A DNA stretch of 64,000 nucleotides. Origin: Candidatus Omnitrophota bacterium. GTDB taxonomy: Bacteria > Omnitrophota > Gorgyraeia > B26-G9. A program made the position numbers and the translations under genes. The notes below the pieces were generated by a model that saw nothing but the letters and a program-made list of their open reading frames with translations, was not told the origin of the DNA and did not search any database. Each line of letters starts with the position of its first letter. Positions within the stretch are counted from its first letter, which is position 1. Of this stretch, positions 1-64,000 are shown in pieces. The stretch is taken from NCBI GenBank assembly GCA_043814605.1, contig JBDRJV010000047.1, positions 5,077 through 69,076 of the forward strand. Direction: 5' to 3'.

Positions 1-350
1 GTGGTGATTCATCAGAAAAAATGATTTCTTTATTAAATAGCAATAAAAATGTGGGGTTATTTCCTGAAGGTGGTTGTAGTTATGATGGAAAACTAAAAGC
101 TTTCAAAAATGGAGCAGCTCTTTTAGCTATGCGGACAGGGAGGCCCATTGTACCCTGCGCAATTGTAGGAACTTATGAATCATTACCCGTAGATGCAAGC
201 TTTCCCAAATTATTCTTACCAATTATAATAAAAATAGGCAAACCAATTTATCTTTTAAAAGAATTTGATGAGATTATTGAAGATATTGATTTACAGGAAG
301 GAATTTTAAAAGTGAGAAATTCAATAAAGGCTATGCTCAATGCAGGATAA
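1..350 (+). CDS. lysophospholipid/1-acyl-glycerol-3-phosphate acyltransferase (PlsC-like), 5'-truncated by window edge
   Basis: Reading frame is open from position 3. The FPEGG (PlsC-type FPEG) acyltransferase motif sits near the N-terminus of the visible part, so the gene starts upstream of the window. Confidence 0.65.
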   Translation, partial: GDSSEKMISLLNSNKNVGLFPEGGCSYDGKLKAFKNGAALLAMRTGRPIVPCAIVGTYESLPVDASFPKLFLPIIIKIGKPIYLLKEFDEIIEDIDLQEGILKVRNSIKAMLNAG

Positions 351-1908
351 AGAGCTGATTCATATAAACATATCTAAAATTATTCACGCCCAAAAATGGA
401 GAGTTATTCGCCTTTTAACTAAAATCCATGAATTCCCCGGTTATATCCCCTGCGTAAAAGAAGCCAGCTTAATTGAAAAATCCCGCCATAAAATGAAAAC
501 TAAATGGCGGATTGAAATAAATAAAATCCCGATTAATTGGATAGAAAACGATAATCTTGATTTAAGAAATAATACAATTGAATTCCAGGCAGAAACAGGA
601 GATTTAGAAGAATTCAGGGGGGAATGGAAATTTCAGGACCATCATCAAGGGACAAAAGTTTCGGTTAATGTTTATGCCAAAGTAGGTATTCCGGCAATAA
701 GAATTAAGGTTGAATCTCACATCGAAAAAATTCTCACGGAAAATTTTACCGCAATATTAAGGGCTATTGATAACCGGCTTGTTTCTACGCGTTATGCACG
801 GTTTAAAAAAGGGGAAACACAGAGTGTTGCCGGCTTTGGTATTGTGGGCCATCTTTATAATTTTTATCATTTGGAACAGTATATTAAAGTGCTTGATCCG
901 GATGTAAAAATGCCTTCTATGGAATTTTTAAGCCGTATTTTCCGGATTACGCCTTCTTTTAAACTTTTTGATATCCCGGAATTTAAATCTGTAACTGGTC
1001 ATATAGTTAACGGTTGTTTTATTATGTCCACATTTATTCCGGAGATGATGGAAAAAGATGTTTGGGGCGTATTTTCTAAGGTGGTTAAATCCTGCCGTAT
1101 TGCAGAAAAGCAGGGTGTGGGGATTGTGAGTTTAGCCGGGTTTTCCTCGATTGTTGAGGAAAAAATCGGTCAGGCAATCAGCACAGAAGTAGATGTGCCG
1201 GTAACTACAGGTAACACTTATACAGTAGCGATGATTAAGGAGAGTATTTTTAAAGCTGTACAATTTTTAGATTTAGATTTAAGTAAAGCTAATTTAACAA
1301 TTATCGGCGCTGCGGGAAATATTGGCAGCGGATGCGCCAGGATCTTTGCGGATAAAGTAAAAGAACTTATTTTGACTGGCAGAGCCAAAGATTCTCTAAA
1401 AGATTTACAGCAGAGAATTTTTAAAAAATATAAAAAAAGTGTTTCCATTTCTCATAATAGTGAATTATCCGTTCGCGATGCGGATATTGTAATTTGTGCG
1501 GCTAATACGATCACTTCGTTTGTAAAAATGGAATGGTTTAAACCCGGCGCTATTGTTTGTGATGTGGGGTATCCGAGGAATGTTGAACCGGCTGAGCAAA
1601 CCCGGGAAGATGTTTTTATTTTTAACGGAGGTCTTGCCAAATCTCCCACACCCGTTACTTTTCCTTTTGATATGGGATTGCCGGCAAAAGAAGTATTGTA
1701 CGGATGTTTTGCCGAGGCAATAATCTTAGCGCTTGAGAAGCGTTATGAAAACTTTAGCACGCGTGCCGGATACATAATCCCAGAAAAAGTTGAGGAGATC
1801 AGGGTTTTAGGCGAAAAACATGGATTTAGCGTAGCTGATTTTTACTGGTGTAATAAAAAAATTGATGATCAGGCGATTTTGAAAGTTAAACACGTAATTA
1901 TTTCTTAA
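340..1908 (+). CDS. SRPBCC (START/polyketide-cyclase-like) domain fused to long-chain acyl-ACP reductase (AAR) homolog
   Basis: C-terminal ~350 aa align block-by-block with cyanobacterial AAR as I recall it: GIVGHL..LEQ, TGHIVNGCFIxSTFIPEM, TTGNTYT, IIGAAGNIGSGCARIF (Rossmann), LILTGR, VCDVGYPRNV, YGCFAEAIILALE. The N-terminal ~150 aa look like an SRPBCC lipid-binding fold. The start overlaps the upstream gene. Confidence 0.7.
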   Translation: MQDKELIHINISKIIHAQKWRVIRLLTKIHEFPGYIPCVKEASLIEKSRHKMKTKWRIEINKIPINWIENDNLDLRNNTIEFQAETGDLEEFRGEWKFQDHHQGTKVSVNVYAKVGIPAIRIKVESHIEKILTENFTAILRAIDNRLVSTRYARFKKGETQSVAGFGIVGHLYNFYHLEQYIKVLDPDVKMPSMEFLSRIFRITPSFKLFDIPEFKSVTGHIVNGCFIMSTFIPEMMEKDVWGVFSKVVKSCRIAEKQGVGIVSLAGFSSIVEEKIGQAISTEVDVPVTTGNTYTVAMIKESIFKAVQFLDLDLSKANLTIIGAAGNIGSGCARIFADKVKELILTGRAKDSLKDLQQRIFKKYKKSVSISHNSELSVRDADIVICAANTITSFVKMEWFKPGAIVCDVGYPRNVEPAEQTREDVFIFNGGLAKSPTPVTFPFDMGLPAKEVLYGCFAEAIILALEKRYENFSTRAGYIIPEKVEEIRVLGEKHGFSVADFYWCNKKIDDQAILKVKHVIIS

Positions 1909-1941
1909 TAATTAATGTTTCTTTACTTTTAAGGATTGTTT

Positions 1942-2802
1942 ATGGCTAAACAAAAAGTAAGAGTAGCATTTATTACTTATCCTTCATTGTATTCTTTAAT
2001 AATGTTAAATTATTGGTTGAGGAAGCCAAAAACATACCCTGTTGTAGCTATTTTGCTTTCTGATTTTGACTTCAAAGTAAAAGGGAAAGAATTGCCATTT
2101 TTAGCTGTAGTGGCTCGTGTTATTAAACAATCAGGATGGCAATACGCTTTATATGAATTTTTTGTCACATATTTATCAGGGATTCTTATTAATTTGTGGA
2201 ATTTTTTTAGAGTAGTTATTGGTAAAGAAAGAAAAATATTTACCTTCGAACAACTTTCTAAAAAACATAGTATCCCTATTTTTAGAAGTAAAGATTTCGG
2301 AGATGAACAGACTCTGAATTTTTTAAAGAATGTGAATGCTACGTTAATTGTTTCTGGATATAACAACCAGATTATTAAGAAAAATTTAATAAAATTTCCT
2401 GAATTTGGATGTGTTGGTATCCATCCAGCTTTTCTACCAGATTTTCGTGGAGCTGACCCTGTTTTTGCCGCGCTCTATTCTAATGTCAAAGAAACAGGTG
2501 TTACGATACATTATATAGATGGTAAAATTGATAGCGGCCCAATTATTGCTCAAGATAAATCACGTATAAGGATGGAAGATTCTTTATTTTCTCTTAATAT
2601 TAGACTTTGGATGCATGGAGCAAAAATATTATCTTATGTAATAAAACAAATCAGCGAAGGCAAAGTAAACGCAAAAAAACAAAATTATCGATTAACTAAA
2701 TATAAATATGAATCATTTCCTGCAAAACAAAAGATCCGGGATTTTTTAAAAAGAAAAAAATCTTTATTTACCTTTAAAGATATACAAAATATATTAAAAT
2801 AA
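1942..2802 (+). CDS. formyltransferase-domain protein (Fmt/ArnA N-terminal-like) with hydrophobic N-terminal region
   Basis: Formyl_trans_N-like motifs (GIHPAFLPDFRGADP, HYIDGKIDSGPII). AAGGA RBS 7 nt before the ATG at 1942. The ORF track uses an upstream TTG at 1936. Confidence 0.6.
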   Translation: MAKQKVRVAFITYPSLYSLIMLNYWLRKPKTYPVVAILLSDFDFKVKGKELPFLAVVARVIKQSGWQYALYEFFVTYLSGILINLWNFFRVVIGKERKIFTFEQLSKKHSIPIFRSKDFGDEQTLNFLKNVNATLIVSGYNNQIIKKNLIKFPEFGCVGIHPAFLPDFRGADPVFAALYSNVKETGVTIHYIDGKIDSGPIIAQDKSRIRMEDSLFSLNIRLWMHGAKILSYVIKQISEGKVNAKKQNYRLTKYKYESFPAKQKIRDFLKRKKSLFTFKDIQNILK

Positions 2803-2813
2803 AAGGGGAGAAT

Positions 2814-4100
2814 ATGCAAAATAATGATTTTGATAAAGAGATAGATATAAACGACTTATCCTTAGCAAATTTTATGGGAATAAAAGATAAAGATCTTTTT
2901 AAAAAAGCTAAGATGTTTTTTCAATTTAGTGAGGGATTCAAGAAAAGAGGCTATTATACCTATAGACGTCCTTTAGCTAGTGCCTCAAGTAATCGTTCTC
3001 TCGTGCGCGATCCGATTACAGGTGAAGAAAAAGAAATGATCATGATGGGTTCAAATAATTATTTAGGCCTTGCCAGTCATCCTAAAGTTATTGAAGCAAC
3101 AGAAAAAGCATTAAGAAAATATGGATTAGGTAGTACTGGTGCTTCACTGCTTAATGGGACATTTGATGTGCATCAGGAACTTGAAGCTCGATTAGCAAAA
3201 CTAAAAGGATGCAAGGATGCGGTTTTATTTGGATCTGGGTATGCAGCAAATTTAGGAACATTGACTGCTATTCTGGGTGATGGAGATATTGTTATTAGTG
3301 ATGAGTTAAATCATGCTAGCATTATTGATGGATGCAGATTGAGTGGTGCAAATATCGAAATTTTTAACCATAACAACATGAAACAGTTAGAATCAATTTT
3401 AAAAAATACAAATGTAGGTAATAAGGGTAAACTTATTGTGGTTGATGGAGTTTTTAGTATGGATGGAGATATGGCAAATCTTCCTAAAATTGTTGAGCTA
3501 GCGCAAAAATATAATGCTTATACTATGGTTGATGAAGCCCATGCAACCGGAGTTGTTGGTTCCCAAGGAAAAGGTTCTTTAGAACATTATAATGTAAGAG
3601 GAAAGATAGATTTAATTGTTATTACACTGAGCAAAGCTTTAGGATGTTTTGGCGGAGCTGTATGTTGTAATGATGAAAAAGTTGCTGAATTTTTAAGATT
3701 TTTTTCAAGAAGTAATTTTTTTTCCACAAGTTTTCCTCCGGCGTTAGCAGCAGGGGCTATAGCGGCTATAGATATTTTAGAAAAAGAACCGGAACGGATA
3801 AAAAAATTATGGAGTAATATTAATTACATGTTAGAAAACTTAAAATCAATGGGATATAATACTGGGAATACTCAATCAGCTATTATTCCGGTAATTATTG
3901 GAGATGATCAAAAATTACGAGATATGAGTGTGGATTTTCAAAAAGCAAATATTTATTTAGGAGCAATCCCTTACCCGGCTGTACCAAAAGGAGAGGCTCG
4001 GTTTAGACTTACAGTGATGGCAATCCATACTCAGGAAGACTTAAATCAAACCTTAGATGTTTTTAAAACAGTAGGGAAAAAGTTTGGAGTTATAAAATAA
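2814..4100 (+). CDS. alpha-oxoamine synthase family PLP enzyme (serine palmitoyltransferase / KBL / BioF-like)
   Basis: GSNNYLGL, SGYAANLG, DEAHATG and the PLP-lysine motif TLSKALG. The ~85-aa stretch before the GSNNYLGL motif is longer than in BioF and more SPT-like. RBS GGGGAG upstream. Confidence 0.8.
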   Translation: MQNNDFDKEIDINDLSLANFMGIKDKDLFKKAKMFFQFSEGFKKRGYYTYRRPLASASSNRSLVRDPITGEEKEMIMMGSNNYLGLASHPKVIEATEKALRKYGLGSTGASLLNGTFDVHQELEARLAKLKGCKDAVLFGSGYAANLGTLTAILGDGDIVISDELNHASIIDGCRLSGANIEIFNHNNMKQLESILKNTNVGNKGKLIVVDGVFSMDGDMANLPKIVELAQKYNAYTMVDEAHATGVVGSQGKGSLEHYNVRGKIDLIVITLSKALGCFGGAVCCNDEKVAEFLRFFSRSNFFSTSFPPALAAGAIAAIDILEKEPERIKKLWSNINYMLENLKSMGYNTGNTQSAIIPVIIGDDQKLRDMSVDFQKANIYLGAIPYPAVPKGEARFRLTVMAIHTQEDLNQTLDVFKTVGKKFGVIK

Positions 4101-4103
4101 AAT

Positions 4104-6233
4104 ATGAGTAATAATTTTTTAAGCATTTATGCGCTTCCTTATTTACTTGTAGCAATTTTATTTTTATTTCTTGGGGTTTTTGTTTTTTTGCATAACAAAA
4201 AATCTCTGACAAATCTTTCTTACCTTTTTGTTTGTATAAGTAGTTTTTTATGGCTTTTAGGTAATTACTTAATTATTTCCAGCACAAATGAGAACAGTGC
4301 ATTTTTTTGGGCTAGATTTGCTTATTTTGGAATAACTTTAATCCCTCCGAGTATGTATTTTTTCTCAACAGCTTGGTTGGATTTATATAAAGAAAAAAAG
4401 AAAATAGTAATTTTAAATTATATTTTGGGGTCATGCTTAATACTACTGTTTTTATTTACAGACTTATTTATAACCGGAGTTTATTATTATTTCTTTGGGT
4501 ATTTTTCTAGATTAAGTAAATTCAGTATAATATATTTAATTTGCTTTTTTTTAATTTCCGGAGCATTTTTCTGGAATTTATTTAAAGGTTATAAGAAAGA
4601 AAAAACTGCAATAAAAAAAATTCAAATCAAAAGCGTTTTAATTGCTTTTGTTATTGCGTTTATTGGTGCTGTAGATTTTTGGGTAACTTTTGGCCTAGAA
4701 ATTTATCCAATTAGTTTTATTACGATGACTTTATTTATTGTCATTGTTGCTCATTCGATTATTTATTACAAATTAATGGATATTGAAACTGTACTGCATA
4801 AAACAGCATTATGGTTATTATCTTTCTCTTTTATTGTGATTCCTGTTTTTCTAATATATCGAGGGATCTATTTTTATTTAGAAAAATCTATCATGCTACA
4901 ATTCATCTTTTGGACTGCTTCTTTCGTAATGTTCTCATTTTACCTAAGAGTTATACAGCCGAAAATTGATCATTTTTTTCAAAGGCGCGAGTATAATTTA
5001 CGAGAAACACTAAATAAATTTGTTGAAGAATTGGTTTATCTAAAAGGACTAGATAACCTTATTTCTCAAATAGAAAATACAATCAGAGATACTTTGTATC
5101 CTCAGACGGTTGATATTTTTATTTATAGCGAATTAGATGAAAGGTATATAGCTTTAAATAACAATACTCAAAAAAATAATAGAGAATTAATAGATGAAGA
5201 TAACAATTTTTTAACTTGGTTAAGAAAGAATAATAAAATTGTGTATAAAGAGTTTATAGATATGGATCCACAATTTGTATGGATTAAAGAAGATGCTAAA
5301 AATTATTTTAATTATAACAGTGCTGTTGTAGTAATCCCCTTGATATTAAATAATAATTTATTAGGAATTATTAATTTAGGGAAAAAACAAAATTTAATGC
5401 GCTATAAATCAGCTGATTTTGATTTCTTGAACGTGTTAAGAAATGAATCAGTTATTGCAATATCTAATTCACTTCTTTATGAATATACGGAAGAGCAGGT
5501 TAAACAGCGTTCTGAAGAATTAATTAAAGTACAAAAGCAATTGGTACAGGCAGAAAAATTGGCAACTGTAGGTACACTAGCTGGAGGAGTAGCACATGAA
5601 ATTAATAATCCTCTTGCAGCAATACTCACTAATGTGCAGCTATTATTGGATTCAGATGATATAAAAAATAAAGATGATAAAGAATCTCTGGAATTAATTG
5701 AAGAAGCAACTAAGCGCTGCCGCGAAATTGTAAAAAAACTTATGGTGTATGCACGTAAGCCATTAGCCCGAGAAGAAATAAGCAAAGTAGATTTAAATGA
5801 AGTTATTGGTAATGTATTATCTTTTATTAAATATCAGCTAGGGCAGGAAGATATTAAAATAGTTACTAATCTCCAAAAAAATAATTATTTTGTTACAGGG
5901 AATAAAAATGAACTTGAACATGTAATTACTAATATTGTTTTAAACGCAAAAGATGCGATTAAAAAAATAAAAAAAAGTGGTATTATAGAAATATCTTTAA
6001 CTAAAAGTGAAGAATTTATAAAAATTCAGATAAAAGACGAAGGTGTGGGAATGTCCAGCGAAGTCAGGCCAAAAATATTTGACCCGTTTTTTACCACTAA
6101 AGATGTAGGTAAGGGCTTAGGGCTTGGCCTTTCTATTTGCCAGGCAATTATCGAAAGACATAATGGCAAAATAGAGGTTGAGTCAGAAATAAACAAAGGG
6201 GCTGTTTTTACGGTTCAACTGCCGATTGCATAA
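4104..6233 (+). CDS. sensor histidine kinase, multi-TM N-terminal sensor + HisKA + HATPase_c
   Basis: About 8 hydrophobic helices at the N-terminus. H-box HEINNPLAAIL. G-boxes DEGVGM and GKGLGLGLSIC. Starts 4 nt after the AOS stop. Confidence 0.85.
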   Translation: MSNNFLSIYALPYLLVAILFLFLGVFVFLHNKKSLTNLSYLFVCISSFLWLLGNYLIISSTNENSAFFWARFAYFGITLIPPSMYFFSTAWLDLYKEKKKIVILNYILGSCLILLFLFTDLFITGVYYYFFGYFSRLSKFSIIYLICFFLISGAFFWNLFKGYKKEKTAIKKIQIKSVLIAFVIAFIGAVDFWVTFGLEIYPISFITMTLFIVIVAHSIIYYKLMDIETVLHKTALWLLSFSFIVIPVFLIYRGIYFYLEKSIMLQFIFWTASFVMFSFYLRVIQPKIDHFFQRREYNLRETLNKFVEELVYLKGLDNLISQIENTIRDTLYPQTVDIFIYSELDERYIALNNNTQKNNRELIDEDNNFLTWLRKNNKIVYKEFIDMDPQFVWIKEDAKNYFNYNSAVVVIPLILNNNLLGIINLGKKQNLMRYKSADFDFLNVLRNESVIAISNSLLYEYTEEQVKQRSEELIKVQKQLVQAEKLATVGTLAGGVAHEINNPLAAILTNVQLLLDSDDIKNKDDKESLELIEEATKRCREIVKKLMVYARKPLAREEISKVDLNEVIGNVLSFIKYQLGQEDIKIVTNLQKNNYFVTGNKNELEHVITNIVLNAKDAIKKIKKSGIIEISLTKSEEFIKIQIKDEGVGMSSEVRPKIFDPFFTTKDVGKGLGLGLSICQAIIERHNGKIEVESEINKGAVFTVQLPIA

Positions 6234-6345
6234 ATAAAAGTTATCAAGTTAGAAGATTAATGGTTTAATCTTCGCAATCTATTGTTAATCGTTGTAATTA
6301 GGTATAATCTGGTTTATAACGCAAGATTATACCAGGAGGTTAGTT

Positions 6346-6726
6346 ATGGCAAAAAATATTTTAATTATTGATGATGAGGCATTAGTAACCAAATCTTTAC
6401 GCAAACTACTTGAGAAAAAGGGTTATAATGTAACTATTGCCCAAAGCGGCAAGGAAGCATTAAAACTTGTGCAGGAGAAAGAATTTAATTTGATAATTTC
6501 TGATGTCCGGATGCCGGAACTTGACGGGGTGGAAACAATAAAAGCAATCCGTGATTATGTTAAAGAACAGGGTAAAAAACCCATAAAGGAAATTCTGATA
6601 ACCGGATATGCAGATGAGCAAAAGTATAAAGACGCCGTTGACTTAAAAGTTGCACATTATATTTACAAACCGTTTGATACAGAGGAGCTGGTTGAGGCAG
6701 TCGAAGACAATATTGGTTCTGCTTAA
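6346..6726 (+). CDS. response regulator, receiver domain only
   Basis: CheY-like fold motifs IIDDE, phospho-Asp context ISDVRMPELDG, and conserved K in YKPF. No output domain. Confidence 0.85.
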   Translation: MAKNILIIDDEALVTKSLRKLLEKKGYNVTIAQSGKEALKLVQEKEFNLIISDVRMPELDGVETIKAIRDYVKEQGKKPIKEILITGYADEQKYKDAVDLKVAHYIYKPFDTEELVEAVEDNIGSA

Positions 6727-6770
6727 GCACAGTAGCTACTCTCTACTTAAAAAAAGAAGGAGCAGAAGAA

Positions 6771-8012
6771 GTGCGCGACAATAGAAACGCCGTAATCACC
6801 GGAGTGGGAGTAATTGCTCCTAATGGGATTGGCAAGGAAAAATATTGGAAAGCGTTGGAAAATGGAGTTAGCGGGATAAGACCAGCTACGCTTTTTGATA
6901 CCACTTATTTTAAAAGTAAACTGGTGGGAGAGTGTACGGATTTTGACCCGGTGGAATTTTTAGGCCCTAAAGGCCACCGTACTCTGGATCGCGCTACCAA
7001 AATGATTGCTTCCGCGGCAAAGCTGGCGCTTGATGACGCCAAGCTTGAAATCACAGAAGAAAATACTGATGATATTGGTGTGGTAACAGCCACAACGTTA
7101 TCGGTTGCTTTTGATATTGCAGAGTTTACCAAAGAAGTTGTACAGGACGGGCCAAATATGGCTAACCCGGCTTTGTTTCCGCCCACAACCATGAATTTCC
7201 CCTCAAGTCACATTGCGATCCGTTATAAGATAAAAGGGTTTAACACAACTATTTCCACAGGATTTTCCGCTGGCCTGGATGCTTTGAAATACGCGATTGA
7301 TTTTATCAAGCTTGGCCGGGCCAAGGTGGTTTTAGTTAGCGGGGTAGAAAGCGCGTCATTTTCTAATTTTGTCGGGTTTTATAAAGCGGGTTTTTTAGCT
7401 GGACGTAAAGGTGAAGAAATATCCTGCCCGTTTGATAAAAGGCATAACGGGATTATTTTAGGTGAAGGCTCAACTGTGATTGTTGTTGAAGATGAAGAGC
7501 ACGCCAAGCAAAGAAAAGCTAATATTTATGCAAAGGTTCTGGCAGTAAAAACATTTTTTGATGCTTTTCGCATTACTGAATACGACCCAAAAGCCCGCGG
7601 CTTAAGGCAAAGCATGCGTAAAGCTTTGGATGAATCCAATACTAGCGAAGCAGAGATTGATTTTATCTGTTCCTGCGCAAATTCCGTTCCCATGCAGGAT
7701 GTTATTGAAACTCAGGCCATAAAAGAAGTGTTTAATATTTACGCTGATAATCTAGCGGTAAGCGGGATAAAATCGATGCTGGGTGAAAGCTGCAGCGCTG
7801 CCGGAGGATTGCAAATAGCCGCGGCAATCGGCGCGATGCAGAACAAATTTATTCCGCCAACTATAAATTATAAAGAGCCGGATCCGGAATGTAATCTTGA
7901 TTATGTAGCCAACAAATCCCGCAAGCAGGATGTGAACAATGTCATGATCAATAATTTCGGGCCGGGAGGAAATAATACAACCGCGATAATCACGAAGTAT
8001 CGTGATTATTAG
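6771..8012 (+). CDS. beta-ketoacyl synthase-like protein lacking the Cys-His-His catalytic triad (chain-length-factor-like)
   Basis: Thiolase/KS fold aligned to the downstream KS. Active-site Cys replaced by Phe (ISTGFSAGL vs NACAAGN), His1 by Cys (CSCANSV vs CAHGTGT), His2 by Glu (SMLGESCS vs SMLGHTMG). GTG start with GAAGGAGC RBS. Confidence 0.8.
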   Translation: MRDNRNAVITGVGVIAPNGIGKEKYWKALENGVSGIRPATLFDTTYFKSKLVGECTDFDPVEFLGPKGHRTLDRATKMIASAAKLALDDAKLEITEENTDDIGVVTATTLSVAFDIAEFTKEVVQDGPNMANPALFPPTTMNFPSSHIAIRYKIKGFNTTISTGFSAGLDALKYAIDFIKLGRAKVVLVSGVESASFSNFVGFYKAGFLAGRKGEEISCPFDKRHNGIILGEGSTVIVVEDEEHAKQRKANIYAKVLAVKTFFDAFRITEYDPKARGLRQSMRKALDESNTSEAEIDFICSCANSVPMQDVIETQAIKEVFNIYADNLAVSGIKSMLGESCSAAGGLQIAAAIGAMQNKFIPPTINYKEPDPECNLDYVANKSRKQDVNNVMINNFGPGGNNTTAIITKYRDY

Positions 8013-8606
8013 CAAATAAAAAAAGCTTTTATAAGGAAACCATGAACTTTAAAATACGTTCATGGTGACAGGAAGGCAAGAAGCCAGATCCGCCAAGCAT
8101 GTTCTTCGAAGTTTACAGTGGCGAGATTTAATCCGCCAAGTGCATTCAAAGAAGAGAACAGTGGCAAGGTTGGAAGTAAATAATAGGACACAGATTTTCG
8201 CAGATTAACAGGATTAATAAAAAAGGATTATGATAATCTAGTTATCTATTTGTAATAGATAACACTAATTCTGAAGAATTGATAAAAAACAAAAAATAAT
8301 TTTTGTTTTGTTAACGATCTCTCAGAATTATATTCCGCAAAATGCGGAACTAGATTAATATTATAGAACTAAGTTAATATCATTAAACCACAATAAACAT
8401 TGTTGTTTGATTGCGTAATAACAGTTTAAATCTGAGTAAAGCAGTGTTTATCTGTGGGCTATGAAGGTGTTGTATTTTTCCTGTGCAACCTGAGTCAGGC
8501 ATAGGAGATTTCCTGGGCTCCTTAGAGGAAAGATAAAATAATCATAATAAATAGTAATGCTTCATATTTAACTTGAAACATTAAATATGCAGGGTATAAT
8601 AAGATC

Positions 8607-9833
8607 ATGATAAAGCCGCGAATATTAGCTAATGTGCTTAAAAGAGCAATCAAAAGTTTCCCGGCGGTTGTTGTTACCGGGCCTCGGCAATCCGGAAAAA
8701 CAACTTTATTGAAAACATTGTATTCAAAAACACATCGTTATGTTTCTTTGGAAGATCCGGATGTGAGAATGCGGGCAAAAGAGGACCCGGTGAGTTTTTT
8801 AGCGCAAAATAATGCGCCGGTAATTATTGATGAAATACAATATATTCCGGAGCTGCTTTCATATATAAAAACAAAAATTGATCAAAAAAGAAAACCCGGA
8901 CAATGGTTGTTTACGGGGTCTCAGAATTTTGTTTTAATGCAGGGAGTGAGCCAGTCTCTGGCGGGAAGAGCTGCGGTTGTTTCTCTTTTACCATTTTCTT
9001 ATGCGGAGCGGATAAACCAGGCGGGCAAAGCGCAGGATATTAATAACTGGGTGAAGATGCTGAATGTTGAGCAAATTTGTTCAAAAAAAGAATCTTTGAG
9101 TGAACTTATTTTAAGGGGGAATTATCCGGAGATTGCCAGTAAAAAAACAGTTGACCGGCAATTGTGGTGCGGTTCGTATATCTCTACTTACTTAGAAAGA
9201 GATGTGAGAAATTTGTCGGCCATTGGGGATTTAAGCCAGTTTGAAAGATTCTTAAAACTATGCGCGACAAGAACCGGACAAATTTTAAATCTTTCCGAAA
9301 TGGCAAAAGAAATCGGGGTGAGTGTTCCTACGGCAAAAAGGTGGATTTCAATCCTCGAAACAGGATATCAAATATATTTGCTGTATCCATATTATAAAAA
9401 CATCGGTAAACGTTTAATAAAAAGCCCAAAGCTGTATTTTTGTGATACCGCTTTGGCAGCATATTTGTTGGGAATCAATGATCGTGAAGTGATCTTAAAT
9501 AGCCCAAATTTTGGAAATATTTTTGAAACTATGATTATAAATGATTTTGTTAAACGTTTTTTGCATTTTGGGCAGATGCCTTCAATGTATTACTTGCGCA
9601 GCCGGGATGGATTAGAAATAGATTTGGTGATAGAGGTTAATCAGCAATTGCATTTATTTGAAATAAAGAGCGCGATGAATATTACTCAAAAACATGCAAG
9701 CGCGTTGATAAGACTAAAAGCAGATAAAAAATTAGCAATTAAAACTGCGGCGATAATTTCCCGGTCCAAAGATAATTATTTGCTCAGTAAAGGAGTGGTA
9801 AATTATAATTGGAAGAATATTCTTTCTTTTTGA
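8607..9833 (+). CDS. AAA+ ATPase with C-terminal DUF4143 / PD-(D/E)xK-like domain (COG1373 family)
   Basis: Walker A GPRQSGKTT and Walker B VIIDEIQ. C-terminal D..EID..EIK motif. Paralog of the ORFs at 12498 and 25186. Confidence 0.8.
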   Translation: MIKPRILANVLKRAIKSFPAVVVTGPRQSGKTTLLKTLYSKTHRYVSLEDPDVRMRAKEDPVSFLAQNNAPVIIDEIQYIPELLSYIKTKIDQKRKPGQWLFTGSQNFVLMQGVSQSLAGRAAVVSLLPFSYAERINQAGKAQDINNWVKMLNVEQICSKKESLSELILRGNYPEIASKKTVDRQLWCGSYISTYLERDVRNLSAIGDLSQFERFLKLCATRTGQILNLSEMAKEIGVSVPTAKRWISILETGYQIYLLYPYYKNIGKRLIKSPKLYFCDTALAAYLLGINDREVILNSPNFGNIFETMIINDFVKRFLHFGQMPSMYYLRSRDGLEIDLVIEVNQQLHLFEIKSAMNITQKHASALIRLKADKKLAIKTAAIISRSKDNYLLSKGVVNYNWKNILSF

Positions 9834-9890
9834 GATCTTTCGCAATAATCACGAAATACCTGGATAAGTAGCGAGTAGCTAGTAGAGAGA

Positions 9891-10256
9891 GTGGAAAAGC
9901 AGAAGATAAAAAATGTAGAAGATTTTCTTGTTTATCAAAAATCAACAAAATTATTTGATGATTTTTTGGAAAAAGATTTACCGGTTTTAAAAGCAGATTT
10001 TGCTGGGAGTACATTAGCCAGAAACCAGTTAAGATGTTTAGATTCTATTTGCGCTAATATGGAAGAAGGCTATGAACGCAAGCATGGGAAAGAGATCAAG
10101 AATTTTTTTAGAATGTCCAAAGGCTCAGCTGGCGAAGCAAGAGGAAGATATAAACGGTTGAAGAGAGTATTACCGGAAAAAGTTATAGAAATTAGAGTAG
10201 CAGCTTTAAATGAGATTAGAGCCATGCTTGAATCTTTGACTAAGAAATGGGAATAG
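9891..10256 (+). CDS. four-helix-bundle protein (23S rRNA intervening-sequence protein family, TIGR02436-like)
   Basis: About 120 aa with the EG..R...G S.GEA.G pattern (NMEEGYERKHG...SKGSAGEARG) typical of this family. GTG start. Confidence 0.55.
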   Translation: MEKQKIKNVEDFLVYQKSTKLFDDFLEKDLPVLKADFAGSTLARNQLRCLDSICANMEEGYERKHGKEIKNFFRMSKGSAGEARGRYKRLKRVLPEKVIEIRVAALNEIRAMLESLTKKWE

Positions 10257-10352
10257 TTTTCTCTATTGCTTTTTAGTTTTAACAAAATATGAATTATGTA
10301 GTTTTGAAATAGATTGTAGAGATAAGTATGTTATAGAGAATTTTTGGTTTTT

Positions 10353-10420
10353 TCTCTCTACTAGTTGAAAACATTAATATATTTTCAGTGAAATCCCGCT
10401 AAGGCGGGGCTACTCGCTAC
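10353..10420 (+). repeat. REP-like dispersed palindromic element, copy 1
   Basis: ctctctact-agttgaaaacattaatatattttcag-tgaaatcccgctaaggcggggctactcgctac. Contains the CCCGC-TAAG-GCGGG hairpin. Confidence 0.8.
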
Positions 10421-10602
10421 TATTTACTTAAAAAAATAAGTTTAATTATTTTGTAATGAATAAAATATGAATGGTGAGTTTTGCAAGTGAACTGTATATA
10501 TAAGCGTATTTTAGAGGAATTGAGTATTTTTCTCTCTACTTGCTACTCGCTTGTGCCCGTAAGGGTACTACTCTCTACTTAAAAAAAGAAGGAGCTAAAA
10601 AC

Positions 10603-11820
10603 GTGCGCAACAACAGAAGAGTCGTAGTTACAGGAATTGGGATTGTTTCGGCATTAGGCATTGGCCGGGATAAGTTTTGGGATAATATTAAAAAAGGTAA
10701 GTCAGGGATATCTAAGATTACCTCAATAGATACATCTGCTTATAAATGCCATTATGGCGGAGAAGTAAAAGATTTTAATCCTGAAGATTTTATCCCGAAA
10801 AGAAGAATAAAGTTTTTAGGCAAAACATCACAGTTGGCAATTGCCGCGGCTTATTTAGCTTTACAAGATTCCGGTATTCCTTTAAAGCGAATCCCCAAAG
10901 AATCAATGGGTGTGATCATGGGAACAACTATTGGGGAGAAAGCTATAGAAGAGTTAGCTGCACAATGGGCCAAAGGCGGATTAAAAGAAATAGACAGAAA
11001 AAAACTTTTCCAGGCTGCTGCCAATAATATTCCGGCTAATGTAGCTATACAGTTTAAAGCCATGGGATTAAATTGTTTAATCCCCAATGCCTGTGCTGCG
11101 GGTAATTATGCAATTGGTTATGGATATGATTTAATAAGGAATAAAGATTTAAATTTTGCTTTAGTCGGTGGAAGTGAATCGTTTTCACCTTTAGCCTATG
11201 CCGGGTTTCAAAGGCTTTATGCTATGTCTCCGGATAAATGCAGTCCTTTTGATAAAAATAGAAAAGGCATGATGCTGGGAGAAGGTTCTGGAATATTATT
11301 TTTAGAATCTTTAGAATCAGCTTTAAAACGCAAAGTAAAGATTTACGCGGAAATTTTAGGTTACGGCTTATCCTGCGATGCTTATCATGCTACAGCGCCT
11401 GACCCCAAAGGCATTGCTCGAGTTATGCAAAAGGCGTTAGATCAAGCGAATATTAGTTATAAAGAGGTTGATTATGTTTGCGCGCACGGTACAGGTACTC
11501 CGGCTAATGATAAAGCCGAAAGCGCGGCAGTCAAGGAAGTTTTCAAAGAGAGGCATAAAGAAGTATTAGTTAGTTCAATAAAATCAATGCTCGGGCATAC
11601 AATGGGTGCGTCTTCAGCGATTGCAGGAGCAGCTTGTTGCTTAGGGATAAAAGAAGGAATTGTGCCGCCGACCATAAACTTTGAAACTCCGGATCCGGAA
11701 TGTGATATAGACTGCGTGCCGAATAAAGCGCGTAAAAAAGATCTGAATGTTGTTTTAAATAACGGCTTTGCTTTTGGCGGAAATAATTGCTGCGTGGCGT
11801 TTGGGAAATATAGCGGATAG
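10603..11820 (+). CDS. beta-ketoacyl-ACP synthase (FabF/KAS II-like), catalytic triad intact
   Basis: NACAAGNYAIG (Cys), CAHGTGT (His), SMLGHTMG (His). GTG start at 10603 with the same upstream leader (tactctctacttaaaaaaagaaggagc) as the 6771 gene. The ORF track extends to an upstream TTG at 10540, which I do not favour. Confidence 0.85.
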   Translation: MRNNRRVVVTGIGIVSALGIGRDKFWDNIKKGKSGISKITSIDTSAYKCHYGGEVKDFNPEDFIPKRRIKFLGKTSQLAIAAAYLALQDSGIPLKRIPKESMGVIMGTTIGEKAIEELAAQWAKGGLKEIDRKKLFQAAANNIPANVAIQFKAMGLNCLIPNACAAGNYAIGYGYDLIRNKDLNFALVGGSESFSPLAYAGFQRLYAMSPDKCSPFDKNRKGMMLGEGSGILFLESLESALKRKVKIYAEILGYGLSCDAYHATAPDPKGIARVMQKALDQANISYKEVDYVCAHGTGTPANDKAESAAVKEVFKERHKEVLVSSIKSMLGHTMGASSAIAGAACCLGIKEGIVPPTINFETPDPECDIDCVPNKARKKDLNVVLNNGFAFGGNNCCVAFGKYSG

Positions 11821-12121
11821 AAAAAAGTTACAAATTATAAATTATGAGTTACGAGTGAAAAGCTGAATTCTGAAAGCTGATGGCTGATAGCTAGTAATTT
11901 ATTTAACTGGTAAAGGGTACACAGGACAACCGGGTTAATGAAGGAAATATTTATACCTGCTAAAATTTATGTCAGGGGAACAATAACTCTGCTAAAATTT
12001 TAATAACTTGATAAAAAACAGTAAATGATTTATACAAAACAGGGTTGACAGTACTGATTTGTATAAGATTGAATATTTTAGAATTTATTTAAAAATATGG
12101 AGATAGAATCAGTATAGGCAG

Positions 12122-12230
12122 TTTTATACATCCGCGGCCTAAAACCGCGCCCATTTATGGCGCGGATAAAAGGAGGCCGCTTGAGTATTCCACCTCAGGA
12201 ACCACGGGCTTTAGCCCGTGGGGGTTCCAT
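12122..12230 (+). repeat. ~110-bp GC-rich structured element, copy A
   Basis: Nested stems GCGGCC/GGCCGC and CCGCGCC/GGCGCGG, plus hairpin GGAACCACGGGC-TTTA-GCCCGTGGGGGTTCC. Sharply GC-rich against the AT-rich background. Confidence 0.7.
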
Positions 12231-12497
12231 TAAAAAGCAATAACATTAATATCTGCAGTTAGTTGCATTATTAAAAAAGATAATTTTTCAAAAACAAAAA
12301 ATGACAAATTTAAAGTGATACTTTAAAATTATCAATAATTTATACAAATTAGTATTGACAGTACTGATTTGTATAAGTTTGGATGCGTAATAAGGATAAT
12401 AATATATTGTAAGGAAAAACATGACTTGACAGCAATATATTATGCCTGCTATAATTTATATAAAATTAATAATAACCCTGCTAAAATTTAGAAAAAA

Positions 12498-13745
12498 ATG
12501 TATATACATAGAGATCTCGAAAAAAAAATTATTAAATACTTAGATAGTCCGGAAATTTTGGCGATCATTGGCCCTCGGCAGAGCGGGAAGACTACGCTAA
12601 TTAAAAATGTTCTAAAAACTCTTAAAAACGCTGTATACATAGATTTTGAAGACAGAGAAGTTCTGGAATTATTTAATAGTGATATAAAGTCTTTTTATAA
12701 GTTATATGTTAAAGATTCTAAATATTTATTTGTTGACGAATTTCAATACGCGAAAGAAGGCGGCAAAAAGTTAAAGTATTTATATGATACTTTTAAACTA
12801 AAAATTATTATTTCCGGCTCTTCCAGCCTTGATCTTACAAAGCAGGCGATAAAATATTTAGTGGGGAGAGTTTTTGTTTTTTACCTTTATCCTTTTAGTT
12901 TCAAGGAATATCTGGATTTTCGCGATAAGTCATGTTATGAGAATATTTATTTAGATATCCATGAAACTGTCAAAGAATATTTTTTATACAAGAAAAAATC
13001 TATTCCGCTTATTTCTCCAGAAATGATAAAAAAAATTAATAAATATTATCATGAATATGCGATTTTTGGCGGATACCCCCGTGTAGTTCTGGCTAAAGGT
13101 ATTGAAGAAAAAATAACCGTTCTGAAAAATATTTACAACACTTACTTTTTAAGAGAAATAAGGGATATCCTACAGCTGAGTACAGAAGTGGAATTACAAA
13201 AGCTGATCAAATGCCTAGCGCTTCAGACAGGCAGTATAGTCTCATATAAAGAATTAAGCCAAACAACAAGTTTAAATTATAATAACCTGTTAAAACATTT
13301 AAATATCCTTGAGAATACTTTTGTGATAAAAAAACTTCTGCCGTTTTTTCGTAATAAAAGAACAGAAATCGCCAAAGCTCCGAAAATTTATTTTGTGGAT
13401 AATGGTTTGAGAAATATGTCGGTAGGTAATTTTCAGGACATGGGAGAACGAGTTGATAGAGGCAGTATTAATGAGAATTTTATTGCCGGAGAATTATTAA
13501 AGCAGGAATTTGCCATAAATTACTGGAGAACAAAATCTAACGCGGAAGTTGATTTTATCTTGGAAAAACAGGGCAAACACAGCGCGATTGAAGTAAAATC
13601 CAGATTGTCTTCGGATAAAATCGGTAGAGCATTAATCGCTTTTAAAGAAAAATATCCTGATTTTAGAATAACTATTGTTTCTGAAAATTATTATAGTTTT
13701 AATAAAAAAGAGCAGGTTTTTTTTCTGCCGTTATTTTTTGTTTAA
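12498..13745 (+). CDS. AAA+ ATPase with C-terminal DUF4143 / PD-(D/E)xK-like domain (COG1373 family)
   Basis: GPRQSGKTT, FVDEFQ, C-terminal EVDFIL...AIEVKS. Confidence 0.8.
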   Translation: MYIHRDLEKKIIKYLDSPEILAIIGPRQSGKTTLIKNVLKTLKNAVYIDFEDREVLELFNSDIKSFYKLYVKDSKYLFVDEFQYAKEGGKKLKYLYDTFKLKIIISGSSSLDLTKQAIKYLVGRVFVFYLYPFSFKEYLDFRDKSCYENIYLDIHETVKEYFLYKKKSIPLISPEMIKKINKYYHEYAIFGGYPRVVLAKGIEEKITVLKNIYNTYFLREIRDILQLSTEVELQKLIKCLALQTGSIVSYKELSQTTSLNYNNLLKHLNILENTFVIKKLLPFFRNKRTEIAKAPKIYFVDNGLRNMSVGNFQDMGERVDRGSINENFIAGELLKQEFAINYWRTKSNAEVDFILEKQGKHSAIEVKSRLSSDKIGRALIAFKEKYPDFRITIVSENYYSFNKKEQVFFLPLFFV

Positions 13746-13876
13746 AAAAGAAATAATTGCTGTGTCGCGTTTGGGAAATATAAATAATGTTGTGTAATGT
13801 TTAATGTGTTATGTGTAATGAATTTTTTATGCATCAAGCTCCAGGCTGCAAGCTTCAGGGGTTTTAGCTTGCGACT

Positions 13877-13934
13877 TGTTGAGAACATTAATATATTTTT
13901 AGCGAAATCCCGCTAAGGCGGGGCTACTCGCTAC
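13877..13934 (+). repeat. REP-like element, copy 2 (preceded by the gcatcaagctccaggctgcaagc module from 13831)
   Basis: Near-identical to copy 1. Confidence 0.8.
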
Positions 13935-13950
13935 TTTTAAAAGAGGCTTC

Positions 13951-15033
13951 ATGAACAAAAAACGGACAATATTTTTAACCGGTGCGACGGGATTAATCGC
14001 TTCCTATTTATTGAAATTACTTTTAGAAAACGGCAATAAAGTTTATGCTCTAGCTAGAGGTAAAAAAGATCAGTCTGCTAAAGATCGAGTAATTGACATG
14101 TTGAAATTCTGGCAGGCGGATATCTCGCCGGATTTATTTAAAAATTTAACTGTTGTTGAAGGAGATATTACTTATTCAGATTTAGTTAAGCTGGATGCAA
14201 AAGATATTTTAAATAAGCTTTATAATGAAATTGAAATAATTTTTCACAGCGCAGCATTAGCAGAATTAAAAGTTTTGTATGAAAAGATAAAAAAGATAAA
14301 TGTTGACGGCACCAGAAATGTTCTGGATTTTGCCCTAAAATGCAAAAAATTAAAAAAAGTAAATCATATCAGTACAGCATATGTTGTAGGAGATAAAAAC
14401 GGCATAGAATTTAGCGAAGATATGCTTGACGTCGGCCAGGGATTTCATAATACATACGAGCAAACTAAGTTTGAAGCAGAAGTTTTATGTCATGAATATA
14501 TAGATAACAAAGGATTAAATATCTCTATTTTTCGTCCAAGCATGGTAATGGGTGATTCAATAGAAGGAAAAACCAATAATTTTAGATTATTTTATGAGCC
14601 GCTGCATTTCTTTTCTAAAGAAATTTACGAAGCTTTCCCGGTAAATCCTAATTATACGCAAAACTTGATTAATAATGATGTTGTGGGAAAAGCGATTTTT
14701 GCATTAGGAGAAATAGAAAATATTGCAGTATATCATATTGTTTCTCCAAATCATATTACAATGCAGTTTTTTATGCAGACTGCAGCAGAACATTTTGGAT
14801 ACAAATTGCCAAAGCTTATCCCTATTGAAAAGTTTAATTTTAATCAATGGACAGCATCACAAAAACTTTTAGCAGAACCATTTATCCCATATTTTAATTT
14901 TAATACAAAATTTTTGTCTAAAAAAACAGGTGAAATTTTTAATAAAGTTAAACTTAAACTTCCAGAAATAAAAAAAGAGAGTTTAATTAAAATATTTAAT
15001 TTTTGCAATAAGGCTGATTTTATAAAAAATTAA
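13951..15033 (+). CDS. NAD(P)-binding thioester/fatty-acyl reductase-like protein (NAD_binding_4 / extended SDR)
   Basis: LTGATGLIASYL Rossmann motif and YEQTK (YxxxK). Architecture resembles terminal reductase domains and fatty acyl-CoA reductases. Could alternatively be a sugar epimerase. Confidence 0.6.
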   Translation: MNKKRTIFLTGATGLIASYLLKLLLENGNKVYALARGKKDQSAKDRVIDMLKFWQADISPDLFKNLTVVEGDITYSDLVKLDAKDILNKLYNEIEIIFHSAALAELKVLYEKIKKINVDGTRNVLDFALKCKKLKKVNHISTAYVVGDKNGIEFSEDMLDVGQGFHNTYEQTKFEAEVLCHEYIDNKGLNISIFRPSMVMGDSIEGKTNNFRLFYEPLHFFSKEIYEAFPVNPNYTQNLINNDVVGKAIFALGEIENIAVYHIVSPNHITMQFFMQTAAEHFGYKLPKLIPIEKFNFNQWTASQKLLAEPFIPYFNFNTKFLSKKTGEIFNKVKLKLPEIKKESLIKIFNFCNKADFIKN

Positions 15034-15047
15034 CAAAAGGCGAGAAA

Positions 15048-15647
15048 ATGGATATTTTAAAAATTATAAAGGAAAGAAAGAGTATTAGAAAATATCAGGA
15101 TAAGCCTATTCCAAAAGAAATAATTAATAAAATAATTGAAGCAGGTATTTGGGGGCCGTCTGTCCCAAGTTTTTTAAAAATCCAACCGTTTAAATTTGTT
15201 GTTGTAACTAAAAAAGAAATAATCGCAAAAATTTCTTCGCTATTAGAAAAGAAATCGTTAAAAGTTTCTGTAGCAGCTAAAATTTTACTGAAAGGAGCAA
15301 GCAATATTATTAATGCTGTTCCGGTGGTAGTTTTTGTTTACAAAACAAAAGATCTAGAGAATTCGCAGCATAAGTTTAAAGAGGTATATTTAAGTCTTAA
15401 AAAAGTGGTTAAAACTGCTCAAATATCTGCAATTTCAGCAGCAATCCAAAATATGATTTTAACTGCTGAAAAATTAGGGGTAGGGTCTTGCTGGTTAGAT
15501 ATCCCCTTGTTTTGCGAACAAAACATTAACAAGGTGCTAAATAACAATAATAAATTAATTGCTGTATTAACTCTTGGTTATCCTGCAGAAAAAGGGAAAC
15601 GATCACCAAGGAAACCATATGAGGAAGCAGTGGAATTTATAACATGA
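15048..15647 (+). CDS. nitroreductase-family flavoprotein
   Basis: N-terminal RKSIRKY motif typical of the nitroreductase family, about 200 aa. Confidence 0.7.
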   Translation: MDILKIIKERKSIRKYQDKPIPKEIINKIIEAGIWGPSVPSFLKIQPFKFVVVTKKEIIAKISSLLEKKSLKVSVAAKILLKGASNIINAVPVVVFVYKTKDLENSQHKFKEVYLSLKKVVKTAQISAISAAIQNMILTAEKLGVGSCWLDIPLFCEQNINKVLNNNNKLIAVLTLGYPAEKGKRSPRKPYEEAVEFIT

Positions 15648-17110
15648 ATAATAAATATGATGACATAATAATCGGAGCTGGTATTGGGGGATTAGTTTGT
15701 GGATGTTACTTAGCGAAACAAGGAAGAAAAGTTTTGATTGTTGAACAACATTTCCAAGCAGGTGGGTATTGTAGTTCATTTAAAAGAAAAGGTTTTACTT
15801 TTGATACTTCAATTCATTCAATAGGAAGTTTAAGAGAAGGAGGTAAAGTAAGAAAAATATTTAATGAACTTGGACTAGAAGATGAAATAGAATTAACCAG
15901 GTCAGACCCTACCGATATTTTAATTTTTCCGGGTCATACGATTTTTATAAGAAACAAGTTAAATGATACTATAGCTAGTTTTCAGGAATCATTTCCACAT
16001 GAATTTGAAAAAATTAAAGACTTTTTTTATTTTATTTACAATTTTGATTTTATAAAAAACTATTCAAATTTAAAAACTAAAACATTCAAAGATGTTTTAA
16101 ATATTTATTTTCAAGATGAAAAATTGAAATCTATAATCAGTATTATATTAGGCAATATTGGATTGCCTGCGAGCAGAGTCGCTGCATTACCAGCCATTGT
16201 TCTTTATAAAGAATTTATTTTGGATGGGGGGTATTATCCTAAAGGAGGCATGCAATCATTTTCAAATGGTTTAGCAAGAAAATTTAAAAAATTAGGAGGA
16301 GAATTAAGATTAAAAAATAAAGTTGAAAAAATAATTATAAAAAAAAATAAAGCGGTAGGAATAATTATTGGTAAAGAAGAAAAAATATTTTCTGATAATG
16401 TTATTTCGAATTGTGATGCTACGCATACTTTTTTAGATCTTATAGGGAAAAAATTTTTGTCTGATAAGTTTGTTAAAAAAATTGATAATCTTGAAACTTC
16501 AGCATCTGCTTTTGTTGTATATTTAGGTTTAAATAAGAGTTATAATTCAATTTTAAAAAACAGATGTAGTTGGTGGTGTTATTTAAGTGATAAATATGAT
16601 GTGGAAAAGGTATTTTCAGATATTAAAAGAAAAAATAAACCATATTCTGATAATTTTGTGTTTTGTATATTTACATCCTCACATGATAGATCTCTCGCTC
16701 CTGAAAGAGGAGAGACAATCTCTTTAGTTAGTCTAGCGACAGTTAAGGATCTAGATTTTTGGAAAAAAAATAAGGAAAAATTTGCAGATGATTTAATTAA
16801 AAGAGCAGAAAAATTTATTCCAGAGCTATCAAAACATATTATTGTAAAAGAAATAGCAACTCCACATACTATGCAGCGATATACTCTTAATAAAGATGGG
16901 GCTGCTTATGGATGGGCTTCTACTGTAACTCAAATTGATAAAGAAATTATGCCTAGAGAAACAAACATAAAAAATTTATACTTAACTGGACATTGGACTA
17001 CTCAGGGAAGTGGCCAGGGAGGGGTTTCAACTGTAGCTTATTCTGGTAGAAGTATAGCTAAATTACTGATTAGAAGAAAAAATTTTTATGAGAAAAAAGG
17101 GATTAAATAA
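15644..17110 (+). CDS. FAD-dependent oxidoreductase, phytoene-desaturase/amine-oxidase (CrtI-like) family
   Basis: Dinucleotide-binding IIGAGIGGL...VEQHFQAGGYC near the N-terminus, about 488 aa. The stop overlaps the start of the downstream kinase (ATGA). Confidence 0.75.
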   Translation: MNNKYDDIIIGAGIGGLVCGCYLAKQGRKVLIVEQHFQAGGYCSSFKRKGFTFDTSIHSIGSLREGGKVRKIFNELGLEDEIELTRSDPTDILIFPGHTIFIRNKLNDTIASFQESFPHEFEKIKDFFYFIYNFDFIKNYSNLKTKTFKDVLNIYFQDEKLKSIISIILGNIGLPASRVAALPAIVLYKEFILDGGYYPKGGMQSFSNGLARKFKKLGGELRLKNKVEKIIIKKNKAVGIIIGKEEKIFSDNVISNCDATHTFLDLIGKKFLSDKFVKKIDNLETSASAFVVYLGLNKSYNSILKNRCSWWCYLSDKYDVEKVFSDIKRKNKPYSDNFVFCIFTSSHDRSLAPERGETISLVSLATVKDLDFWKKNKEKFADDLIKRAEKFIPELSKHIIVKEIATPHTMQRYTLNKDGAAYGWASTVTQIDKEIMPRETNIKNLYLTGHWTTQGSGQGGVSTVAYSGRSIAKLLIRRKNFYEKKGIK

Positions 17111-19329
17111 TGAATTTATTTTCTTTAACTAGTATAGTTGTAATTCTTTCTACTTTGGGGCTTGGATTTTTTATTTTTATAACAAATAAAAATAATAAAG
17201 TTGCTAGTTCTTATGGAGCGTTAGCTATTGCAGCAGGTATCTGGGGAATAGGAGCTTTTTTATTTTCGACTACTTCTAACAAAGAAACAGCGTTATTTGG
17301 GTGGAGAATAGCACATATAGGTATAATATTTACACCGCCACTTTTTTTCCATTTTGTTTGTAGATTAGCTAATTTAAACAAAAAAAGGTTGCTTTTTATT
17401 AGTTATTTGTCGGGCTTGTTATTTTTGTTACTTTGTTTTTTAGATACTAAATTATTTTTAGGGGATATAGATTTTGTTTTTAATAGTTTTTATTTTTTAG
17501 CTTGGTATAAACAGAAAAATATAGGTTACTTATTATATTATATTCTGTTTTATCATATTTTATTAGGATATGCATTTTTACTATTGTTGCAGTTTTATAC
17601 AAAAATAATAGGTATTATGCGTATTCGAGTCAAATATATAATTTTAGCTTCTGTAATTGGTTGGTTAGGTCCACATGGTATGTATGTATTAATTTTAGGA
17701 ATTAAAAAATTATATCCAATTTCAAATCTTTGTATAGGTATATATCCATTTATTATTGCATACGCAATTGCAAAACATAGACTTATGGATGTCAAGGTTG
17801 CAATTACACGTAGTGCAATTTTACTTATAGTGTATATTTGTATAGTTGGATTCCCTCTATTAGTAATAGGAGTAGGTAAAGAATACTTGCAGAATAGTTT
17901 TGGAAATAAATGGTTTTACCCTCCTTTAGCATTATATACATTATTAGCTTTGTTTGCTCCGTATATTTATTTAACTTTACAAACAAGAGCTGAGCAAAAA
18001 AGAATCAGACAGCAAATACATCTGCATCAATCTTTAAAAGCAGCTTCTAAAACAACAATTGAGGTGCAAAGTATTGATAAACTAGCTAAAATTATTCCCA
18101 GATATTTAATCCGGCTTTACAGCCGGTTAGATAATAAAATTAGCCATATTACTTTGTTTCTTAAGGATAAGAAAAAAGAAGAATATCATTTGCGTTCATC
18201 TGTAGGAAACCAAAAATTGCAATCAGATATCTTGATTAATTCCGACAGCTACCTTGCGAAATGGTTTACCAAGGTCAGAGAAGTTTTAGTGGAAAATGGA
18301 GCCGTAAAAGCCAAAGAAGTGGAAGTTTTAGTGTATGAGGATATTGATTTTTGGATGAATAAAGCCAGTATTTTGAGTGTGCCTTACAAAGGATTAAATA
18401 AAGTACTGAACAATTTAAAAAAAGAAATGAAAGAATTAAAAGCCAGTGTGATTTTGCCCTCTGTCTACCAAAAAGAATTGTTAGGATTTTTGATTTTAGG
18501 CGAGAAAACTCCGGATCCGTATTCATTAAATGATATTGATACTTTTTCTATTCTGGCTAATGACAGTGCTATGGCGTTTAAGGCTGCGCAATTATTTGAG
18601 GATTTAAAGATTGCGCAGGCACGCTTGATCCAATCAGAAAAACTAAACCTTCTGGGCCAGCTGGCCTCATCCATGGCGCATGAAATTAATAATCCTCTGG
18701 CAATTATTTCCGGCAATGTGCAGTTATTGCTTATGGATGAATCGGATGAGAGCAAGATGAAATTATTAACTAAAATCAATGACCAGACTGAACGCGGTTA
18801 TAAAATTATCCACCGCTTGCTAAATTTTTCCAAGCTTCCTAAAGAAGACATTAAAGAAATTGATATTAATCGTCTGGTAGATGAAACACTGGAATTGATC
18901 AATCATAAGATCGTGCACGGTAATATTGAACTGCAAAAGGATTTTAAAGCAACAGATATAATCCGCGGTAATCCCACGCAAATCCAGGAAGTTATCTTAA
19001 ACCTGTGTGTTAATGCTATCCAAGCTATGCCCCAGGGCGGGAAACTGATGATCAATACCAGCCGCGCGGGCGATATGGTGCAGATAGAAGTTAAGGATAC
19101 AGGAAAAGGCATCCCGCCGGAAGAAGTAAAGGATATATTTGATCCGTTCTTTACCAAGGGCAAGGAAAACGGTACAGGGTTGGGATTGTTTGTGGCCAGC
19201 CAGATCATGAGCCTGCATAACGGATTAATAAAAGTTAAAAGTAAGGTTGGCGAAGGCACTAGTTTTGTGTTAAAATTTGCTTTAGGCGATGAAGGGCCGA
19301 AAGGCACGGAAAGTGGGGTCAGGTCTTGA
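17110..19329 (+). CDS. sensor histidine kinase, multi-TM sensor + GAF-like middle + HisKA + HATPase_c
   Basis: Multi-TM N-terminus. HEINNPLAIISGN H-box. GTGLGLFVA G2 box. Long near-identical blocks shared with the 21453 kinase. Confidence 0.85.
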   Translation: MNLFSLTSIVVILSTLGLGFFIFITNKNNKVASSYGALAIAAGIWGIGAFLFSTTSNKETALFGWRIAHIGIIFTPPLFFHFVCRLANLNKKRLLFISYLSGLLFLLLCFLDTKLFLGDIDFVFNSFYFLAWYKQKNIGYLLYYILFYHILLGYAFLLLLQFYTKIIGIMRIRVKYIILASVIGWLGPHGMYVLILGIKKLYPISNLCIGIYPFIIAYAIAKHRLMDVKVAITRSAILLIVYICIVGFPLLVIGVGKEYLQNSFGNKWFYPPLALYTLLALFAPYIYLTLQTRAEQKRIRQQIHLHQSLKAASKTTIEVQSIDKLAKIIPRYLIRLYSRLDNKISHITLFLKDKKKEEYHLRSSVGNQKLQSDILINSDSYLAKWFTKVREVLVENGAVKAKEVEVLVYEDIDFWMNKASILSVPYKGLNKVLNNLKKEMKELKASVILPSVYQKELLGFLILGEKTPDPYSLNDIDTFSILANDSAMAFKAAQLFEDLKIAQARLIQSEKLNLLGQLASSMAHEINNPLAIISGNVQLLLMDESDESKMKLLTKINDQTERGYKIIHRLLNFSKLPKEDIKEIDINRLVDETLELINHKIVHGNIELQKDFKATDIIRGNPTQIQEVILNLCVNAIQAMPQGGKLMINTSRAGDMVQIEVKDTGKGIPPEEVKDIFDPFFTKGKENGTGLGLFVASQIMSLHNGLIKVKSKVGEGTSFVLKFALGDEGPKGTESGVRS

Positions 19330-19367
19330 AACTTGACAAAAAGTGATTTGAATAATAATATTGTAAT

Positions 19368-20213
19368 ATGGCAAGACCATTAAGAATAGAATATGACGGA
19401 GCAGTATATCACGTAACATCGCGAGGTAATGCGAAAGAACCTATCTTTAAGAATGCTGAAGATAGGTTTAATTTTTTTGAAGTACTAGCAGAAGCAAAGA
19501 AAAAGCATAATATTATATGTCATGCGTATTGTTTAATGGATAATCATTATCATTTAGTTGTGGAAACTCCTGAGGGAAATTTGAGTAGGGCAATGAGGCA
19601 TATAAATGGAGTTTATACGCAAAGTTTTAACCGCAAGCATAAAAGAGTAGGTCATGTGTTTCAAGGTAGATATAAAGCGATGTTGGTAGATAGGGATGAA
19701 TATCTATTGGAAGTAATTAGATATGTGGTTTTAAATCCCGTACGAGCTGGATTAGTTAAAAGTGCGGAAAAATGGCAATGGAGTAGTTATTGTGGAACTG
19801 TGGGGATGAGCAAAAAAGAGAGATTTCTGGATACAGATTGGGTGTTGGAATATTTTGGAGGCACAAAAAATATTGCTCAAAAAAAATACCGAGAATATGT
19901 AGATGAGGGAATTGAAAAAGAAATAGTAAAGAAAAAGATTAGTCAGCAGAGTATTCTTGGCAGTGAAAGTTTTAAGCAAAAAATCTCTAAGTATGTGCAA
20001 GGGAAAAAAGAAATAAAAGAAATTTCAAGGTGCCAACGTTATGTGGGACGTCCTCAATTAGAAGATATTTTTAAGGGAGCGCAAAAAGTCAAAGCAGAAA
20101 GAAATGCTTTAATTAGAAAAGCAATAACAGATTACGGGTATCAGCAAAAAGAGATAGCGCAGTGGTTGGGGATGCATTATACCAGCGTAAGTAAAATACT
20201 AAGCAGGGAATAA
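19368..20213 (+). CDS. IS200-like Y1 (HUH) transposase, REP-associated (RAYT)-like, with C-terminal DnaA_C-like HTH
   Basis: HUH motif HYHLVVET. Catalytic-Tyr region GRYKAM. The C-terminal ~80 aa resemble the DnaA C-terminal DNA-binding domain. Paralog at 43640. Confidence 0.7.
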   Translation: MARPLRIEYDGAVYHVTSRGNAKEPIFKNAEDRFNFFEVLAEAKKKHNIICHAYCLMDNHYHLVVETPEGNLSRAMRHINGVYTQSFNRKHKRVGHVFQGRYKAMLVDRDEYLLEVIRYVVLNPVRAGLVKSAEKWQWSSYCGTVGMSKKERFLDTDWVLEYFGGTKNIAQKKYREYVDEGIEKEIVKKKISQQSILGSESFKQKISKYVQGKKEIKEISRCQRYVGRPQLEDIFKGAQKVKAERNALIRKAITDYGYQQKEIAQWLGMHYTSVSKILSRE

Positions 20214-20274
20214 AAAGCTAAAATTCACCGCAAATGCGGGACAGGCAAGACCTGAATCCATGCCTTAGGAAATG

Positions 20275-20376
20275 GAACTCCCACGGGCTAAACATGGTTC
20301 CTGGGGTGGAATACTCAAGCGGCATCCTTTTATCCGCGCCATAAATGGGCGCGGTTTTAGGCCGCGGATGTATAAA
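20275..20376 (-). repeat. ~110-bp GC-rich structured element, copy B (inverted; 60 nt downstream of the transposase stop)
   Basis: Reverse complement matches copy A at ~93% identity. Confidence 0.7.
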
Positions 20377-20421
20377 ATGCTAAAATTCAAGACCTGACCC
20401 CATTACGCTTTATTCGCAGAA

Positions 20422-21438
20422 TTGTTGAATGAGTTCTTTGAAAATAGTGAATTAAAATTAACTTTTGAAGTTTTATTATGCAATATTGGAATAAGCGCTA
20501 AAAAAGTGGCAGCATTATCAGCGTTGATTTTTTACAGAGATTATATTTTAGATGGTGGTTACTATCCTATGGGGGGAATGGATGAGTTTGCTAAAATTTT
20601 ATCAAACAGATTTGTTGAGTTAGGAGGAGAATTAATTTTAAATAATAGAGTTAATAAAATTTGTTTGTATAAAAATACAATTAAAGGGGTAGTATTAAGC
20701 GATGGAAAGTTTATTGATAGTAAATTAGTTGTTTCTAATTCTGATGCTACTCAAACATTTAAAGATTTGTTAGCAGATATAGATACAAAAGAAAAAAAAC
20801 TGGTTGAGCAATTTAAAATTTCCCCACCATTATTTGCTTTGTATTTAGGATTAGATTGTAAGTATAGTGATTTTACAAATGAAACATGTAATATGTGGTG
20901 GGTTAAAACGAATGATTTGGATAGCTACTATTCTGATTTAAAAAATAATATTTTAAGCGACAGTAATAATTTTTTTATGACCAGTTTTCCTGCGGCACAT
21001 ACAAATAATGTTGATGCTAACATAAAAAACACTATGCAATTTTTTATGTATGCTCCATATGAAAATGAGGATTTTTGGGGTAAACATAGGATAAGAGTTG
21101 AAGATAAATTAATAAATGAAGCGTCTGCAATTTTTAAAGGGTTTAAAAAAAATATAAAAGTTAAAGTTAGTGCGACACCTTTAACGTTTAATCGGTATAC
21201 CTTAAATAGATCAGGTTCTCCTTACGGGTGGGCGTCAACATTGGACCAATTAAGCAATTCAGTTTTTCCTCAAAAAACGTCAATAAATAATTTATATTTA
21301 GTTGGGCATTGGTGTACCATAGGTAGCGGGCAAGGCGGGGTTCCAAAAGTATTGTTTTCGGGGAGAAAAGCTGCATATTTAATAACTAAGCAAGCAAAAA
21401 TGAAATGGAAATTTAAGAAAAATATTTTAACTTATTAA
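20422..21438 (+). pseudogene. 5'-truncated paralog of the CrtI-like FAD oxidoreductase (lacks the FAD-binding N-terminus)
   Basis: Aligns to residues ~155-488 of the 15644 ORF (ILDGGYYP, GHW.T.GSGQGGV) at ~40% identity. The reading frame begins right after the transposase-plus-GC-element. Confidence 0.6.
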
Positions 21439-21452
21439 GATTGGAATAAATA

Positions 21453-23684
21453 ATGAACCTTTTTTCTTTTTCGTCATTAATAGTTTTTGTATCAAATTTG
21501 ATTTTGACTATTTTTTTATTGATTCAAGGAAGGAAGCAAAAAGTTAGTTATATTTTGAGTATTTTTAGCTTGCTTGCTACTGTTTGGGGATTAGGCGCGT
21601 ATAAATTTTCTTCTACCAACTTGATTGAAGAAGCTTTATTTTGGAGAAAGATAGCTAATGTGGCAGTTATTTTTAGCCCTGTTTGTTACTATTATTTTAT
21701 ATGTGAATATTTAGAGTTAAAGAACAAAAAGCATAAAATGCTTCTTTTTGTATCTTTTCTTTTTAGCATATTTTTTGTTTTTTCGAATTTCTTTTTACCG
21801 CCTAAGTTTTTTGTTGGTGGTTTAAGAATCGTTTTTAGCCAGTTCTACTATCCAGATTGGTTTCAATATAAGAGTTTTTTGTATTTATTTTTTTATGGAA
21901 CATTTTATTTGTTATTATTAGGATATGCTTTTCTTTTATTGCTGACGGCATATGTAAAAGCTACCCCTAAGCTAAGAAATACATTGAAGTATTTTATTTT
22001 GGGTTCAGTATTTGGATGGTTAGGCCCGACGTTTATGTGGCTGATAGAATTTAGAATAGACATATATCCTTATGCAAATTTCTTAATAGCAATATACCCA
22101 GCAATTTGGGCCTATGCTATTATAAAACATCGTTTAATGGATATTAAAGTTGCAATTACGCGCGGAGCAATTCTTTTAATAGTTTACGGATTTATCGTAG
22201 GATTGCCATTATTAACAATTTTAATAGCAAAAGATTATTTGCAAAATAATTTTGCAGATAAATGGTTTTATCCGCCATTGGCTTTGTATACTCTGTTAGC
22301 TTTATTTGCGCCGTATATTTATCTAACATTGCAAACAAAAGCTGAGCAAAAAAGAATACGTCAGCAAATCCATTTGCATCAATCTTTAAAAGCCGCGTCT
22401 AAAACTACCATTGAAGTGCAAAGCATTGATAAGCTGGCTAAAATCATTCCTAGGTACCTAATTAGGCTTTACAGCCGATTGGACAATAAGATCAGCCACA
22501 TTACATTATTCCTTAAAGATAAGAAAAAAGAAGAGTATAATTTGCGTTCATCTGTAGGAAACCAAAAATTGCAATCAGATATTTTGATTAATTCCGATAG
22601 CTACCTTGTGAAATGGTTTACCAAGGTCAGAGAAGTTTTAGTAGAAAACGGAGTATTAAGAGCCAAGGAAGTGGAAGTATTGGTTTATGAGGATATTGAT
22701 TTTTGGATGAATAAGGCTAGTATTTTAAGTGTGCCTTATAAAGGCTTGAATAAAGTATTATTAAATCTAAAAAAAGAAATGAGGGGATTAAAAGCCAGTG
22801 TGATTTTACCCTCTGTCTACCAAAAAGAATTGTTAGGGTTTTTGATTTTAGGCGAGAAAACTCCGGATCCGTATTCTTTAAATGATATTGATACTTTGTT
22901 AATCCTATCAAATGATATGACAATAGCTTTAAAATCACAGGAAATTATTGAAGATTTGACAAAAACACAAGCACATTTAGTGCAGTCAGAGAAACTAAAG
23001 GTTGTGGGAGAAATAGCTTCTTGTTTAGCTCATGAAGTAAAAAATCCGCTAACAACTCTAAAAACTTTCTCTGAATATTTACCACAAAAGATGCAAGAAA
23101 AAGATGAAGAATTTATTGAAAAGTATCGCAGATTGGTTCCTCCTGAGATTGAAAGGATAAATTCAATAGTTCAGAAATTATTAGATTTTTCTAAGCCAAA
23201 TCTTCCTAATTTTCAAAAAACAGATTTAAAAGCGTTGATAAAAGAGGTGGTAGAGTTTTTGAGTGAGAAGTTTTTAAAAAATAAAATAAAAGTAATAGAA
23301 AATTATTCGAAAGATTCCCTAATGCTAAAAATTGATCAGCACCAGATAAGACAAGTATTGTTGAACCTGATATTAAACGCGATAGATGCTATGCCCGAAG
23401 GAGGCAATATTAGTATAAGCTCAGAAATGTTAGATAACGCTATAAAAATAGAAATTAGTGATACAGGCAAAGGGATTCCTGAGGATGAGTTGAAAAATAT
23501 CTTTGATCCGTTCTTTACCAAGGGTAAGGAAAACGGTACAGGGCTAGGCTTGTTTGTGGCCAACCAGATCATGAGCCTGCATAATGGTTTAATAAAAGTT
23601 AAAAGTAAGTATGGCGAAGGCACCAGTTTTGTGCTAAAATTTGCTTTAGGCGATGAAGGGCCCAAGGGAACGGAGAAGAGTTAA
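21453..23684 (+). CDS. sensor histidine kinase, multi-TM sensor + GAF-like middle + HisKA + HATPase_c
   Basis: HEVKNPLTTLKTF H-box. The middle domain and the last ~90 aa are near-identical to the 17110 kinase. The DHp domain matches the 30290 kinase instead. Confidence 0.85.
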   Translation: MNLFSFSSLIVFVSNLILTIFLLIQGRKQKVSYILSIFSLLATVWGLGAYKFSSTNLIEEALFWRKIANVAVIFSPVCYYYFICEYLELKNKKHKMLLFVSFLFSIFFVFSNFFLPPKFFVGGLRIVFSQFYYPDWFQYKSFLYLFFYGTFYLLLLGYAFLLLLTAYVKATPKLRNTLKYFILGSVFGWLGPTFMWLIEFRIDIYPYANFLIAIYPAIWAYAIIKHRLMDIKVAITRGAILLIVYGFIVGLPLLTILIAKDYLQNNFADKWFYPPLALYTLLALFAPYIYLTLQTKAEQKRIRQQIHLHQSLKAASKTTIEVQSIDKLAKIIPRYLIRLYSRLDNKISHITLFLKDKKKEEYNLRSSVGNQKLQSDILINSDSYLVKWFTKVREVLVENGVLRAKEVEVLVYEDIDFWMNKASILSVPYKGLNKVLLNLKKEMRGLKASVILPSVYQKELLGFLILGEKTPDPYSLNDIDTLLILSNDMTIALKSQEIIEDLTKTQAHLVQSEKLKVVGEIASCLAHEVKNPLTTLKTFSEYLPQKMQEKDEEFIEKYRRLVPPEIERINSIVQKLLDFSKPNLPNFQKTDLKALIKEVVEFLSEKFLKNKIKVIENYSKDSLMLKIDQHQIRQVLLNLILNAIDAMPEGGNISISSEMLDNAIKIEISDTGKGIPEDELKNIFDPFFTKGKENGTGLGLFVANQIMSLHNGLIKVKSKYGEGTSFVLKFALGDEGPKGTEKS

Positions 23685-23884
23685 AATTTAATATTGTGTA
23701 GTGTTTAATGTGTTATGTGTCATGAATTTTTATGCAGCAAGCTCCAGGCTGCAAGCTTCAGGGGTTTTAGCTTGCGACTTGAAGCTTGAGGCTTGTGGCT
23801 TATATTTTTTCATTAAACAATAAACTTTACACATTACACAAAAATTTACGGATATTATATTGATTTATACACGGAGGTTAAAAG

Positions 23885-24922
23885 ATGCTGGAGATTTTGG
23901 TTGTTGATGATGAGCAAGAAATTGCTAAGGCACTAAAGAGATTTTTTGATCAAAAAGGATATTCTGTCCATATTGCCCATGACGGGAAAACTGCTGTTGA
24001 GCTGGTTAGGCAGCACCGGCCTCACCTTGTGTTCTTAGATATTCGTATGCCGCTGATGGATGGGTTAAGTGTGTTACGGAATATCCGTAATTATGACACG
24101 ACAATAAAAGTAATCATGGTTACAGCTTTTGGTACAAAAGAAATTGTTAATGAAGCTATGCGCCTGGGCGCAGTGGATTTTATCCGCAAACCTTTTACCC
24201 GTACATATCTGGAGCAGGAAGTTATGGCTAAGGTTAGCATCCAGCTTTTTGAAGATCTTCGCCAGGAAGTAGATGAGAAAAATAAATTAATTGATCAGCT
24301 TGAGAATTTAAACCAGAGAGCAGCAAGAAATTTTTATCAGACCGTGCTTTCTCTGGCTGCCGCATTAGAATCACGGGATTATTATACCCATGGCCATTCT
24401 GAACGCGTGGAAATGTACAGTAAACTTATTGCCAAAGAATTAAAAACAACGCTGGGTTTAGATATTAATAAGAAATTTATGGATGATTTGCATATTGAAT
24501 CAAGATTGCATGATATTGGTAAGATCGCGGTTTCAGATACAGTCCTGAATAAACCCGGAAGATTGACTCATGCTGAATACAATGAAATAAAAAGGCATCC
24601 GGGTGAAAGCGCGAGAATTCTGGCGCCATTAGATAATATTAAAGAAAATATAGAAGTTATTTATTCTCATCATGAACGCATTGACGGAAAAGGTTATCCG
24701 GATAATAAGACTGATAAAAAAATCCCATTAAGAGCCAAGATTATTGCTGTAGCTGATGCTTTTGATGCGATGACGTCAGACCGTCCGTACCGAAAAGCAA
24801 TGTCTGGAAAATATGCATTTACCGAACTTGAAAAAAACAAAGAAATTCAGTTTGATGCAGAAGTTGTTCATGCTTTTGTCTCTGCATATAATAAAAAAGA
24901 AACAATAGCTTTAAAAATTTAA
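23885..24922 (+). CDS. response regulator with HD-GYP phosphodiesterase output domain
   Basis: REC domain (VVDDE, FLDIRMPLMDG) plus HD..H..HHER.DGKGYP motifs. Confidence 0.85.
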   Translation: MLEILVVDDEQEIAKALKRFFDQKGYSVHIAHDGKTAVELVRQHRPHLVFLDIRMPLMDGLSVLRNIRNYDTTIKVIMVTAFGTKEIVNEAMRLGAVDFIRKPFTRTYLEQEVMAKVSIQLFEDLRQEVDEKNKLIDQLENLNQRAARNFYQTVLSLAAALESRDYYTHGHSERVEMYSKLIAKELKTTLGLDINKKFMDDLHIESRLHDIGKIAVSDTVLNKPGRLTHAEYNEIKRHPGESARILAPLDNIKENIEVIYSHHERIDGKGYPDNKTDKKIPLRAKIIAVADAFDAMTSDRPYRKAMSGKYAFTELEKNKEIQFDAEVVHAFVSAYNKKETIALKI

Positions 24923-25185
24923 AAACTACTTTGAAACTACTTCGTATAAGGAAGCTAAATCCGCCAAGTGTTTTCAAAGAAGAGAACAGTGGCGAGATAA
25001 AAAGCGAGTAATAGGACGCAGTGTTTATCAGGATTTATCAGTGTTCTCTGATTTACCCTGAGCTTTTTTCGAAGGGGATTCCTTAGAGGGAAAAGTAAAT
25101 ATATGTTGACAAAATAACATAAATATGTTATTTTTACAGTTAAAATAACATGTACACGTAGAACCTAAAAGTATAGGCATGATAA

Positions 25186-26334
25186 ATGCATTTTAAACGC
25201 AGCTTAAACCTTAAAAAATTCAATACAAGCTTATTTCTTTTTGGCCCTCGTTTAACAGGAAAAACTACATTATTAAAATTACTTTCCTTTGATGAATATT
25301 TTGATTTGCTAGATCCGGAATTAGAACTGGAGTATCGAACAAATCCTAAGCAATTTTGGCAGCAAATATCCGCGATGAAAAAAGGATCCCGCATCATTGT
25401 CGATGAGATTCAAAAAGTGCCGATACTTTTAAATTATGTGCAAAAAGCAATAGATCAGCTAGGGCATAAATTTATTCTCTCAGGATCAAGCGCCAGAAAA
25501 TTAAAACGCGGCGGAGCAAATCTTTTAGGTGGGCGGGCGTTAGATTTAAGACTGCATCCTTTAACATCCGAAGAATTAGGAGATAATTTTTCCTGTGATT
25601 TTAGTATGCAGTATGGAACATTACCGCGAATTTCTGATTTAATCAGTGAAAATAATTTAGACTTAGCTAAGCAGCATTTAAAAAGTTATATTTCAACCTA
25701 TCTTAAAGAAGAAATTCAAGCGGAAGCATTGACTCGGAATGTGGGCGCTTTTAACCGGTTTTTGAATATTGCCGCACAAAGTAATGGCCAGTTTATTGAA
25801 TTTTCTAATATTTCCCGGGAATGCTCTGTGCCGGCAAGCACGGTGAAGGAATATTATCAAATTCTTGAAGATACTTTAATCGGATTTTTTTTGTGGCCAG
25901 ATGATCGCAGTGAGAGAAAAAAAGCAAGGCCTAAATTTTATTTTTTTGATTGCGGTGTCTTAAGATCAATACAAAACAGGCTTAATGATCCTCCTACAGC
26001 TATTGAATTAGGGTGTCTTTTTGAAACATGGTTTGTTAATGAAATATTGCGCTTAAGAGATTATCTGGGCAAAGAACATCAGTTTTCTTTTTGGCGGGAG
26101 AGAGACCAGGAAATTGATATTTTAATTTCAGGGGGCCGGGGGGTAATTTTAGCGATTGAATGTAAATCCGGGAAAGTTAATAAGTGCCCAAATGCTGTAA
26201 ATAGTTTTAAAAAAAAGTTTCCTAAAGTTCCGATTATAATTGCTTCGTTACAAGAACCCAAAGCTAAACTTGTGGGGAATGTGAAAGTTTTACCTTATAA
26301 ACAAGCGATAGATTATTACAAAAATTTAAAATAA
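25186..26334 (+). CDS. AAA+ ATPase with C-terminal DUF4143 / PD-(D/E)xK-like domain (COG1373 family)
   Basis: GPRLTGKTT, IVDEIQ, C-terminal EIDILI...AIECKS. Confidence 0.8.
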   Translation: MHFKRSLNLKKFNTSLFLFGPRLTGKTTLLKLLSFDEYFDLLDPELELEYRTNPKQFWQQISAMKKGSRIIVDEIQKVPILLNYVQKAIDQLGHKFILSGSSARKLKRGGANLLGGRALDLRLHPLTSEELGDNFSCDFSMQYGTLPRISDLISENNLDLAKQHLKSYISTYLKEEIQAEALTRNVGAFNRFLNIAAQSNGQFIEFSNISRECSVPASTVKEYYQILEDTLIGFFLWPDDRSERKKARPKFYFFDCGVLRSIQNRLNDPPTAIELGCLFETWFVNEILRLRDYLGKEHQFSFWRERDQEIDILISGGRGVILAIECKSGKVNKCPNAVNSFKKKFPKVPIIIASLQEPKAKLVGNVKVLPYKQAIDYYKNLK

Positions 26335-26422
26335 AAACAAAAGAGAAACAAATAATTCAAATAATAATATTGATTTAACGCGGGCAATTCATGAATTGCC
26401 CCTTATATGCGGAGGAATGTGC

Positions 26423-27472
26423 ATGCTGAAAATTCTGGTTGTAGACGATGAACCGGCAATAACCGATATTCTGGAAAATTTCTTTAAAAAGAAAAAATAC
26501 GAAGTATATGTTGCCAATAACGGACAGATTGCCTTAGATATTATCAAAGAACAAAGGCCGCATCTAGTGTTTCTGGACGTTAAAATGCCGGTTATGGACG
26601 GCTTAACAGTATTGCGTAATATCCGCATGATTGATAATAGTATTAAAGTAATTATGGTGACAGCCTATGAGGATGAAGAAACAGTTAAAGAAGCAAAATC
26701 ATTAGGGATTGTCGATTATATCCATAAACCGTTTAAGCTGGAATATCTGGAAAAAGATGTTATTGAAAAAGTTAATGCCCAGCTATTTGGGGATTTACGG
26801 CAGGAATTAGACGAAAAAAGCAAACTGGTTGAACGCTTGGCGCAGGAAGTAGAAAAAGTAAGCACTTTAAATAAAAAATTAAAACGAAATTTTTACCAAA
26901 CAATACTTTCTTTAGCTACCGCATTAGAAGCCCGCGACCGCTACACCCACGGCCACTCTGAACGCGTGGATCTGTACAGCAAGCTTATTGCCGAAGAATT
27001 AAAAGAAGGATTTAGCTGGAAAATAGATGATGAGTTTATGGAAAAACTGCATATTGAATCAAGATTGCATGATATCGGGAAGATCGCTATCCCGGATATG
27101 GTTCTAAATAAACCGGGAAAATTAGATGATGAGGAGTTTAACCAGATTAAATCTCATCCTGTATACAGTGCGCATATTTTAGAGCCGTTAGAAGATTTAA
27201 AAGAAAGCAGTGAAGTAATCCGGCACCATCACGAACGCGTTGACGGAAGAGGTTATCCCAGCGGATTTACCCGGGAACAGATGCCGGTACGCTCAAGAAT
27301 TATTGCAGTGGCAGATTCATATGATGCCATGACATCAGACCGGCCTTATCGAAAATCAATGCCGATTGAAACTGCATTATCTGAACTTGAGAAAAATAAA
27401 GGCACACAGTTTGACGCTGAAGCTGTAGACGCGTTTATCAGCGCTTATAAAAAAGGTAAAATTCCCAATTAG
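26423..27472 (+). CDS. response regulator with HD-GYP phosphodiesterase output domain (paralog of 23885)
   Basis: MLKILVVDDE start by analogy to the paralog (MLEILVVDDE). GGAGG RBS 8 nt upstream. HHERVDGRGYP. The ORF track extends to an upstream ATG at 26396. Confidence 0.8.
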   Translation: MLKILVVDDEPAITDILENFFKKKKYEVYVANNGQIALDIIKEQRPHLVFLDVKMPVMDGLTVLRNIRMIDNSIKVIMVTAYEDEETVKEAKSLGIVDYIHKPFKLEYLEKDVIEKVNAQLFGDLRQELDEKSKLVERLAQEVEKVSTLNKKLKRNFYQTILSLATALEARDRYTHGHSERVDLYSKLIAEELKEGFSWKIDDEFMEKLHIESRLHDIGKIAIPDMVLNKPGKLDDEEFNQIKSHPVYSAHILEPLEDLKESSEVIRHHHERVDGRGYPSGFTREQMPVRSRIIAVADSYDAMTSDRPYRKSMPIETALSELEKNKGTQFDAEAVDAFISAYKKGKIPN

Positions 27473-27515
27473 GGTGAAGGGTGATGGTGGAAGGGGGAGG
27501 AAAAGCTTTTTTCTT

Positions 27516-27587
27516 GCTACTTTCTACTCTTTGAGAACATTAATATATTTTCAGCGAAATCCCGCTAAGGCGGGGCTCCTCGCTACT
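27516..27587 (+). repeat. REP-like element, copy 3 (immediately upstream of mtnP)
   Basis: ctactctttgagaacattaatatattttcagcgaaatcccgctaaggcggggctcctcgctac. Confidence 0.8.
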
Positions 27588-27608
27588 AATCAATAACTAG
27601 GAGCGATT

Positions 27609-28469
27609 ATGGAAAAAATTAAAATTGCGATTATCGGCGGCAGCGGGATTTATGATATTGAAGGGGTAAAAGACGTCACTACCTTGGATATCGATACTCC
27701 GTTTGGAAAACCTTCGGACAAAATTATTGTGGGAACTTTAGAAGGCGTAAGATTTGCGTTTTTACCGCGGCATGGACGAGGACACAGAATATCTCCGTCA
27801 GAGTTAAATTTTAGAGCTAATATTTACGCTTTAAAATCAATCGGGGTTGAGCAAATTCTTTCGATATCTGCAGTGGGCAGTTTAAAAGAAGAGTTAAAAC
27901 CGCGTGATTTTGTTGTGCCGGATCAGCTTTTTGACCATACAAAAGGCCGGCCAAGTACATTTTTTGGCGAAGGGATTGTGGCGCATGTCGGTATAGCTGA
28001 CCCGTTTTGTCCGGACTTAAGCCGCATTGCTTATGAAACGATTAAAAACTTGGGCATTGCTGTGCATAAGGGCGGGACTTATATTTGTATCGAAGGGCCG
28101 CAATTTTCTACCAAAGCCGAGTCAAATGCTTATCGCAAGATAGGTTTTTCGATTATTGGTATGACTGCTATGCCCGAAGCAAAGCTCGCCCGGGAAGCAG
28201 AAATATGCTATACAACCATTGCATTGGTTACGGATTATGATGTGTGGAAAGAAGATGAAGAAGTGACTTTAGAAAAAGTTCTGGCAAATCTATCCGCAAA
28301 TACAGAAAACGCTAAAAAGTTTATTAAAACCGTATTACCAAAACTGGTGCGGGAATTGAAATGCTCCTGCCAAAGCGCATTATCCACAGCCATTGTCACA
28401 GCTCCTGACGCCATGCCAAAAAAGACAAAAGAAAAATTAGGTTTGCTGATTAAAAAATATGTGAAATAA
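27609..28469 (+). CDS. mtnP: S-methyl-5'-thioadenosine phosphorylase (MTAP/PNP family)
   Basis: IGGSGIYDI N-terminal motif and a phosphate-binding region typical of MTAP. Confidence 0.8.
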   Translation: MEKIKIAIIGGSGIYDIEGVKDVTTLDIDTPFGKPSDKIIVGTLEGVRFAFLPRHGRGHRISPSELNFRANIYALKSIGVEQILSISAVGSLKEELKPRDFVVPDQLFDHTKGRPSTFFGEGIVAHVGIADPFCPDLSRIAYETIKNLGIAVHKGGTYICIEGPQFSTKAESNAYRKIGFSIIGMTAMPEAKLAREAEICYTTIALVTDYDVWKEDEEVTLEKVLANLSANTENAKKFIKTVLPKLVRELKCSCQSALSTAIVTAPDAMPKKTKEKLGLLIKKYVK

Positions 28470-28493
28470 TTTATAGGCTGCAGGTTTCAATTC

Positions 28494-28555
28494 ACCCCGT
28501 CTCAGCGGGATTTCGCTAAAAATTAAATTAATGGTCTCAACAAGTCACAAGTCTA
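28494..28555 (-). repeat. REP-like element, copy 4, variant hairpin CCCGCTGAGACGGGG (immediately downstream of mtnP, inverted relative to copy 3)
   Basis: Reverse complement matches the consensus. Followed by the gcttgcagcctggaacttgatgcat module. Confidence 0.75.
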
Positions 28556-28636
28556 AAAAACCCTGAGGCTTGCAGCCTGGAACTTGATGCATAAAAATTC
28601 ATTATGCAATTATTGGAATTTTTATCTGCTTCGTTT

Positions 28637-29557
28637 TTAACTTCTATAGTCTAGTTGCGATAAACGGGATTCGATAATACGCAAAAAATCTTTTTTTTCT
28701 TGATCCGTAAGCCGGGAATTATTAACAAGCTCTTTGATGTTGCTGATTTTAGTTAAAATATTTTTAAAGCAGGTTTCAGTTTTAATGCCTAGATAATCCG
28801 CAAAATATTTAAAGTCAGCGTAAGTGATTTTATTTTTTTTACCGTTTAAAGTCAAAGCCAGATCATCTTCATCAGGAATTACCAGTTTTGTACAAACGAT
28901 GTCATAAGCCGGGCTTAAGCGGATGCGGCCTTGCGGGGTGTAAATCAGGGAAAAGTTTTTTAGATGAGCGTCCCCGTTGCCGATTATGAAAAAAAGCAGG
29001 ACTCTTTCGAAAAATAACTGCACATCCAGTCCCGGGAATTCAGACGAAGTTTTTATTTTTTGGCCGATTTTTTCTAAGGAACATTTATATTTACCTTCTT
29101 CGGTTAAGATCTGCATAAAATCTTCCATGTGCAGTTTTTCTTTTTTATCCCGGTCAAAACGTTTTACGATGTAAGCCGTGCTATTATCAGCCAACTGGAT
29201 TAAAGTATGCGAGGGCACTGCTATTCCCAGATTATAGGCAATGTTCATGCAGAGGTTTTCATTCTGCGGGATATTCGGAAAAGTTTCTAACTGAGGTTTT
29301 AAAATATATTCACCGTTTTCCTGGGCAACTTCTAATTTTTTATTTTTTCGGTTGAGTTTTAGGGATAGTTTTACTTGTACTCCGGAGATAGACATTTTTC
29401 CCGCCATATCCTGAGCTTTGAGTGATATATTTTTTAAATCAATATCAATTTTGGGAAAATAATCCGTGTTAAAAAGCTTTTTTAAACAGCGGGAATGATA
29501 TTCAGAATCATTTTTAGTTTTTATTCCGCAAAAATCACAATACTTATTCATGAACAA
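28637..29557 (-). CDS. hipT: HipA-family Ser/Thr kinase toxin lacking the N-terminal subdomain (HipT-like)
   Basis: Gly-rich loop SISGVQVKLS, catalytic loop GNGDAHLKNFS, SPAYDIV. 306 aa. Overlaps the upstream 109-aa gene by 14 nt. Confidence 0.75.
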   Translation of the reverse strand: MFMNKYCDFCGIKTKNDSEYHSRCLKKLFNTDYFPKIDIDLKNISLKAQDMAGKMSISGVQVKLSLKLNRKNKKLEVAQENGEYILKPQLETFPNIPQNENLCMNIAYNLGIAVPSHTLIQLADNSTAYIVKRFDRDKKEKLHMEDFMQILTEEGKYKCSLEKIGQKIKTSSEFPGLDVQLFFERVLLFFIIGNGDAHLKNFSLIYTPQGRIRLSPAYDIVCTKLVIPDEDDLALTLNGKKNKITYADFKYFADYLGIKTETCFKNILTKISNIKELVNNSRLTDQEKKDFLRIIESRLSQLDYRS

Positions 29558-29873
29558 TCATTTCCTCGATAGACACCGCGCCGATAGTATCTTTACAGGT
29601 ACTCAGTAATATTTTGAAAGAATCACTTTTGTCAATTTTTAACTTTTTGGATACAATATCTAAATACCAGCCTTCAGGGATTAAGCCTTTAAAAAACGGG
29701 AACATTTTTTCGCTGGTATATGTTTTCTGATTAATCGGCAGGGAAAGGGAAATCCCTAAAGAATTTTTGATAAATTCATCATCATAAGTAAATTTATAAC
29801 CGGTTTGGGTTTTTTCCAGGATTCCGGCTAAAATATTATTAAATTTTACAATCGCCTTAGGGTTGTTTTTCAT
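29544..29873 (-). CDS. hipS: HipA N-terminal-subdomain-like small protein (HipS-like)
   Basis: 109 aa. Position and size match the HipS component of tripartite hipBST loci. Overlaps both neighbours. Confidence 0.6.
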   Translation of the reverse strand: MKNNPKAIVKFNNILAGILEKTQTGYKFTYDDEFIKNSLGISLSLPINQKTYTSEKMFPFFKGLIPEGWYLDIVSKKLKIDKSDSFKILLSTCKDTIGAVSIEEMIVHE

Positions 29874-30069
29874 TTTTTATGGCTTCAATATGGTAACCAA
29901 AAAATTCAAGCACCTGATTTATTTTATCTATTCTGAGAGTTTGCTTGCCTTGTTCGAGCTCTCTTAAAAAACGTAAGCCAACCCCGGCTCTTTTAGCTAA
30001 TTCAACCTGAGTTAATTTTGCGGCTTTTCTTAATTGTTTGATGCTTTTTTGAATTTTTTGGTTGTACAT
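29857..30069 (-). CDS. hipB: XRE-family HTH protein (HipB-like)
   Basis: HTH TQVELAKRAGVGLRFLRELE. ATG at 30069 with a GGAG RBS. The ORF track's GTG at 30099 would overlap the operator palindrome. Confidence 0.7.
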   Translation of the reverse strand: MYNQKIQKSIKQLRKAAKLTQVELAKRAGVGLRFLRELEQGKQTLRIDKINQVLEFFGYHIEAIKNEKQP

Positions 30070-30092
30070 ATATCTCCATTTTATGTTTAAAT

Positions 30093-30237
30093 TATACACC
30101 CTAAGAGGTATAATGTCAATGATTTTTAAAAAAAATTATACCCTTTAAGGATTATATTTATTAAATTGAATAAAATTATGCTCAAAAAAGCATAAAATTG
30201 CCTATCAATATTGCATTTTACACCCTTTAGGGTATAT
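30093..30237. promoter_or_regulatory. three operator-like palindromes TATAC(A)CC-N3-6-GGTATA in the hipBST promoter region
   Basis: 30093-30112 tatacaccctaagaggtata. 30137-30156 tataccctttaaggattata. 30218-30237 tacaccctttagggtatata. Confidence 0.6.
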
Positions 30238-30289
30238 AGTATTTGTGTTTACCAGAAGATATCAGTGTTCATCTGTGTTATCTAAGGTT

Positions 30290-31906
30290 TTATTTTTGCG
30301 GAATCTTTATCCTAAAGATGCTTCCTTTATCTACTTCACTTTCAACTTCAATCGTTCCATTATGATTTTGAATGATCTGCCTACATATGGATAGTCCTAA
30401 TCCTGAACCTGTGTGTTTAGTTGTAAAAAATGGATTAAAAATATTATCTAATGCTTTTTTGCTGATGCCGCAGCCAGTATCTTTGATTTCAATAGTTGAT
30501 GTATTTTTATCCGATGCAACAGATATAAAAATCTCACCGCCCTTAGGCATTGCTTCTATGGAATTTAAGATTAAGTTTAATAAAACCTGCTTAATTTGAT
30601 TGGAATCAATGTGAATCAATAATTCTGGATTTTCATATTCTTCATGAACTTTAATTTTATTTTTTAAGAATTCATTATTCAAGAATTCTAATATATCTTT
30701 AATCAGATTAGCAATATTTGTGGGTTTTAAATTGGGTTCTGCAGGTTTGGAAAAATCCAGTAATCTGTGAATAATATTATTTATCCGTTCAACTTCTGAA
30801 GGGATAAGCTTATTGAATTTATCAAAAAACTCATCATCTTTGTCTTTATATTTATCCTTAATGTATTCTGAAAATGTTTTAATCGTAGTCAAAGGATTTT
30901 TTACTTCATGTGCTAAGCCTAGAGCCATAGTTGTAGCAACCTTTAAACGTTGGGATTTTTCTAGTTCATGATGTAGGAGTTTGTTTTCTGTAGCAAATTC
31001 TTCAGTGGTTTTACCCAGAAATAAACGGTCGATAATTTTTTGGATTTTGTTACGGAGAGGATTAAACAATATAGCAATAATAAAAGTAGCGACTAAACTT
31101 ACAGGCAGAGATGTGTATCCAATGATATTTTTAAATAGCCACTCAATACCTACAATTAGTAATAGGTATATTCCAGTTAATATAGCTATAAGAATTGAAT
31201 AGATCAAACTTTTTTGTAAAGCTACTCTAATTCCCATAATTTGATGTTTAAATATTCCTATACACATGCATATTATCATAAGTGGAATACAAAAATATCC
31301 TAGTGGGTATATTTCTAACCCGTATTTACCTAAAAAATCAATTGGTCCAATAATAGTTCCTAAAACAAAAGGATACAGAGCAAAATAAAGTTGTTGTTTT
31401 TCTGAGGATGTAATATTAGGCTGATTAATTTTTTTGTAAATAATATAAATGACTAAAATTACTAAAACAGACCATATGAATTGAAACATGTAGTGGTAAT
31501 TACCAGCTTTAGGATAAAATCCCCAAAAGTGAGTATAGAAACCTGCGAGTATAGTATTAGTTTTAAATAAGAAGTAAACGAGAGTTAAATAACCTACTAG
31601 TAAACTTATTGTTACAATTTTTTTTAATTTTATTCCGGTTATTTTAGCAGTAAAATATAAACAAGAAAATGGTAATCCTCCAACTCCAAGGTAAACAGAT
31701 CTAGATAAAAAGTTAGCAAGAATTTTATTTGTGGTTGAGAAAAGAATAGCATCTGAGAATTGCCAAATAAATAAAGATAGACAGAATAAAAACCAACCAA
31801 AATTAATACCTGATTTAATATTTTTATTCCATACATATATTCCTAATAAAATAATTAATATGGCGCTGATAAATGGCGGGATGGAATATGCACTAAATAT
31901 AAGCAT
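30290..31906 (-). CDS. sensor histidine kinase, multi-TM sensor + HisKA + HATPase_c
   Basis: HEVKNPLTTIKTF H-box. GSGLGLSICRQII G2 box. About 8 TM helices. Confidence 0.85.
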   Translation of the reverse strand: MLIFSAYSIPPFISAILIILLGIYVWNKNIKSGINFGWFLFCLSLFIWQFSDAILFSTTNKILANFLSRSVYLGVGGLPFSCLYFTAKITGIKLKKIVTISLLVGYLTLVYFLFKTNTILAGFYTHFWGFYPKAGNYHYMFQFIWSVLVILVIYIIYKKINQPNITSSEKQQLYFALYPFVLGTIIGPIDFLGKYGLEIYPLGYFCIPLMIICMCIGIFKHQIMGIRVALQKSLIYSILIAILTGIYLLLIVGIEWLFKNIIGYTSLPVSLVATFIIAILFNPLRNKIQKIIDRLFLGKTTEEFATENKLLHHELEKSQRLKVATTMALGLAHEVKNPLTTIKTFSEYIKDKYKDKDDEFFDKFNKLIPSEVERINNIIHRLLDFSKPAEPNLKPTNIANLIKDILEFLNNEFLKNKIKVHEEYENPELLIHIDSNQIKQVLLNLILNSIEAMPKGGEIFISVASDKNTSTIEIKDTGCGISKKALDNIFNPFFTTKHTGSGLGLSICRQIIQNHNGTIEVESEVDKGSIFRIKIPQK

Positions 31907-31908
31907 TT

Positions 31909-32271
31909 TTAAATATTATTTTTAACTTTTTCTAAAATATCTTTAGAATCAAAAGGTTTGACAATATAGTCAATCGCGCCTTTTTCCGCAGCTTCCTGCG
32001 CGATTTCCGCGCTTTTATAACCAGTAACAATGATTACTTTTTTATCCGGGAATTTTTCTTTAATGCATTGAGTAACTTCTAACCCGTTCTGCACAGGCAT
32101 TTTGATGTCTAAAAGCACGAGGCTAATGGAAGATTTATTTTTTAAAGCAGACAGGCATTCATTGCCGTTTTTGGCAAAGACCAGGTCATAATCTTTTTCC
32201 AGGATCAGCTTTAATGATTCGCGTATTCCTTCTTCATCATCACAAATTAAAATTCTTTTTTTATCGCGCAT
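31909..32271 (-). CDS. response regulator, receiver domain only
   Basis: ICDDEEGIRE, LDIKMPVQNG, KPF. Only 2 nt separate it from the kinase. Confidence 0.85.
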   Translation of the reverse strand: MRDKKRILICDDEEGIRESLKLILEKDYDLVFAKNGNECLSALKNKSSISLVLLDIKMPVQNGLEVTQCIKEKFPDKKVIIVTGYKSAEIAQEAAEKGAIDYIVKPFDSKDILEKVKNNI

Positions 32272-32345
32272 AATTTACCTCCATAATTAATTTTATTTGA
32301 TTTTATTAAATTAATTAAATTCCAAATCATTTAATGTTTTGTTTT

Positions 32346-32380
32346 TCATTTGTCATTTGTTCATTTGACATTTGTCATTC
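32346..32380 (+). repeat. tandem heptamer repeats (TCATTTG)n in the promoter region of the minus-strand RR/HK operon
   Basis: tcatttgtcatttgttcatttgacatttgtcattc. A related array lies at 54537-54574 upstream of the GalT-like gene. Confidence 0.6.
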
Positions 32381-32393
32381 TTGTAGCCTACGA

Positions 32394-32948
32394 CTACAAG
32401 GCTATTGGACTTACCACGACCAGTAATTTCGCTTCCTGCTCTCCGATGTTTTTAATCGCATGCGGCATGGACGCGTCAAAATATATGGTTGAATTTTTCT
32501 TTAAATCATAAATTTTATCAGAGATTGATAACTCTGCGTTTCCTTCTAAACAGTAAATAAACTTATCTGTGCCGGGCTTGTTTTCTTCCCGGGAAGTGCT
32601 TTTACCTGCGGCAATCGTTAAAAGCTGTGGCAGCATTTTTTTGTTTTTTATGGGCTTAGAAAGAATTACCGATGTAACGCTCTCATCAAAAGTAAATACT
32701 TCTTCTTCCATATTTACATTATCTAAAAAAGAAATTTTTTCATCTTTTTTATCCAGATCTTTATAGAATTCTCCAATGTTCAGGTTTAGGGCATGGCAGA
32801 TCCTTAAATGCGTGTTCAGATTGCCGGTAGTAATGCCGTTTTCAATGCGGCAGAGCGTGGCCTTGCCCACACCGGACATTTGCGATAAGGCGTCAAGCGT
32901 AAGATGCTTGCCTTTACGTAAAAGTTTTAGTTTTTTCCCCAGTTTCAT
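32394..32948 (-). CDS. XRE-family HTH + cupin-domain transcriptional regulator
   Basis: N-terminal HTH (LSQMSGVGKATLCRIENG). C-terminal cupin beta-barrel region. Confidence 0.7.
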   Translation of the reverse strand: MKLGKKLKLLRKGKHLTLDALSQMSGVGKATLCRIENGITTGNLNTHLRICHALNLNIGEFYKDLDKKDEKISFLDNVNMEEEVFTFDESVTSVILSKPIKNKKMLPQLLTIAAGKSTSREENKPGTDKFIYCLEGNAELSISDKIYDLKKNSTIYFDASMPHAIKNIGEQEAKLLVVVSPIAL

Positions 32949-33665
32949 AGTACCTTTCTCTTCAAATTTTTCTGCTTTAGCTGTTTTAAAAAAGGATAAC
33001 CCAGTTCAATTATTTTTGCTCATTCTCGTCCCGCTTCCTGCGGGACTCCGAGGGAGACCGCAGATTTATTACATCCATGTAAAATCAGCTAGTCTAATCC
33101 GCAAAAACAATTGCTCTGTTTTATCAAGAGCTAAGCAAAGCTTGTGTTTTTAGCTAGTATCCAGAATCCAGGATCTAGTATCCAGTATCCAGACTGTCCC
33201 TAAATAAAAATTTACCACAAATGGAACAGGAAAGCAAGAACTTTTGTGAAAATTAATGTGAACATGCAATATGTTGTAAACAAATACGTTAAAATTTTTT
33301 AAACAATTATTATTTTTACCACAAGGAATATTATTGACAGATTATTTAAATATACTATTTTCATAAATGGAATTAAAAGGAGTAGGTTCCGGGGAGAAAA
33401 TTTATAGCTGATATCCTTTGCAAGGACTCCAGCTCGGATATTTACTTAAAAGTAAATTTCCGAGGGGGCTTATGCTGATAGTAAGTTAAGGGGGGATTAG
33501 GGACGATAAATATGTTGATGCTGATTTTGTTTTGTAACATCAGCTTATCAAAATAGCAACAAAAATTCTAAAAAATTTAAAATAATCATAAATCTATAAC
33601 TATTTTAATTGCAATAGGTTAAAATTTTTACACGTTTAAATATTCCATATTAGCAAAAAATATTG

Positions 33666-33693
33666 TTGACAAAAATGAAAAATATGGTATTAT
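33666..33693 (+). promoter_or_regulatory. sigma70-like promoter TTGACA-N16-TATTAT upstream of the tail-fibre-like gene
   Basis: Consensus hexamers. About 260 nt of leader follow before the ATG at 33953. Confidence 0.5.
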
Positions 33694-33896
33694 CATAAGT
33701 GGAACAAAAGTTTGCTCATTAAGAAAAAAATTTAAAAATTTGAATTGACTCGCCAAAAAGCGTGGCGTATAGGTCGCAAATAAAGCAACTGTAGATTTAA
33801 TGAAGAGCTTAAGTATAAGCTCATTTTCCCCGATACTTAAACATTTGAAAATTTTGAAAAAATTTTCTGCATAAGTTTCGGGATAAATTCGCGCAG

Positions 33897-33946
33897 ACAG
33901 CTTATGTCGCTTGATAAGCTCCATAAGTTGTGCGCTCATTTAGGAG
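33897..33946 (+). promoter_or_regulatory. conserved 5'-leader hairpin motif (copy 1) immediately upstream of the RBS of the tail-fibre-like gene
   Basis: CAGCTTATG-N15-CATAAGTTG stem followed by GTGCGCTCATT and the RBS. The homologous motif sits upstream of the RHS gene. Confidence 0.55.
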
Positions 33947-33952
33947 GGGAAT

Positions 33953-34969
33953 ATGAAAAAGTTAGCAGTTGTAGTTTTGGTGATTGGATTAGGAATTATT
34001 GTTGATTGTGCAAATATATTTGCTGGAGATGGAGATTTGATTGTGGGGGGGAATCTTGGTATTGGCACAGCAACTCCATCTGAGAAATTAGAGTTGGGGG
34101 TTTTAGGTGTTCCTGCATTTATAAAAATCTCCGGAGGACATCCCGGAGGTTCAGAAGCAGTTGGTTTAAAATTAAAAAGTTATTACCGTAATTGGAAAAT
34201 GGTTGTCAATGATAATCCAGTAACCAGTACTACAGGGCTACAACTTTGGGATGGAACTAATGTTAGATTACAGTTTACAGATAACGGATATGTTGGTATT
34301 GGCACAGTAACTCCATCTGAGAAATTAAAAATTAGTATCCCGGGAGTTTCGACATTTATGAAAATCACGGGTGGCAATCCTGGCGGAGGATCAGAAGCAG
34401 TGGGTGTGAAATTAAGCAGTCCTTATCGAAATTGGAGAATAGCTGTAAACGATGATTCGGTGCGTAGTACTGCAGGATTACAAATATTTGATGGGGCAAA
34501 TATCCGTTTGCAAATTGCAGATAACGGATATTTAGGAGTTGGGACAATAGCTCCGAGCCGCAAATTATTTGTAAACGGTGATGCGGGTGGATTAACACCT
34601 TGGTATAGTGCATCAGATGAGCGTTTAAAGAAAAACATTAGTACAATTGATAGCGCTCTAGATAAAGTTATGCAATTGCGGGGTGTGAATTTTGAATGGG
34701 ATGAGGCAGTTATCGAAGAAAAATACAAATGTAAGAAAGAAGCAAAAGATAAGCAAAATAAAACAAAATATTTTACAGAAGGAGTGCAAATGGGGCTTAT
34801 TGCCCAAGAAGTTGCCGAAGTAATTCCGGAAGTTGTTTCCACCGACGGAGAGCATTATTCGATTTGTTATGCGAGCATGGTCGGAATTCTCGTGGAAGCA
34901 GTCAAAGAACAGCAGGCGCAAATTCAGGATTTACAGCAAAGAGTAAATTATTTAGAGGGGAAAGAATAA
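33953..34969 (+). CDS. secreted tail-fibre-like repeat protein with C-terminal intramolecular-chaperone (peptidase S74) autoproteolytic domain
   Basis: Signal peptide. Three ~55-aa internal repeats (GIGTxTPSEKL...GG.PGG.SEAVG.KL). C-terminal SDERLKKNI...GVNFEW...MGLIAQEV motif of endosialidase/tail-spike chaperone domains. Confidence 0.7.
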   Translation: MKKLAVVVLVIGLGIIVDCANIFAGDGDLIVGGNLGIGTATPSEKLELGVLGVPAFIKISGGHPGGSEAVGLKLKSYYRNWKMVVNDNPVTSTTGLQLWDGTNVRLQFTDNGYVGIGTVTPSEKLKISIPGVSTFMKITGGNPGGGSEAVGVKLSSPYRNWRIAVNDDSVRSTAGLQIFDGANIRLQIADNGYLGVGTIAPSRKLFVNGDAGGLTPWYSASDERLKKNISTIDSALDKVMQLRGVNFEWDEAVIEEKYKCKKEAKDKQNKTKYFTEGVQMGLIAQEVAEVIPEVVSTDGEHYSICYASMVGILVEAVKEQQAQIQDLQQRVNYLEGKE

Positions 34970-35035
34970 GAAAACCAGAAAAACGAAAAAATATTTTAAT
35001 GAACAGGCAACCTCTTAACCAAAGGGGAAAAAAAA

Positions 35036-36417
35036 TGAAATTCTATAAATCTTTAATATTACTTTTTCTCTTACTTGTAATTTTTTCTCAGGGTTTGCCA
35101 GTATTGGCGCAGACGCTTTTTCCTATTAGAATTTTAGAAAATCCATCATTAACTTTTTCTACTTTGCAATCTGCCTATAACCAGGCGCAATCTGGCCAGA
35201 CAATTCAATGCCGCGCTGTAACTTTAAATGAATCAGTTACTCTTAACCGTGATATTGCGGTTACGATTTGCGGCGGCTATAACAGTGATTTTTCGCAAAA
35301 AACAGATGCAGTAACAGTTTTAATCGGCGGAGTTGCTTTAAACAGCGGTACAGCAATTTTGGATAATTTATCAGTTTCTTTTACGGACACGCAAACTGTT
35401 CCGGATACGCCGACTTTAGTGGAAGTCAGATATTTGGACACAAAAGTTTACTTAAATTGGAGCAGTGTGAATAATGCGGATGGATATATTGTCAAATACA
35501 GTACAACCAGCGGAACTTATACTTATACTGAATACATTGAAGCTGGTACAAGCCATGTGGTCACAAATTTAACGAATAATACGCAATATTATTTTGTGGT
35601 GAGCGCGTATAATGCGAGCGGCGTAAGTGATAATTCTAATGAATTAAGTGCGATGCCCCAGCCGCGGGAAGCAATTGCCGGCTATGAAACAGTATTTAGT
35701 AATGTTTCAACAAATGGGCTTTTTGCCGCCATGCCGATTATTATGAGTGAAGATGGGACGATTACCAGTATTAGTATGTTCCATAAAGCTGGCACAGGCT
35801 CTATGGTGTTAGGAATTTATAGCGGAGCAAATTCTCCCCAAACTTTACTAGCTACAACTCAAACCACAGCGATTGAAAATACAACAGGCTGGCAAACCAT
35901 AACGTTACTTAATCCTGTGCATGCGGAAAATGCAGAAACAATTTGGATAGCTTGGCTTTATTCGGTTAATCCCGGGATTCGCTATACAACAGGCGAACCG
36001 TCAGCTTATGCTTGCGGTGATAATTGGGATTCTTTAGGTGGTACAATGCCGGCTAATTTTCCCGCAAGTGGTGATTCCACTGTAATCGCTTCCTTATATA
36101 TAAATTATGTGCAAAACCAGCCGCCGCATATTACTGAACTTATTCCGGCAAATACAGCAACTCAAGAAGAAACAGATACCTTGACTTTTGAAGTTACTGC
36201 CAGTGATTATCATTTTGATCCGATTGAATATCAATTTGTAATTGATGATAATATTGTGCAATCCTGGACAAGTACAAATACTTATAATTGGGATACGCAG
36301 GAGAGTGATTTTGGCAAGCATTCTTTTAAAGTGCAAACTCGGGATGATATCGGCGCGCAGGAAGAGTCTGCTGTGCGCGAATTATTTATTTATCACAAAC
36401 CAATTTCAATAGAGTAG
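35036..36417 (+). CDS. secreted protein with fibronectin type III domain
   Basis: Signal peptide MKFYKSLILLFLLLVIFSQGLPVLAQ. FN3-like block (YLNWSSV..DGYIVKYS...YYFVVSAYN). Confidence 0.6.
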
Positions 36418-36484
36418 CAAGTAGCCCCGCCTTAGCGGGATTTCGCTTAAAATATATTACTGTTCTCAACAAGTAGAGAGTATT
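36413..36484 (-). repeat. REP-like element, copy 5
   Basis: Reverse complement: atactctctacttgttgagaacagtaatatattttaagcgaaatcccgctaaggcggggctacttgcta. Confidence 0.8.
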
Positions 36485-36558
36485 CCCGAGAAATTCAGGG
36501 GAATCTCCGGGACTAAATCCTGGAAATGCTTGGCATTTCACAGGGCAATTCGCATAGA

Positions 36559-36604
36559 TCACTTATGTCGTTAGTGCTCCATAAGTGATGTGCTCATTGA
36601 GGAG
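36559..36604 (+). promoter_or_regulatory. conserved 5'-leader hairpin motif (copy 2) immediately upstream of the RHS toxin gene
   Basis: ATCACTTATG-N12-CATAAGTGAT stem followed by GTGCTCATT and the RBS. The stem differs from copy 1 by compensatory changes. Confidence 0.55.
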
Positions 36605-36610
36605 ATGATT

Positions 36611-39600
36611 ATGAAAAAAATATTATTTAAATCCATGTCTGCGGTTCTGGCTGTAACCTGTTTTTTAAGTTTTACATTTAATGGATTAACCATTGCTAAG
36701 GCTGGCGAAAGCTCAGCTAGTATTGCCGCGAGTGGTGCGATTACACCGGGCGGAGCAACCAGTATAAACTTTTCCATGAATTCATTTCAAACCGATCTTT
36801 TCCGCGGTAATGCCTCTTATTCTGTGCCTATTGCAGTGCCTGGTGGCCGCAAAGGAATATCTCCTCAACTAGGTTTAAGTTATTCCAGTCAGCCGGCAAA
36901 TTCCTGGTGCGGTGTAGGCTGGAGTTTGGAGCTGGGTGCAATCACCCGCAGTATGAAAAATGGGTATCCCAAATATGACAGTACAGATATTTTTTCCTAT
37001 AACGGCGCAGAATTAGTAAATACAACTGGTAATGAATATCGTTTAAAAACAGATAATGCGTTTATGCGGTTTTTTAATAACGGTTCAACTTGGGAAGTAC
37101 TGGATACTAAGGGAACAAAATATAATTTTACAAGTACAATTACAACGCCATTGGGAATTTATCAATGGTCTTTAACCCGGGTGACTGATCTAAGTGGGAA
37201 TTATATGAGTGTGACTTATATTACGGATCAAAATCAGGTTTATCCGCAGCAAATTCAATATACAGGCAATGATAATACCAGTGCTGTGCCTTATTATACA
37301 GTTGATTTTGTTTTAGAAAATAGAACTGATACAATCACGCAGAATTTAATCATGCCCATTGCCAATACATCCGGCCCGGCAACTATTTTTAAAACTGTTA
37401 CTGCTAAAAGACTAAAAACTATTGAAGTTAAATACAGCGGGTCATTGATCAGAAAGTACATATTAAATTATCATGATAGTGCTGTTACTAAGCGATCAAT
37501 GCTTGAGAGTATTACATTATATGGCGAGGATGGGATAACTGCTTTAAATCCCATAACTTTTACTTATGATGAAACTGTTCCCTCGATTAATGCTTCAACC
37601 GGAGTTAATTTAAATACAGTACAAGGTAGCCCATTAATGGGTGATTTTAACGGTGATGGAATTAATGATATTTGTGTTGCTTTATATGAAGATTTCGGAG
37701 TTTATTTAGGTAATGCTGATGGAACTTTTCAATCTAGATCTATTTGGGGACATTATCCAGGATCAGATGCAGGAGCTTCTTTTTTTTCAACAGGAGATTT
37801 TAACGGTGATGGTTATACAGATATTTTTAATTTATTAGCATGGGGAAATGGTTGGGAAAACTATGGATTAATTGTGTACTTATCTGATAATGGAACAGGA
37901 TTTAAAAATGAAGCTTATTGGTATAGAGACACAAGGTCATTTTCTACACAAAGGCAACCGCTTGTTTTTTCTACTGATGTAAACAAAGACGGTAAAACCG
38001 ATATACTAGTTTTAGATAAGTATAGTGGAATATATAATCCGCCTCAAAGTAATGTGCCGGATATAAAAGGAAAATTCTATGTTGCTAATGACAATGCAAA
38101 TGGCTTTAATATCAGTGATCTGGAAAGTAATCTTTTTGTGGGAGAATATGGTAATTTTATGACCACTATAGGAGATGTAAACGGAGATGGAGAGTTAGAT
38201 ATGGTGTTTGGTTGTCATGGAGCAAATCTTGTAAAAGTTGCTTTGTATCCAGATTATATTTCAGGAAATATTATATCTCCTTATGTTTGGTTGTCCGGAC
38301 ATTTAATTGATAGCAATATAATAACCACAGATGTAAACTATGATGGTAAAAGTGATTTTTTAAGATTTTACTCACCTCAAGGGAATTGGGATTGTTTTCT
38401 TTCTAATGGAGCTAATTTTGAATCAAATTATCAAACCTGGTGCTCTTCATTTGGTGGGACAAGATGTCCAATTGCAGGTAATTTTGGTACTTCTAGCGTA
38501 ACAGTTCCCGGGACTTTTTATAATAATACTCATAATGGCACAGCAGAATGGCAGATTGCTCAAGCAACTTCAGCTAATGCACGTGCAGATTATTTATTAA
38601 GCGTGGATAATGGTGTTAGCGGAAGCTTAGACATAAATTATACACAATATCAAGAAGATACATTGCCGTTTATTCATTATGTGGTCGAATCCATTACTCA
38701 AAATGACGGCAGGGGAAATAGTTATACATCCAGGTATGAATACAGCGGCGCGCAATATGACCGCCAGGACCGGGAATTCCGCGGGTTTAATTGCGTGAAA
38801 GTTCTGGATGCGGATGGAAATTATTCTTTGAATTATTTTCATCAGGACGATATCTTAAAAGGTAAAACTTATTTATCAGAAACTCGTGATGCTGCGGGTA
38901 ACCTTTACGCAAAATCAGAAAATATTTGGGCAAGCACACAGCCATTTACCGGGGTTTATAATATTTTTGTCACCCAGCAAAATAATTATTCCTATGAAAC
39001 TCAAGCCACTCCCAAGCACACCCGGATGAATTATGATTATGATAGCTATGGCAATTGTACTTATGTGGGTTGTGAGGGATATTTAGATATTAGCGGTGAT
39101 GAAAAAACAGTACATACACAATATTATGCTCCGGCTGCGAATATTACATGTTTGCCTAGCCATACCTGGACACAAAATAGCAGCGGTTACAAAACTTCTG
39201 AGCAGTGGTTTGAATATGACGGAGGGACAAGTCTTTCTCACGGATTGCTGACAAAGCAGACTTCCTGGTTAGAGGGAGGGACTAATCCTGATGTTGAATA
39301 CACCTATGATGATTACGGCCAGGTGATTGAAGTAAAAGATGCCCTGTCTCGGACAACGACAACAGAATATGATAGCGCACAGCATTTATTCCCTATAAAA
39401 ATTACCAATGCTAAGGCACAGGAAATAACTTCTACTTATAATCCTAAAACCCAGCAGGTATTAACAATAACTGATGCTAATAATCAAACTACAACTAATC
39501 AGTATGATGTGTTCGGCCGCTTAATAAAAGTTATTGGGCCCAATGACACTGCAGCTTATCCCAGTGCCAGTTACAGTTATGATTTGAATGCAAATCCCAT

Positions 39601-42600
39601 AAAAGTTACATCCAATACCAAAATCACAGACAGCAATTATTTAACCAGTTATTCTTTTTATGACGGTATGGGTAGATGCATTCAATCCAAATCACCGGCG
39701 GAAAATTCTAATCAGCAGGTTGTCAGCGGCGCGGTTGTCTATGACACCAGAGGGTTAGTTAGCGAAACATATTTTCCGCATTTTGCAGCAGCTTCTGCGA
39801 ATTATTCCACGCCGGATTTAAATCAGCCAAAAACCACATTTAGCTATGATGCAATGGGTAGAGTGATTCAAACTCAAGCTCCGGATGGTACAATTTATTG
39901 TAAAGAATATGACATTAGCAAGATTACGGCAACTATTGAGTATCAAGGAGTAGAATTACAAAAATCAGTTTCCTATTTTGATGCTTACGGCCAGTTGACT
40001 TCTAAAGAAGAACATAATCAGGGTGAAATTTATACCACAACTTATGCTTATGATACATCAGGTAATTTAAAAACTCTTACAGACAGCCAGGGCAATGTTA
40101 CCACAATTAACTATGATACTTTAGGCCGGAAGGTTTCCATGAATGATCCGGATATGGGAACATGGAGTTACAGTTACGATATTTTAGGTAATTTAATTTC
40201 CCAAACCGATGCCAAAAATCAGCAGATAACATTTACTTATGATGAATTAAACCGTTTGTATTTAAAAAATTATGTTTCAGCCGGGCAGACGATAACCTAC
40301 GAATATGACAGTACCAGTAAAGATTATTGCATTGGCAGGCTTTCATCAGTTAACTATCCATCAGGTTCAACAGAATTTTATTATGATAACTTAGGGCGGG
40401 AAATAAAATCCGAGAAAACTGTTTCCGGGACTACCTATACCGTAGAACGCACTTATGATGCTTTAAACCGCTTAGATATTCTGACTTATCCGGACGGAGA
40501 AAAAGTAAAATACAATTATAATCTTTCTGGGGCAATTGAATCTATTGAATATGACCGGGACGGAGACACTACCTTTACAGCCCAAGGCACATATTTAGTT
40601 GATGTGGATTATAATGTTAACGGCCAAATGACTGATGTTACTTTTGGCAATAATGTGTATACAAATTATACTTATGATAGTAATACTTTGCGTTTAAGTA
40701 ATCTGTTAACCAATTCCGGGGCAATCCAGGATTTAAATTATCAATTTGATCATTTAGGTAATGTTACTAATATTACAGGCGTTGCCAATAATAAAACAGT
40801 TAATCAGGCGTTTACATACGACGGTTTAAGCCGGCTGACCGAAGCAAATAGCCCGTCAACCTACGGCACTTATCAATATTATTATGATTCCATTGGAAAT
40901 ATAGATTATAAGGTAGAGAATGCAACTACCACAAATTATACTTACGGAAGTTCCCGTCCGCATGCAGTAACGCAGTTTGGAGATAAGACAATCACTTATG
41001 ATGCTAATGGAAATATGCTTTCCAAAGGTGATTTGAATTTTGATTATGATGATGAGAATAGATTAACCCAAGTTACCATTGATGATCCGTATCCGGTAAC
41101 CGCGGAAAAAACAATCAGCCTTCAAGAGGGGTGGAATTTCATTAGTTTTCCGGTGGAGTTTGCAGATTCAACCATTACAACTGTACTTTCATCAATAGCA
41201 AGTGATTACGATCAGGTATCAAGATATAACAATGCAACAGGTGAGTTTGAGCATTTCGTGAAAAATCCGGACTACAATGATTTTAGCGAATTTGAATATG
41301 GACGGGGGTATCAGATTCATATTACTAATGCCGCTGGTGTAAACCTTGCAGTTAGCGGAACAGTTCCCACTAACCATGAAGAAGTTTTAAATGCTGGGTT
41401 AAACTTAATTGTTAATCCCAAATTAGCTACAGCAACAATAGAAGATGCATTAGCAGATTTAAAAGATCAAGTGCATTATGACACTGTTTACAAATACAAC
41501 ACAACTACAGATGTATTAGAGTCTGTAGATCCAAAGACAACTAATGTAAATGTTGGTGAGAGTTTATTTATAAATATTAAAAACGATGTTACCTGGGTAA
41601 TAAATAAGAAACTTGGTACAACAACTTATACCTATGATGGTGATGGCGGTAGAACAAAGAAGGTAGTTACTGGAGGATTAAGAAATAGTTCAACCGTTTA
41701 TATTGGATCACTATACGAAGAAGAAACTGTTGATGGAAATACTACAACTAAGAATCATATTTACTTTAGAAGGAAAAAATTAACAACAAAACAGGATAAT
41801 GGAACTACGGTTAAAACTTTGTATTTCCATGAAGATCATCTTGGTAGCAGTAATGTAATTACTGATTCTAATGGTCAAGTAGTACAGCATGTTGAATACG
41901 AACCGTTTGGTAAAGTAATTCTTGAAGAAAAAGACGAGGAATTATATACTAATTATAAGTTTACTGGTAAGGAGTGGGACGCATCTGCTGAATTGTATTT
42001 CTACAGTGCCCGCTACTTTGACCCTGATCTTTGTAAATTTATTACGCCGGATAGTATGGTTCCATATCCAGATGATCCGCAAAGTTTTAATCGGTATTCT
42101 TATTGTGACAACAATCCTGTGAATTATGTAGATCCGAGCGGGCATTTTTTCTGGGCTGCTGCATTGATTGGGGCAGCTATAGGAGGAATTACAGCAGCTG
42201 CAACTGGTGGAAATGTTTGGCAAGGGATGTTAGGTGGATTTATTGGTGGTGCTATATTCTGTGGTATTGGAAATATGGGACTTGCTGGCTTAGATAAAAT
42301 TGTTGCACATACTGCTGGAGGAATGATTTCGGGTGGTGTTAATTCTGCAATTAGCGGTGGTGATATTGGAATGGGAATTATTTCTGGTGGACTAAGCGCA
42401 GGTGTTGCTTCGTGGGCAGGTGAATCTTTTGGAGAATTATTTAGTCCGATCGAAGGACAAATTGTGAAAAATGGCATAAGAAGAACTGCTTTAGGTTCAT
42501 TAACTGGAGGTGTAGTTAGCAAAACAATGGGTGGAGATTTCTGGGATGGAGCTAAAAATGGGTTCTTGACTAGTGCTATCGCCTATGCTTGTAATGATGT

Positions 42601-43021
42601 TTATCATTTGTTTAAATCCAATAACGGTGGTACGCCTCATGCAGGTGCTATTGTTGGAAAAGATGGTAAATATACATACCATTCTTTTGGTCCAGACGGA
42701 AAACCGAGACCACTAGGACCGGGCGAGTATACTGAAAAATCTTTTAATTCTTGGGAAGACGCAAAAGCATATGCATTAGAACAAGGTTATGAAGAATTTG
42801 CTAGATATGATACATCAAGCAGTGAAGATGCCGCAGCACGAGCAGCAGCTCGAGGATATAAAGGGACTGAATATAATGTTGGAGCAAATAATTGTCAGCA
42901 TATGGTAAATGATATGTTTTTAAGTGTTCCTAGAATTCCGTTTGTAGGAAGAGGACACCCTAAATTTAGTTTTAATGAACATAAAAGAGCTGGAGTTGCA
43001 GATGAGTACGGTAAATTTTAA
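36611..43021 (+). CDS. RHS/YD-repeat polymorphic toxin (SpvB-like N-terminus, FG-GAP/VCBS-like repeats, YD repeats, RHS core, C-terminal LRAT/NlpC-P60-like domain)
   Basis: Signal peptide. SpvB-type motif FRGNASYSVPI. Repeated GDFNGDGxxDI FG-GAP-like units. Many YD repeats. RHS core ending ...YCDNNPVNYVDPSGH. The tail contains a Gly-rich hydrophobic stretch followed by HAG...NNCQHMV. Confidence 0.85.
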   Translation: MKKILFKSMSAVLAVTCFLSFTFNGLTIAKAGESSASIAASGAITPGGATSINFSMNSFQTDLFRGNASYSVPIAVPGGRKGISPQLGLSYSSQPANSWCGVGWSLELGAITRSMKNGYPKYDSTDIFSYNGAELVNTTGNEYRLKTDNAFMRFFNNGSTWEVLDTKGTKYNFTSTITTPLGIYQWSLTRVTDLSGNYMSVTYITDQNQVYPQQIQYTGNDNTSAVPYYTVDFVLENRTDTITQNLIMPIANTSGPATIFKTVTAKRLKTIEVKYSGSLIRKYILNYHDSAVTKRSMLESITLYGEDGITALNPITFTYDETVPSINASTGVNLNTVQGSPLMGDFNGDGINDICVALYEDFGVYLGNADGTFQSRSIWGHYPGSDAGASFFSTGDFNGDGYTDIFNLLAWGNGWENYGLIVYLSDNGTGFKNEAYWYRDTRSFSTQRQPLVFSTDVNKDGKTDILVLDKYSGIYNPPQSNVPDIKGKFYVANDNANGFNISDLESNLFVGEYGNFMTTIGDVNGDGELDMVFGCHGANLVKVALYPDYISGNIISPYVWLSGHLIDSNIITTDVNYDGKSDFLRFYSPQGNWDCFLSNGANFESNYQTWCSSFGGTRCPIAGNFGTSSVTVPGTFYNNTHNGTAEWQIAQATSANARADYLLSVDNGVSGSLDINYTQYQEDTLPFIHYVVESITQNDGRGNSYTSRYEYSGAQYDRQDREFRGFNCVKVLDADGNYSLNYFHQDDILKGKTYLSETRDAAGNLYAKSENIWASTQPFTGVYNIFVTQQNNYSYETQATPKHTRMNYDYDSYGNCTYVGCEGYLDISGDEKTVHTQYYAPAANITCLPSHTWTQNSSGYKTSEQWFEYDGGTSLSHGLLTKQTSWLEGGTNPDVEYTYDDYGQVIEVKDALSRTTTTEYDSAQHLFPIKITNAKAQEITSTYNPKTQQVLTITDANNQTTTNQYDVFGRLIKVIGPNDTAAYPSASYSYDLNANPIKVTSNTKITDSNYLTSYSFYDGMGRCIQSKSPAENSNQQVVSGAVVYDTRGLVSETYFPHFAAASANYSTPDLNQPKTTFSYDAMGRVIQTQAPDGTIYCKEYDISKITATIEYQGVELQKSVSYFDAYGQLTSKEEHNQGEIYTTTYAYDTSGNLKTLTDSQGNVTTINYDTLGRKVSMNDPDMGTWSYSYDILGNLISQTDAKNQQITFTYDELNRLYLKNYVSAGQTITYEYDSTSKDYCIGRLSSVNYPSGSTEFYYDNLGREIKSEKTVSGTTYTVERTYDALNRLDILTYPDGEKVKYNYNLSGAIESIEYDRDGDTTFTAQGTYLVDVDYNVNGQMTDVTFGNNVYTNYTYDSNTLRLSNLLTNSGAIQDLNYQFDHLGNVTNITGVANNKTVNQAFTYDGLSRLTEANSPSTYGTYQYYYDSIGNIDYKVENATTTNYTYGSSRPHAVTQFGDKTITYDANGNMLSKGDLNFDYDDENRLTQVTIDDPYPVTAEKTISLQEGWNFISFPVEFADSTITTVLSSIASDYDQVSRYNNATGEFEHFVKNPDYNDFSEFEYGRGYQIHITNAAGVNLAVSGTVPTNHEEVLNAGLNLIVNPKLATATIEDALADLKDQVHYDTVYKYNTTTDVLESVDPKTTNVNVGESLFINIKNDVTWVINKKLGTTTYTYDGDGGRTKKVVTGGLRNSSTVYIGSLYEEETVDGNTTTKNHIYFRRKKLTTKQDNGTTVKTLYFHEDHLGSSNVITDSNGQVVQHVEYEPFGKVILEEKDEELYTNYKFTGKEWDASAELYFYSARYFDPDLCKFITPDSMVPYPDDPQSFNRYSYCDNNPVNYVDPSGHFFWAAALIGAAIGGITAAATGGNVWQGMLGGFIGGAIFCGIGNMGLAGLDKIVAHTAGGMISGGVNSAISGGDIGMGIISGGLSAGVASWAGESFGELFSPIEGQIVKNGIRRTALGSLTGGVVSKTMGGDFWDGAKNGFLTSAIAYACNDVYHLFKSNNGGTPHAGAIVGKDGKYTYHSFGPDGKPRPLGPGEYTEKSFNSWEDAKAYALEQGYEEFARYDTSSSEDAAARAAARGYKGTEYNVGANNCQHMVNDMFLSVPRIPFVGRGHPKFSFNEHKRAGVADEYGKF

Positions 43022-43571
43022 AGGGGTTTTGAGTTTAGGGGAATATAACATGTTAAAAATAATTGGAGGTATAATCGGTATCTTCATTATTGCATCTTCA
43101 GGGCTGGCTGGCAATGATTGGAGTATTAATTTTTATGATGAAGCGCAAAAATTAATTCAAGAATTTCATGAAAAAGAATACGAGCAACTATTAAAACTTG
43201 ATCCTAAAACGAAAGATTTTATAGAAATAGATGCTTCTTTTAATGCGGTTGTAAGCAAGCTAAATCGTAGAGCATTTGTATTAAAGATAAATGATTCTTC
43301 TGTCAAAATTGACTGGTCAGATTATTGGGAATGGGCTTTTTGGACAGTATCAAAAGAAGAACAAGAAGAGTTAATTAGGAAGGATTCAGAATATAAAGAA
43401 ATCTATAATGAGTATCTTCGGTTAAAAGAAATCAAGAAACAATCTGTAAATGAAACAAAAATTAGAAATCAGCTTTATAAAGATAATTCGGAAACGTTTT
43501 ATTATATAGAAGAAGAGTTTGCTAACAAATTAAAACTGTTGCAAAAAAAAGTAGATAAAAAAAGACAGTAA
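43002..43571 (+). CDS. candidate cognate immunity protein of the RHS toxin (signal/TM-anchored)
   Basis: Starts within the last 20 nt of the RHS gene with a GGAG RBS. An alternative ATG is at 43050. N-terminal hydrophobic helix. No recognisable domain. Confidence 0.45.
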   Translation: MSTVNFKGVLSLGEYNMLKIIGGIIGIFIIASSGLAGNDWSINFYDEAQKLIQEFHEKEYEQLLKLDPKTKDFIEIDASFNAVVSKLNRRAFVLKINDSSVKIDWSDYWEWAFWTVSKEEQEELIRKDSEYKEIYNEYLRLKEIKKQSVNETKIRNQLYKDNSETFYYIEEEFANKLKLLQKKVDKKRQ

Positions 43572-43580
43572 TAGTAATAG

Positions 43581-44651
43581 GGGACGTAGTTAGATAATTA
43601 GATATTGACAGGAATAAAAAGTAATGATAGAATGAGTATATGCCAAGGCAAGGAAGAATACATATAGAAGGCGGTATATACCACGTTATTCAGCGGGGGA
43701 TAGAGCGGCGAGAGATATTTAAAGATGATGAAGACCGGGAGGAATTTTTAAAGCGGCTTGAAGAAGGATTAAGATATACAAGAGATAAATGTTATGGTTG
43801 GGTGTTGATGCCCAACCATTTTCATTTAGTGATCAGAACAAGTTTGATGCCATTGAGTGATTTGATGAGAAGATTACTTACCGGATATGCGCTATATTTC
43901 AATAAAAGGCATAAGCGAAGCGGATATTTGTATCAGGGAAGGTATAAATCGATCTTATGTCAAGAAGACGCATATTTGTTGGAGTTAATAAGATATGTGC
44001 ATTTAAATCCGCTGCGAGCAGGGATGGTAAAAGAAGTAAGTGGGTTAAGGGGATATAAATGGAGCGGGCATGTAGAATTGGTAGGATCAAATAAATGGGA
44101 GTGGCAATCTACAGAAGATATCTGGGGTTTATTTGGAAAAAGAAAAAATAAAGCAATAAAGAGCTATGAGGAATTTATTATAGAAGGGGTAGGAAACGTA
44201 AGAAAGGGAGAATTTTCCGGAGGGGGTTTAATCCGGAGTATTGGAGGCTGGAAAGAGGCAGAAAAATTCCGAAGGGAAAAATGGCTGCAGGAAGCAGATG
44301 AGCGGATATTAGGAGATGGAGATTTTGTTAGCCAAACATTGCAAGAAGCCGAAGAAAAAATGGAACGCCGGGAAAAACTTAAACAAGATGGTTGGGATAT
44401 TGAAAGGGTAATTCAAAAGGTATGCAAATTGATGGATGTTTCTTCAGGGGAAATAAAACGTGAGAGCCGCAGGAGCAGGGTGGCGCAGGCAAAGAGTGTG
44501 GCCGTATATTTAGCAAATAAGGAATTGGGGATAAGAGGATCTGAGCTTGCTGAGTATTTTGAAATAACGCGAGCTTCGATAAGCGCCTCGATACAAAGGG
44601 GGAAAAAGATTGTCGAAGATAATGAATATCTAATTATCTAACTACGTCCCT
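43581..44651 (+). mobile_element. 1.07-kb element bounded by perfect 24-bp terminal inverted repeats (GGGACGTAGTTAGATAATTAGATA) carrying the Y1 transposase gene
   Basis: Left IR at 43581-43604, right IR at 44628-44651 (reverse complement identical). The right IR overlaps the stop of the transposase ORF. Confidence 0.6.
43640..44641 (+). CDS. IS200-like Y1 (HUH) transposase, RAYT-like, with C-terminal DnaA_C-like HTH
   Basis: HFHLVIRT HUH motif. GRYKSIL Tyr region. C-terminal VAQAKSVAVYLANKELGIRGSELAEYF resembles the DnaA C-terminal domain. Confidence 0.7.
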   Translation: MPRQGRIHIEGGIYHVIQRGIERREIFKDDEDREEFLKRLEEGLRYTRDKCYGWVLMPNHFHLVIRTSLMPLSDLMRRLLTGYALYFNKRHKRSGYLYQGRYKSILCQEDAYLLELIRYVHLNPLRAGMVKEVSGLRGYKWSGHVELVGSNKWEWQSTEDIWGLFGKRKNKAIKSYEEFIIEGVGNVRKGEFSGGGLIRSIGGWKEAEKFRREKWLQEADERILGDGDFVSQTLQEAEEKMERREKLKQDGWDIERVIQKVCKLMDVSSGEIKRESRRSRVAQAKSVAVYLANKELGIRGSELAEYFEITRASISASIQRGKKIVEDNEYLII

Positions 44652-44739
44652 AATTATATATACAGGCGGTAAGCTTCAGTTTTTTTAACTTGCAGTTTAT
44701 ATTTTTTTTCATTACACAATAAAATACAGAAAGGTTTTT

Positions 44740-45543
44740 ATGAAAAAAATCGTGTGTTCAGTTATAGCAGTAGGCTTTGTTTTAATAACAGCTAATGTTT
44801 ACGCCGCAAGTATCGGCGGGTCGTGGGATATTGTTGAACAAGGGAAATTTGGCATAAGCATGGTTGGTGATTATATTTCAGAAAAGGAATTTGATGTACC
44901 CAGCTATTCCGGCCCGGGCACTGCATTAACCGAACTAAAATTTAAAAATTGCCGTGACTTTGGAGTAAAATTAAGCTACGGCGTTCTAGAAAATTTGAAC
45001 ATCTATTTAAAAGGCGGGTTTTCAGAAAAAGAAATAAAAACAACTTGGGCAGACGCAAGTAAAACAGATTTGGAAGTTAATAATGGGACTTTTTTCGGGA
45101 TAGGAGGCAAGTATGCCTATTGGTTTGACCAGGATTATTTGGTGGCCATAGATGCCCAATACATACAGCATCCGGATAAGTCTGTAGATACAGTCAGGGA
45201 AAATGGAATAACCGCATCTGCAATTACAAGTGCCGGGGATATAAAATATTATGAGTTTAAAGCAGCATTTATTTTTGGTAAAAATTTTGAATTAAGTCCG
45301 GATTTAAATTTACTGCCATACTTAGGGCTTTCTTATGATAAATTTAATTTAAGAACAGATACGATAAATTATTCAGTCAGCGGAAACGGGTATACCTTAT
45401 CACCTATGGATTTGGATGAGGAAAAGAATTTAGGTTTTATCCTGGGTTCGGATTTGAAAATCAGTGAAAATGTTAAATTTAATGTTGAAGGAAGATTCAG
45501 TTCAGAAACTGCGTTTTCCGGAAATATTATCCTGATGTTCTAA
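44740..45543 (+). CDS. outer-membrane beta-barrel protein (OmpA/OmpW-like barrel)
   Basis: Signal peptide. Alternating amphipathic beta-strands. C-terminal aromatic residue (..IILMF). Confidence 0.65.
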   Translation: MKKIVCSVIAVGFVLITANVYAASIGGSWDIVEQGKFGISMVGDYISEKEFDVPSYSGPGTALTELKFKNCRDFGVKLSYGVLENLNIYLKGGFSEKEIKTTWADASKTDLEVNNGTFFGIGGKYAYWFDQDYLVAIDAQYIQHPDKSVDTVRENGITASAITSAGDIKYYEFKAAFIFGKNFELSPDLNLLPYLGLSYDKFNLRTDTINYSVSGNGYTLSPMDLDEEKNLGFILGSDLKISENVKFNVEGRFSSETAFSGNIILMF

Positions 45544-45757
45544 TTCAGGCCTCAAGTCGCAAGCAACAAGTAACAAGTAAAAAAGCTAATAAGAACAAAA
45601 ACCAAGGTTTAATTTTTTAAGTCTTGAGCTTGTAACTTGCGGCTTGGAGATTGTAGCTTATAACCTGCAACCCAAAACTTGCCACTTTTAACTCAATTCT
45701 ATATTGTAAAATCAGCGTTTTTATGCTACTATATCAGCTCTGGAGATATTCTCTTAT

Positions 45758-46879
45758 ATGAAAAAAATATTGTTGTTATATATATCTAATAATTCAGGCC
45801 ATCACCGGGCAACCAAAGCCATAGAAGAAGCTCTGTATTTGGCTTCGAATGAGGTTAAAGTGATAAACTTGAATTGCTTTAATTATACTAATCCTGTATT
45901 GGAAAAAGTGATTAATAGTATATATAACAAGGTAATTAAAGTAAAACCGGAAGTATGGGAATACCTTTACGATAATCCCAAAGTTGTGCGCCGAACTCAA
46001 AAACTGCGTAAACTTATCCATAAACTTAATTCTAAAAAATTAAAAAAATTGATTTTTAACTTCCAGCCGGATGCGGTGGTCTGTTCACAGGCTTTTCCCT
46101 GCGGCATGGTGGCTGATTTTAAAAAAACTTATGACCAGAAATACAGCTTAATCGGCGTGCTTACGGATTATGCGCCGCATTCTTACTGGATGTACGATAA
46201 TGTAGATGCGTATATTGTGCCTAGCCAACAGACAAAAACCAGATTTGTTAATAACGGAATAGATAAAAAGAAACTTTTTCCTTTTGGTATACCGATCAGC
46301 CAGAAATTTTCCCAAAAATCAAACTATAAAGAAGCATTAGAGATTTTAAAATTAGATGAAGGAATTCCTACAATCTTAATCATGGGTGGAGGCCAGGGCC
46401 TCGGGCCGATCGAAGATTTGGTGTATGCAATCAATACAATCGAAAAACAATTTCAGGTGATTATTGTTTGCGGTACTAACAAGAAATTGAAAAAATGGCT
46501 GGAAAAAAGAAGGTTGCTTTTCAGAAAGAAAATGGCTATTCTGGGCTATACTAAAGAGGTAGAAATGCTTATGGATGTTGCGGATTTAATCGTGACAAAA
46601 CCCGGCGGGTTAACCACAGCCGAAGCACTAACCAAAAATTTACCGATTGTAATTGTTAATCCTATCCCCGGGCAGGAAGCAAAGAATACAGAATTTTTAT
46701 TAAAAGAAGGGGTGGCGGTAAAAGCAAAAAATCCTTTAGATGCTGCAGTACAGATCGAAGAATTACTGGGTAATCCTGAACAGTTAAAAAGGATGAAAGC
46801 TGCGGCAAAAAAACATGCACAGCCGAATTCAGCTAAGAACATCGCTGAGCTTGTGCTTAAATTAATTAAACAAGAGTAA
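45758..46879 (+). CDS. diacylglycerol glycosyltransferase (MGDG-synthase/UgtP-like, GT28 family)
   Basis: N-terminal LLLYISNNSGHHRATKA resembles the UgtP/MGDG_synth N-domain. C-terminal GT28 fold (GGGQGLG...VTKPGG.T..E). Confidence 0.7.
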   Translation: MKKILLLYISNNSGHHRATKAIEEALYLASNEVKVINLNCFNYTNPVLEKVINSIYNKVIKVKPEVWEYLYDNPKVVRRTQKLRKLIHKLNSKKLKKLIFNFQPDAVVCSQAFPCGMVADFKKTYDQKYSLIGVLTDYAPHSYWMYDNVDAYIVPSQQTKTRFVNNGIDKKKLFPFGIPISQKFSQKSNYKEALEILKLDEGIPTILIMGGGQGLGPIEDLVYAINTIEKQFQVIIVCGTNKKLKKWLEKRRLLFRKKMAILGYTKEVEMLMDVADLIVTKPGGLTTAEALTKNLPIVIVNPIPGQEAKNTEFLLKEGVAVKAKNPLDAAVQIEELLGNPEQLKRMKAAAKKHAQPNSAKNIAELVLKLIKQE

Positions 46880-46884
46880 AATCA

Positions 46885-47766
46885 ATGGTAATGTTTTTCT
46901 TGTATTCAATCGGTCAGTGGCTGGCTTTATCATTACCGCTTTCCTTAGCCTATCGTGTCGGGGCATGGTTCACTTTTTTTAAATATGTATTTTCCCCCGG
47001 GGAACGCCGGGCGATGCGCAATAATCTAAAAGTTATCTTAGGGGAAAATCATCCGGGAGTTAAAAAATACCCCAAACAAATCTATGCAAATTTTGGCAAG
47101 TATTTGGTGAATTTTTTCCGTACAGAAGAAGTTGATAAACAATTTATTGAAAAATATATCCGGATTAAAAATAAGCAAAATATGGAAGAAGCTCTGAGTA
47201 AAGGCAAAGGAGCTATCGGACTGACTGCGCATATTGGCAATTGGGAACTTTGTGCGCAGGTTATGGGAATTCTCGGATATAAAATGAATGCTGTGGCGCT
47301 TAGCCATAATAATAAAAAAATCGATGATTTTTTTGTGCAGCAAAGGCAAAGAAAAGGGATTAATGTTATTCCTGTGGGGATTAGCGTAAGAAAATGTTTT
47401 TCTGCTTTAAAAAATAATGAAATTGTCGGGATTTTAGGAGACCGGGATTTTTCTGGTGAAAACGGCATATTTGTTAATTTTTTGGGCAAAGAATTATTTG
47501 CACCCTTAGGAGCAGCGGTGTTGAGTTTAAGAACCGGGGCGGCAATTGTGCCGGCTTTTGTCATCCGGGATGAAAAAGATGACCGCTATTTTGATTATAT
47601 ATTTGAAAAACCAATCTATCCTGAGAAAACCGGTAATGAAAAACAAGAAGTAAGAACCTTGACCCAAAAATATGTGGATGTTATTGCCAAATATGTAAAA
47701 AAATATCCCACGCAGTGGTTTGTGTTTCATGAATTCTGGAAAGCGACAAAAAGTGAAATAGTCTAA
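46885..47766 (+). CDS. lysophospholipid / lipid A-type acyltransferase (LpxL/HtrB family)
   Basis: The HIGNWE acyltransferase motif and size are typical of the family. 5 nt after the upstream GT. Confidence 0.7.
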   Translation: MVMFFLYSIGQWLALSLPLSLAYRVGAWFTFFKYVFSPGERRAMRNNLKVILGENHPGVKKYPKQIYANFGKYLVNFFRTEEVDKQFIEKYIRIKNKQNMEEALSKGKGAIGLTAHIGNWELCAQVMGILGYKMNAVALSHNNKKIDDFFVQQRQRKGINVIPVGISVRKCFSALKNNEIVGILGDRDFSGENGIFVNFLGKELFAPLGAAVLSLRTGAAIVPAFVIRDEKDDRYFDYIFEKPIYPEKTGNEKQEVRTLTQKYVDVIAKYVKKYPTQWFVFHEFWKATKSEIV

Positions 47767-48114
47767 AATGTTCAGAGAACATTTTAGACTAAAGACAACA
47801 GACTATAGACCAAAGACCAAAATTTTGAAAAACTTTTATTCTTGTACGATTGTAAATTGGTGTTAACGGAATAAAGTGATTAGCTGATTATTGGGAATCG
47901 AATAAAAACGCACTTTGTAAAATTATGTTTATTTTCTAATAATTTATGCCTGAAGACTTCGCCGCCAAAAAACCATCCCTGGTTTACGGCGTTTCGACGT
48001 CCTGTCTTCATCTTCATACATAAATTAAAGAAAATTACACATAATTTTTCCATAATTGCTTTTTTTATTTGATTCCCCGATAATTAAGATTATAAATAAT
48101 AGTTTTTTGTTTTT

Positions 48115-48176
48115 AACTTGTGACTTGTTGAGAACATTAATTTAATTTTTAGCGAAATCCCGCTGAGACGGGGAAA
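48115..48176 (+). repeat. REP-like element, copy 6, variant hairpin CCCGCTGAGACGGGG
   Basis: cttgtgacttgttgagaacattaatttaatttttagcgaaatcccgctgagacgggg. Same variant as copy 4. Confidence 0.75.
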
Positions 48177-48208
48177 CTTGGGGCTTGCAGCTATTCAAAA
48201 ATAAATAT

Positions 48209-48934
48209 ATGAAAACATTCGTCCTATTGCCCGCATATAATGAAGCAAAAACAATTACTTACCTGATTAAAGAAGTAAAACAACTGGGTTTGGATGCGGT
48301 TGTTGTCGATGACGGTTCCCTAGATAAAACCGCGGCTTATGCCGAAGAAGCAGGAGCAATAGTATTAAAACACCCTGAGAATAAAGGCAAGGGCCAGGCT
48401 ATGCGAACCGGGTTTGATTATGCTATAAAAAATAATTTTGATGCCGTGATTATTATGGATTCAGACGGCCAGCATGCGCCGGAGGAAATTAATAGTTTTA
48501 AAAATGCCATAAAAAATAATGATGCCGGAATTATTGTTGGTAACCGCATGCATAATCCTCAGGGAATGCCGTGGGTGAGAAAATTAACCAATATGTTTAT
48601 GAGTTTTTTTATTTCTAAACTGATCGGGTATAATGTTCCGGACAGCCAATGCGGATTTCGCATGATAAAAACAGATATATTAAAAGTTATCGATCTTTCT
48701 ACCGGAAAAGGCAAGTATGATACAGAATCGGAAATTCTGATCGAAGCAGCCAGAAAAGGATTTAAAATAGAATCAGTACCCATAAAAACTATTTATACGG
48801 ACCAAACCAGTAAAATCCATCCCGTACGTGATACAATCCGGTTTTGGAGATTAATTATTAAAAGTGTTTTTAAAAAAAATAAACTACATTTTAAAATTAT
48901 TAATAACCAAGAAACAATAACCAAAAAACACTAA
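48209..48934 (+). CDS. GT2 glycosyltransferase (polyprenyl-phosphate sugar transferase, DPM1/ArnC/GtrB-like)
   Basis: VVDDGSLD, DSDGQH (DxD). ATG at 48209 preferred over the upstream TTG at 48185. Confidence 0.75.
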   Translation: MKTFVLLPAYNEAKTITYLIKEVKQLGLDAVVVDDGSLDKTAAYAEEAGAIVLKHPENKGKGQAMRTGFDYAIKNNFDAVIIMDSDGQHAPEEINSFKNAIKNNDAGIIVGNRMHNPQGMPWVRKLTNMFMSFFISKLIGYNVPDSQCGFRMIKTDILKVIDLSTGKGKYDTESEILIEAARKGFKIESVPIKTIYTDQTSKIHPVRDTIRFWRLIIKSVFKKNKLHFKIINNQETITKKH

Positions 48935-49059
48935 TAACAAAATTAAAAATATAAATACCTTAGTAAATAATTTTTTTATGAAATATTGATGATTGTTTTT
49001 TGTGTTTTGATTATTGTGTTTAAATTTTTTATTAAAATAAATAATACAAGTATAAAAAA

Positions 49060-49710
49060 ATGGAGTTTCAAAGTCTTAGAAAAAAAATGGTAGAGTTTCA
49101 ATTAATGGCGCGGGGAATAAAAGATACACGAGTCTTAGATGTGTTTTTAAAAATACCCCGGCATGAATTTGTTCCTGAAGAATTAATAAAATCAGCTTAT
49201 GAAGACTGCCCCCTACCGATCGGTAACGGACAAACAATATCACAGCCTTACATGGTTGCGTTAATGACGGAATTGCTGGGGTTAACAGGCAGGGAGAAGG
49301 TCTTAGAACTGGGTACGGGCAGCGGATATCAAACAGCAGTTTTAGCTGAATTGGCGAAAGAAGTTTATTCTATTGAACGCATTAAAAAATTATCTAAAGC
49401 AGCCTGGGAACAGTTGCAAAGATTTAATTATTCTAATGTAAAATTAGAAGTGGGTGATGGGTCCTTGGGCTGGGCGGAATTTGCACCTTATGATGCAATT
49501 ATCGTTACAGCTAGTGCTCCGGAAACACCAAAGATTTTAATTGAGCAATTAAAGGATAACGGAAGGCTGGTTATCCCTGTAGGAGGAAGGTTTTCCCAGG
49601 AATTATTATTAATTGAGAAAGAGCCGGGTGAAATTAAAACACATGAAATTTGCGGTTGTGTGTTTGTGCCGCTGCTTGGCGAACAAGGCTGGAGAATGAA
49701 TAATGAATGA
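49060..49710 (+). CDS. pcm: protein-L-isoaspartate O-methyltransferase
   Basis: GQTISQPYMVA and SAM-binding VLELGTGSGYQTA. Confidence 0.85.
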   Translation: MEFQSLRKKMVEFQLMARGIKDTRVLDVFLKIPRHEFVPEELIKSAYEDCPLPIGNGQTISQPYMVALMTELLGLTGREKVLELGTGSGYQTAVLAELAKEVYSIERIKKLSKAAWEQLQRFNYSNVKLEVGDGSLGWAEFAPYDAIIVTASAPETPKILIEQLKDNGRLVIPVGGRFSQELLLIEKEPGEIKTHEICGCVFVPLLGEQGWRMNNE

Positions 49711-50188
49711 ACAAATCATAAATTTTTTTAGCGGCTTATCTAATGAATGGTTGGTGATTATTTTATCGGCCATGCCGGTTTCAGAACTCAGAGGGGCGAT
49801 ACCTTTGGGAATTGTATTAAATCTTACTCCGATAAAAGTATTTTTACTGTCAATATTAGGGAATATGACACCAGTTCTGCCGCTGCTTTATCTGCTTGAG
49901 CCGGTATCAGAAAGGTTGAGAAAGTTTGGCATCGCCCGTAAATTTTTTGATTGGCTTTTTGCACGTACAAAAAAAAGAGCAGATCTAATTGAAAAATATG
50001 AACTTTTAGGGCTGGCTTTATTTGTGGCAGTTCCTCTTCCCATGACCGGGGCTTGGACCGGATGTATTGCCGCTTCCTTATTTAAATTAAATAAAAAACG
50101 TTCTTTTTTTGCAGTATTCGCCGGAGTGTTAATCGCGGCAATGATTGTGATGAGTGTAACGCTCGGTGCTAAAGCAGGAATGAAGTAG
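49703..50188 (+). CDS. small integral membrane protein (COG2426-like putative small multidrug export protein)
   Basis: 4 predicted TM helices. Overlaps the pcm stop by 8 nt. Confidence 0.45.
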   Translation: MNEQIINFFSGLSNEWLVIILSAMPVSELRGAIPLGIVLNLTPIKVFLLSILGNMTPVLPLLYLLEPVSERLRKFGIARKFFDWLFARTKKRADLIEKYELLGLALFVAVPLPMTGAWTGCIAASLFKLNKKRSFFAVFAGVLIAAMIVMSVTLGAKAGMK

Positions 50189-50487
50189 TTTGTGAATTAT
50201 AAGTTATGAATTATGAATGAAAGACTTAAAAGTAGCGAAGAGAAAAAGCAAATTTTAGTTAACCAGTTACTAGTGAGCCAGTAGGCCGGTTTTTAAAAGA
50301 GCATTTAACTCGGGCATACAGGATAACTGGGAACCGTGTAAATTATATTAAATTTTTACATTTTTCATTACACTTTATCCCGAATGAAGTAGCTTTATTA
50401 AGTAATTCTTCGGGATCCCGAAGAGATTTTTTGAAAGATGAACCTCATTCGGGACACAATTAACATTACACAGTAATTTTATACACA

Positions 50488-52515
50488 ATGAATATGAGTA
50501 ATAATAAATTTGTTCAAGTTTCTCTAAACCTGCCTTTAAAAGATGTGTTTGATTATTCTGTGCCGGAAAATCTCCAGTCTGCAGTTGCTCTGGGAAAGCG
50601 GGTTTGGGTCCCGTTTGGACAGCGGACAATTGTGGGAACAATCGTAGGCATAAGCGCTCAAACAGAGATTTCTAAAACCCGCGATATTAAAGAAATAATT
50701 GACCAGAATCCGATATTAGATGAAGAAATGCTAAAACTAACACGTTGGATTGCGGATTATTATTTTTGCTCCTGGGGAGAAGCAATCGAATCCGCGATAG
50801 CTGCACCTTTTAAAAAAGGCAAAACTGAGGTTAGAATTGGGAAAGATATAGATTCTTTAAAATCAGTGGATTTAGATTTAACCCCGAAAAAAAATATTCT
50901 CACCGCTTATCAGGATAAAGCATTAGCGGAAATCACTCCTTATATAAATGAAAAAAAATTCGGAGTTTTTTTATTGCATGGAATTACCGCCAGCGGAAAA
51001 ACCGAAGTGTATTTTAGAGCAATCGAGGCAGCTTTAAAACTAAATAAACAAACCTTGGTTTTTGTGCCGGAAATCGCTCTAACACCCCAGACCTTACAAA
51101 GATTTGTGGAAAAATTCGGCAAAGAACAAATCGCAGTTATACACAGCCGGTTAAGTAAAAGTGAAAAATTTGTGCAGTGGCAAAAAATAAAAACAGGACA
51201 GATAAAAATTGTTATTGGGCCGCGTTCTGCAATATTTAGCCCTTTGCCGAATCTAGGATTGATTGTTGTCGATGAAGAACATGAACATACTTATAAACAA
51301 GAAGATGTGCCTAGGTATCATTTGGTGGATACCGCAATTAAACGTGCGGAAATCTCCCAAAGTGTGGTTATTTTAGGCAGTGCTACGCCGTCTTTAGAAT
51401 CAGTCTATCAGTCTAAACAAAAAAAGTTCAAATTTATTGAATTGCCGGAACGGATTAAAGGCATAGAACTGCCCCGAGTGCAGATTGCCGATATGCGTAT
51501 TCATATGCGGACCTCTAAAAGAAAACCGATTATTTCTAAAATTCTCGAAGATCATATTAATAATTGCTTAAAAAAGAAAGAACAGGTGATTTTATTTTTG
51601 AACCGTAGAGGATTTTCAACCTTTATCCATTGTGAAAAATGCGGTTATATTGTGCAATGTCCCAGATGTAATGTGGCGCTTGTGCATCATTTTGATAAAA
51701 ATAAGCTGATCTGCCATCATTGTAATTATCAAGGTAATGCACCGGAGATATGTCCTGAGTGTAATCAGGATTATATCCGTTTTTTTGGCACCGGAACACA
51801 AAAAGTAGAAAGTGAATTGTGCAGATTGTTTCCTAAAGCGGTGATCGAAAGAATGGATTCAGATTCTATGCAGAAAAAAAATGCTTATTTTGATATTTTT
51901 AAAAAATTTACAAATCGAAAAATTGATATTTTAATCGGCACCCAGATGTTGGCTAAAGGGCTGGATTTTCCGAACGTGACTTTAGTCGGAGTTATTTCTG
52001 CGGATGTTATTTTGAATTTGCCTGATTTCCGTGCATCAGAAAAAACTTTTTCTTTATTAACTCAAGTCGCGGGCCGTGCCGGACGCGGGCCGGCCGGAGG
52101 CAAGGTGATTATTCAGACTTATACCCCTGAGCATTATGCGATTCAATGTGCAATTGCGCATGATTATAATCGATTTTATGACGAAGAAATTGTTTTCCGC
52201 AAACAATTGGAGCTGCCGCCTTTTGCGCATATGATCAGCCTGGTCTTACGCTGTAAACAGGAAAAAAATCTGGAAAAAACCAGCGAGGCTTTATTCAATG
52301 TTTTGAAATTAAAAAATAAAAATACCCAAGTCCACATCTCTGAGCCGGCGCCTTTGCCTGTATCAAAACTGCGCGGATTTTACCGCTGGGGACTGGTTTT
52401 AAAAAGCAATGATGTTTTAAAAATGAATGCGTTAATAAAAGAAGCATTTGCAAACTGGCGGCCGGCAGCCGGAGTCAAAATCGCCGTGGATGTTGACCCG
52501 CTTACAATAATTTAA
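50488..52515 (+). CDS. priA: primosomal protein N' (replication restart helicase)
   Basis: Walker A GITASGKTEVY. DEEH box. Cys4 zinc-binding cluster (CEKCGY..CPRCN..CHHCNY..CPEC). Confidence 0.9.
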   Translation: MNMSNNKFVQVSLNLPLKDVFDYSVPENLQSAVALGKRVWVPFGQRTIVGTIVGISAQTEISKTRDIKEIIDQNPILDEEMLKLTRWIADYYFCSWGEAIESAIAAPFKKGKTEVRIGKDIDSLKSVDLDLTPKKNILTAYQDKALAEITPYINEKKFGVFLLHGITASGKTEVYFRAIEAALKLNKQTLVFVPEIALTPQTLQRFVEKFGKEQIAVIHSRLSKSEKFVQWQKIKTGQIKIVIGPRSAIFSPLPNLGLIVVDEEHEHTYKQEDVPRYHLVDTAIKRAEISQSVVILGSATPSLESVYQSKQKKFKFIELPERIKGIELPRVQIADMRIHMRTSKRKPIISKILEDHINNCLKKKEQVILFLNRRGFSTFIHCEKCGYIVQCPRCNVALVHHFDKNKLICHHCNYQGNAPEICPECNQDYIRFFGTGTQKVESELCRLFPKAVIERMDSDSMQKKNAYFDIFKKFTNRKIDILIGTQMLAKGLDFPNVTLVGVISADVILNLPDFRASEKTFSLLTQVAGRAGRGPAGGKVIIQTYTPEHYAIQCAIAHDYNRFYDEEIVFRKQLELPPFAHMISLVLRCKQEKNLEKTSEALFNVLKLKNKNTQVHISEPAPLPVSKLRGFYRWGLVLKSNDVLKMNALIKEAFANWRPAAGVKIAVDVDPLTII

Positions 52516-52666
52516 GTGCAAGGTGGTGTAAAATATTAAACCTTAAATATTAAATCCTAAATAAACTAGAAAGAGAAAACCCAGGACAGAAAGGTTTTAA
52601 AATTGATTTTTGAGTTTTGGATTTGAGATTTTTTTAGAGTTTATAATTTAGAGTTCAGGATTTATT

Positions 52667-53275
52667 TTATGTGGCGGGTTTGATATCGTCAAAGCCTTTT
52701 TCAATTGTGCCGAGTGCGGAAATATCTTTTAAAATATTTTCTGCGTCTAATTGATGCGGGTTGAGTTCCAAAACAAGTTTGGCCATAAGTTTTGCTTTAG
52801 GAAAGTTTTCGGTTTCAAAATATAATTGCATCAGAGATTTTAAAGCAGCAGGATGATACCGGTTAACAATTAATAGTTCTTCAAGTATAAAAATCGCTTT
52901 ATCTATCTGTTGCTGCTTAATAAAAATTGTTGCTAATTTGTATAAAATTCGTGTATCATCAGGATTAATAAGAATAATTTGCTCAAGGTATGTTTTGGCC
53001 TGGTTGAAATTATTTGATAAAGAAGAAATTTCCGATTTAGTTACAAGAAAAAGGTAAGAAGTTTTCTTAAAAATCAAGTTTAATAAAGACGGCGGATTTA
53101 TTTTTTTATTTTCTCTGATTGCCTGCCACAAATAATGCTGGCACTGCAGTGAATTTGGGTAGGAAAGCAGAAGGTTCTGAAAAATTTCAATAGCATAGGC
53201 AAAGTTTCTTTTTTTAATTGCACTTTGGCCTTTTTGAAAAAGCTCATTATCGTGAAGATTTATGTTTTCGTTCAT
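52667..53275 (-). CDS. TPR-repeat protein
   Basis: Multiple 34-aa TPR-like repeats. No other domain. Confidence 0.55.
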   Translation of the reverse strand: MNENINLHDNELFQKGQSAIKKRNFAYAIEIFQNLLLSYPNSLQCQHYLWQAIRENKKINPPSLLNLIFKKTSYLFLVTKSEISSLSNNFNQAKTYLEQIILINPDDTRILYKLATIFIKQQQIDKAIFILEELLIVNRYHPAALKSLMQLYFETENFPKAKLMAKLVLELNPHQLDAENILKDISALGTIEKGFDDIKPAT

Positions 53276-53453
53276 AATGTTATTATTGTAAGGGAAAATG
53301 TCAGCACTGTCAATTTAGATAAATTAATTTATAAAAAAAGAGTTTCAGGCAGCAAGTATCAAGTCACAGGCTAAAAGCAGAAGGAGATCAAACGGAAAAT
53401 TTTTTGATTTTAGCTTGCAGCCTGAAGCCTGTAACCTGTAAAGGACTAGATAC

Positions 53454-54413
53454 ATGCGTATTGTTTTTTTTGGCTCATCAGATTTTGCCGTAGAAAGTTT
53501 AAAAATGATTTTGGGTAAGCACCCGGTTTTAGCGGTAGTAACCCAGCCGGACAGAAAAAGCGGCCGGCATTTGCATTTATCCCAGACTCCGGTAAAAACT
53601 TTTGCGCAGAAAAAAAATATAAATATTTTCCAGCCGGAAAATATCTCCAGCCCGGAGAATTTAGAAAAGTTAAAAAGTTTTCAGGCGGATATTTTTGTAG
53701 TGGTTAGTTTTGGCCAAAAATTATCCCGGGAAGTTTTGGATATTCCTGAAAAATTTTGCCTGAATGTGCATGCATCGGTGTTGCCGCGCTGGCGGGGAGC
53801 CTCGCCGATTAACCGGGCCATAACCAGCGGAGATAAAACTACCGGAGTAACAATTATGCGCATGAGTGAAAAAATGGATTGCGGGGATATTCTTTTAACG
53901 CAGGAAATTGAAATCAGCCCGGATGATGATGCGATTTCTCTGCAGGAAAAATTAGCCAATTTAGGGGCAGAAGCTTTGATTTGCGTCTTGGATAATATAG
54001 AGGAAGGCAATTTTGAATTTAAAAAACAGGATGAATCAAAAGCCACGCTGGCTCCCAAATTAAAAAAAGCCGAAGGCCTGATCAATTGGCAGCAAAGCGC
54101 TGAAACAATTTTTAATCAGGTCAGAGGTTTGTTGCCCTGGCCCTGCGCGTTTACGCATTATCAGGGGAAAAACTTAAAAGTTCTCAAGGTAAAAGTTTGT
54201 CAGGACAATATCTCGAATATCCCGAATATTCCAGGCGAAGAAAAATATTCTGCGGCAGATATTGTTGCAATTGAAAAAGGAAAAGGTATAATCATAAAGA
54301 CCGGTGAAAATAATCTGTTAATAGAATTGCTGCAGCCGGAAGGAAAAAAAGTTATGCCTGCATATGATTTTGTTTTAGGGCATAAAGTGCAGGTAGGAGA
54401 TAAATTTACATAA
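53454..54413 (+). CDS. fmt: methionyl-tRNA formyltransferase
   Basis: MRIVFFGS..FA, HASVLPRWRGASPI, plus the C-terminal Fmt domain. Confidence 0.85.
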   Translation: MRIVFFGSSDFAVESLKMILGKHPVLAVVTQPDRKSGRHLHLSQTPVKTFAQKKNINIFQPENISSPENLEKLKSFQADIFVVVSFGQKLSREVLDIPEKFCLNVHASVLPRWRGASPINRAITSGDKTTGVTIMRMSEKMDCGDILLTQEIEISPDDDAISLQEKLANLGAEALICVLDNIEEGNFEFKKQDESKATLAPKLKKAEGLINWQQSAETIFNQVRGLLPWPCAFTHYQGKNLKVLKVKVCQDNISNIPNIPGEEKYSAADIVAIEKGKGIIIKTGENNLLIELLQPEGKKVMPAYDFVLGHKVQVGDKFT

Positions 54414-54536
54414 GTAGTAAGTAGTAAGTAGAGAGTAGTTGTGTTATCCTGAACTAAAAACAAAATCAGAAAATTTAATTATTTGGGAGTTGTAAAAGGA
54501 TTCTGTATTAATGGTTAATTTAAAATTAGCAATTTA

Positions 54537-55625
<1,089 letters not shown>

Positions 55626-55643
55626 GGAAAAAAAAGGAAAAAA

Positions 55644-56657
55644 ATGCAGCAGTTAAGAAGAGATCCCATTTTAGGTAGATGGATAATTATCCATTATGAT
55701 CAAGTCAAAGAGCCTCATGATTATAAAATATATTCTGCCGGTGAGAAAAACGCGGATAAGGTTTGCCCTTTTTGCCTGGGCCAGGAAGATATTACGCCGC
55801 CGGAAATCTATGTTGATCGTGCTCCGGACAGTTTTCCCAATCAGGCTGGCTGGAATTTAAGGGTGATTGCTAATAAATTTCCGGCATTAAAAGTAGAAGG
55901 AGATATAGACAGACAAGGTATTGGTCTTTATGATCAGATGAACGGAGTGGGAGCGCATGAAGTGATTATTGAAACAAATGACCACAAAAAAGATATCGCG
56001 GATTTAAATACAGAAGAAATTAAAAAAATAGTTATTGCTTATAAACAGCGCTGTATTGATTTAAAAAAAGATAAGCGCTTTAAATATGTTTTAATTTTTA
56101 AAAATCATGGCCAAAGTGCCGGTGCTTCACTGGAACATTCGCACTCTCAATTGATTGCTCTGCCGATTGTACCGAAAAAAGTAAAAGAAGCTTTGCGCGG
56201 GGCACAAATGTATTACAGCTATAAAGAAAGATGTGTGTATTGTGATATAATTTCCCAGGAACTTGAGCAAAAAGAAAGGTTAGTAGATGAAAATGAAAAC
56301 TTTATTGCTTTTTGCCCTTTTGCCTCCTGTTCACCTTATGAAATTTGGATCTCTCCGAAAAAACACAGAAGCGCTTTTTACCGTATTCAGGAAGAGGTAA
56401 TTGATGATTTTTCTCAGATGTTAGGCCGTACTTTGATACGCTTGAAAAAGGTCTTGACAGATCCGCCGTTTAATTTTATCATTAACACTGCTCCTATCCA
56501 GCATGACCAAGAGCTCGAATTTTATCACTGGCATATAGAAATCTTACCTAAGCTTACCAGGTCTGCTGGTTTTGAATGGGGAACAGGTTTTTATATTAAT
56601 CCCAGCCCGCCGGAACAAGCTGCAAAAGAATTGAGAAAAGTTAAATTAAAAAAATAA
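55644..56657 (+). CDS. galactose-1-phosphate uridylyltransferase-like HIT-family protein (paralog 2, HSHSQ intact)
   Basis: CPFCLG, HSHSQLIALP active site. 337 aa. Confidence 0.7.
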   Translation: MQQLRRDPILGRWIIIHYDQVKEPHDYKIYSAGEKNADKVCPFCLGQEDITPPEIYVDRAPDSFPNQAGWNLRVIANKFPALKVEGDIDRQGIGLYDQMNGVGAHEVIIETNDHKKDIADLNTEEIKKIVIAYKQRCIDLKKDKRFKYVLIFKNHGQSAGASLEHSHSQLIALPIVPKKVKEALRGAQMYYSYKERCVYCDIISQELEQKERLVDENENFIAFCPFASCSPYEIWISPKKHRSAFYRIQEEVIDDFSQMLGRTLIRLKKVLTDPPFNFIINTAPIQHDQELEFYHWHIEILPKLTRSAGFEWGTGFYINPSPPEQAAKELRKVKLKK

Positions 56658-56694
56658 AAACAAATAATTTAGTGTTTGAAAGGAGGAAGTACAA

Positions 56695-57702
56695 ATGGGA
56701 GTGCGTATAGGTATTAATGGGTTTGGCCGAATTGGCCGTCATGTTTTTAAGATTGCTATGGAGAATAAAGATATTGAGGTGGTGGCAATCAATGATTTAA
56801 CAAGTGCGGCAACTTTAGCACATTTGTTAAAATATGATTCTATTTACGGCAGATATAGTAAAAAAGTAACTGTTGACGGTAATGCAATTGTGGTTAATGG
56901 GAAAAAAATTGGCATTAGCGCAATCAAAGATCCTAAACAATTACCCTGGAAAGAGTTAAGCGTAGATATCGTAATTGAATCAACCGGAGTGTTTAGGAAA
57001 AGAGAGCAAGTGATGTGGCATGTAGAAGCAGGAGCAAAAAAAGTTATTCTTACGGTGCCATCTAAAGATAAGGTTGATAATACAATTGTGCTGGGAGTTA
57101 ATGAAGGAATGCTAAAAGCAAAAGATGTTGTTGTATCTAATGCGTCTTGTACAACTAACTGTTTGGCGCCTGTGGCCAAGGTATTACATGATAACTTTGG
57201 TGTAATTGAAGGATTAATGACAACAATTCATTCTTATACAAATGATCAGCAACTTCTTGATTTTCCGCATAGTGATTTAAGACGGGCACGGGCCGCAGCC
57301 CTTTCTATGATTCCGACGACTACGGGAGCAGCAAAAGCTGTGGGACTGGTAATTCCGGAGCTTAACGGAAAATTAAACGGAATGGCAATTCGAGTCCCGA
57401 CTCCAACCGGTTCTTTGGTTGATTTAGTGGTAAAACTGGAGAAAGATGCTTCAGTTGAGGAAATTAATGCTGCAGTGAAAAAAGCTGCCGAAGGTCCGAT
57501 GAAAGGAATTTTAGCTTACTGTGAAGATCCGATTGTCTCAGCGGATGTTATTGGTGATTCTCATTCCTCAGTTTTTGATGCCCTGAGCACAATGAAAATT
57601 GGCGCAGGAATGGTAAAAGTTCTTTCTTGGTATGATAATGAATGGGGTTATTCTAGCCGTGTTGTGGATTTAATCAGTTTAATGGTTACCCGGGGACTTT
57701 AA
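56695..57702 (+). CDS. gap: glyceraldehyde-3-phosphate dehydrogenase
   Basis: GINGFGRIGR. Active site SNASCTTNCLAP. Confidence 0.92.
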   Translation: MGVRIGINGFGRIGRHVFKIAMENKDIEVVAINDLTSAATLAHLLKYDSIYGRYSKKVTVDGNAIVVNGKKIGISAIKDPKQLPWKELSVDIVIESTGVFRKREQVMWHVEAGAKKVILTVPSKDKVDNTIVLGVNEGMLKAKDVVVSNASCTTNCLAPVAKVLHDNFGVIEGLMTTIHSYTNDQQLLDFPHSDLRRARAAALSMIPTTTGAAKAVGLVIPELNGKLNGMAIRVPTPTGSLVDLVVKLEKDASVEEINAAVKKAAEGPMKGILAYCEDPIVSADVIGDSHSSVFDALSTMKIGAGMVKVLSWYDNEWGYSSRVVDLISLMVTRGL

Positions 57703-57746
57703 TCATAGGTCATGTTAAGAGCTTTAAAATCATAAAGTTATAGACA

Positions 57747-57787
57747 AAAGGGAGCAGGATGTTTTAATGTCCTGCTCCCTTTATATT
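57747..57787 (+). terminator. rho-independent-type terminator hairpin downstream of gap
   Basis: 13-bp perfect stem AAAGGGAGCAGGA/TCCTGCTCCCTTT with a 10-nt loop, followed by an AT-rich tract. Confidence 0.6.
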
Positions 57788-57789
57788 AC

Positions 57790-57818
57790 TTGACATCAAC
57801 TACTATATATGCTATTAT
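57790..57818 (+). promoter_or_regulatory. sigma70-like promoter TTGACA-N17-TATTAT
   Basis: Consensus -35 and near-consensus -10 with a 17-nt spacer, about 130 nt upstream of the small HTH gene. Confidence 0.5.
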
Positions 57819-57949
57819 CAATTTTGTTAAAAACTATATATTATATACATAAAAAACTTCTTGAAAAAGATATTTTCCACCCCATACCTAAGGATAGGGT
57901 GAATTATTTTAAAAGGAATTATTGTCTTTTGTAACTGCATGAGGTAAAA

Positions 57950-58180
57950 ATGAATGATATTATTACGGCGATGGAAGTAGTGAAAAAATTTAATATTTCT
58001 TATCAGACATTAAATCACTATACTAATTTTGGGCTGCTTAACGCAATCAGGAAAAGAGGGTTAGGGAATAAACGGTTTTATAAAACATCTGAAGTTAAAA
58101 GAAACCTGGATAAAATTGATGATTTGAAAGGAAAAGGATATCCATTGAAAATTATTGCTAAGATGCTGGATAATAATTAG
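57950..58180 (+). CDS. small MerR/excisionase-like HTH protein
   Basis: 76 aa. The N-terminal HTH-like segment is weakly diagnostic. Confidence 0.35.
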   Translation: MNDIITAMEVVKKFNISYQTLNHYTNFGLLNAIRKRGLGNKRFYKTSEVKRNLDKIDDLKGKGYPLKIIAKMLDNN

Positions 58181-58303
58181 TAATAAATAAGCTTTCAAGG
58201 AAGAAGGGGAAAATGGATTTTTTAATAAATGTTGATCAGTTACTAAGAACATTAAAAAGCTGGGCTTTTTGCAAACAGGCAAAGGTACAGCTTTTTCTTT
58301 TTA

Positions 58304-59176
58304 GTGAGGCCAATTATGAGTTATTATAAAATTTTAGGATTTAAAAAAGAACCGTTTTCAACTAGTCCTGACCCTTTGTTTTTTTATGAATCACGCGAAC
58401 ATGAAGCAGCTTTAACTAATTTATTAATTGATTTAAGATTAAAAAGAGGGTTGAGTGTGATTCTCGGGGATGTGGGAACAGGTAAAACCACATTAAGCCG
58501 AAAACTCTATCAGCAGGTAAAATCACAAGAAGGGTTTATTTGTCATATGATGTTAGATCCCGTATACAATGACGAGGAAGTTTTTCTAACATCTTTAACC
58601 AGAAACTTTGATGTGGGGACAAGTAATGAGGGGCCGAAAAGCTTGAATTTAAAAGAGGCTTTGGAACGGTTCTTGTTCCAAAAAGGGGTTGAGGAAAAAA
58701 AGACCATTGTTTTGATTATTGATGAGGCGCAAAAGCTGAATGAATTGACGTTAGAGTGTTTAAGAGTTTTATTGAATTATGAGACGAATGAATATAAGCT
58801 GTTGCAGCTTATTTTACTGGGACAAATGGAATTACATTCAAAAATAATATCAATCCCGAATTTTATTGATCGAATCAGTTTTAAATATACATTAAATCCT
58901 TTGGACGAAACCGAAATGCGCCAAATGATTGATTTTCGCATTAAACAGGCCGGATATAGTTCAAACATGCAGTTGTTTTTAGATAAAGCATTAAAAGCAA
59001 TCTATGATCATACCCGGGGGTATCCAAGACGGGTAAATATGCTTTGCCATAAAGCGCTTAAACGTTTGGTGATGAGAAATAAATTTATTGTAGATGAGGT
59101 GTTGGTTAGAGAACTTATTGTTGAGGAAGTTGCGCAAGGGTTGGTTTGGGTCAGGCAGCCGACAATTGTAAATTAA
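58304..59176 (+). CDS. ExeA/GspA/MshM-like AAA ATPase
   Basis: LGDVGTGKTTL Walker A, IIDEAQ Walker B. About 290 aa, as in ExeA/MshM. Confidence 0.75.
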   Translation: MRPIMSYYKILGFKKEPFSTSPDPLFFYESREHEAALTNLLIDLRLKRGLSVILGDVGTGKTTLSRKLYQQVKSQEGFICHMMLDPVYNDEEVFLTSLTRNFDVGTSNEGPKSLNLKEALERFLFQKGVEEKKTIVLIIDEAQKLNELTLECLRVLLNYETNEYKLLQLILLGQMELHSKIISIPNFIDRISFKYTLNPLDETEMRQMIDFRIKQAGYSSNMQLFLDKALKAIYDHTRGYPRRVNMLCHKALKRLVMRNKFIVDEVLVRELIVEEVAQGLVWVRQPTIVN

Positions 59177-59191
59177 AATTTTTAGAAAATC

Positions 59192-59869
59192 ATGGCAAAT
59201 AAAAATTTTTCACCGGAAAAACGTTTATTGCAGATTATTGAGTCTCAAGAAAAAACAGATGATTCTAATCTTTCACCGATAAATGAAGCAAAAAAAATTG
59301 TTTCACCCAGTTTTTTAAAAGCAAAATTTTCTTTTTTGCTTAGCCGGCTAAAAAATATTCCGGGGAAAAGTACAAAATTAAAGCTCGAGTTAGAAACAAT
59401 AAATAATGTACTGCAGGTATTGATTGTTGCTGGTGTAATTATATTAGGGATAAGTGTAACGCTTAGTTTTAATAAGCTGAATAAAGGCATTATAATTAAG
59501 GATAATGAATTAGAGGCAAATGCAGAGATAAACTTGAGTGAAATTGTATCTTTGCTTAAACCGGTAGAATATTATTTGGAAAAAATAAAAAAACGCGATT
59601 TGTTTAGCCTGGAGACTGCTGCAGAAGTGAAAAAAGGCAGGTTTAAAGATGCGGAAGAACCAGGTTCCTGGTTAGCTGAGCGTGTGAAAGATTTAAATTT
59701 AGTCGGGATTTCCTGGTCACAAGATCCGGATGCAATTATTGAAGATAAAAAATTTGAGCAGACTTATTTTGTGAAAAAAGGTTATATGATTGATGAAATC
59801 GAAGTTTACGAAGTGCTTGAGGACCGGGTAGTTCTTCGTGCAAGGGGAGACAAAATAGAACTAAAATGA
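59192..59869 (+). CDS. membrane protein of unknown function (single TM), pilus/secretion-cluster associated
   Basis: One TM helix (LQVLIVAGVIILGISV). Overlaps the secretin start by 4 nt. Confidence 0.4.
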   Translation: MANKNFSPEKRLLQIIESQEKTDDSNLSPINEAKKIVSPSFLKAKFSFLLSRLKNIPGKSTKLKLELETINNVLQVLIVAGVIILGISVTLSFNKLNKGIIIKDNELEANAEINLSEIVSLLKPVEYYLEKIKKRDLFSLETAAEVKKGRFKDAEEPGSWLAERVKDLNLVGISWSQDPDAIIEDKKFEQTYFVKKGYMIDEIEVYEVLEDRVVLRARGDKIELK

Positions 59870-61674
59870 AAATATTTTTTAAAGGGTTATTTATTGTTTT
59901 ATTTAATATTGTGCTGGTTATTTTATGCTTTGCTGAACCAGTCTCGCCGCCGGTTTTAACGACAGAACCGCAGCCGAAAGTTTCGCCTTTAGTCGAAGGA
60001 ATACAAGGTACTATTTCCCTGGATTTACGCAAGATTAATATCGATGATGCGTTAAAGTATTTTTCCCTTAAAAGCGGATTGAACATTGTCACGACAAAAT
60101 CAGTTACCGGACGGGTAACGCTTGTGGTTAAGGATGTTCCGGTACAGGATGTTTTTGATATTATGCTGCGTTCAAATGGGTTGGCTTATGACAAAATCGG
60201 AGATATTTATAATGTTATGAGCCAGGATGAATATAAGGTTATTTATGGTAAAAGGTTTTCGGATATCCGGGAAGTAAAAGTTTTTCGCTTAAATTATGCA
60301 ATGCCAGAACAGGCTTTTAGCATGCTGGATACAATGAAAAGTGATATTGGAAGAATCCTGGTTGACCAGGAAACAGGCACTGTGCTTTGCATGGATTCTC
60401 CGGAAAAATTAGAGCAGATGGAAGCGGTAATGAAAGAGTTTGAAAAAGAAAATATTACCCGGATTTTTCAGCTAAATTACGCGAAAGCACTCGAAGTCGA
60501 AGGCCATTTAAGAACGCAGCTTAATAATAAAAATGTTGGTTCAATCCGGGCAGATGAAAGATCTAACCAAGTTATTGTACAGGCTTTTCCGGAAAGAATG
60601 AAAGAAGTAAGAAGATTAATTGAAGCTTTAGATGTAAAAACAAAAGAAGTTTTAATTGATGCCAAAATTTTGAAAATAAATTTGGATGATAGTGTAACAA
60701 CCGGAATTAAATGGGAAGGATTATTCGACGTTTCGGAAAAAAAAGGTTTAACCTATATCGGGTCTACACCGTTTACTTCTGTGCAGGCAACAACGGATGA
60801 TTGGCGTTCAAGGCAGCAAGTTTTAAATGATGTGGGTAATGTTGGCTCCTATCCTTTTAGCGGGACAACATCAAATTATTCCAGCGGCCAATCTTCAATT
60901 GGTATTGATAAAATGCATATTGGCATGATTGGTGCACATGATTTTGATGTTACATTACAATATTTGAAAACAGTTACTGAGGCAAAAATCCTCTCTAACC
61001 CGAAAATTGCTGTGGTTAATAACCAGGAAGCCCGGATTCATGTCGGAGAACGCCAGGCCTATGTTACGACAACGACTACCAGCGGCCAATCAACAAGTAC
61101 GATTTCGGAAGAAGTAAATTTTATTGATATCGGTATTCAAATGGATGTTGTCCCGACAATCAATGAGGACGGGTTTATAAGTATTAAACTCAAGTCTGAA
61201 GTTAGTAGTGTGATCAGTGTTTTAATTACGCCGACAGAAAATCAAATCCCGATAATCGATACCTCCTTGGCAGAAACAACGGTGTTAGTAAAAGAAGGAG
61301 CGACAATTGTTATTGGCGGGTTGCGTAAGGAAGAAAAAACAAAATATGTCCAGAGAGTGCCAATATTAAGTAAGATCCCTTTGTTCGGGTTATTATTTCA
61401 AAATAAAACTGACGGCAAAACTATTACAGAATTGCTGATCATGATTACTCCGACGATTATTACAGGAGAAACATTAATTGCTTCTGAATCTAAAGAGGTT
61501 GGCCTGCCGAATATTAAACCGGCACAGCAATATGAGGATGTTGAGCGGATTAAAAAAGAGCAAGAAACTTTTATGCCTCCGCCGCCGGAAAGTAATTTCG
61601 GAGGCATGCAGCTTAAAGGGGCAAAGGCTTACAAAAATTACGAAGGATTCGAAGATTCTCAAAATAAAAAATAA
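59866..61674 (+). CDS. secretin (GspD/PilQ/MshL family)
   Basis: Signal peptide. Secretin_N-like region. C-terminal secretin core (ILSNPKIAVVNNQEARIHVG...VPILSKIPLFGLLF). Confidence 0.85.
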   Translation: MKIFFKGLFIVLFNIVLVILCFAEPVSPPVLTTEPQPKVSPLVEGIQGTISLDLRKINIDDALKYFSLKSGLNIVTTKSVTGRVTLVVKDVPVQDVFDIMLRSNGLAYDKIGDIYNVMSQDEYKVIYGKRFSDIREVKVFRLNYAMPEQAFSMLDTMKSDIGRILVDQETGTVLCMDSPEKLEQMEAVMKEFEKENITRIFQLNYAKALEVEGHLRTQLNNKNVGSIRADERSNQVIVQAFPERMKEVRRLIEALDVKTKEVLIDAKILKINLDDSVTTGIKWEGLFDVSEKKGLTYIGSTPFTSVQATTDDWRSRQQVLNDVGNVGSYPFSGTTSNYSSGQSSIGIDKMHIGMIGAHDFDVTLQYLKTVTEAKILSNPKIAVVNNQEARIHVGERQAYVTTTTTSGQSTSTISEEVNFIDIGIQMDVVPTINEDGFISIKLKSEVSSVISVLITPTENQIPIIDTSLAETTVLVKEGATIVIGGLRKEEKTKYVQRVPILSKIPLFGLLFQNKTDGKTITELLIMITPTIITGETLIASESKEVGLPNIKPAQQYEDVERIKKEQETFMPPPPESNFGGMQLKGAKAYKNYEGFEDSQNKK

Positions 61675-61710
61675 AATATAAAATGGACAATTAAAAATTG
61701 AGGTTAGCTT

Positions 61711-63882
61711 ATGAAAAAAGCAGGATCAATTTATGTAATGATTTTAGTCTTTACTTTTGCTGTTTTTTTAGCTTGGGCGCAAGCAGAAGATAAGGAAAAT
61801 ACATCAACCGATGTGACAAATAAGATGCAGAATATTGTTAAGGATATGGATATTCTCAACCAGGATTTAAAAAAAGAGAAAAAAGCGTATGAAGAATTAA
61901 AAAAACAATATGATCAATTAAAATCAAAACATGAATTCATGGCGGAACAATTTTCACTTAAAGAGCAATCTTTAAGGCTTAAAGAAAATGAGGTTATTTC
62001 ATTAAAAGAACAGCTTAGTAATATCAGCAAACTTTTGGAAAAAACTCAGGAACAGCTTGACCAGTTTAAATTAAAAAATGAGGAAATGACGCAGCAGCTT
62101 CTGCAGGTAAAATCAGAATTAAAAAAAAGTGACGAAAATTATCTGCAAAATATGCTGGATAAAACTAACCAGATGAATGATCTGGAGGTGATTGTTGTCG
62201 AGTTAAGGCAGGCGAGCCGCCAATTATTAAATGAAAAGGAAAAATATATAAAACAGGTAGAGGAATTAGCAGCAGATGTTAAAAATTTGCAAGCCCTGCT
62301 TCAGGATAAAGAGCAGGAATTTAACAACAAACTGATGAAGATGAAACAGGATAATATTAGTCAGATAGAAGAGATGCTAGAGAAAGAAAAACTTTTAAGT
62401 GAACAAATAGTTATTGCCAGAAAAGAAATTCAAACGCTTGAATATAGAAATATGCAGCTTGATGTAGAAAAGCAGGAGGATAAAAAAGCCGCAGAACTTA
62501 AGCTTGCCGACAAACAAAAAGAATTAGATTTTATCAAGGAGGAATTAGAAGGATTGAGGCGGCATTATGCCGAACTTGATAAAAAATCAAAAGATTTTAA
62601 CTTATTTAAAGAGAGATATGAAAACGATATCTTAAGATCAAAAAGAGAGTATGAAAAAAAAGAAAAAGAAATTGCTGAGCTTGAGCAATTGCTTAAAGAT
62701 AAAGAAAACGAAGCCAAAAAACAGTTTTTAGATTATGAACTGACACAAGCAGAGCATAAAAGAGAATTTGAAGCAGAAATTACAAAAATGCAGGAAAAAC
62801 AAAAACTGTTGATGCAAGAAAAAGACCAATTAAATTCCGATAAAAAGCAGGTTTTATTGAGAATGATTAGTCTGGAAGAAAAAATGAAAGGGAAAGTTAT
62901 ACCCGGGGAAAACCAGGCTGCTGGAACAGCCGAAGGCGTAAATCAGGAAAGTTTGCAAATTGCTAATGATGAGATGGAATTTCTCAGAACAGAATTTAAA
63001 CATCTTAATAATGTGTTAAAAAGAGCGAATGAGGAAATTAGTATTTTAAAGCAAAATAACAGCGATGTGACGCAGGATAATATCGGTTTAAGGACGCAGG
63101 TTATAGATTCCAAAAAGAAAGAAAGGGATTTAAGAGGAGAATTGGAAAACATAGAAAAAGAACTTTTAGAAAAAGAACAAAATTATGCGGAAAAACTTGA
63201 GAAAAATAAAGATGATTCAGATAAAGAATTTAAAAAATTCACTAAGCTTGTAACTGAACTGGAAAAACAGAATAAACTTATCAATAAAGAGAAGCAGAAT
63301 TATTTAAACCAGGTTTCCGAGGAACAAGCAAAAGTTTCTGCATTAAAGCAAGAACAGGAAAGTTTAAAAAAAGAAAACAAGGATCTTACGGCGCAATTTA
63401 AAAAACTCTCTTATGCAGAACGCCGGTGGCAGAAAAAAGAGCTTGTCCAGGAACAGCTTATTGCAAAATATTCCGAACAGATTAGTGACTTAAAGGGTGA
63501 TGTTGACTATTGGAAAGTTGAGAATAAGCGCTTAGAGTTATTGCTTAAAACTATGCCGAAGAAAATGGCTGAACTTGAGAAAGAAATTAGTGATATAAGA
63601 ATTGAAAATTCAATGCTGCATTATAATACGGGCGTTTTTCATACTCAGCGACAGGAATATACTCAGGCGATTGTTGAATTTAATAAGTGTTTAAAATATA
63701 ATACGAACGATGCGAGTGCGCATTATAATTTGGGCATTATTTATTCCCGGTATCTTATTGATGAGCAGAAAGCAGTTTTGCATTTTAAACATTATCTATC
63801 TCTTTCTCCAAACGATAAAGATGCAAACCGAGCCAAGGAATATCTGCTTATTTGGGCTACACAAAAAGACAAAGAACCATAA
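61711..63882 (+). CDS. secreted long coiled-coil protein with C-terminal TPR motifs (MshN-like?)
   Basis: Signal peptide. About 600 aa of heptad-rich E/K/Q coiled coil. TPR-like C-terminus. Confidence 0.55.
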   Translation: MKKAGSIYVMILVFTFAVFLAWAQAEDKENTSTDVTNKMQNIVKDMDILNQDLKKEKKAYEELKKQYDQLKSKHEFMAEQFSLKEQSLRLKENEVISLKEQLSNISKLLEKTQEQLDQFKLKNEEMTQQLLQVKSELKKSDENYLQNMLDKTNQMNDLEVIVVELRQASRQLLNEKEKYIKQVEELAADVKNLQALLQDKEQEFNNKLMKMKQDNISQIEEMLEKEKLLSEQIVIARKEIQTLEYRNMQLDVEKQEDKKAAELKLADKQKELDFIKEELEGLRRHYAELDKKSKDFNLFKERYENDILRSKREYEKKEKEIAELEQLLKDKENEAKKQFLDYELTQAEHKREFEAEITKMQEKQKLLMQEKDQLNSDKKQVLLRMISLEEKMKGKVIPGENQAAGTAEGVNQESLQIANDEMEFLRTEFKHLNNVLKRANEEISILKQNNSDVTQDNIGLRTQVIDSKKKERDLRGELENIEKELLEKEQNYAEKLEKNKDDSDKEFKKFTKLVTELEKQNKLINKEKQNYLNQVSEEQAKVSALKQEQESLKKENKDLTAQFKKLSYAERRWQKKELVQEQLIAKYSEQISDLKGDVDYWKVENKRLELLLKTMPKKMAELEKEISDIRIENSMLHYNTGVFHTQRQEYTQAIVEFNKCLKYNTNDASAHYNLGIIYSRYLIDEQKAVLHFKHYLSLSPNDKDANRAKEYLLIWATQKDKEP

Positions 63883-64000
63883 TGAAAAATCTTTTTTTTA
63901 TTATAGTTTTGACTATTTTAATTTTGCTAGTTACAATGTTACATATTGGGTATAAGGCTTGTGCAAATCAGGAATTTGCGTCTTTAGCGCCGCCGGCGGG
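63882..64000 (+). CDS. start of a membrane/secreted protein, 3'-truncated by window edge
   Basis: ATG overlapping the upstream stop (TAATG), followed by a hydrophobic helix. Too short to classify. Confidence 0.3.
   Translation, partial: MKNLFFIIVLTILILLVTMLHIGYKACANQEFASLAPPA

Follow-up and report, generated by a model that had tools for sequence, protein, structure and literature searches.

Two ketosynthase genes in a cassette-split gene cluster of Candidatus Omnitrophota probably encode an amxFabF-type heterodimer with one catalytically dead subunit

Two ketosynthase (KS) genes in a 64-kb stretch of Candidatus Omnitrophota DNA (the whole stretch analyzed, called the window here) encode, with a probability that we put at roughly 80%, both halves of a ketosynthase heterodimer of the amxFabF type. 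Pairs of this kind have been described before, orthologues being known from ladderane-making anammox bacteria; to our knowledge, Omnitrophota are not known as ladderane makers. In this MAG, selfish gene cassettes have split the lipid gene cluster that contains the pair. The two genes, named here by their first position, are as follows:

6771 to 8012, plus strand: catalytically dead KS-fold partner of the amxFabFmut type (GTG start, 413 amino acids; Pfam, alignments, 9s5h_C match, tree)
10603 to 11820, plus strand: active ketosynthase of the amxFabF2 type (GTG start, 405 amino acids; Pfam, 9s5h_B match, NCBIfam, tree)

Both proteins carry the N- and C-terminal ketoacyl-synt domains (Pfam), amounting to a full-length KS fold in the 6771 protein, and are identical to NCBI proteins MFH1460747.1 (6771) and MFH1460750.1 (10603). 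They share 36% identity over their full length in a pairwise alignment. A preliminary description of this DNA had claimed that the upstream protein lost the Cys-His-His triad and that the downstream protein kept it, and pairwise and multiple alignments agree on this: the 6771 protein has Phe165 at the Cys position (codon 7263-7265), Cys302 at the His1 position (codon 7674-7676), and Glu339 at the His2 position (codon 7785-7787), and re-alignment found none of the catalytic residues at the triad positions. The conserved Lys is retained as Lys334. Because an aromatic residue occupies the Cys position, no acyl-enzyme is possible on this protein. The 10603 protein keeps Cys164 (codon 11092-11094), His295 (11485-11487), and His332 (11596-11598), together with the conserved Lys327 and the gate Phe391 (11773-11775); the Phe gate, F203, and M337 are conserved in the active KS. 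An AF2 model of the 6771 protein has the FabF fold (pTM of 0.88; TM of 0.92 to 4LS5/4LS8). Confidence in this model is low at residues about 111 to 140, the motif that is reported to be disordered unless the heterodimer forms.

Among solved structures, the reciprocal best match of the 6771 protein was 9s5h_C (352.7 bits, E value of 2e-104; next best, 255 bits), and that of the 10603 protein was 9s5h_B (468 bits, E value of 2.2e-139; next best, Iga11 with 345 bits). We infer that entries 9S5H and 9S5I show the amxFabFmut/amxFabF2 heterodimer that a May 2026 preprint describes from Brocadia fulgida (bioRxiv 10.64898/2026.05.19.726425): the residue numbering of 9S5H fits the B. fulgida numbering given there (C165/H298/H335/F394 and F135/T138/V139), and an 80-amino-acid ACP chain is also present in 9s5i. 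According to that work, amxFabF2 and amxFabFmut co-purify, decarboxylate malonyl-ACP only when together, and crystallize as a heterodimer, whose chain-length preference is altered by dead-subunit residues; acetoacetyl-ACP was the sole product made in vitro (bioRxiv 10.64898/2026.05.19.726425). The KS-alpha/chain-length-factor (CLF)-like heterodimer logic first proposed for the window thus gains from the finding that both proteins are orthologous to subunits of a crystallized, co-purifying heterodimer.

Heterodimer formation, a division of labor between the subunits, and tunnel shaping are predicted here from this characterized orthologue. The 10603 protein, with its intact Cys-His-His and gate Phe, would carry out malonyl-ACP decarboxylation and Claisen condensation, and the 6771 protein would pair with it without forming an acyl-enzyme, its helix-loop-helix motif probably lining the acyl tunnel where the two subunits meet. 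The tunnel residues Phe136 and Thr139 of the 6771 protein, both in this motif, are conserved, in keeping with the earlier suggestion that the dead subunit is a noncatalytic structural, tunnel-shaping partner. The anammox "Cluster I" pair amxFabFhet (KustE3605/3606; Brocadia fulgida; 9S5H/9S5I) has the gene order seen in the window, with the dead subunit encoded first, and the two systems also share the change of His2 to Glu, the Lys kept in the dead subunit, the dead-subunit tunnel Phe/Thr, and the active-subunit gate Phe. They differ at the Cys position (Phe/Tyr in window-type dead partners, Val/Thr in anammox) and at the His1 position (Cys/Ala/Ser versus Asn). Since Phe/Tyr takes the place of the anammox Val/Thr, the dead pocket may not behave as it does there.

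Conservation of the dead partner extends to at least 120 relatives. Among the 120 homologues listed (≥59% identity), the Cys position holds Tyr in 91, Phe in 28, and His in 1, the His2 position holds Glu in 118 and Asp in 2, and the conserved Lys is invariant. In a neighbor-joining tree (200 bootstraps; B. subtilis FabF and Iga11 also placed), each window protein groups with its anammox counterpart at 100% bootstrap: all dead partners, including amxFabFmut, form one 100% clade, and all active partners, including amxFabF2, form another. Judging from the tree, the KS duplication is ancient, older than the split or transfer among anammox bacteria, Omnitrophota, and Nitrospirota. Identity of the relatives to the window proteins is 55 to 65% for the dead partner and 58 to 66% for the active one, so that the dead partner diverges no faster. 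That the 6771 gene might be a functionless, decaying paralogue, a pseudogene in the making, would fit the loss of all three catalytic residues and the mobile cassette inserted in its last codons; however, the reading frame is full length with a complete C terminus despite the cassette, the family-specific replacement residues are kept across the 120 listed homologues from several phyla, and this gene evolves no faster than the active one. The conservation data thus already contradict this reading, to which we give almost no credence.

In 11 of 11 loci from Omnitrophota and Nitrospirota, an intact KS gene comes just downstream of the dead gene. This strict adjacency argues against the view that the two proteins are independent, the 10603 protein being an ordinary homodimeric FabF for bulk fatty acids and the 6771 protein a homodimer with another role, such as a non-Claisen reaction or substrate binding. 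A separate role was reportedly first proposed for amxFabFmut by Rattray and co-workers. Conserved Lys, Glu, and Tyr/Phe residues in the dead partner's pocket could in principle permit other chemistry, and the 10603 protein passes the broader NCBI KAS-II subfamily model (412.9 versus 387 bits). In addition, S. brodae amxFabFmut expressed alone crystallized as a homodimer (bioRxiv 10.64898/2026.05.19.726425). Canonical FabF (KAS II; B. subtilis 4LS5 and E. coli 1KAS) has the same fold, and the active partner shares its catalytic residues, but the FabF homodimer is symmetric and has two active sites, and both window proteins score below the NCBI FabF equivalog cut-off of 493.75 bits (341 for 6771, 428 for 10603). 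The 10603 protein also falls into the amxFabF2/Iga11 clade, apart from B. subtilis FabF. We therefore regard independent proteins as unlikely.

The active-KS clade is sister to Iga11, the polyene KS of ishigamide biosynthesis (82% bootstrap). Ishigamide Iga11/Iga12 (PDB 6KXD-F), a highly reducing type II polyketide synthase (PKS), likewise pairs an active with a dead KS in a heterodimer, and its cluster has ACP, KR, and DH without enoyl reductase; the identity of Iga11 to the active KS is much lower than that of amxFabF2, and product and tailoring genes differ. A further reading is that the two genes encode a KS-alpha/CLF pair of the classical type II PKS sort, with an aromatic polyketide as product, or an ApeO/ApeC pair for an aryl-polyene pigment, either of which would have the same logic of one active and one dead KS; an enoyl reductase gene is absent from the cluster, and the dehydratase of the related locus L001 also matches ApeI/ApeP-like Pfam models. 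In the actinorhodin KS-alpha/KS-beta pair (CLF; 1TQY), an obligate heterodimer, the shape of the acyl/polyketide tunnel is set by a dead KS paralogue. Its CLF, however, has at the Cys position the Gln of decarboxylative priming, where the window-type partners have Phe/Tyr (Phe in the 6771 protein itself). The classical assignment was rejected on scores, the 6771 protein reaching 144 bits to actinorhodin CLF, 353 to amxFabFmut, and about 250 to FabFs. Cyclase, aromatase, aryl-starter, and ammonia-lyase genes are absent, and the neighbors are lipid-assembly genes (PlsC-type, LpxL-type, MGDG-synthase-type, and thioester reductase). We thus consider this reading very improbable.

The neighborhood of the KS pair comprises the following genes:

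21 to 350, plus strand: PlsC-type acyltransferase gene, 3' part, cut by the window start (Pfam Acyltransferase, identity, synteny)
340 to 1908, plus strand: SRPBCC (polyketide-cyclase-like) and acyl-ACP-reductase-like fusion protein (Pfam Polyketide_cyc, Shikimate_DH)
4104 to 6726, plus strand: 7TM-type histidine kinase (4104-6233) and single-domain response regulator (6346-6726) (Pfam HisKA_7TM, HisKA, HATPase_c, Response_reg; synteny)
13951 to 15033, plus strand: thioester-reductase-type NAD_binding_4 protein (Pfam, NCBIfam)
15048 to 15647, plus strand: nitroreductase-family flavoprotein (Pfam, NCBIfam)
15644 to 17110, plus strand: CrtI/phytoene-desaturase-family oxidoreductase (Pfam, NCBIfam)

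The PlsC-type product is 59 to 65% identical to those of loci L001 and L003, and the fusion protein, a conserved cluster member, is 52 to 53% identical to its orthologues there; it matches NCBIfam TIGR04058 (AcACP_reductase, E value of 2.4e-44) below the curated cut-off. The kinase/regulator pair immediately precedes the dead-KS gene, just as it does in L003 and L011, and orthologues of the genes at 13951 to 17110 follow the KS pair in eight loci (L001, L003, L004, L006, L007, L009, L010, and L011). The preliminary description had noted that no ACP gene is nearby, and tblastn and family HMMs indeed found no ACP, FabZ/FabA-type dehydratase, or FabG-type KR in any frame of the 64-kb window. This probably reflects the left edge of the window, since KR-ACP genes lie immediately upstream of the PlsC-type gene, here cut by that edge, in L003 and L011, the two relatives that share the gene order. 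The ACP and dehydratase of the relatives, which are associated with the pair, find their best matches in anammox amxACP and amxFabZ (7qv0, 7auf, 9s5i_E, and 8ayb). The KS pair probably belongs to a specialized FAS-II-like lipid module that is conserved in Omnitrophota and Nitrospirota and also occurs as anammox Cluster I. Its members are an ACP of its own, a KR, in many cases a dehydratase of the FabZ type, and a CrtI-family oxidoreductase, which at the family level adjoins the pair in the window and several relatives, as in anammox. The Omnitrophota module also has thioester reductase, nitroreductase-family protein, acyl-ACP-reductase fusion, and PlsC-type acyltransferase, all extra relative to Cluster I. 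The B12-radical-SAM gene of Cluster I was not found in the window or the relatives examined, from which we take the pathway to differ from the anammox one.

The KS genes of the relatives are 29 to 86 nucleotides (nt) apart or have only ACP and dehydratase genes between them, bearing out the earlier claim that the ATPase and four-helix-bundle genes between the window's KS genes are insertions. The inserted features are as follows:

8013 to 9840, plus strand: cassette 1, ∼600 nt of noncoding DNA and then an AAA_14/DUF4143 ATPase gene (8607-9833) (Pfam, promoter scan, synteny)
9841 to 9871, plus strand: orphan copy of the dead-KS gene's final 10 codons (direct repeat D10, alignment and translation)
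9870 to 10551, plus strand: IVS-type element with a PF05635 four-helix-bundle gene (9891-10256) (Pfam, repeats I4 and D3, RNA fold)
11813 to 13749, plus strand: cassette 2, a noncoding region and then an AAA_14/DUF4143 ATPase gene (12498-13745) (Pfam, promoter scan)
13750 to 13787, plus strand: orphan copy of the active KS gene's 3' end (direct repeat D11, translation)

The two ATPase cassettes are genuine insertions, with an ∼30-nt duplicate of a KS gene 3' end bracketing each. Direct repeat D10 (7982-8018 versus 9841-9877) is 76% identical, its orphan copy reading AIITKYLDK* where the true gene end reads AIITKYRDY*; D11 (11780-11812 versus 13750-13782) is 94% identical, with NNCCVAFGKYK* in the orphan and NNCCVAFGKYSG* at the true end. 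Cassette 1, which is not found between the KS genes of relatives (synteny), has a promoter-like site at 8573-8600 (promoter scan, 11/12), and cassette 2 has a perfect sigma-70-like promoter at 12426-12455 (12/12); their ATPases are only 25% identical. The IVS-type element encodes a "23S rRNA IVS protein" (Pfam 23S_rRNA_IVP, E value of 9.9e-11), has a 21-nt inverted repeat (9870-9890/10531-10551) on either side of this gene, shows a long-range stem in its RNA fold (z = −3.0), and contains a 178-nt tandem duplication (10281-10362/10459-10540). Two unrelated DUF4143-ATPase cassettes and the IVS-type element have broken up the operon but left both KS reading frames undamaged. The window's KS genes, unlike the anammox pair, are 2.6 kb apart through mobile cassettes, and since independently promoted genes lie between them, their balanced co-expression is not guaranteed.

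An identical leader precedes both KS genes:

6737 to 6763, plus strand: leader copy 1 (exact match search, segment identities, motif family)
10569 to 10595, plus strand: leader copy 2, identical to copy 1 (exact match search, segment identities)

The 27-nt leader, TACTCTCTACTTAAAAAAAGAAGGAGC, occurs exactly twice, at the two sites already described (0 expected in shuffles), and each copy stops 7 nt before the GTG start of its KS gene. The preliminary description had taken it as a sign of an ancient tandem duplication. The duplication is ancient by the tree, but the leader is no sign of it: it is a sharply bounded 28-nt block (copy 1 from 6736) of 100% identity, flanked by 20% identity upstream and 53% in codons 7 to 40, in line with the mut-versus-KS baseline of the relatives, and such a shared leader is absent from the relatives. 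These 28 nt are one unit of an intergenic repeat that is dispersed, and they contain the repeat motif, an A-run, and a GAAGGAG ribosome-binding site. The motif GCTACTC[GT]CTACT occurs nine times in the window; positions 10416-10440 hold a third copy that resembles the leader.

Two full-length genes with a ketosynthase (KS) fold lie in tandem, a triad-less gene upstream of an intact one, at a spacing that is widened here by insertions:

6771-8012, + strand: KS-fold gene without the catalytic triad (GTG start, 413 amino acids, Pfam ketoacyl-synt N and C domains)
10603-11820, + strand: intact KS gene (GTG start, 405 amino acids, Pfam ketoacyl-synt N and C domains)

The mechanical ORF list had begun the second at a TTG further upstream. 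The two proteins are 36% identical end to end in a pairwise alignment, and pairwise and multiple alignments agree that Phe165, Cys302, and Glu339 of the 6771 protein (the dead partner) align with Cys164, His295, and His332 of the 10603 protein (the active partner), with the conserved Lys kept in both. These alignments confirmed the preliminary description of one ORF without Cys, His, and His and another keeping all three; realignment returned no catalytic Cys or His to the 6771 protein. Pfam searches likewise recovered the two genes said to lie between the pair, an AAA_14/DUF4143 ATPase gene and a PF05635 four-helix-bundle gene.

Among solved structures, the best match of the dead partner is chain C of PDB entries 9S5H/9S5I (E value of 2e-104, 353 bits [352.7]; next best, 255 bits), and that of the active partner is their chain B (E value of 2.2e-139, 468 bits), followed by the ishigamide KS Iga11 (345 bits) and then FabFs (∼318 bits). 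Chains 9s5h_C and 9s5h_B are the reciprocal best PDB hits of the dead and active proteins, respectively. A May 2026 preprint describes the structure of the Brocadia fulgida amxFabF2/amxFabFmut heterodimer, the active and dead subunits of anammox Cluster I (bioRxiv 10.64898/2026.05.19.726425). Its main text prints no PDB codes; we infer that 9S5H/9S5I are this heterodimer because the numbered residues, the triad positions, and the ACP chain all fit. After an offset, chain B has Cys165, His298, His335, and Phe394, and chain C has Phe135, Thr138, and Val139, exactly as the preprint numbers them; chain C, the dead subunit, has Val, Asn, and Glu at the triad positions, and 9S5I holds an additional 80-amino-acid ACP chain.

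According to the preprint, the anammox dead gene immediately precedes the active one, the dead subunit lacks Cys-His-His (the His positions being Asn, Glu, or Cys) and the active subunit retains the triad, and the two subunits co-purify and are inactive if made separately. The complex decarboxylates malonyl-ACP and yields acetoacetyl-ACP; helix-loop-helix residues of the dead subunit line the acyl tunnel and alter chain-length preference, and charge complementarity of the helix-loop-helix disfavors homodimers (bioRxiv 10.64898/2026.05.19.726425). The dead partner of the window has F, T, and T at the tunnel positions F135, T138, and V139 of B. fulgida, and the gate Phe (the Phe394 equivalent) is present in the window KS, as are A164, F203, and M337; the partner's tunnel Phe/Thr and the KS gate Phe, F203, and M337 are conserved in relatives as well. 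At the Cys position, this lineage has an aromatic residue, whereas the B. fulgida dead subunit has Val. A net-charge count over the mapped helix-loop-helix segments, which has low power without a surface calculation, gave no clear asymmetry, the B. fulgida chains included.

The dead partner takes the FabF fold in an AlphaFold2 model (pLDDT of 83.9, pTM of 0.88), with a TM score of 0.92 to B. subtilis FabF, the closest fold that the preprint names for amxFabFmut (bioRxiv 10.64898/2026.05.19.726425), and a fold search of the model against a PDB library to April 2026, which does not contain 9S5H, returned FabFs alone. Confidence in this single-chain prediction is low at residues about 111 to 140, the region of the motif found disordered outside the heterodimer in the preprint (bioRxiv 10.64898/2026.05.19.726425); the low pLDDT would be consistent with a physical heterodimer. 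The earlier reading of the pair as a KS/dead-partner heterodimer is well supported by orthology to the characterized anammox complex: we put at roughly 80% the probability that it is an amxFabF-type KS/dead-KS heterodimer, the mechanism of which is, by analogy, already explained by the characterized orthologue.

A neighbor-joining tree (403 columns, 200 bootstraps) was calculated from the window pair, the pairs of eight related loci, the B. fulgida chains, Iga11, B. subtilis FabF, and a third KS of Nitrospirota, the outgroups being one FabF and one PKS KS only. All dead partners, including amxFabFmut, form a single clade with 100% bootstrap support, and so do all active partners, including amxFabF2, with Iga11 as their sister (82%). 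From these two 100% clades it follows that the KS gene had duplicated before the pair spread among anammox bacteria, Omnitrophota, and Nitrospirota. Canonical FabF was rejected as an assignment, both proteins missing the 493.75-bit cutoff of the NCBIfam equivalog TIGR03150 (340.9 bits for the 6771 protein and 428.1 bits for the 10603 protein). The dead partner was also not assigned to the type II PKS chain-length factors (CLFs), since it has Phe165 instead of Gln and scores 144.5 bits to the act CLF 1tqy_B versus 352.7 bits to 9s5h_C and 251 bits to FabF. Among proteins P0122 to P0271 of a profile search are many fusions of ∼800 amino acids that join an intact KS to a KS domain without the triad; the intact part is nearest amxFabF2 in 39 of 52 cases, and the dead part is highly variable. 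The fused dead domains are 23 to 35% identical to the window partner and not clearly orthologous, and they were not accepted as "Rosetta-stone" evidence for this pair; such KS-CLF didomain proteins support the general KS/dead-KS logic only.

The proteins of the window correspond to NCBI entries of a Candidatus Omnitrophota MAG, where they lie on a 76,723-bp contig. Searches with the dead partner gave at least 120 cluster representatives at 59 to 75% identity, most of them named Omnitrophota/Omnitrophica. Among the 120 homologues, the Cys position is Tyr in 91, Phe in 28, and His in 1; the first His position is Ala, Ser, or Cys with two exceptions; the second is Glu in 118 and Asp in 2; and the Lys is invariant. 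A genome scan found the dead partner at 55 to 60% identity in further Thermodesulfovibrionia/Nitrospirota MAGs, and an exhaustive profile search gave 49 single-domain representatives (50% clustering) nearest the dead-partner references. An intact KS gene lies downstream of the dead one in 11 of 11 related loci read (from Omnitrophota and Nitrospirota). The gap between them is 29 to 86 nt in L003, L010, and L011, one small ORF intervenes in L001, and ACP and dehydratase genes stand between them in the Nitrospirota loci. Identity to the window proteins is 55 to 65% for the dead partner and 58 to 66% for the active one; the dead partner is thus as conserved as the active one, which argues against decay. 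The Nitrospirota loci L005 to L009 also carry a third, divergent KS of ∼430 amino acids with intact Cys-His-His (e.g., L007, 13144-14457), immediately behind the active partner and ahead of the CrtI-family gene; this third KS forms a 100% clade of its own.

Related clusters contain a FabG-type KR, an ACP, and often a FabZ-type dehydratase, together with a CrtI-family oxidoreductase, a nitroreductase-family protein, a thioester reductase or methyltransferase, a PlsC-type acyltransferase, and an SRPBCC/acyl-ACP-reductase fusion; 7TM histidine kinases and response regulators are interleaved among the lipid genes. The best structure matches of the relatives' ACP and dehydratase are the anammox proteins amxACP and amxFabZ (7QV0, 7AUF, 9S5I_E, and 8AYB), and therefore the ACP, the dehydratase, and both KS genes of relatives resemble anammox Cluster I. 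As to an aryl-polyene (ApeO/ApeC) link, only the L001 dehydratase matches ApeI/ApeP-like Pfam models. A CrtI-family gene also neighbors the pair, its likeness to the anammox gene being at the family level. The scanned window ORFs gave no radical-SAM domain, and the stretches read in relatives showed no radical-SAM gene.

Anammox Cluster I comprises amxACP, amxFabZ, amxFabF2, amxFabFmut, a phytoene-dehydrogenase homologue, and a B12-radical-SAM gene, whereas the window holds the KS pair and the CrtI-family gene only. It is not a complete Cluster I with all six genes together, no ACP, dehydratase, or radical-SAM gene having been found. No ACP, FabZ/FabA dehydratase, or FabG-type KR was detected in any frame of the 64-kb window (tblastn and family HMMs), so the initial remark that no ACP gene is visible near the pair holds for the entire window. 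The order of genes in the window is PlsC-type (cut by the window start), reductase fusion, formyltransferase-like, BioF/Spt-like, histidine kinase, response regulator, KS pair, thioester reductase, nitroreductase, and CrtI-family. L003 and L011 share this order and have KR and ACP genes immediately upstream of the PlsC-type gene; the ACP gene absent from the window therefore probably lies a few hundred bases beyond its edge.

The cluster context points to an uncharacterized lipid pathway in a poorly known phylum. More tentatively, and at less than even odds, the core of the anammox "ladderane" cluster (ACP, FabZ-type dehydratase, KS/dead-KS pair, and CrtI-family gene) might be an old module, widespread in Omnitrophota and Thermodesulfovibrionia, that makes an undescribed class of membrane lipids. 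Reduced, alcohol- or ether-linked, or unsaturated chains are candidate products because thioester reductase, acyl-ACP-reductase fusion, and PlsC-type genes are present. If this were true, the module alone could neither explain nor mark ladderane synthesis, and the ladderane-specific step would lie elsewhere, e.g., in radical-SAM enzymes. To our knowledge, Omnitrophota and Nitrospirota are not known to make ladderanes. Surveys with antiSMASH had already noted "ladderane"-type cluster calls in Omnitrophota; added here are the wide occurrence of the anammox-type KS/dead-KS pair outside anammox bacteria, with an anammox-like ACP and dehydratase in some relatives, and the aromatic residue in place of the catalytic Cys in this lineage. 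That orthologous KS pairs are common in Omnitrophota and Nitrospirota helps to interpret such calls there, and the distribution of the pair narrows which anammox genes can be ladderane specific.

The 27-nt leader reported ahead of both KS genes was found in exactly two identical copies in the window (6737-6763 and 10569-10595), with none expected by chance; its interpretation as a sign of ancient tandem duplication was rejected. The identical block is 28 nt long with sharp edges: the two copies share 20% identity immediately before the block, 100% within it, 43% over the final 7 nt, 78% across codons 1 to 6, and 53% across codons 7 to 40, the last value equaling the 55 to 57% between the two genes in relatives. 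No leader common to dead and active KS genes was found in the relatives. The block starts within the motif GCTACTC[GT]CTACT, found nine times in the window versus 0.05 expected; the motif also forms an inverted repeat around the four-helix-bundle gene and precedes the KS gene of L011. A third leader copy (88%) lies at 10416-10440. From the sharp bounds, the absence in relatives, and the motif family, we conclude that the leader is a recently copied unit of a dispersed intergenic repeat. Speculatively, the shared ribosome-binding context might help to keep production of the now-separated subunits in balance. Another dispersed intergenic element of 27 nt, a hairpin CCCGCTAAGGCGGGG followed by GCTACTCGCTACT, has four copies (10395-10421, 13909-13935, 27561-27587, and 36413-36439, the last on the − strand), three of them on the + strand, some tens of bases ahead of gene starts; an extended version of 79 nt is common to 10346-10424 and 13860-13938 (87% identity).

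Three AAA_14/DUF4143 ATPase genes (8013-9877, 11780-13787, and 24923-26395; 25 to 30% mutual identity, 25% for the first two) each separate genes that adjoin one another in relatives. At two of the three cassettes, the borders are formed by a 30- to 33-nt direct duplicate of the upstream gene's final codons. Cassette 1, behind the dead KS gene, is flanked by a duplicate of its 3′ end (7982-8018 versus 9841-9877, 76%), and cassette 2, behind the active KS gene, by one of that gene's 3′ end (11780-11812 versus 13750-13782, 94%). The orphan copies still translate as C termini (AIITKYLDK* and NNCCVAFGKYK*, respectively), both KS reading frames are complete despite the insertions, and each of the two cassettes has a strong sigma-70-like promoter match. 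No 3′-end duplication was found around the third cassette (25186-26334) or the ATPase gene of L011, and no recombinase gene was found inside the cassettes. The DUF4143 cassette looks like a mobile unit that enters genes at the 3′ end and restores that end in the process. A conserved noncoding element of ∼80 nt lies upstream of the ATPase gene in both cassette 1 and cassette 3 (8088-8215 and 24956-25040; ATCCGCCAAGTG..TTCAAAGAAGAGAACAGTGGC), with an extra half copy in cassette 1; an Rfam scan of 6000-15000 gave nothing credible and no match for this element.

The PF05635 "23S rRNA intervening-sequence protein" gene (9891-10256; element, 9870-10551) sits outside any rRNA gene and is bordered by a 21-nt inverted repeat, with a long-range stem around the ORF in the predicted RNA (z = −3.0). 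L011 has the repeat motif in its 86-nt spacer between the dead and active genes, without a PF05635 ORF, and the RNA fold of that spacer was no better than shuffles.

In L001, MGDG-synthase-type, LpxL-type, and GT2 genes directly follow the cluster. The corresponding genes of the window (45758-48934) lie ∼18 kb off, beyond a block of ∼17 kb that splits them from the signaling genes of the lipid cluster. This block (28637-45543) holds HipA, a minus-strand histidine kinase/response regulator pair, a tail-fiber-chaperone-domain protein, a second IS200-like gene, and a 2,143-amino-acid SpvB/TcdB/Rhs toxin-like protein (36590-43021). The first IS200-like transposase gene (19368-20213) adjoins a second CrtI-family gene (20422-21438), which is N-terminally truncated (aligned from model position 167) and followed by a third 7TM histidine kinase gene; this suggests that the region 19368-21438 is a duplicated, broken copy of the PDH-HK segment.

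What the first reader, a model, noticed from the sequence alone, without database searches (positions are those of the whole stretch)
8040..26334. Three paralogous COG1373 AAA+ ATPase / PD-(D/E)xK cassettes inserted between paralogous gene pairs, with shared flanking repeats
ATPases at 8607, 12498 and 25186 share Walker A/B motifs and a C-terminal D..E.D..E.K nuclease-like motif. Each sits in a long intergenic gap that separates members of a duplicated pair: KS-like/KS (8607), KS/downstream genes (12498), and the two REC-HD-GYP regulators (25186). Cassettes 8607 and 25186 share an upstream repeat (aatccgccaagtg..ttcaaagaagagaacagtggc.ag ... aataggac.cag, at 8125-8200 and 24955-25020) and a ccttagagg(g)aaa box (8515-8535, 25075-25095). 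This points to self-propagating or recombination-prone cassettes rather than ordinary housekeeping genes. The ATPase+nuclease architecture also fits a defence or selfish-element function that is not characterised.
Basis: partly seen in the sequence, partly recalled or inferred. Interest (0 to 1): 0.7.

Follow-up and report, generated by a model that had tools for sequence, protein, structure and literature searches.

The report
Three inserted ATPase-nuclease defence-candidate genes
Three distantly related copies of a very common but functionally untested ATPase-nuclease gene (COG1373/DUF4143, catalogued as defence candidate PDC-S01) were each inserted separately into a conserved operon of an Omnitrophota bacterium, and two of the insertions left a duplicated end of the neighbouring host gene.

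Summary
ORFs 8607-9833, 12498-13745 and 25186-26334 each encode AAA_14 + DUF4143 proteins with invariant Walker A/B and E..D..ExK motifs. A confident structure model shows an AAA+/STAND-like ATPase, a helical/winged-helix module and a PD-(D/E)xK nuclease.

The three proteins are only 25-30% identical, so they are not copies of one another. Each belongs to a different subfamily. A1 and A3 have relatives at 60-77% identity in other phyla. All three have their own sigma-70 promoters; those of A1 and A3 overlap a palindrome.

The closest Omnitrophota relative has all three sites empty. Two other relatives carry unrelated family members at site 2.

The "shared flanking repeats" exist, but they are local hairpin repeats that do not travel with the genes.

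Two related loci show the same with 43-47-nt repeats.

The family is already listed as a PD-(D/E)xK member (2012) and as PADLOC candidate PDC-S01. This is therefore a new member of a known, uncharacterised kind. The junction signature is a modestly novel lead.

The parts
7982..8018 (+). Direct repeat 1, left copy: the functional 3' end of the KS-like gene (...AIITKYRDY*, stop at 8012)
   Evidence: Local alignment with 9841-9877; translations
8080..8203 (+). Hairpin repeat: two tandem 43-nt units (8080, 8123) plus a tail.
   Evidence: Not found beside A1-like genes of other genomes
8519..8531 (+). TCCTTAGAGGAAA box, copy 1
8563..8600 (+). A1 promoter with overlapping palindrome. -35 TTGAAA at 8573-8578, -10 TATAAT at 8595-8600, inverted repeat CATATTTAA (8563-8571) / TTAAATATG (8581-8589)
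   Evidence: Promoter scan gives 11/12 matches. The same element is conserved upstream of A1-like genes in four other genomes from different phyla
8607..9833 (+). A1: 408-aa AAA_14 + wHTH + DUF4143 (PD-(D/E)xK) protein, PDC-S01
9841..9877 (+). Direct repeat 1, right copy: displaced remnant of the KS-like 3' end (AIITKYLDK*), starting 7 nt after the A1 stop
   Evidence: p about 0.01 on nucleotides; in-frame peptide and stop codon aligned
9866..10551 (+). Separate neighbouring insertion: four-helix-bundle (23S rRNA IVP / TIGR02436) gene 9891-10256 in the loop of the 21-nt inverted repeat 9870-9890 / 10531-10551
11780..11812 (+). Direct repeat 2, left copy: the functional 3' end of KS (..NNCCVAFGKY, then SG*)
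12122..12231 (-). REP-like GC-rich hairpin element inserted in the A2 upstream region; an inverted copy of 20271-20377, which lies next to the RAYT gene
   Evidence: (I1, I25)
12426..12455 (+). A2 promoter: TTGACA-18-TATAAT with TG extension
   Evidence: 12/12, the best match in the scanned region
12498..13745 (+). A2: 415-aa AAA_14 + DUF4143 protein, PDC-S01
13750..13788 (+). Direct repeat 2, right copy: displaced remnant of the KS 3' end (NNCCVAFGKYK*), starting 4 nt after the A2 stop. 31/33 identical to 11780-11812; both differences are synonymous
   Evidence: score 56 against a null maximum of 28
24951..25031 (+). Hairpin repeat, copy 2 (a single unit plus tail)
25080..25092 (+). TCCTTAGAGGGAA box, copy 2
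25106..25151 (+). A3 promoter with overlapping palindrome. TTGACA at 25106-25111, palindrome AAATAACATAAATATGTTATTT at 25112-25133 overlapping the -10, and a further half-site AAATAACAT near 25143
   Evidence: Conserved upstream of A3-like genes in L031, L033 and L047
25186..26334 (+). A3: 382-aa AAA_14 + DUF4143 protein, PDC-S01. No flanking direct repeat detected

Best explanation
The window comes from a Candidatus Omnitrophota genome. It holds three independently acquired single-gene cassettes of the COG1373 / AAA_14-DUF4143 family, which PADLOC lists as candidate PDC-S01.

Shown:
- Each cassette is an autonomous unit with its own sigma-70-type promoter and one ORF. In A1 and A3 the promoter overlaps a subfamily-specific palindrome.
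- The ORF encodes an N-terminal AAA+/STAND-like P-loop NTPase, a helical/winged-helix module and a C-terminal PD-(D/E)xK nuclease with intact catalytic residues.
- The cassettes sit in intergenic sites of a conserved lipid/polyketide-type plus 7TM-kinase/HD-GYP operon. Those sites are empty in the nearest relative.
- One of the sites (after KS) is occupied in other relatives by non-orthologous family members.
- Cassettes 1 and 2 are bracketed by direct repeats made of the last 10-12 codons of the upstream host gene. The displaced copy begins 4-7 nt after the ATPase stop codon.

Inferred:
- The protein represses its own promoter through the wHTH module.
- On a trigger such as foreign DNA or a phage component, NTP-dependent assembly switches on the nuclease. 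This would work like McrBC or a nuclease-type Avs/STAND protein, so the genes act as defence or abortive-infection modules.
- The cassettes arrive by horizontal transfer carrying a short copy of a host gene's 3' end. They integrate by recombination within that stretch (att-like or Campbell-type), which replaces the gene end and leaves the native end behind as a remnant.
For: Family and fold:
- Pfam and PADLOC hits.
- Invariant motifs.
- AF2 model with pLDDT 88.6 and pTM 0.87, with an alpha-beta-beta-beta-alpha-beta C-terminal core carrying E307, D339 and E352-x-K354.
- C-terminal domain neighbours are McrC, R.BspD6I, Can2, Bax1, Hjc and the R2 restriction-like endonuclease.

Insertion:
- Empty sites in L007-9.
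- Site 1 is empty in every related locus that spans it.
- Site 2 is occupied in L010/11 and L012 by ATPases only 25-27% identical to A2 and to each other, while the flanking KS genes are 71-72% identical.

Horizontal spread:
- A1 and A3 each have more than 100 homologues at 60-77% identity in other phyla, including Margulisiibacteriota, Nitrospirota, Deltaproteobacteria, Firestonebacteria and Elusimicrobia. KS-like reaches only 74% within Omnitrophota.
- The homologues are solitary genes in unrelated contexts, including inside trp and ara operons.
- The non-coding promoter with its palindrome is conserved across phyla.
- The family is on 372 plasmids and only 8 metagenomic 'phage' records.

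Junctions:
- Direct repeats in the window, in L012 and in L028.
- Codon differences between the repeat copies are mostly synonymous (about 11 synonymous against 5 non-synonymous). In L028, 14 aa plus the stop are identical despite 4 nt changes.
Against: - No biochemical or phage-challenge evidence exists for this family. In the one heterologous test I found, PDC-S01 was among eight candidates tried against T4, T5 and T7 and was not among the four reported as protective (bioRxiv 10.1101/2024.09.26.614923).
- The neighbours are biosynthetic and signalling genes, not a defence island.
- Direct repeats are missing at site 3 and at about ten other family loci examined, including five plasmid copies. 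The integration route is therefore not general, or its traces decay.
- No recombinase lies in or beside the cassettes.
- GC content does not mark the genes as foreign.
- The nearest relatives share only 71-74% protein identity, so the timing and direction of gain against loss are inferred by parsimony.
Confidence: 0.6

Rival explanations
1. Selfish homing-type element. The ATPase-nuclease itself drives the spread of its gene. It cuts cassette-free alleles near the 3' end of a host gene, and repair then copies in the cassette together with a replacement gene end. This would be the way endonuclease-encoding mobile ORFs (mORFs) of fungal mitochondria behave. Any defence effect would be secondary or absent.
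For: - The order host-gene core, functional C-terminus, nuclease ORF, displaced native C-terminus at sites 1 and 2 and in L012 and L028 matches the architecture described for mitochondrial mORFs. There a carboxy-terminal duplication accompanies an endonuclease shown to mediate mobility (PMC3630166).
- Differences between the repeat copies are mostly synonymous, which fits two once-functional alleles.
- Each unit is a single gene with its own promoter.
- Insertions lie inside conserved operons (trp, ara, KS).
- There is no protection reported in the one phage test found.
Against: - Members of one subfamily (70-77% identical) sit next to unrelated genes, which is hard to reconcile with a sequence-specific homing target.
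- The repeats are absent at most loci.
- Cassettes without an ATPase (NAD_binding_4 + MNT/HepT in L012, PDDEXK_3 in L010) are bounded by the same kind of repeats, so the mechanism need not be encoded by the ATPase.
- The orientation of the ATPase relative to the host gene differs between the window and L028.
Confidence: 0.2
2. Passive passengers of a recombination-prone locus. In this repeat-rich genome the region undergoes frequent segmental duplication, deletion and gene conversion. The gene-end remnants would be leftovers of partial tandem duplications of KS-like and KS. Accessory genes of many kinds simply accumulate in the resulting gaps, with no cassette-specific integration mechanism.
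For: - The region contains segmental duplications (amine oxidase-HK at 15644-19329 and 20422-23684; three 7TM kinases), a RAYT gene with REP-like elements, an IVS-like four-helix-bundle insertion and several intergenic repeat families.
- A 28-nt leader is identical between KS-like and KS, which suggests gene conversion.
- Other small genes (MNT/HepT, PDDEXK_3, four-helix-bundle) occupy the same spacers in relatives.
Against: - The remnants are uniformly short (32-47 nt) and begin 4-7 nt after the ATPase stop in three independent cases, including an unrelated locus next to a helicase gene (L028).
- The window's remnant matches its own KS (31/33) far better than it matches the KS of L012. The duplication therefore arose separately in two lineages, at almost the same codon.
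- The cross-phylum conservation of the genes and promoters shows that they are transferred as units.
Confidence: 0.12
3. Resident operon components. The ATPases would be regulators or repair factors that work with the KS / HD-GYP pathway and were lost in the relatives.
For: They are on the same strand as the operon, and a family member recurs after KS in three genomes.
Against: - The three proteins at site 2 are 25-27% identical while their neighbours are 71-72% identical.
- The closest relative lacks all of them, with 39-159-nt spacers.
- They have their own promoters.
- Near-identical subfamily members lie in unrelated contexts in other phyla.
Confidence: 0.03

Closest known systems
PADLOC phage-defence candidate PDC-S01 (= COG1373, Pfam AAA_14 + DUF4143)
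   Same: All three proteins match PDC-S01 models end to end (E 1e-109, 4e-92, 4e-47). They are single-gene units with an ATPase fused to a PD-(D/E)xK domain, as the literature describes the candidate (PMC12988326). DUF4143 is listed in the PD-(D/E)xK superfamily (PMC3424549).
   Different: Nothing differs in the architecture. Added here: precise empty-site comparison, promoters conserved within a subfamily (with overlapping palindromes in A1 and A3), and flanking duplications of host-gene ends. I found none of these in the papers that mention the family.
McrBC (AAA+ GTPase McrB plus PD-(D/E)xK nuclease McrC), a type IV restriction system
   Same: McrC is the best structural match of the C-terminal domain (6hz4_N, E 2.4e-4, TM 0.56). 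Both combine an AAA+ motor with a PD-(D/E)xK nuclease.
   Different: Here there is one polypeptide instead of two. The ATPase is closer to the Arch_ATPase/STAND/ORC type than to McrB. There is no modification-reading domain. Activity is untested.
STAND NTPase defence proteins with nuclease effectors (Avs4) and the archaeal Walker-type ATPases PAB2304 / SSO1545
   Different: There is no C-terminal repeat or sensor domain, and the protein is only about 400 aa. The nuclease is C-terminal. The oligomeric state and the trigger are unknown.
Endonuclease-encoding mobile ORFs (mORFs) of fungal mitochondria, which carry a replacement C-terminus for the host gene
   Same: Same arrangement: gene core, inserted C-terminus, nuclease ORF, displaced native C-terminus (PMC3630166). 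It is seen here at sites 1 and 2 and in L012 and L028.
   Different: The nuclease families differ. In the window the ORF is not fused in frame to the host gene and has its own promoter. The duplicated stretch is only 10-15 codons. Nuclease-dependent mobility has not been shown. Many family loci lack the duplication.
Integrative islands that insert into the 3' end of a gene and restore it (att direct repeats)
   Same: Direct repeats of 32-47 nt made of the target gene's 3' end. L012 has tandem accretion, with three copies of the KS end separating two cassettes.
   Different: No integrase lies in or next to the 1.3-2.2-kb cassettes, and the target genes differ from case to case.

Membership tests
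COG1373 / Pfam AAA_14 + DUF4143 | N-terminal AAA_14 P-loop domain and C-terminal DUF4143 domain, both above the Pfam gathering scores | tested here: met
   AAA_14 scores 101, 110 and 70 bits (cut-off 27). DUF4143 scores 164, 119 and 90 bits (cut-off 28.1)
AAA+/P-loop NTPase | Walker A GxxxxGK[ST] and Walker B hhhhDE, conserved | tested here: met
   G25-P-R-x-x-G-K31-T-T and D75-E76 are invariant in 13- and 24-sequence alignments
PD-(D/E)xK nuclease superfamily | Alpha-beta-beta-beta-alpha-beta core with an acidic residue on strand 2 and (D/E)xK on strand 3 | tested here: met
   The model has helix 302-320 (E307), strand 337-344 (D339), strand 347-353 (E352, K354), helix 361-371 and strand 378-385. 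The domain-only model (pLDDT 88.4) matches McrC, R.BspD6I, Can2, Bax1 and Hjc
PD-(D/E)xK nuclease superfamily | Metal-dependent phosphodiester cleavage | not testable with these tools
   Needs biochemistry
PADLOC PDC-S01 | Match to the PDC-S01 profile HMMs as a single-gene system | tested here: met
Anti-phage defence system (validated) | Protection of a host against phage | not testable with these tools
   One published heterologous test included PDC-S01 and did not list it among the four protective candidates. Other papers call validation pending
Defence island resident | Neighbourhood enriched in known defence genes | tested here: not met
   The neighbours are KS, reductase, amine oxidase, 7TM histidine kinases and HD-GYP regulators. 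The four-helix-bundle protein has no PADLOC hit
Integron gene cassette | Promoterless ORF followed by an attC site, in an array next to intI/attI | tested here: not met
   Each gene has its own promoter. The flanking repeats are derived from the target gene and are not a common attC. The cassettes are dispersed
IS element / transposon | Terminal inverted repeats, a short target duplication and a transposase | tested here: not met
   No inverted repeats bracket the ATPase genes. The duplications are 32-47 nt. No DDE, HUH or serine transposase lies in the cassettes. The RAYT at 19368 is a separate gene
Integrative element with att repeats | Direct repeats from the target gene's 3' end flanking the insert | tested here: met
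   Met at sites 1 and 2, in L012 and in L028. Not met at site 3
Integrative element with att repeats | An element-encoded integrase | tested here: not met
   The cassettes hold only the ATPase ORF, plus MNT/HepT in L012
Homing mobile ORF (mitochondrial mORF type) | Nuclease ORF inserted at a gene's 3' end, with a replacement C-terminus and a displaced native C-terminus | tested here: inconclusive
   The architecture is present in 2 of 3 window cassettes and in 2 related loci. Which copy is native could not be determined because the relatives are too distant. Nuclease-driven mobility is untestable here

The most novel reading that the evidence does not exclude
DUF4143/PDC-S01 genes, counted as one of the commonest 'defence systems' of prokaryotes, may in fact be (or also be) autonomous single-gene selfish elements. 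They would spread in a homing-like way, entering next to the 3' end of conserved genes and bringing a replacement gene end with them. That would be a bacterial counterpart of mitochondrial endonuclease mORFs, driven by an AAA+-coupled PD-(D/E)xK nuclease.
Probability: 0.15. Interest if true: 0.75.

Novelty: new member of a known kind. Interest (0 to 1): 0.42.

Why it matters
- Scale of the gap. PDC-S01 is reported as the fourth most frequent 'defence' entry across prokaryotes, with about 39,000 hits in one survey (PMC12988326). No activity, trigger or mode of spread is known for it.
- What this locus offers. It gives unusually clean natural before-and-after comparisons. There are three insertions of three subfamilies in one conserved operon, with empty sites in a relative, exact cassette borders, and promoters that are conserved across phyla in two of the subfamilies.
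- A testable lead. The duplicated host-gene ends point to how such single genes enter genomes. If the lead holds family-wide, it would change how counts of these 'defence systems' are read.
- If it does not hold, the finding is an ordinary example of a known, abundant accessory gene family.

Tried and rejected
- Exact-sequence look-up of the window's own proteins returned nothing, so the source contig could not be fetched. The protein search did identify it as an NCBI Candidatus Omnitrophota MAG contig of 76,723 bp.
- Rfam found no known RNA family in the window. The hairpin repeats are not a catalogued RNA.
- I asked whether the hairpin repeat is a coding remnant. The copies at 8130 and 24958 could both read ..NPPS[AV]FKEENSG.., but the tandem unit at 8080 is in another frame and the peptide occurs nowhere else. 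I rejected this in favour of a structured repeat.
- No repeat flanking cassette 3 was found. The best alignment was not better than shuffles (p about 0.05) and lay in AT-rich sequence or inside the paralogous HD-GYP genes.
- GC and GC3 content do not separate the ATPases from their neighbours.
- The Nitrospirota-type relatives (L001-6, L014-22) have ACP, FabZ and a third KS where the window has the cassettes. They are too rearranged to serve as empty sites.
- Five plasmid copies and several metagenomic copies were checked for flanking repeats, with negative results.
- The L031 and L040 flanks do show repeats. These are multi-copy or low-complexity sequences, so I did not count them.
- The preprint cited as the source of the PDC candidates does not mention PDC-S01 in its main text.

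Full report
**What is in the sequence.**
The window is AT-rich (35% GC). Protein identity places it on a 76.7-kb NCBI contig of a Candidatus Omnitrophota MAG.

Between 340 and 27472, all on the + strand, lies a cluster with these genes: polyketide-cyclase/SDH-like, formyltransferase, aminotransferase, 7TM histidine kinase, REC, KS-like, KS, NAD_binding_4 reductase, nitroreductase, amine oxidase, 7TM kinase, a RAYT-type Y1 transposase, a truncated amine oxidase, a third 7TM kinase, and two REC-HD-GYP regulators.

Three further ORFs interrupt this cluster: A1 (8607-9833), A2 (12498-13745) and A3 (25186-26334).

All three ORFs carry Pfam AAA_14 and DUF4143 well above threshold. They share an invariant Walker A, Walker B and E..ExD..ExK residues.

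The repeat unit is a hairpin.

No further copy or fragment lies in the other 46 kb of the window.

**What the proteins are.**
- An AlphaFold model of A1 is confident (pLDDT 88.6, pTM 0.87).
- Residues 300-408 form an alpha-beta-beta-beta-alpha-beta unit that carries the invariant E307, D339, E352 and K354.
- Modelled alone (pLDDT 88.4), this domain matches McrC, a restriction-enzyme subunit, Can2, Bax1, Hjc resolvases and the R2 restriction-like endonuclease. That settles the PD-(D/E)xK fold.
- No relative has a solved structure by sequence search.

**What is already known about the family.**
- DUF4143/COG1373 is entry 100 in the 2012 PD-(D/E)xK census, with function unknown (PMC3424549).
- All three proteins match PADLOC's PDC-S01 models.
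- Recent surveys call PDC-S01 the fourth most common defence entry in prokaryotes and an ATPase fused to a PD-(D/E)xK domain, with validation pending (PMC12988326).
- In one heterologous test against T4, T5 and T7 it was tried and was not among the four protective candidates.
- Only three library papers mention DUF4143 at all.

**Are they insertions? Yes.**
- The closest relative with long contigs is L007-9 (KS-like 74% identical). Its order is KR, ACP, KS-like, 85 nt, KS, 159 nt, amine oxidase, methyltransferase, 7TM kinase, HD-GYP, 39 nt, HD-GYP. All three sites are empty.
- In L010/11 and L012 (71%), site 1 is empty with spacers of 87-91 nt. Site 2 holds an AAA_14+DUF4143 gene followed by MNT/HepT pairs.
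- Those two ATPases and A2 are only 25-27% identical to one another, while the adjacent KS proteins are 71-72% identical. The same spacer has therefore been filled independently, or refilled, by different subfamily members.
- More distant Nitrospirota-type loci have no ATPase, but they are rearranged.

**Are the genes horizontally mobile? The evidence says so.**
- A1 has over a hundred homologues at 69-77% identity annotated from Margulisiibacteriota, Nitrospirota, Deltaproteobacteria and Thermodesulfobacteriota.
- A3 has the same at 60-73% from Firestonebacteria, Desulfobacteraceae, Elusimicrobia and Riflebacteria.
- KS-like, an ordinary gene of the cluster, reaches only 74% within the phylum.
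- The homologues are solitary genes in unrelated settings: between a metallophosphatase and a tRNA synthetase, next to a DEAD helicase, between trpF and trpC, and between araD and araA on a plasmid.
- The family is on 372 of 72,556 plasmids but in only 8 metagenomic 'phage' records.

**Each gene is an autonomous transcription unit.**
- Upstream of A1-like genes in five genomes, a roughly 45-nt element is conserved. It has a -35 TTGACA and a -10 TAnAAT, bracketed by an inverted repeat (CCCTTAAnATTTAA ... TTAAATnTTAAGGG). The window's copy keeps the palindrome with paired changes.
- A3-like genes share a different element: TTGnnA, the palindrome AAATAACAT-n-ATGTTATTT over the -10, and a third half-site.
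- A2 has a perfect TTGACA-18-TATAAT, the best promoter match in the scanned region.
- Autorepression through the protein's winged-helix module is my inference from this layout.

**The 'shared flanking repeats'.**
- The hairpin repeat and the box are real, but they are not found beside A1-like or A3-like genes of other genomes. They belong to this genome, not to the cassettes.
- The downstream element that follows A1/four-helix-bundle, A2 and HD-GYP2 is a dispersed family. It has seven copies in the window, in both orientations.
- A 110-nt REP-like element next to the RAYT gene recurs inverted inside the A2 upstream region.
- The four-helix-bundle gene after A1 is a separate insertion. It lies in the loop of a 21-nt inverted repeat that looks like the native KS-like/KS spacer. 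It is separated from A1 by the KS-like remnant described next.

- Site 1. Seven nucleotides after the A1 stop lies a second copy of the last codons of KS-like. It reads AIITKYLDK* against the functional AIITKYRDY*, with the stop codons aligned (9841-9877 against 7982-8018).
- Site 2. Four nucleotides after the A2 stop lies a copy of the KS end. It reads NNCCVAFGKYK* against NNCCVAFGKYSG*, with 31 of 33 nt identical and both changes synonymous. The alignment score is 56 against a null maximum of 28.
- L012. The KS end occurs three times. The copies separate [ATPase-MNT-HepT] from [NAD_binding_4-MNT-HepT] and from the amine oxidase gene.
- L028. At this unrelated locus an A1-like cassette of 1,293 nt is bracketed by 47-nt repeats. 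The right copy is the 3' end of a convergent helicase gene and starts 4 nt after the ATPase stop. The left copy encodes the same 14 residues and stop despite four nucleotide changes.
- L010. A small PDDEXK_3 gene is flanked in the same way.
- Independence of the events. The window's KS remnant matches its own KS far better than it matches the KS of L012, yet the breakpoints fall within a codon of each other. The duplications therefore arose separately at almost the same spot.
- Substitution pattern. Across the four pairs, roughly 11 codon differences are synonymous and 5 are not. This fits two once-functional alleles better than one copy decaying freely.
- Limits. Site 3 shows no repeat, and about ten other loci show none, including five plasmid copies.

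**How I read the junctions.**
The simplest reading is that incoming DNA carried its own short copy of the host gene's end and recombined within it. That restored the gene and stranded the native end. This is the logic of integrative islands at gene 3' ends.

It is also, strikingly, the logic of endonuclease-encoding mobile ORFs in fungal mitochondria. There the arrangement is gene core, inserted C-terminus, endonuclease ORF and native C-terminus (PMC3630166).

No recombinase lies in the cassettes. Whether the ATPase-nuclease takes part in integration cannot be decided here.

**Verdict.**
- The finding is a correct observation of three independently inserted members of a known, abundant, experimentally uncharacterised family.
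- The 'self-propagating cassette with shared ends' reading is not supported.
- The 'accessory, defence-or-selfish ATPase-nuclease' reading is supported, and it matches the existing PDC-S01 label.
- The gene-end duplications, the reuse of the post-KS site and the promoter regions conserved across phyla (in A1 and A3) are modestly new and testable.

Noticed in passing
window 19368-20213 (+), with 20271-20377 and 12122-12231: A REP-associated tyrosine transposase (RAYT; NCBIfam NF047646, 96 bits against a cut-off of 80) sits between the duplicated amine oxidase-kinase segments. A 110-nt GC-rich hairpin element just 3' of it recurs in inverted orientation inside the A2 upstream region (94-98% identity).
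   Followed up: partly
window 9866-10551: The four-helix-bundle (23S rRNA IVP / TIGR02436) gene at 9891-10256 lies in the loop of a 21-nt inverted repeat (9870-9890 / 10531-10551), like an rRNA intervening-sequence element placed in an mRNA spacer. A four-helix-bundle gene also neighbours the A1-like ATPase in L040-46 and follows the HD-GYP pair in L008.
   Followed up: partly
window 13785-13935; partial copies at 10364-10421, 23689-23781, 27531-27588, 28495-28597(-), 36413-36482(-), 48111-48173: A dispersed intergenic repeat family of up to about 150 nt. It ends in the hairpin GAAATCCCGCTAAGGCGGGGCTACTCGCTACT and is often placed just before a ribosome-binding site, but it occurs in both orientations. 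It has no Rfam match.
   Followed up: partly
window 6736-6848 and 10568-10680: KS-like and KS share a 28-nt identical leader plus a GTG CGC start, and are 73% identical over the first 113 nt, although the proteins are 34% identical overall. This suggests local gene conversion or a copied translation-start region after the operon was split by A1.
   Followed up: no
window 15644-19329 and 20422-23684: A segmental duplication of amine oxidase + 7TM histidine kinase. The second amine oxidase copy is truncated, and up to 87% nt identity remains at the kinase 3' ends. The RAYT gene lies at the joint.
   Followed up: no
window 10540 and 26396: The mechanical ORF starts are over-extended. By comparison with relatives and from the ribosome-binding sites, KS most likely starts at GTG 10603 and HD-GYP2 at ATG 26420. 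A GC-rich palindrome (GGGCAATTCATGAATTGCCC) lies between A3 and HD-GYP2.
   Followed up: partly
L012 3953-3985, 6192-6224, 8006-8038; L010 17534-17624 and 18067-18209: In related Omnitrophota genomes, other small cassettes (MNT/HepT toxin-antitoxin pairs, an NAD_binding_4 gene, a PDDEXK_3 gene) are also separated by repeated copies of a host gene's 3' end. The junction signature is therefore not limited to the ATPase genes.
   Followed up: partly
L036 (Emticicia plasmid NC_018749, 52229-53395) and L047 1049-2200: Family members are inserted on the opposite strand inside otherwise intact sugar and amino-acid operons: araD | ATPase | araA, and trpF | ATPase | trpC.
   Followed up: no
window 11951-12074 and 12325-12489: The A2 upstream region contains two duplicated blocks. 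One is a CCTGCTAAAATTT direct-repeat block. The other is a TTATACAAA..TTGACA..TTTGTATAA palindromic block. They occur in swapped order on either side of the REP-like insertion. These may be duplicated regulatory sites.
   Followed up: no

Follow-up and report, generated by a model that had tools for sequence, protein, structure and literature searches.

When short dispersed hairpin repeats and Y1 transposase genes lie in the same stretch of a bacterial genome, the question arises whether they form one system of the REP/RAYT kind or simply share the region. A stretch of 64,000 nucleotides from a Candidatus Omnitrophota bacterium (GCA_043814605.1, contig JBDRJV010000047.1, positions 5,077 to 69,076; hereafter the window) poses this question, since its initial annotation described a ~60-bp REP-like palindromic element together with two IS200-like genes carrying DnaA_C-like tails, and implied that the two were coupled. 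The reading favoured here, to which we give about an even chance, is that a site-specific miniature insertion element and two unrelated, self-contained TIRtron genes share the region.

As regards the repeat, its existence is well founded. Repeat finding, combined with regular-expression and nhmmer searches, recovered the six intergenic copies originally described (c1 to c6, Table 1), in both orientations and within ~38 kb of the window; a 35-nt probe allowing up to three mismatches detects four of them, against 0.00 expected in shuffled sequences. The length had been overestimated, because the conserved part is a core of only 45-46 nt, TTGAGAACATTAATATATTTTnAGCGAAATCCCGCTAAGGCGGGG, and the remainder of the ~60-bp consensus belongs to a flanking heptamer array. 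Mean pairwise identity is 0.89 within the core, 0.64 and 0.59 in the adjacent 21 nt, and ~0.52 further out. One more copy with the same architecture is found on an unrelated metagenome contig (L003), which is thus a second genome with this element and raises the known copies to seven. The window has no match in Rfam 15 at the gathering threshold, and the one copy searched there gave chance-level hits only (E of at least 0.35).

All copies share a layout in which an AT-rich 5' half is followed by an invariant AGYGAAAT foot, with GAAAT as the conserved top-strand sequence 5' of the hairpin, and by a short GC hairpin at the 3' end, the stem-loop taking up 14 nt of a mostly non-palindromic unit. 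The 5-bp stem that had been ascribed to the element, CCCGC/GCGGG, is present in four window copies, whereas c4 and c6 have 4 bp (CCCG/CGGG); four of the copies with a 5-bp stem fold with z-scores of -2.6 to -3.9. Copies c4 and c6 also have in common the variant loop already pointed out for them, GCTGAGAC, as well as a 1-nt insertion. Overall, the stem is conserved and the loop variable (TAAG, CTTG, TGAGA), with no compensatory changes among the seven copies in a stem that is very short (4-5 bp). In six of these seven, a gene start or stop is found 7-37 nt away from the hairpin end. Copies c4, c5 and L003 lie directly behind the stop codons of upstream genes, the hairpin being followed on that strand by AUUUCGCUU; c4 is located between convergent genes, 25 nt separating its hairpin end from the stop at 28469.

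Table 1. Repeat cores, core-free heptad arrays and Y1 loci, in window coordinates; heptads are given as left / right neighbour of the core.
Feature	Position	Strand	Description
Heptad array without core ('empty site')	9865-9889	-	reverse complement CTCTCTACTAG.CTACTCGCTAC = c1 flanks joined
c1 core	10365-10409	+	45 nt; heptads CTACTAG / CTACTCG
Heptad array without core	10530-10582	+	18-nt mini-hairpin CTTGTGCCCGTAAGGGTA in register
c2 core	13879-13923	+	45 nt; heptads CGACTTG / CTACTCG; ATG 13951 27 nt downstream
TIRtron 1	19315-20401	+	16-nt perfect TIRs GGGGTCAGGTCTTGAA at 19315-19330 and 20386-20401 (inverted)
Y1#1 gene	19368-20213	+	281 aa; HUH = HYH; short C-terminal HTH
Uninterrupted NNNCTTG heptad array	23764-23800	+	paralogous to c2 and c4 left flanks
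c3 core	27531-27575	+	45 nt; heptads CTACTCT / CTCCTCG; ATG 27609 33 nt downstream
c4 core	28495-28540	-	46 nt, variant loop; heptads TGACTTG / TGAATTG
c5 core	36425-36469	-	45 nt; heptads CTACTTG / CTACTTG; hairpin end 7 nt off stop 36417
TIRtron 2	43580-44650	+	26-nt perfect TIRs GGGACGTAGTTAGATAATTAGATATT at 43581-43606 and 44625-44650 (inverted)
Y1#2 gene	43640-44641	+	333 aa; HUH = HFH; Bac_DnaA_C tail; right TIR overlaps stop codon
c6 core	48128-48173	+	46 nt, variant loop; heptads TGACTTG / AAACTTG; ATG 48209 ~35 nt downstream

Every copy separates two neighbouring units of a heptanucleotide array, either CTACTNN or NNNCTTG, and in 7/7 copies (the six of the window and L003) the heptad phase is identical and the core is co-oriented with the array. 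The junctions are seamless, showing neither target duplication nor terminal inverted repeats. Such arrays adjoin gene starts and stops, and within the window they also occur free of the core, at 6736, 9868, 10536/10568, 23764 and 54413. For instance, joining the 11 bases on the left of c1 to the 11 on its right reproduces the reverse complement of 9868-9889 (22/22 exact), in an array that is at the same time the left one of the inverted-repeat arms enclosing the 23S_rRNA_IVP gene at 9891-10256. The 94 nt to the left of c2 are ~95% identical to 23689-23781, and this similarity breaks off precisely where the core begins. The array at 10530-10582, with its mini-hairpin, is possibly a copy from which the core was deleted. 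The empty sites compared here are paralogous arrays inside one genome, as opposed to polymorphic filled and empty orthologous sites. The picture points to a discrete, site-specific miniature insertion element, presumably mobile, which would enter in one orientation and without target-site duplication, exactly at the junction of two heptamer units. Its target would be pre-existing arrays of the form ...CTACTNN^CTACTNN... or ...NNNCTTG^... beside gene starts and stops.

The two Y1 genes can be described independently of the repeat. Both match Pfam Y1_Tnp (E = 7e-13 and 2.5e-10), as their first description as IS200-like HUH genes would have it; the HUH motifs HYH/HFH and the tyrosine motif RYV.LNP are legible in their sequences, and both are intact HUH enzymes. 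The character of a REP-associated tyrosine transposase, claimed for both, extends to Y1#1, which scores 96 bits in NCBIfam REP_Tyr_transpos (NF047646) against a cutoff of 80, but not to Y1#2, which remains below it at 69 bits; a PDB match to E. coli TnpA-REP (4er8) has E = 0.002. The DnaA_C-like tail, similarly claimed for both, passes Pfam in Y1#2 (Bac_DnaA_C at 34-36.5 bits, cutoff 31.5), whose family profile also matches DnaA domain IV in the PDB (E = 0.0025). Y1#1 has a short HTH form instead, with no Pfam DnaA_C match and weak, below-threshold similarity to HTH_23 (E = 0.003) and HTH_28 (E = 0.02), although the profile of the Y1#2 family aligns with its tail over the whole length, terminal HTH included (hhalign probability 100%). 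By this alignment the two tails are homologous.

Such an architecture, first put forward as a novel RAYT-DnaA_C fusion, is already catalogued. In the classification of Quentin et al. 2018 (PMC6006769), TnpA-REP proteins of subclass 2.1 carry C-terminal Bac_DnaA_C or HTH_23/HTH_28 tails and are described as not REP-associated. The fusion corresponds to subclass 2.1.2, which those authors identify with the TIRYTs of Di Nocera et al. 2013 (PMC3733652). Both genes in the window have the features of subclass 2.1, being bounded by TIRs and not by REPs and having a tail of the Bac_DnaA_C (Y1#2) or HTH_23/28-like (Y1#1) type behind an HUH and tyrosine core. Their TIRs begin GGGG(W)(S), and that of Y1#1, GGGGTCAG, is an exact fit to the TIRYT consensus GGGGWSAS (PMC6006769, PMC3733652), while that of Y1#2 (GGGGACGT..., GGGACGTAGTTAG...) departs from it at positions 7-8. 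The right TIR lies at or over the stop codon as in known TIRtrons, TIRtron 1 differing from these by an extra foreign, GC-rich block of ~150 nt between stop codon and right TIR. Neither pair of TIRs occurs again in the window; they are kept at the same spacing in homologues from Endomicrobiales and Elusimicrobia, and also in Omnitrophota homologues. Both protein searches reached at least 8000 candidates. A putative σ70-like promoter of its own is situated just inside the left TIR of each. On these sequence features both genes are TIRtrons, i.e., TIRYT genes of the TnpA-REP-like subclass 2.1, each of them self-contained.

Could the repeat nevertheless be the REP substrate of both enzymes, with the DnaA_C/HTH tails aiding targeting? 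Some likeness to REP/BIME/REPIN systems with RAYTs (TnpA-REP groups 2 and 3) is evident, as the repeat is small, dispersed and intergenic, contains a hairpin and occurs in both orientations near gene ends of a genome with Y1 genes, one of which exceeds the REP_Tyr_transpos cutoff. The heptad arrays are moreover runs of GTAG, a motif recognised by RAYTs (PMC8266576), and dispersed repeat families are present in some TIRYT genomes (Di Nocera et al., PMC3733652). The tetranucleotide that the initial annotation proposed to look for 5' of the hairpin does appear on the bottom strand directly before it, as an exact GTAG in c1, c2, c5 and L003 and as GGAG in c3. However, it is absent in c4 and c6, and it is supplied by the flanking target array, not by the conserved core. 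With 14 nt, the palindrome falls short of the 20-50 nt of REPs, and the six window copies form no REP doublets and no REPIN/BIME pairs. The class to which the two genes belong is, as stated above, described as not REP-associated. Furthermore, no copy of the element flanks Y1#1 or Y1#2, the nearest lying 3.5-7 kb away; no sequence relationship was found between the 45-nt element and the TIRtron ends; and neither the element nor heptad arrays occur in ~42 kb surrounding homologues of Y1#1 in Omnitrophota. Since flanking copies are lacking, the genes have unrelated TIRs of their own that travel with them across phyla, and those ~42 kb are devoid of the element, the implied REP/RAYT coupling is unsupported, and we regard it as very unlikely. 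Y1#1 and Y1#2 are candidate mobilisers only in so far as they are Y1 enzymes of the same genome.

The miniature insertion element would nonetheless need an enzyme. Single-strand 'peel-and-paste' HUH/Y1 enzymes, as in IS200/IS605, their miniature derivatives and REP/RAYT, yield elements of tiny size with a single subterminal hairpin and a 5' foot, a strand- and sequence-specific target and seamless junctions. Because the repeat combines precisely these features, its mobilisation in trans by a Y1 enzyme, through a single-stranded DNA mechanism, is what we infer to be most likely. Like IS200/IS605 elements and PATEs, it lacks TIRs and target duplications, would insert in one orientation 3' of a short specific sequence, and has a subterminal hairpin whose conserved 5' foot is found at the position of a 'guide' sequence. 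It differs from them in having one 3' GC hairpin, rather than a hairpin at each end, in being far smaller (45 nt), and in that the window holds no full-length IS related to it. A more specific version, in which the 45-nt unit is the dispersed substrate of TIRYT-type Y1-HTH/DnaA_C enzymes that would cleave and join single strands into GTAG-heptamer arrays at gene boundaries, with the AGCGA foot pairing with the target TCGCT as a guide, seems to us decidedly improbable. Alternatively, the enzyme may be encoded outside the window, be it a classical IS200/IS605 TnpA or a site-specific recombinase, for example of the IS110 type, with the heptad arrays serving as attachment sites. Elements of the IS110/IS1111 type, too, typically insert seamlessly and in one orientation into a short repeated target, and no transposase or recombinase besides the two Y1 genes, neither of them linked to the element, was found among the annotated ORFs of the window; yet we know of no non-autonomous 45-nt derivatives of either the IS110-type or the IS200/IS605 families, and we consider this origin quite unlikely.

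The same pattern could arise if similar arrays recombined with one another, or if the repeat were selected for a regulatory role; function, instead of the choice of target, could also explain why the hairpin ends so close to gene starts and stops. On this view, the repeat would be a selected cassette copied between arrays by recombination or gene conversion, acting as a promoter or 5'-leader hairpin in forward orientation and, in reverse, as a weak terminator or a hairpin at the mRNA 3' end. The location of c4, c5 and L003 behind stop codons agrees with the latter role. As to the former, c2, c3 and c6 end 27-35 nt before start codons with RBS-like sequences, the flank and core of c2 together read TTGCGA-17-TATATT, and the core contains GAAC-N16-CGAAAT, in which a putative, loose likeness to ECF-type promoters can be seen by eye. 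In most copies, moreover, pairing of the conserved AGCGA with TCGCT of the heptad downstream can lengthen the RNA stem (-17.5 kcal/mol, z = -3.2). A promoter role cannot be general, however, since three of the seven copies run antisense into the 3' end of a convergent gene. The core itself has no σ70 match, its TTGAGA-TATATT spacer being 7 nt, and the ECF-like AAC is not kept in c4 and L003. Forward copies have no T-run after the hairpin, and the genes downstream bear no functional relation to each other. Finally, the sharp drop in identity at both core edges, together with the exact empty site, fits insertion better, so that we deem the regulatory cassette unlikely and retain the miniature insertion element beside two TIRtrons as the preferred account.

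The arrays, too, have a counterpart. In cyanobacteria, the heptanucleotide STRR repeats likewise form short tandem runs in intergenic DNA close to gene boundaries. The present arrays differ in their CTACTNN/GTAGNNN units and in belonging to another phylum, and also in that a second element uses them as its landing site and in that they form the inverted arms around the 23S_rRNA_IVP gene.

With the Y1-DnaA_C architecture already catalogued, the fusion is not new, and what is added on the side of the enzymes are two clean examples of TIRtrons and the conservation of their TIRs across phyla. The 45-nt element, in turn, is a new small repeat of modest interest and a descriptive finding: a well-delimited repeat of REP size whose boundaries are unusually sharp and whose target is precise, namely the junction between heptamer units. 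To our knowledge, no such repeats have been described so far in the candidate phylum Omnitrophota. If a Y1 enzyme does move it, the element would provide a simple in vitro substrate for a very large family of uncharacterised enzymes.

In the window, the hairpin element is represented by exactly six dispersed copies (c1-c6), whether sought by repeat finding, regular expression or nhmmer profile, and, as the initial annotation had proposed, all six cores lie between ORFs and occur in both orientations, four on the forward and two on the reverse strand. A 35-nt probe allowing up to three mismatches recovered four copies in the window versus none in shuffles. The unit length of about 60 bp, by contrast, had to be revised: when copies and flanks are aligned, the conserved part spans just 45-46 nt (TTGAGAACATTAATATATTTTnAGCGAAATCCCGCTAAGGCGGGG), with a mean pairwise identity of 0.89 in the core, against 0.64 and 0.59 over the 21 nt next to it and ~0.52 further out. 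The 5-bp GC hairpin reads CCCGC-TAAG-GCGGG in four copies but is weakened to 4 bp in c4 and c6, which do share the variant loop attributed to them (GCTGAGAC) together with a 1-nt insertion. Because the stem is either invariant or simply weakened across copies, hairpin covariation is without power. In most copies a conserved AGCGA is able to base-pair with a TCGCT in the first heptads downstream; the pairing may be of a guide-target type or no more than a leader hairpin, and is best regarded as a lead.

The sequence beside the cores is a heptanucleotide array rather than random DNA, built of CTACTNN units around c1, c3 and c5 and to the right of c2, and of NNNCTTG units to the left of c2 and around c4 and c6. 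Every core falls precisely at the junction of two heptad units and shares the orientation of its array. Arrays also occur without a core, typically directly before an RBS or directly after a stop codon, and one of them provides an exact empty site: 9868-9889, read as its reverse complement (CTCTCTACTAG.CTACTCGCTAC), matches at 22/22 positions the 11 bases to the left plus the 11 to the right of c1, with the 45-nt core missing. This empty array and the c1 array are the inverted arms on either side of a 23S_rRNA_IVP-family gene (9891-10256). The region 9865-10421, a four-helix-bundle protein gene with ~24 nt inverted heptad arrays on its flanks, resembles an intervening-sequence cassette, its right arm being the one interrupted by c1. 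To the left of c2, 94 nt are ~95% identical to 23689-23781, and this similarity stops exactly at the left core edge. Within the array at 10530-10582, a mini-hairpin of 18 nt (CTTGTGCCCGTAAGGGTA) occupies the phase of the cores and may be a deleted core copy. A third repeat family, an imperfect palindromic module (ATGAATTTTTATGCAKCAAGCTCCAGGCTGCAAGCTTCAGGGGTTTT), lies upstream of NNNCTTG arrays at three sites.

Table. Coordinates of repeats and associated genes; core-less arrays are of the CTACTNN (GTAGNNN on the other strand) or NNNCTTG type
Feature	Position	Strand	Remark
c1 core	10365-10409	+	
c2 core	13879-13923	+	
c3 core	27531-27575	+	
c4 core	28495-28540	-	
c5 core	36425-36469	-	
c6 core	48128-48173	+	
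Core-less array	6736-6747	+	
Core-less array	9865-9889	-	
Core-less array	10530-10582	+	arrays at 10536/10568
Core-less array	23764-23800	+	
Core-less array	54413-54438	-	
Palindromic module	13819-13865		two of the three sites carry a core
Palindromic module	23722-23768		
Palindromic module	28556-28602	-	
TIRtron 1 TIR	19315 and 20386		perfect 16-nt inverted repeat GGGGTCAGGTCTTGAA; bounds Y1#1
TIRtron 2 TIR	43581 and 44625		perfect 26-nt repeat GGGACGTAGTTAGATAATTAGATATT; right arm overlaps Y1#2 stop codon
AAA_14-DUF4143 ATPase gene	8607-9833		interspersed between paralogous operon genes
AAA_14-DUF4143 ATPase gene	12498-13745		as above
AAA_14-DUF4143 ATPase gene	25186-26334		as above

Outside the window the element family is seldom met in public data. 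GTDB species genomes gave no element match in two exact-pattern scans, nor did metagenomes with a first exact pattern, and of three metagenome matches to a looser hairpin pattern only L003 (SDBU01000102.1) is a true relative, the other two (L001, L002) being rejected as chance hairpin matches in GC-rich DNA. L003 (CTCGCTACTTG | TTGAGTACATTAATATAATATTTAGCGAAATCCCGCCTTGGCGGGG | CTACTCTCTACTT) lies between convergent genes and differs in its loop, and since it has the same stem and heptad phase as the window copies, the family is confined neither to the window nor to one genome; with it, a single heptad phase is found in 7/7 copies. An nhmmer profile of these seven cores detected no diverged copies, either in the window or across ~150 kb of retrieved loci, and Rfam gave no match to the element.

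The two transposase genes of the window, Y1#1 and Y1#2, encode Y1_Tnp proteins with the HUH motif (HYH, HFH) and an RYV.LNP tyrosine helix. The RAYT character ascribed to both holds as a description: Y1#1 scores 96 bits against NCBIfam REP_Tyr_transpos (cutoff 80) and matches E. coli TnpA-REP in the PDB, and Y1#2 scores 69 bits, below the cutoff. The DnaA_C-like tail stands for Y1#2, in which Bac_DnaA_C scores above threshold and whose family profile matches DnaA domain IV structures, whereas Y1#1 shows only weak HTH_23/HTH_28 similarity; Y1#1 nevertheless aligns over its whole length, terminal HTH included, to the Y1#2 family profile. The fusion of a RAYT with DnaA_C, which the initial annotation did not recognise in combination with this REP, is not new: the architecture is published as TnpA-REP-like subclass 2.1.2, with a 'long' Bac_DnaA_C or a 'short' HTH_23/28 tail and no REPs (PMC6006769), which is exactly the picture given by the two tails. 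Both architectures are very common, with at least 8000 candidates in each protein search. This subclass is identified with the TIRYT/TIRtron class, in which TIRs have GGGGWSAS in common (PMC6006769; PMC3733652), a consensus that the TIR of TIRtron 1 fits exactly. Y1#1 and Y1#2 are separate, self-contained TIRtrons, Y1 genes bounded by their own TIRs, and their class is reported to lack an association with REPs.

Neither TIR recurs in the window. In Endomicrobiales and Elusimicrobia, homologues of Y1#2 (63-65% identity) carry the same TIR in unrelated neighbourhoods, placed 59-64 nt upstream of the ATG and 16-18 nt inside the 3' end of the gene, and TTCAAGACCTGACCCC is kept at the stop codon in Omnitrophota homologues of Y1#1, whose loci (~42 kb in total) contain neither the core nor heptad arrays. 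A similarity of the element to either TIR, and the heptad-like look of TIR 1, were considered and rejected; the TIRtron 1 sequence 'CTTGAAACTTGACA' is a TTGACA promoter conserved in homologues. Directly inside the left TIR, σ70-like promoters are seen in TIRtron 1 (TTGACA-17-TAATAT, 19333-19361) and TIRtron 2 (TTGACA-17-TAGAAT, 43605-43633), and a histidine kinase gene (17110-19329) takes its stop codon from the left TIR of TIRtron 1.

The window belongs to a Candidatus Omnitrophota MAG, two proteins of which are 100% identical to those of Y1#1 and Y1#2. It is ordinary chromosomal DNA, encoding PriA, GAPDH, fmt, a fabF-like KAS, a lipid A acyltransferase, HipBA and many 7TM histidine kinases. 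A single PNP_UDP_1 phosphorylase gene (27609-28469) lies between c3 and c4, which are inverted relative to each other with both hairpin ends toward the gene; in a transcript across both copies they would pair into an RNA duplex of ~45 bp. A three-gene HipBA-type toxin-antitoxin module (HTH_3, Couple_hipA and HipA_C genes; 28637-30099, reverse strand) adjoins c4. Tandem paralogous blocks occupy 15644-23684 and 23885-27472: in one, an amine-oxidase and a 7TM histidine kinase gene are duplicated with TIRtron 1 between the copies, and in the other an AAA_14-DUF4143 gene lies between two response-regulator/HD-GYP genes. The three AAA_14-DUF4143 genes look like inserted selfish single-gene units; two have an upstream repeat in common (8080-8203 and 24951-25031), and one is also found beside the Y1#1 homologue in the fetched locus L010. 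A GC-rich, strongly structured repeat of ~110 nt, without a match in Rfam, is present in two copies ~96% identical (12122-12232, forward; 20265-20379, reverse), with RNA folds of about -50 kcal/mol (z = -3.9 and -4.4). The first is bracketed by nested direct repeats (11951-12489; 11951-12000/12440-12489 and 12015-12074/12325-12384), which include a perfect TTGACA-18-TATAAT promoter match with TG (12426-12455). The second, between the Y1#1 stop codon and the right TIR and bracketed by an 11-nt direct repeat (GCTAAAATTCA), is an insertion, since the homologous TIRtron in locus L011 has uninterrupted sequence.

Sharp core edges, an exact empty site and one shared phase in all copies are best explained if the core is a miniature non-autonomous element that would insert into heptad arrays in a site- and orientation-specific manner. 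A regulatory cassette, acting as promoter, leader hairpin or 3'-end hairpin, is plausible given that the hairpin end lies 7-37 nt from a gene boundary in 6/7 copies; yet three copies are directed antisense into convergent genes, and the core contains no promoter or terminator consensus. A σ70 promoter inside it was rejected, since its spacer would be 7 nt and only c2 reaches 9/12, using flank sequence; so was a forward-orientation intrinsic terminator, for want of a T-run. CRISPR and integron attC sites were likewise discarded: no integrase or cas gene is present, the neighbours are housekeeping genes and the spacing is not regular.

As to how such insertion would be driven, we favour mobilisation by a HUH/Y1 enzyme through single-strand transposition, since the element lacks TIRs and target duplication, its one subterminal hairpin is preceded by an invariant 5' foot, and its target is short and specific, properties which such transposition gives in IS200/IS605 and in REP processing by TnpA-REP. 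The coupling to the window's own Y1 genes that had been suggested is unsupported, as nothing links the element specifically to either, and a canonical REP/RAYT system is likewise unsupported, since three of its defining features are lacking. That a different, unseen enzyme encoded elsewhere in the genome mobilises the element seems unlikely. The element itself adds to the hairpin-repeat class a new, small member whose target is unusually precise.

Follow-up and report, generated by a model that had tools for sequence, protein, structure and literature searches.

A putative small, hairpin-ended insertion element of Candidatus Omnitrophota

A GC-rich repeat of about 80-105 bp, present as an inverted pair in a stretch of Candidatus Omnitrophota DNA and twice more elsewhere, is likely to be an inserted mobile repeat. 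On balance, we favor reading it as a small, low-copy, non-coding, and non-autonomous insertion element of this phylum with an anatomy like that of IS200/IS605. The earlier note on this DNA listed a mobilizable REPIN among its options. The mobile small element in that proposal is borne out by one filled site set against two empty ones, by four different contexts, and by conserved ends, whereas no defining feature of a REPIN was found.

Results

A GC-rich repeat present twice in the window

The window, i.e. the whole 64-kb stretch of DNA that was analyzed, contains the repeat as the GC-rich inverted pair seen by the earlier note, with copy A on the + strand and copy B on the - strand (94% identical). 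The strand of copy A, the + strand of the window, is used here to define the sense strand of the element. An inverted-repeat search of the window delineated arms at 12122-12204/20295-20377 (83 nt, 98%) and 12210-12231/20271-20292, and comparison of the window with itself by blastn aligned the pair with 93.6% identity over 110 nt (E=7e-41). The window has exactly two occurrences of the 21-nt inner hairpin, versus 0 in 100 shuffles, and a covariance model run with filters off had copies A and B as its sole matches in the 64 kb. The limits originally proposed (12122-12230 and 20275-20376) had to be corrected to those of the element proper (Table 1). Similarly, both copies are clearly GC-rich relative to the window (34.9% GC), but the GC content of >60% once ascribed to them is approached only as a 60-nt peak of 60%. 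Copy A starts with ATACATCC and ends with GGTTCCAT. Copy B has a 3-nt deletion, which wrecks the right-hand hairpin, and one mismatch in the outer left stem.

Three of the six reading frames of the element are open. A coding role was nevertheless rejected because the short ORF that follows AAGGAGG in copy A is conserved neither in copy B nor in the metagenomic copy described below (L016), and small ORFs across the element had no entry in the protein collection searched.

Table 1. Positions in the window of the two copies of the element and of associated features
Feature	Positions	Strand	Remarks
Element copy A	12126..12230	+	Full length, 105 nt, 57% GC; covariance model score 123.7 bits
GTTTT flank, directly 5' of copy A left end	12121..12125	+	Host sequence, by position relative to the L016 empty site
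Left-end nested hairpin, copy A	12134..12180	+	P1 GCGGCCT/AGGCCGC; inner P2 CCGCGCC-N7-GGCGCGG; based on folds
20-nt core, antisense reading GGTGGAATACTCAAGCGGCC	12175..12194	-	Equals nt 1-20 of the L015 tRNA-Tyr(GTA), 7102-7187
Right-end hairpin P4, copy A	12198..12228	+	GGAACC ACGGGC TTTA GCCCGT GGG GGTTCC
Element copy B	20272..20373	-	102 nt, 54% GC, decayed; covariance model score 123.2 bits
ATTTT flank, directly 5' of copy B left end	20374..20378	-	
Segment with copy A and DUF4143 ATPase gene	11780..13782	+	1.97 kb between 33-nt direct repeats
Sigma-70-type promoter, DUF4143 ATPase gene (ATG 12498)	12426..12455	+	TTGACA, 18-nt spacer, TGcTATAAT; 12/12 match
TIRYT-type Y1 (HUH) transposase	19368..20213	+	281 aa; Pfam Y1_Tnp 7e-13; GenBank MFH1460756.1
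Left TIR of transposase unit (TIRtron)	19314..19330	+	TGGGGTCAGGTCTTGAA; overlaps histidine kinase stop codon
Inner degenerate second right repeat	20217..20260	-	GCTAAAATTCA, 18-20-nt insert, then CAAGACCTGAATCCA
Outer right TIR	20386..20402	-	Perfect complement of left TIR; 17 bp

Further copies, and a filled site compared with empty ones

The earlier note had reckoned with the chance that the two copies are the only ones. Further copies exist both in the metagenome-assembled genome (MAG) of the window and in an independent metagenome contig, so that four are known, each in a setting unrelated to the others. Copy A occupies an intergenic position upstream of a DUF4143 ATPase gene, and copy B lies inside a transposase unit. 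A third copy (81% identical) lies in frame within a GT4 glycosyltransferase gene on an independent Omnitrophota metagenome contig (L016). The fourth, on a 162-kb contig of the same MAG as the window, has been annotated as part of another GT4 gene, at whose start it lies. Residues 1-36 of the resulting protein (P0243, MFH1460124.1) are an antisense reading of the element, and its Pfam domain begins at residue 57.

Compared with six homologues, the L016 glycosyltransferase (P0121) displays a clean 27-aa insertion between its two Pfam domains; over the rest of its length it shares 94% identity with P0122 and P0123. In DNA, the empty sites L034 and L035 read TATTTG followed directly by ATTATTGG, whereas the filled L016 site reads CATTTG, then the element from ATACATCC to GGCTCC, then ATTATTGG. 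Hence, the insertion is of 81 nt, ambiguous by 2 nt (AT) at most, and without a real target duplication. This empty-site evidence concerns the L016 copy and is accompanied by evidence from homologous units for copy B; copy A has none.

A metagenome scan with the 19-mer core gave one true copy, that in L016, and four other hits that are chance or tRNA matches. The inner-hairpin 21-mer, a pattern that varies between copies of the element, had four matches in a genome collection, all of them unrelated GC-rich hairpins. Some 100 kb of further Omnitrophota DNA and three viral-contig scans yielded no copies, and nhmmer and covariance-model searches of the collected loci no diverged ones. Six-frame peptides of the element find P0121 in a local search (E=7e-11); a word-indexed protein search with the same peptides gave no matches, a result that is uninformative since this search misses P0121. 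Neither an autonomous element with these ends nor a cognate transposase was found in the genome, metagenome, and viral-contig scans.

Ends, flanks, and hairpins

ATACATCCGCGGCC on the left and TCCAT on the right are shared by all three DNA copies (A, B, and L016). The element lacks terminal inverted repeats (TIR), the two ends (ATACATCCGCGG.. and ..GGGGGTTCCAT) not being complementary. A classical DDE-type miniature inverted-repeat element was rejected, since there are neither TIRs nor a target-site duplication, and an integron attC site was rejected by eye, there being no RYYYAAC/GTTRRRY cores and no single palindrome. In every copy, the ATACATCC start is directly 3' of TTTT, TTTG, or GTTT. 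The 5' flanks of the left end are GTTTT, ATTTT, and ATTTG, plus GTTT for the P0243 copy as deduced from the protein, which makes four cases in a T-rich genome. Indeed, a T-rich flank is weak evidence at 35% GC, and this weighs against our preferred reading, as does the fact that only four copies are known.

Copy A has hairpins at both ends. The left hairpin starts 8 nt inside the element, where a short stem ATAC.TC/GA.GTAT (12126-12132/12183-12188) is able to close around it, and the right hairpin (P4) finishes 2 nt before the end. Only copy A has an intact P4; the 3-nt deletion has damaged it in copy B, and the L016 copy lacks it. As assessed by folding against shuffled sequences, copy A is structured, with z scores of -4.5 to -5.4 (DNA fold z = -5.35; -5.4/-5.0 in the comparison among copies), and the L016 copy has a z score of -3.3. 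Copy B, by contrast, no longer stands out significantly from shuffles in its folding (z of -2.1/-1.2). The loops and joining strands of the L016 copy have diverged while stems P1 and P2 were kept, with two compensatory changes: the innermost pair of P1 went from T-A to A-T, and the third pair of P2 from G-C to C-G. Because the L016 inner stem is shifted by one column in the model-based alignment, these changes rest on reading the sequences directly and folding them independently rather than on pair counts.

The neighboring transposase unit and the insertion of copy B

A TIRtron (Di Nocera 2013) is reportedly a TIRYT gene with terminal inverted repeats. The translation of the transposase gene next to copy B displays the motifs HYH and RYVVLNP and a C-terminal extension. 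It has more than 8000 relatives, many with precomputed helix-turn-helix (HTH) domains, although Pfam calls no HTH domain on MFH1460756.1 itself. The 17-bp inverted repeats of the unit contain GGGGTCAG and fit GGGGWSAS, the repeat motif of TIRYT (PMC3733652, PMC6006769). Judged by these sequence features, the unit spanning 19314-20402 is a TIRtron, i.e. TnpA-Y1 subclass 2.1 (the Y1 transposase class 2.1 of PMC6006769).

Copy B was correctly placed near the transposase stop codon by the earlier note; its start is 58 nt after the stop and not 60. In three homologous Omnitrophota units (L005, L009, and L013), the stop codon leads directly into the terminal repeat (..AATTCAAGACCTGACCCCA), and the GC-rich element is absent. 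Copy B is therefore an insertion, located between two tandem right repeats. The inner one is itself interrupted by the 18-20-nt insert, which holds a hairpin (CCGCAAATGCGG, 20228-20247). After removal of the element, the spacing from inner to outer right repeat is about 40 nt, and the dimer of left repeats in L013 has a period of 39 nt. The dimer of right repeats was there before the insertion and accounts for the direct repeats on either side of copy B.

The proposal that the element is the cognate subterminal structure of this transposase is not supported: the unit has perfect 17-bp TIRs of its own, and L005, L009, and L013 lack the element. A looser link, in which the element is a REPIN-like passenger and substrate of the neighboring TIRYT and the place of copy B reflects this, is unlikely. 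It draws on the facts that TIRYT is a Y1 HUH enzyme, that the style of insertion suits HUH enzymes, that copy B lies within the unit and copy A 7 kb away, and that the DNA substrates of TIRYT are not established in the literature (PMC6006769). However, three homologous TIRYT units are without the element, which occurs on one side of the gene only; the repeats of the unit (GGGGTCAGGTCTTGAA) share nothing with the ends of the element; the L016 and P0243 copies adjoin no transposase in the sequence at hand; and a published survey saw no REP-like sequences near this subclass (PMC6006769). If TIRYT did move the element, this would be a first handle on the role of a very large transposase-like family.

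RNA and tRNA explanations

A small structured RNA was another option of the earlier note. That the element encodes such an RNA or acts as one in cis, its GC content reflecting RNA structure in an AT-rich genome, is quite improbable. Strong predicted structure and two compensatory changes agree with it, and a promoter-like site (11969-11998) faces copy A, but Rfam had no match at the gathering threshold for the whole window and nothing relevant at E up to 10 for 11800-12600, and there is no terminator. Moreover, the orientation relative to neighboring genes varies among copies, the right hairpin is lost in copy B and the L016 copy, and the latter forms part of the translated reading frame of a glycosyltransferase.

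The antisense reading of the 20-nt core coincides with the 5' end of a tRNA-Tyr gene (Table 1) and matches the L022 tRNA-Ser over 16 nt in register; its counterpart in copy B (20305-20324, + strand) has the last base changed. In a joint reading, which we regard as very unlikely, the element would be the first passenger DNA of TIRYT, the 20 nt a mimic or capture of the tRNA-Tyr 5' end, and the target chosen by 4-nt pairing; the 4 nt 5' of the inner hairpin (AAAA in A and B; CAAA in L016) would pair with the flank (TTTT, TTTG). The same tRNA-Tyr identity and tRNA-Ser match in register could instead mark a relic of a tRNA-Tyr gene region (a 5' fragment plus hairpins, or a remnant of an attachment site) spread by recombination, not transposition. 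There is only a slim chance of this, as the similarity stops after 20 nt, ARAGORN found no tRNA in the window and the Rfam tRNA model was also negative, and recombination leaves unexplained an exact 81-nt insertion with conserved ends in a coding gene.

Surroundings of copy A and the 8-kb span

Copy A sits, as the earlier note had it, within the cassette at 11.8-13.75 kb; this is the 1.97-kb segment of Table 1, whose 33-nt direct repeats (11780-11812/13750-13782, 94%) represent the 3' end of a ketoacyl synthase gene. The "ctgctaaaatt" boxes near both copies had been suggested as a preferred target or cleavage sequence, which is not supported. Such CTGCTAAAATT-like boxes are enriched, with 14 matches at ≤1 mismatch versus 5.2 expected. 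They represent either extended -10 elements (TGnTAAAAT/TGnTATAAT) or pieces of the tandem TIR dimer. One lies within the promoter of the ATPase gene, and others in the same duplicated module (11951-12000/12440-12489). The four boxes near copy A are 126-248 nt away from it, within this duplicated promoter module, and the two near copy B are GCTAAAATTCA, part of the right end of the transposase unit, which is duplicated. The sequence that truly abuts the left end of the element is TTTT/TTTG.

That A and B face opposite ways is incidental, and nothing marks the intervening 8 kb as a unit. Inverted copies of ~105 nt with 94% identity could support recombination or mislead an assembler, but it is extremely improbable that A and B delimit an 8-kb unit, whether composite or invertible, or stem from a chimeric assembly join, as nearly all genes inside and outside the span are on the + strand in an ordinary operon-like row, the ends of the span coincide with no other discontinuity, and both another contig of the MAG and an independent metagenome contain further copies. 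The opposite orientations of A and B, where nearly all genes share one strand, do not fit a strict lagging-strand bias and in this respect speak against the preferred reading.

Discussion

Two unlike ends, each with a hairpin in copy A, no TIRs, a T-rich 5' flank, and no target duplication recall the HUH anatomy of the IS200/IS605 family and its miniature derivatives, which is why we propose that the small insertion element moves by peel-and-paste. The single-strand mechanism and the class of enzyme are what we infer from this anatomy, and an HUH mechanism in particular is possible but doubtful. A Y1-type enzyme supplied in trans would recognize the hairpins on one DNA strand and cut between TTTK and ATAC and after CCAT, and the excised strand would be pasted beside another TTTK. 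With so few copies, two or more of them decayed, the family may have ceased to move.

The element is a further example of the familiar small mobile repeats of bacteria and a modest addition to their catalog. Small non-autonomous repeats are poorly cataloged beyond well-studied phyla, and none have apparently been described for Omnitrophota in the literature searched. They also matter for annotation: with its ATG and open frame, the element has led the public annotation to lengthen one glycosyltransferase by about 41 residues, and it adds 27 residues to another.

Comparison with known systems

Members of IS200/IS605 "always insert 3' to a tetra- or pentanucleotide target," have no inverted or direct repeats, and carry subterminal hairpins (PMC5027513). 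Their miniatures (palindrome-associated transposable elements) resemble the element in having two unlike ends, each with a hairpin as in copy A, no TIRs, no target duplication, a left end that here seems to abut a short conserved target, and a size of about 100 bp. For the element, in contrast, no parent element or matching TnpA was found and there are very few copies; the left hairpin, a nested one, is unusually long, and the right hairpin nearly touches the end, closer than in IS608.

Rickettsia palindromic elements are hairpin repeats of ~100-150 bp that can lie in frame in unrelated protein genes and be translated (PMC10969869). The element shares with them a hairpin repeat in frame within a protein gene, but it has no sequence relation to them, belongs to another phylum, is GC-rich in an AT-rich genome, and provides one in-frame case compared with dozens.

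REPs are abundant 20-40-bp palindromes with a GTAG/CGTC tag that flank a RAYT gene, and a REPIN consists of two inverted REPs. The literature links these hairpin repeats to Y1 HUH enzymes, and a related enzyme is encoded next to copy B. On the other hand, the element is without GTAG/CTAC or CGTC/GACG, is no 20-40-bp palindrome, has an asymmetric two-domain structure and not that of a symmetric dimer, occurs on a single side of the transposase gene, is missing at three homologous loci, and is not abundant, with 2 copies in 64 kb and none in some 100 kb of DNA from relatives.

Finally, the transposase unit agrees with the TIRtron in its GGGGWSAS repeats, its repeat dimers, and its Y1 core with a C-terminal extension, whereas the GC-rich element is a passenger inside that unit and not one of its parts.

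Copies of a GC-rich hairpin element and their predicted folds

The window (34.9% GC) holds two copies, A and B, of a small GC-rich hairpin insertion repeat, which bears out the inverted pair described in the earlier note (93.6% identity across 110 nt, E=7e-41). A covariance model run with filters off finds these two copies and no others in the window, and the inner-hairpin 21-mer occurs exactly twice, versus never in shuffles. Taking the window + strand at copy A as the sense strand, the element begins with ATACATCC, next to which lies a predicted nested hairpin with GCGGCCT/AGGCCGC as its outer and CCGCGCC-N7-GGCGCGG as its inner stem. Between this and a second predicted hairpin on the right side (GGAACC ACGGGC TTTA GCCCGT GGG GGTTCC) runs TTGAGTATTCCACC, which is conserved and single-stranded; after the second hairpin the last bases are AT. 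The fold of copy A has a z of -4.5 to -5.4 versus shuffles, as RNA or DNA and on either strand. In copy B the right hairpin has lost 3 nt and the outer left stem contains a mismatch, and its fold is no longer clearly better than that of shuffles.

Window coordinates of the element copies and surrounding features
Feature	Position	Strand	Remark
Element copy A	12126-12230	+	57% GC
Element copy B	20272-20373	-	54% GC
Transposase unit	19314-20404
17-bp inverted repeats	19314-19330; 20386-20402		perfect
Right repeat, outer copy	20378-20402		perfect
Right repeat, inner copy	20217-20260		degenerate
Full-length CrtI-like paralogue	15644-17110
First (histidine) kinase gene	17110-19329
CrtI-like frame	20404-21438
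Second kinase gene	21453-23684		62% identical to first
60-nt modules	12015-12074; 12325-12384		82% identical
Sigma-70 match	12426-12455		12/12
33-nt direct repeats	11780-11812; 13750-13782
Second DUF4143 ATPase	8607-9833		follows preceding synthase gene
94-nt stretch	13785-13878; 23689-23781		95% identical
Portion of 94-nt stretch	28541-28604	-
~75-nt repeat	10341-10424
~75-nt repeat	13860-13938
~75-nt repeat	27507-27588
~75-nt repeat	28495-28559	-
~75-nt repeat	36413-36482	-
~75-nt repeat	48103-48191

Filled and empty sites delimit the insertion

When metagenomes were scanned with the 19-nt core, a single genuine relative (81% identical) came up, at 2418-2500 of L016, a contig of 36% GC. This copy lies in frame within a 402-aa family 4 glycosyltransferase, between its two Pfam domains. 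The nearest homologues (375-377 aa) are 94% identical excluding the element. These and four remoter homologues, of which some are labelled Omnitrophota, all lack exactly 27 residues (6/6). The empty site in the DNA of two homologues reads ..TATTTG, then ATTATTGG.., and the filled site ..CATTTG, then ATACATCC...GGCTCC, then ATTATTGG.., which gives an insertion of 81 nt with an ambiguity of ≤2 nt. The L016 copy is without the right hairpin. Both of its left stems are preserved by two compensatory changes (outer T-A to A-T, inner G-C to C-G), whereas the loops and joining strands have diverged. The start ATACATCCGCGGCC and the end TCCAT are common to all three DNA copies.

A further copy came to light when the 41-aa antisense reading of copy B was run with HMMER against the full set of 1.84 billion representative proteins: it matched residues 1-37 of P0243 (86% identity), a family 4 glycosyltransferase on a 162-kb contig of the Candidatus Omnitrophota MAG to which the window belongs (MFH1460124.1). 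Because its Pfam domain begins only at residue 57, the gene has probably been over-extended by annotation, with the element just upstream of the true start and the ~41 N-terminal residues probably not part of the protein. Public annotation places the start at the element's ATG; codon 42 is GTG, with AAGGA before it. The earlier note asked whether the element goes beyond these two copies; it does, although only four are known.

Copy B lies between two right-repeat copies of a transposase unit

The 281-aa window transposase, 100% identical to MFH1460756.1 (76.7-kb contig, Candidatus Omnitrophota MAG), has Y1_Tnp as its sole domain at Pfam thresholds, contains the motifs HYH and RYVVLNP, and is bracketed by perfect inverted repeats, TGGGGTCAGGTCTTGAA. 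[quoted passage not shown] In three other Omnitrophota loci (L005, L009, and L013), whose transposases are 67-69% identical to that of the window, ..AATTCAAGACCTGACCCCA directly follows the stop codon and the GC-rich element is absent. The same sequence is present twice in the window, the inner copy being interrupted by an 18-20-nt insert. With the element removed, the two lie ~40 nt apart, and the left-repeat dimer of L013 has a period of 39 nt. The element-free loci and this matching spacing show that copy B has inserted between the unit's two right-repeat copies, which stand in tandem. Direct repeats of 11-16 nt around copy B, considered as a target duplication, were rejected, as they are parts of the right-repeat dimer.

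A rearrangement junction coincides exactly with the transposase unit: the histidine kinase gene terminates within the unit's left repeat, and a CrtI-like frame begins directly 3' of the unit's right repeat, followed by a second kinase gene. This frame, 40% identical to the full-length paralogue, is a 5'-truncated copy, since the alignment starts at paralogue residue 148. Upstream of the TIRYT gene, independent assemblies from related Omnitrophota (L006 to L012) break off at a distance of 60-180 nt; a multi-copy insertion sequence is the probable cause, as in L005 an IS1182/IS5-type transposase gene occupies that region. In L005, the TIRYT gene is directly followed by a DUF4143 ATPase gene.

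Surroundings of the copies and other repeats

The ctgctaaaatt boxes had been proposed as a preferred target or cleavage sequence, a role that is not supported; no box touches an element end. Those near copy B are portions of the right-repeat dimer. Those near copy A are extended -10 elements: one lies within a sigma-70 match (TTGACA-18-TGcTATAAT) 42 nt upstream of the ATPase start codon, another 10 nt upstream of that codon, and the remaining two in a duplicate of the same 50-nt module. Copy A is flanked on either side by a 60-nt module with an operator-like near-palindrome (TTATACAAA..CAGTACTG..TTTGTATAA) overlapping TTGACA. A 1.97-kb segment with the DUF4143 ATPase gene lies between direct repeats of a ketoacyl synthase gene's 3' end and has the look of an insertion by which the end of the synthase gene was regenerated; no recombinase was found in the segment.

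An intergenic ~75-nt repeat (consensus ..CTTGTTGAGAACATTAATATATTTTTAGCGAAATCCCGCTAAGGCGGGGCTACTCGCTAC..; its small hairpin CCCGC-TAAG-GCGGG is invariant) is more abundant in the window than the GC-rich element, with six copies, several of which immediately precede genes. A promoter or leader module is one possible reading of it, a further repeat family another. A 94-nt intergenic stretch including GCAAGCTCCAGGCTGCAAGCTTCAGGGGTTTTAGCTTGCGACTTG follows both the ATPase segment and the second kinase gene, and a portion of it recurs.

A tRNA-like core

Read on the antisense strand, the core (GGTGGAATACTCAAGCGGCC), which is conserved, is the same as the first 20 nt of a real tRNA-Tyr(GTA) gene from an unrelated contig, and 16 of its bases match a tRNA-Ser in register. 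Among 17 non-family matches, of which the metagenome scan gave 4 and a viral scan 13, two are in-register tRNA hits of this kind, far above chance, which indicates that the core is genuine class II tRNA 5' sequence. The remainder of the element shows no tRNA likeness. A separate 365-aa predicted protein, P0242, has six tandem repeats and carries ..LHGSWDQILRRRPF.., similar to the peptide read from the antisense strand of the element, HGSWGGILKRHPF; translation of tRNA-like DNA in tandem array may have given rise to it.

Likely mode of movement

The left end is preceded by GTTTT, ATTTT, and ATTTG in the three DNA copies, and back-translation suggests GTTT for P0243. These T-rich bases are host sequence because the L016 empty site has them. 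Just before the inner hairpin, AAAA (window copies) or CAAA (L016) is the reverse complement of the flanking TTTT or TTTG; pairing of these 4 nt with the target is a lead only, with one informative case. No transposase matching the element was found. Single-strand elements of the IS200/IS605 type have unlike hairpin-bearing ends, neither inverted ends nor a duplication, and a left end abutting a short conserved sequence (PMC5027513). The GC-rich element resembles them in that its ends are unlike and without complementarity to each other and in the absence of a duplication; hairpins at both ends are intact in copy A, and the T-rich bases abutting the left end are consistent with such a target over four cases in a T-rich genome. 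Judged by this anatomy, IS200/IS605-type single-strand movement is the leading candidate for how it moved.
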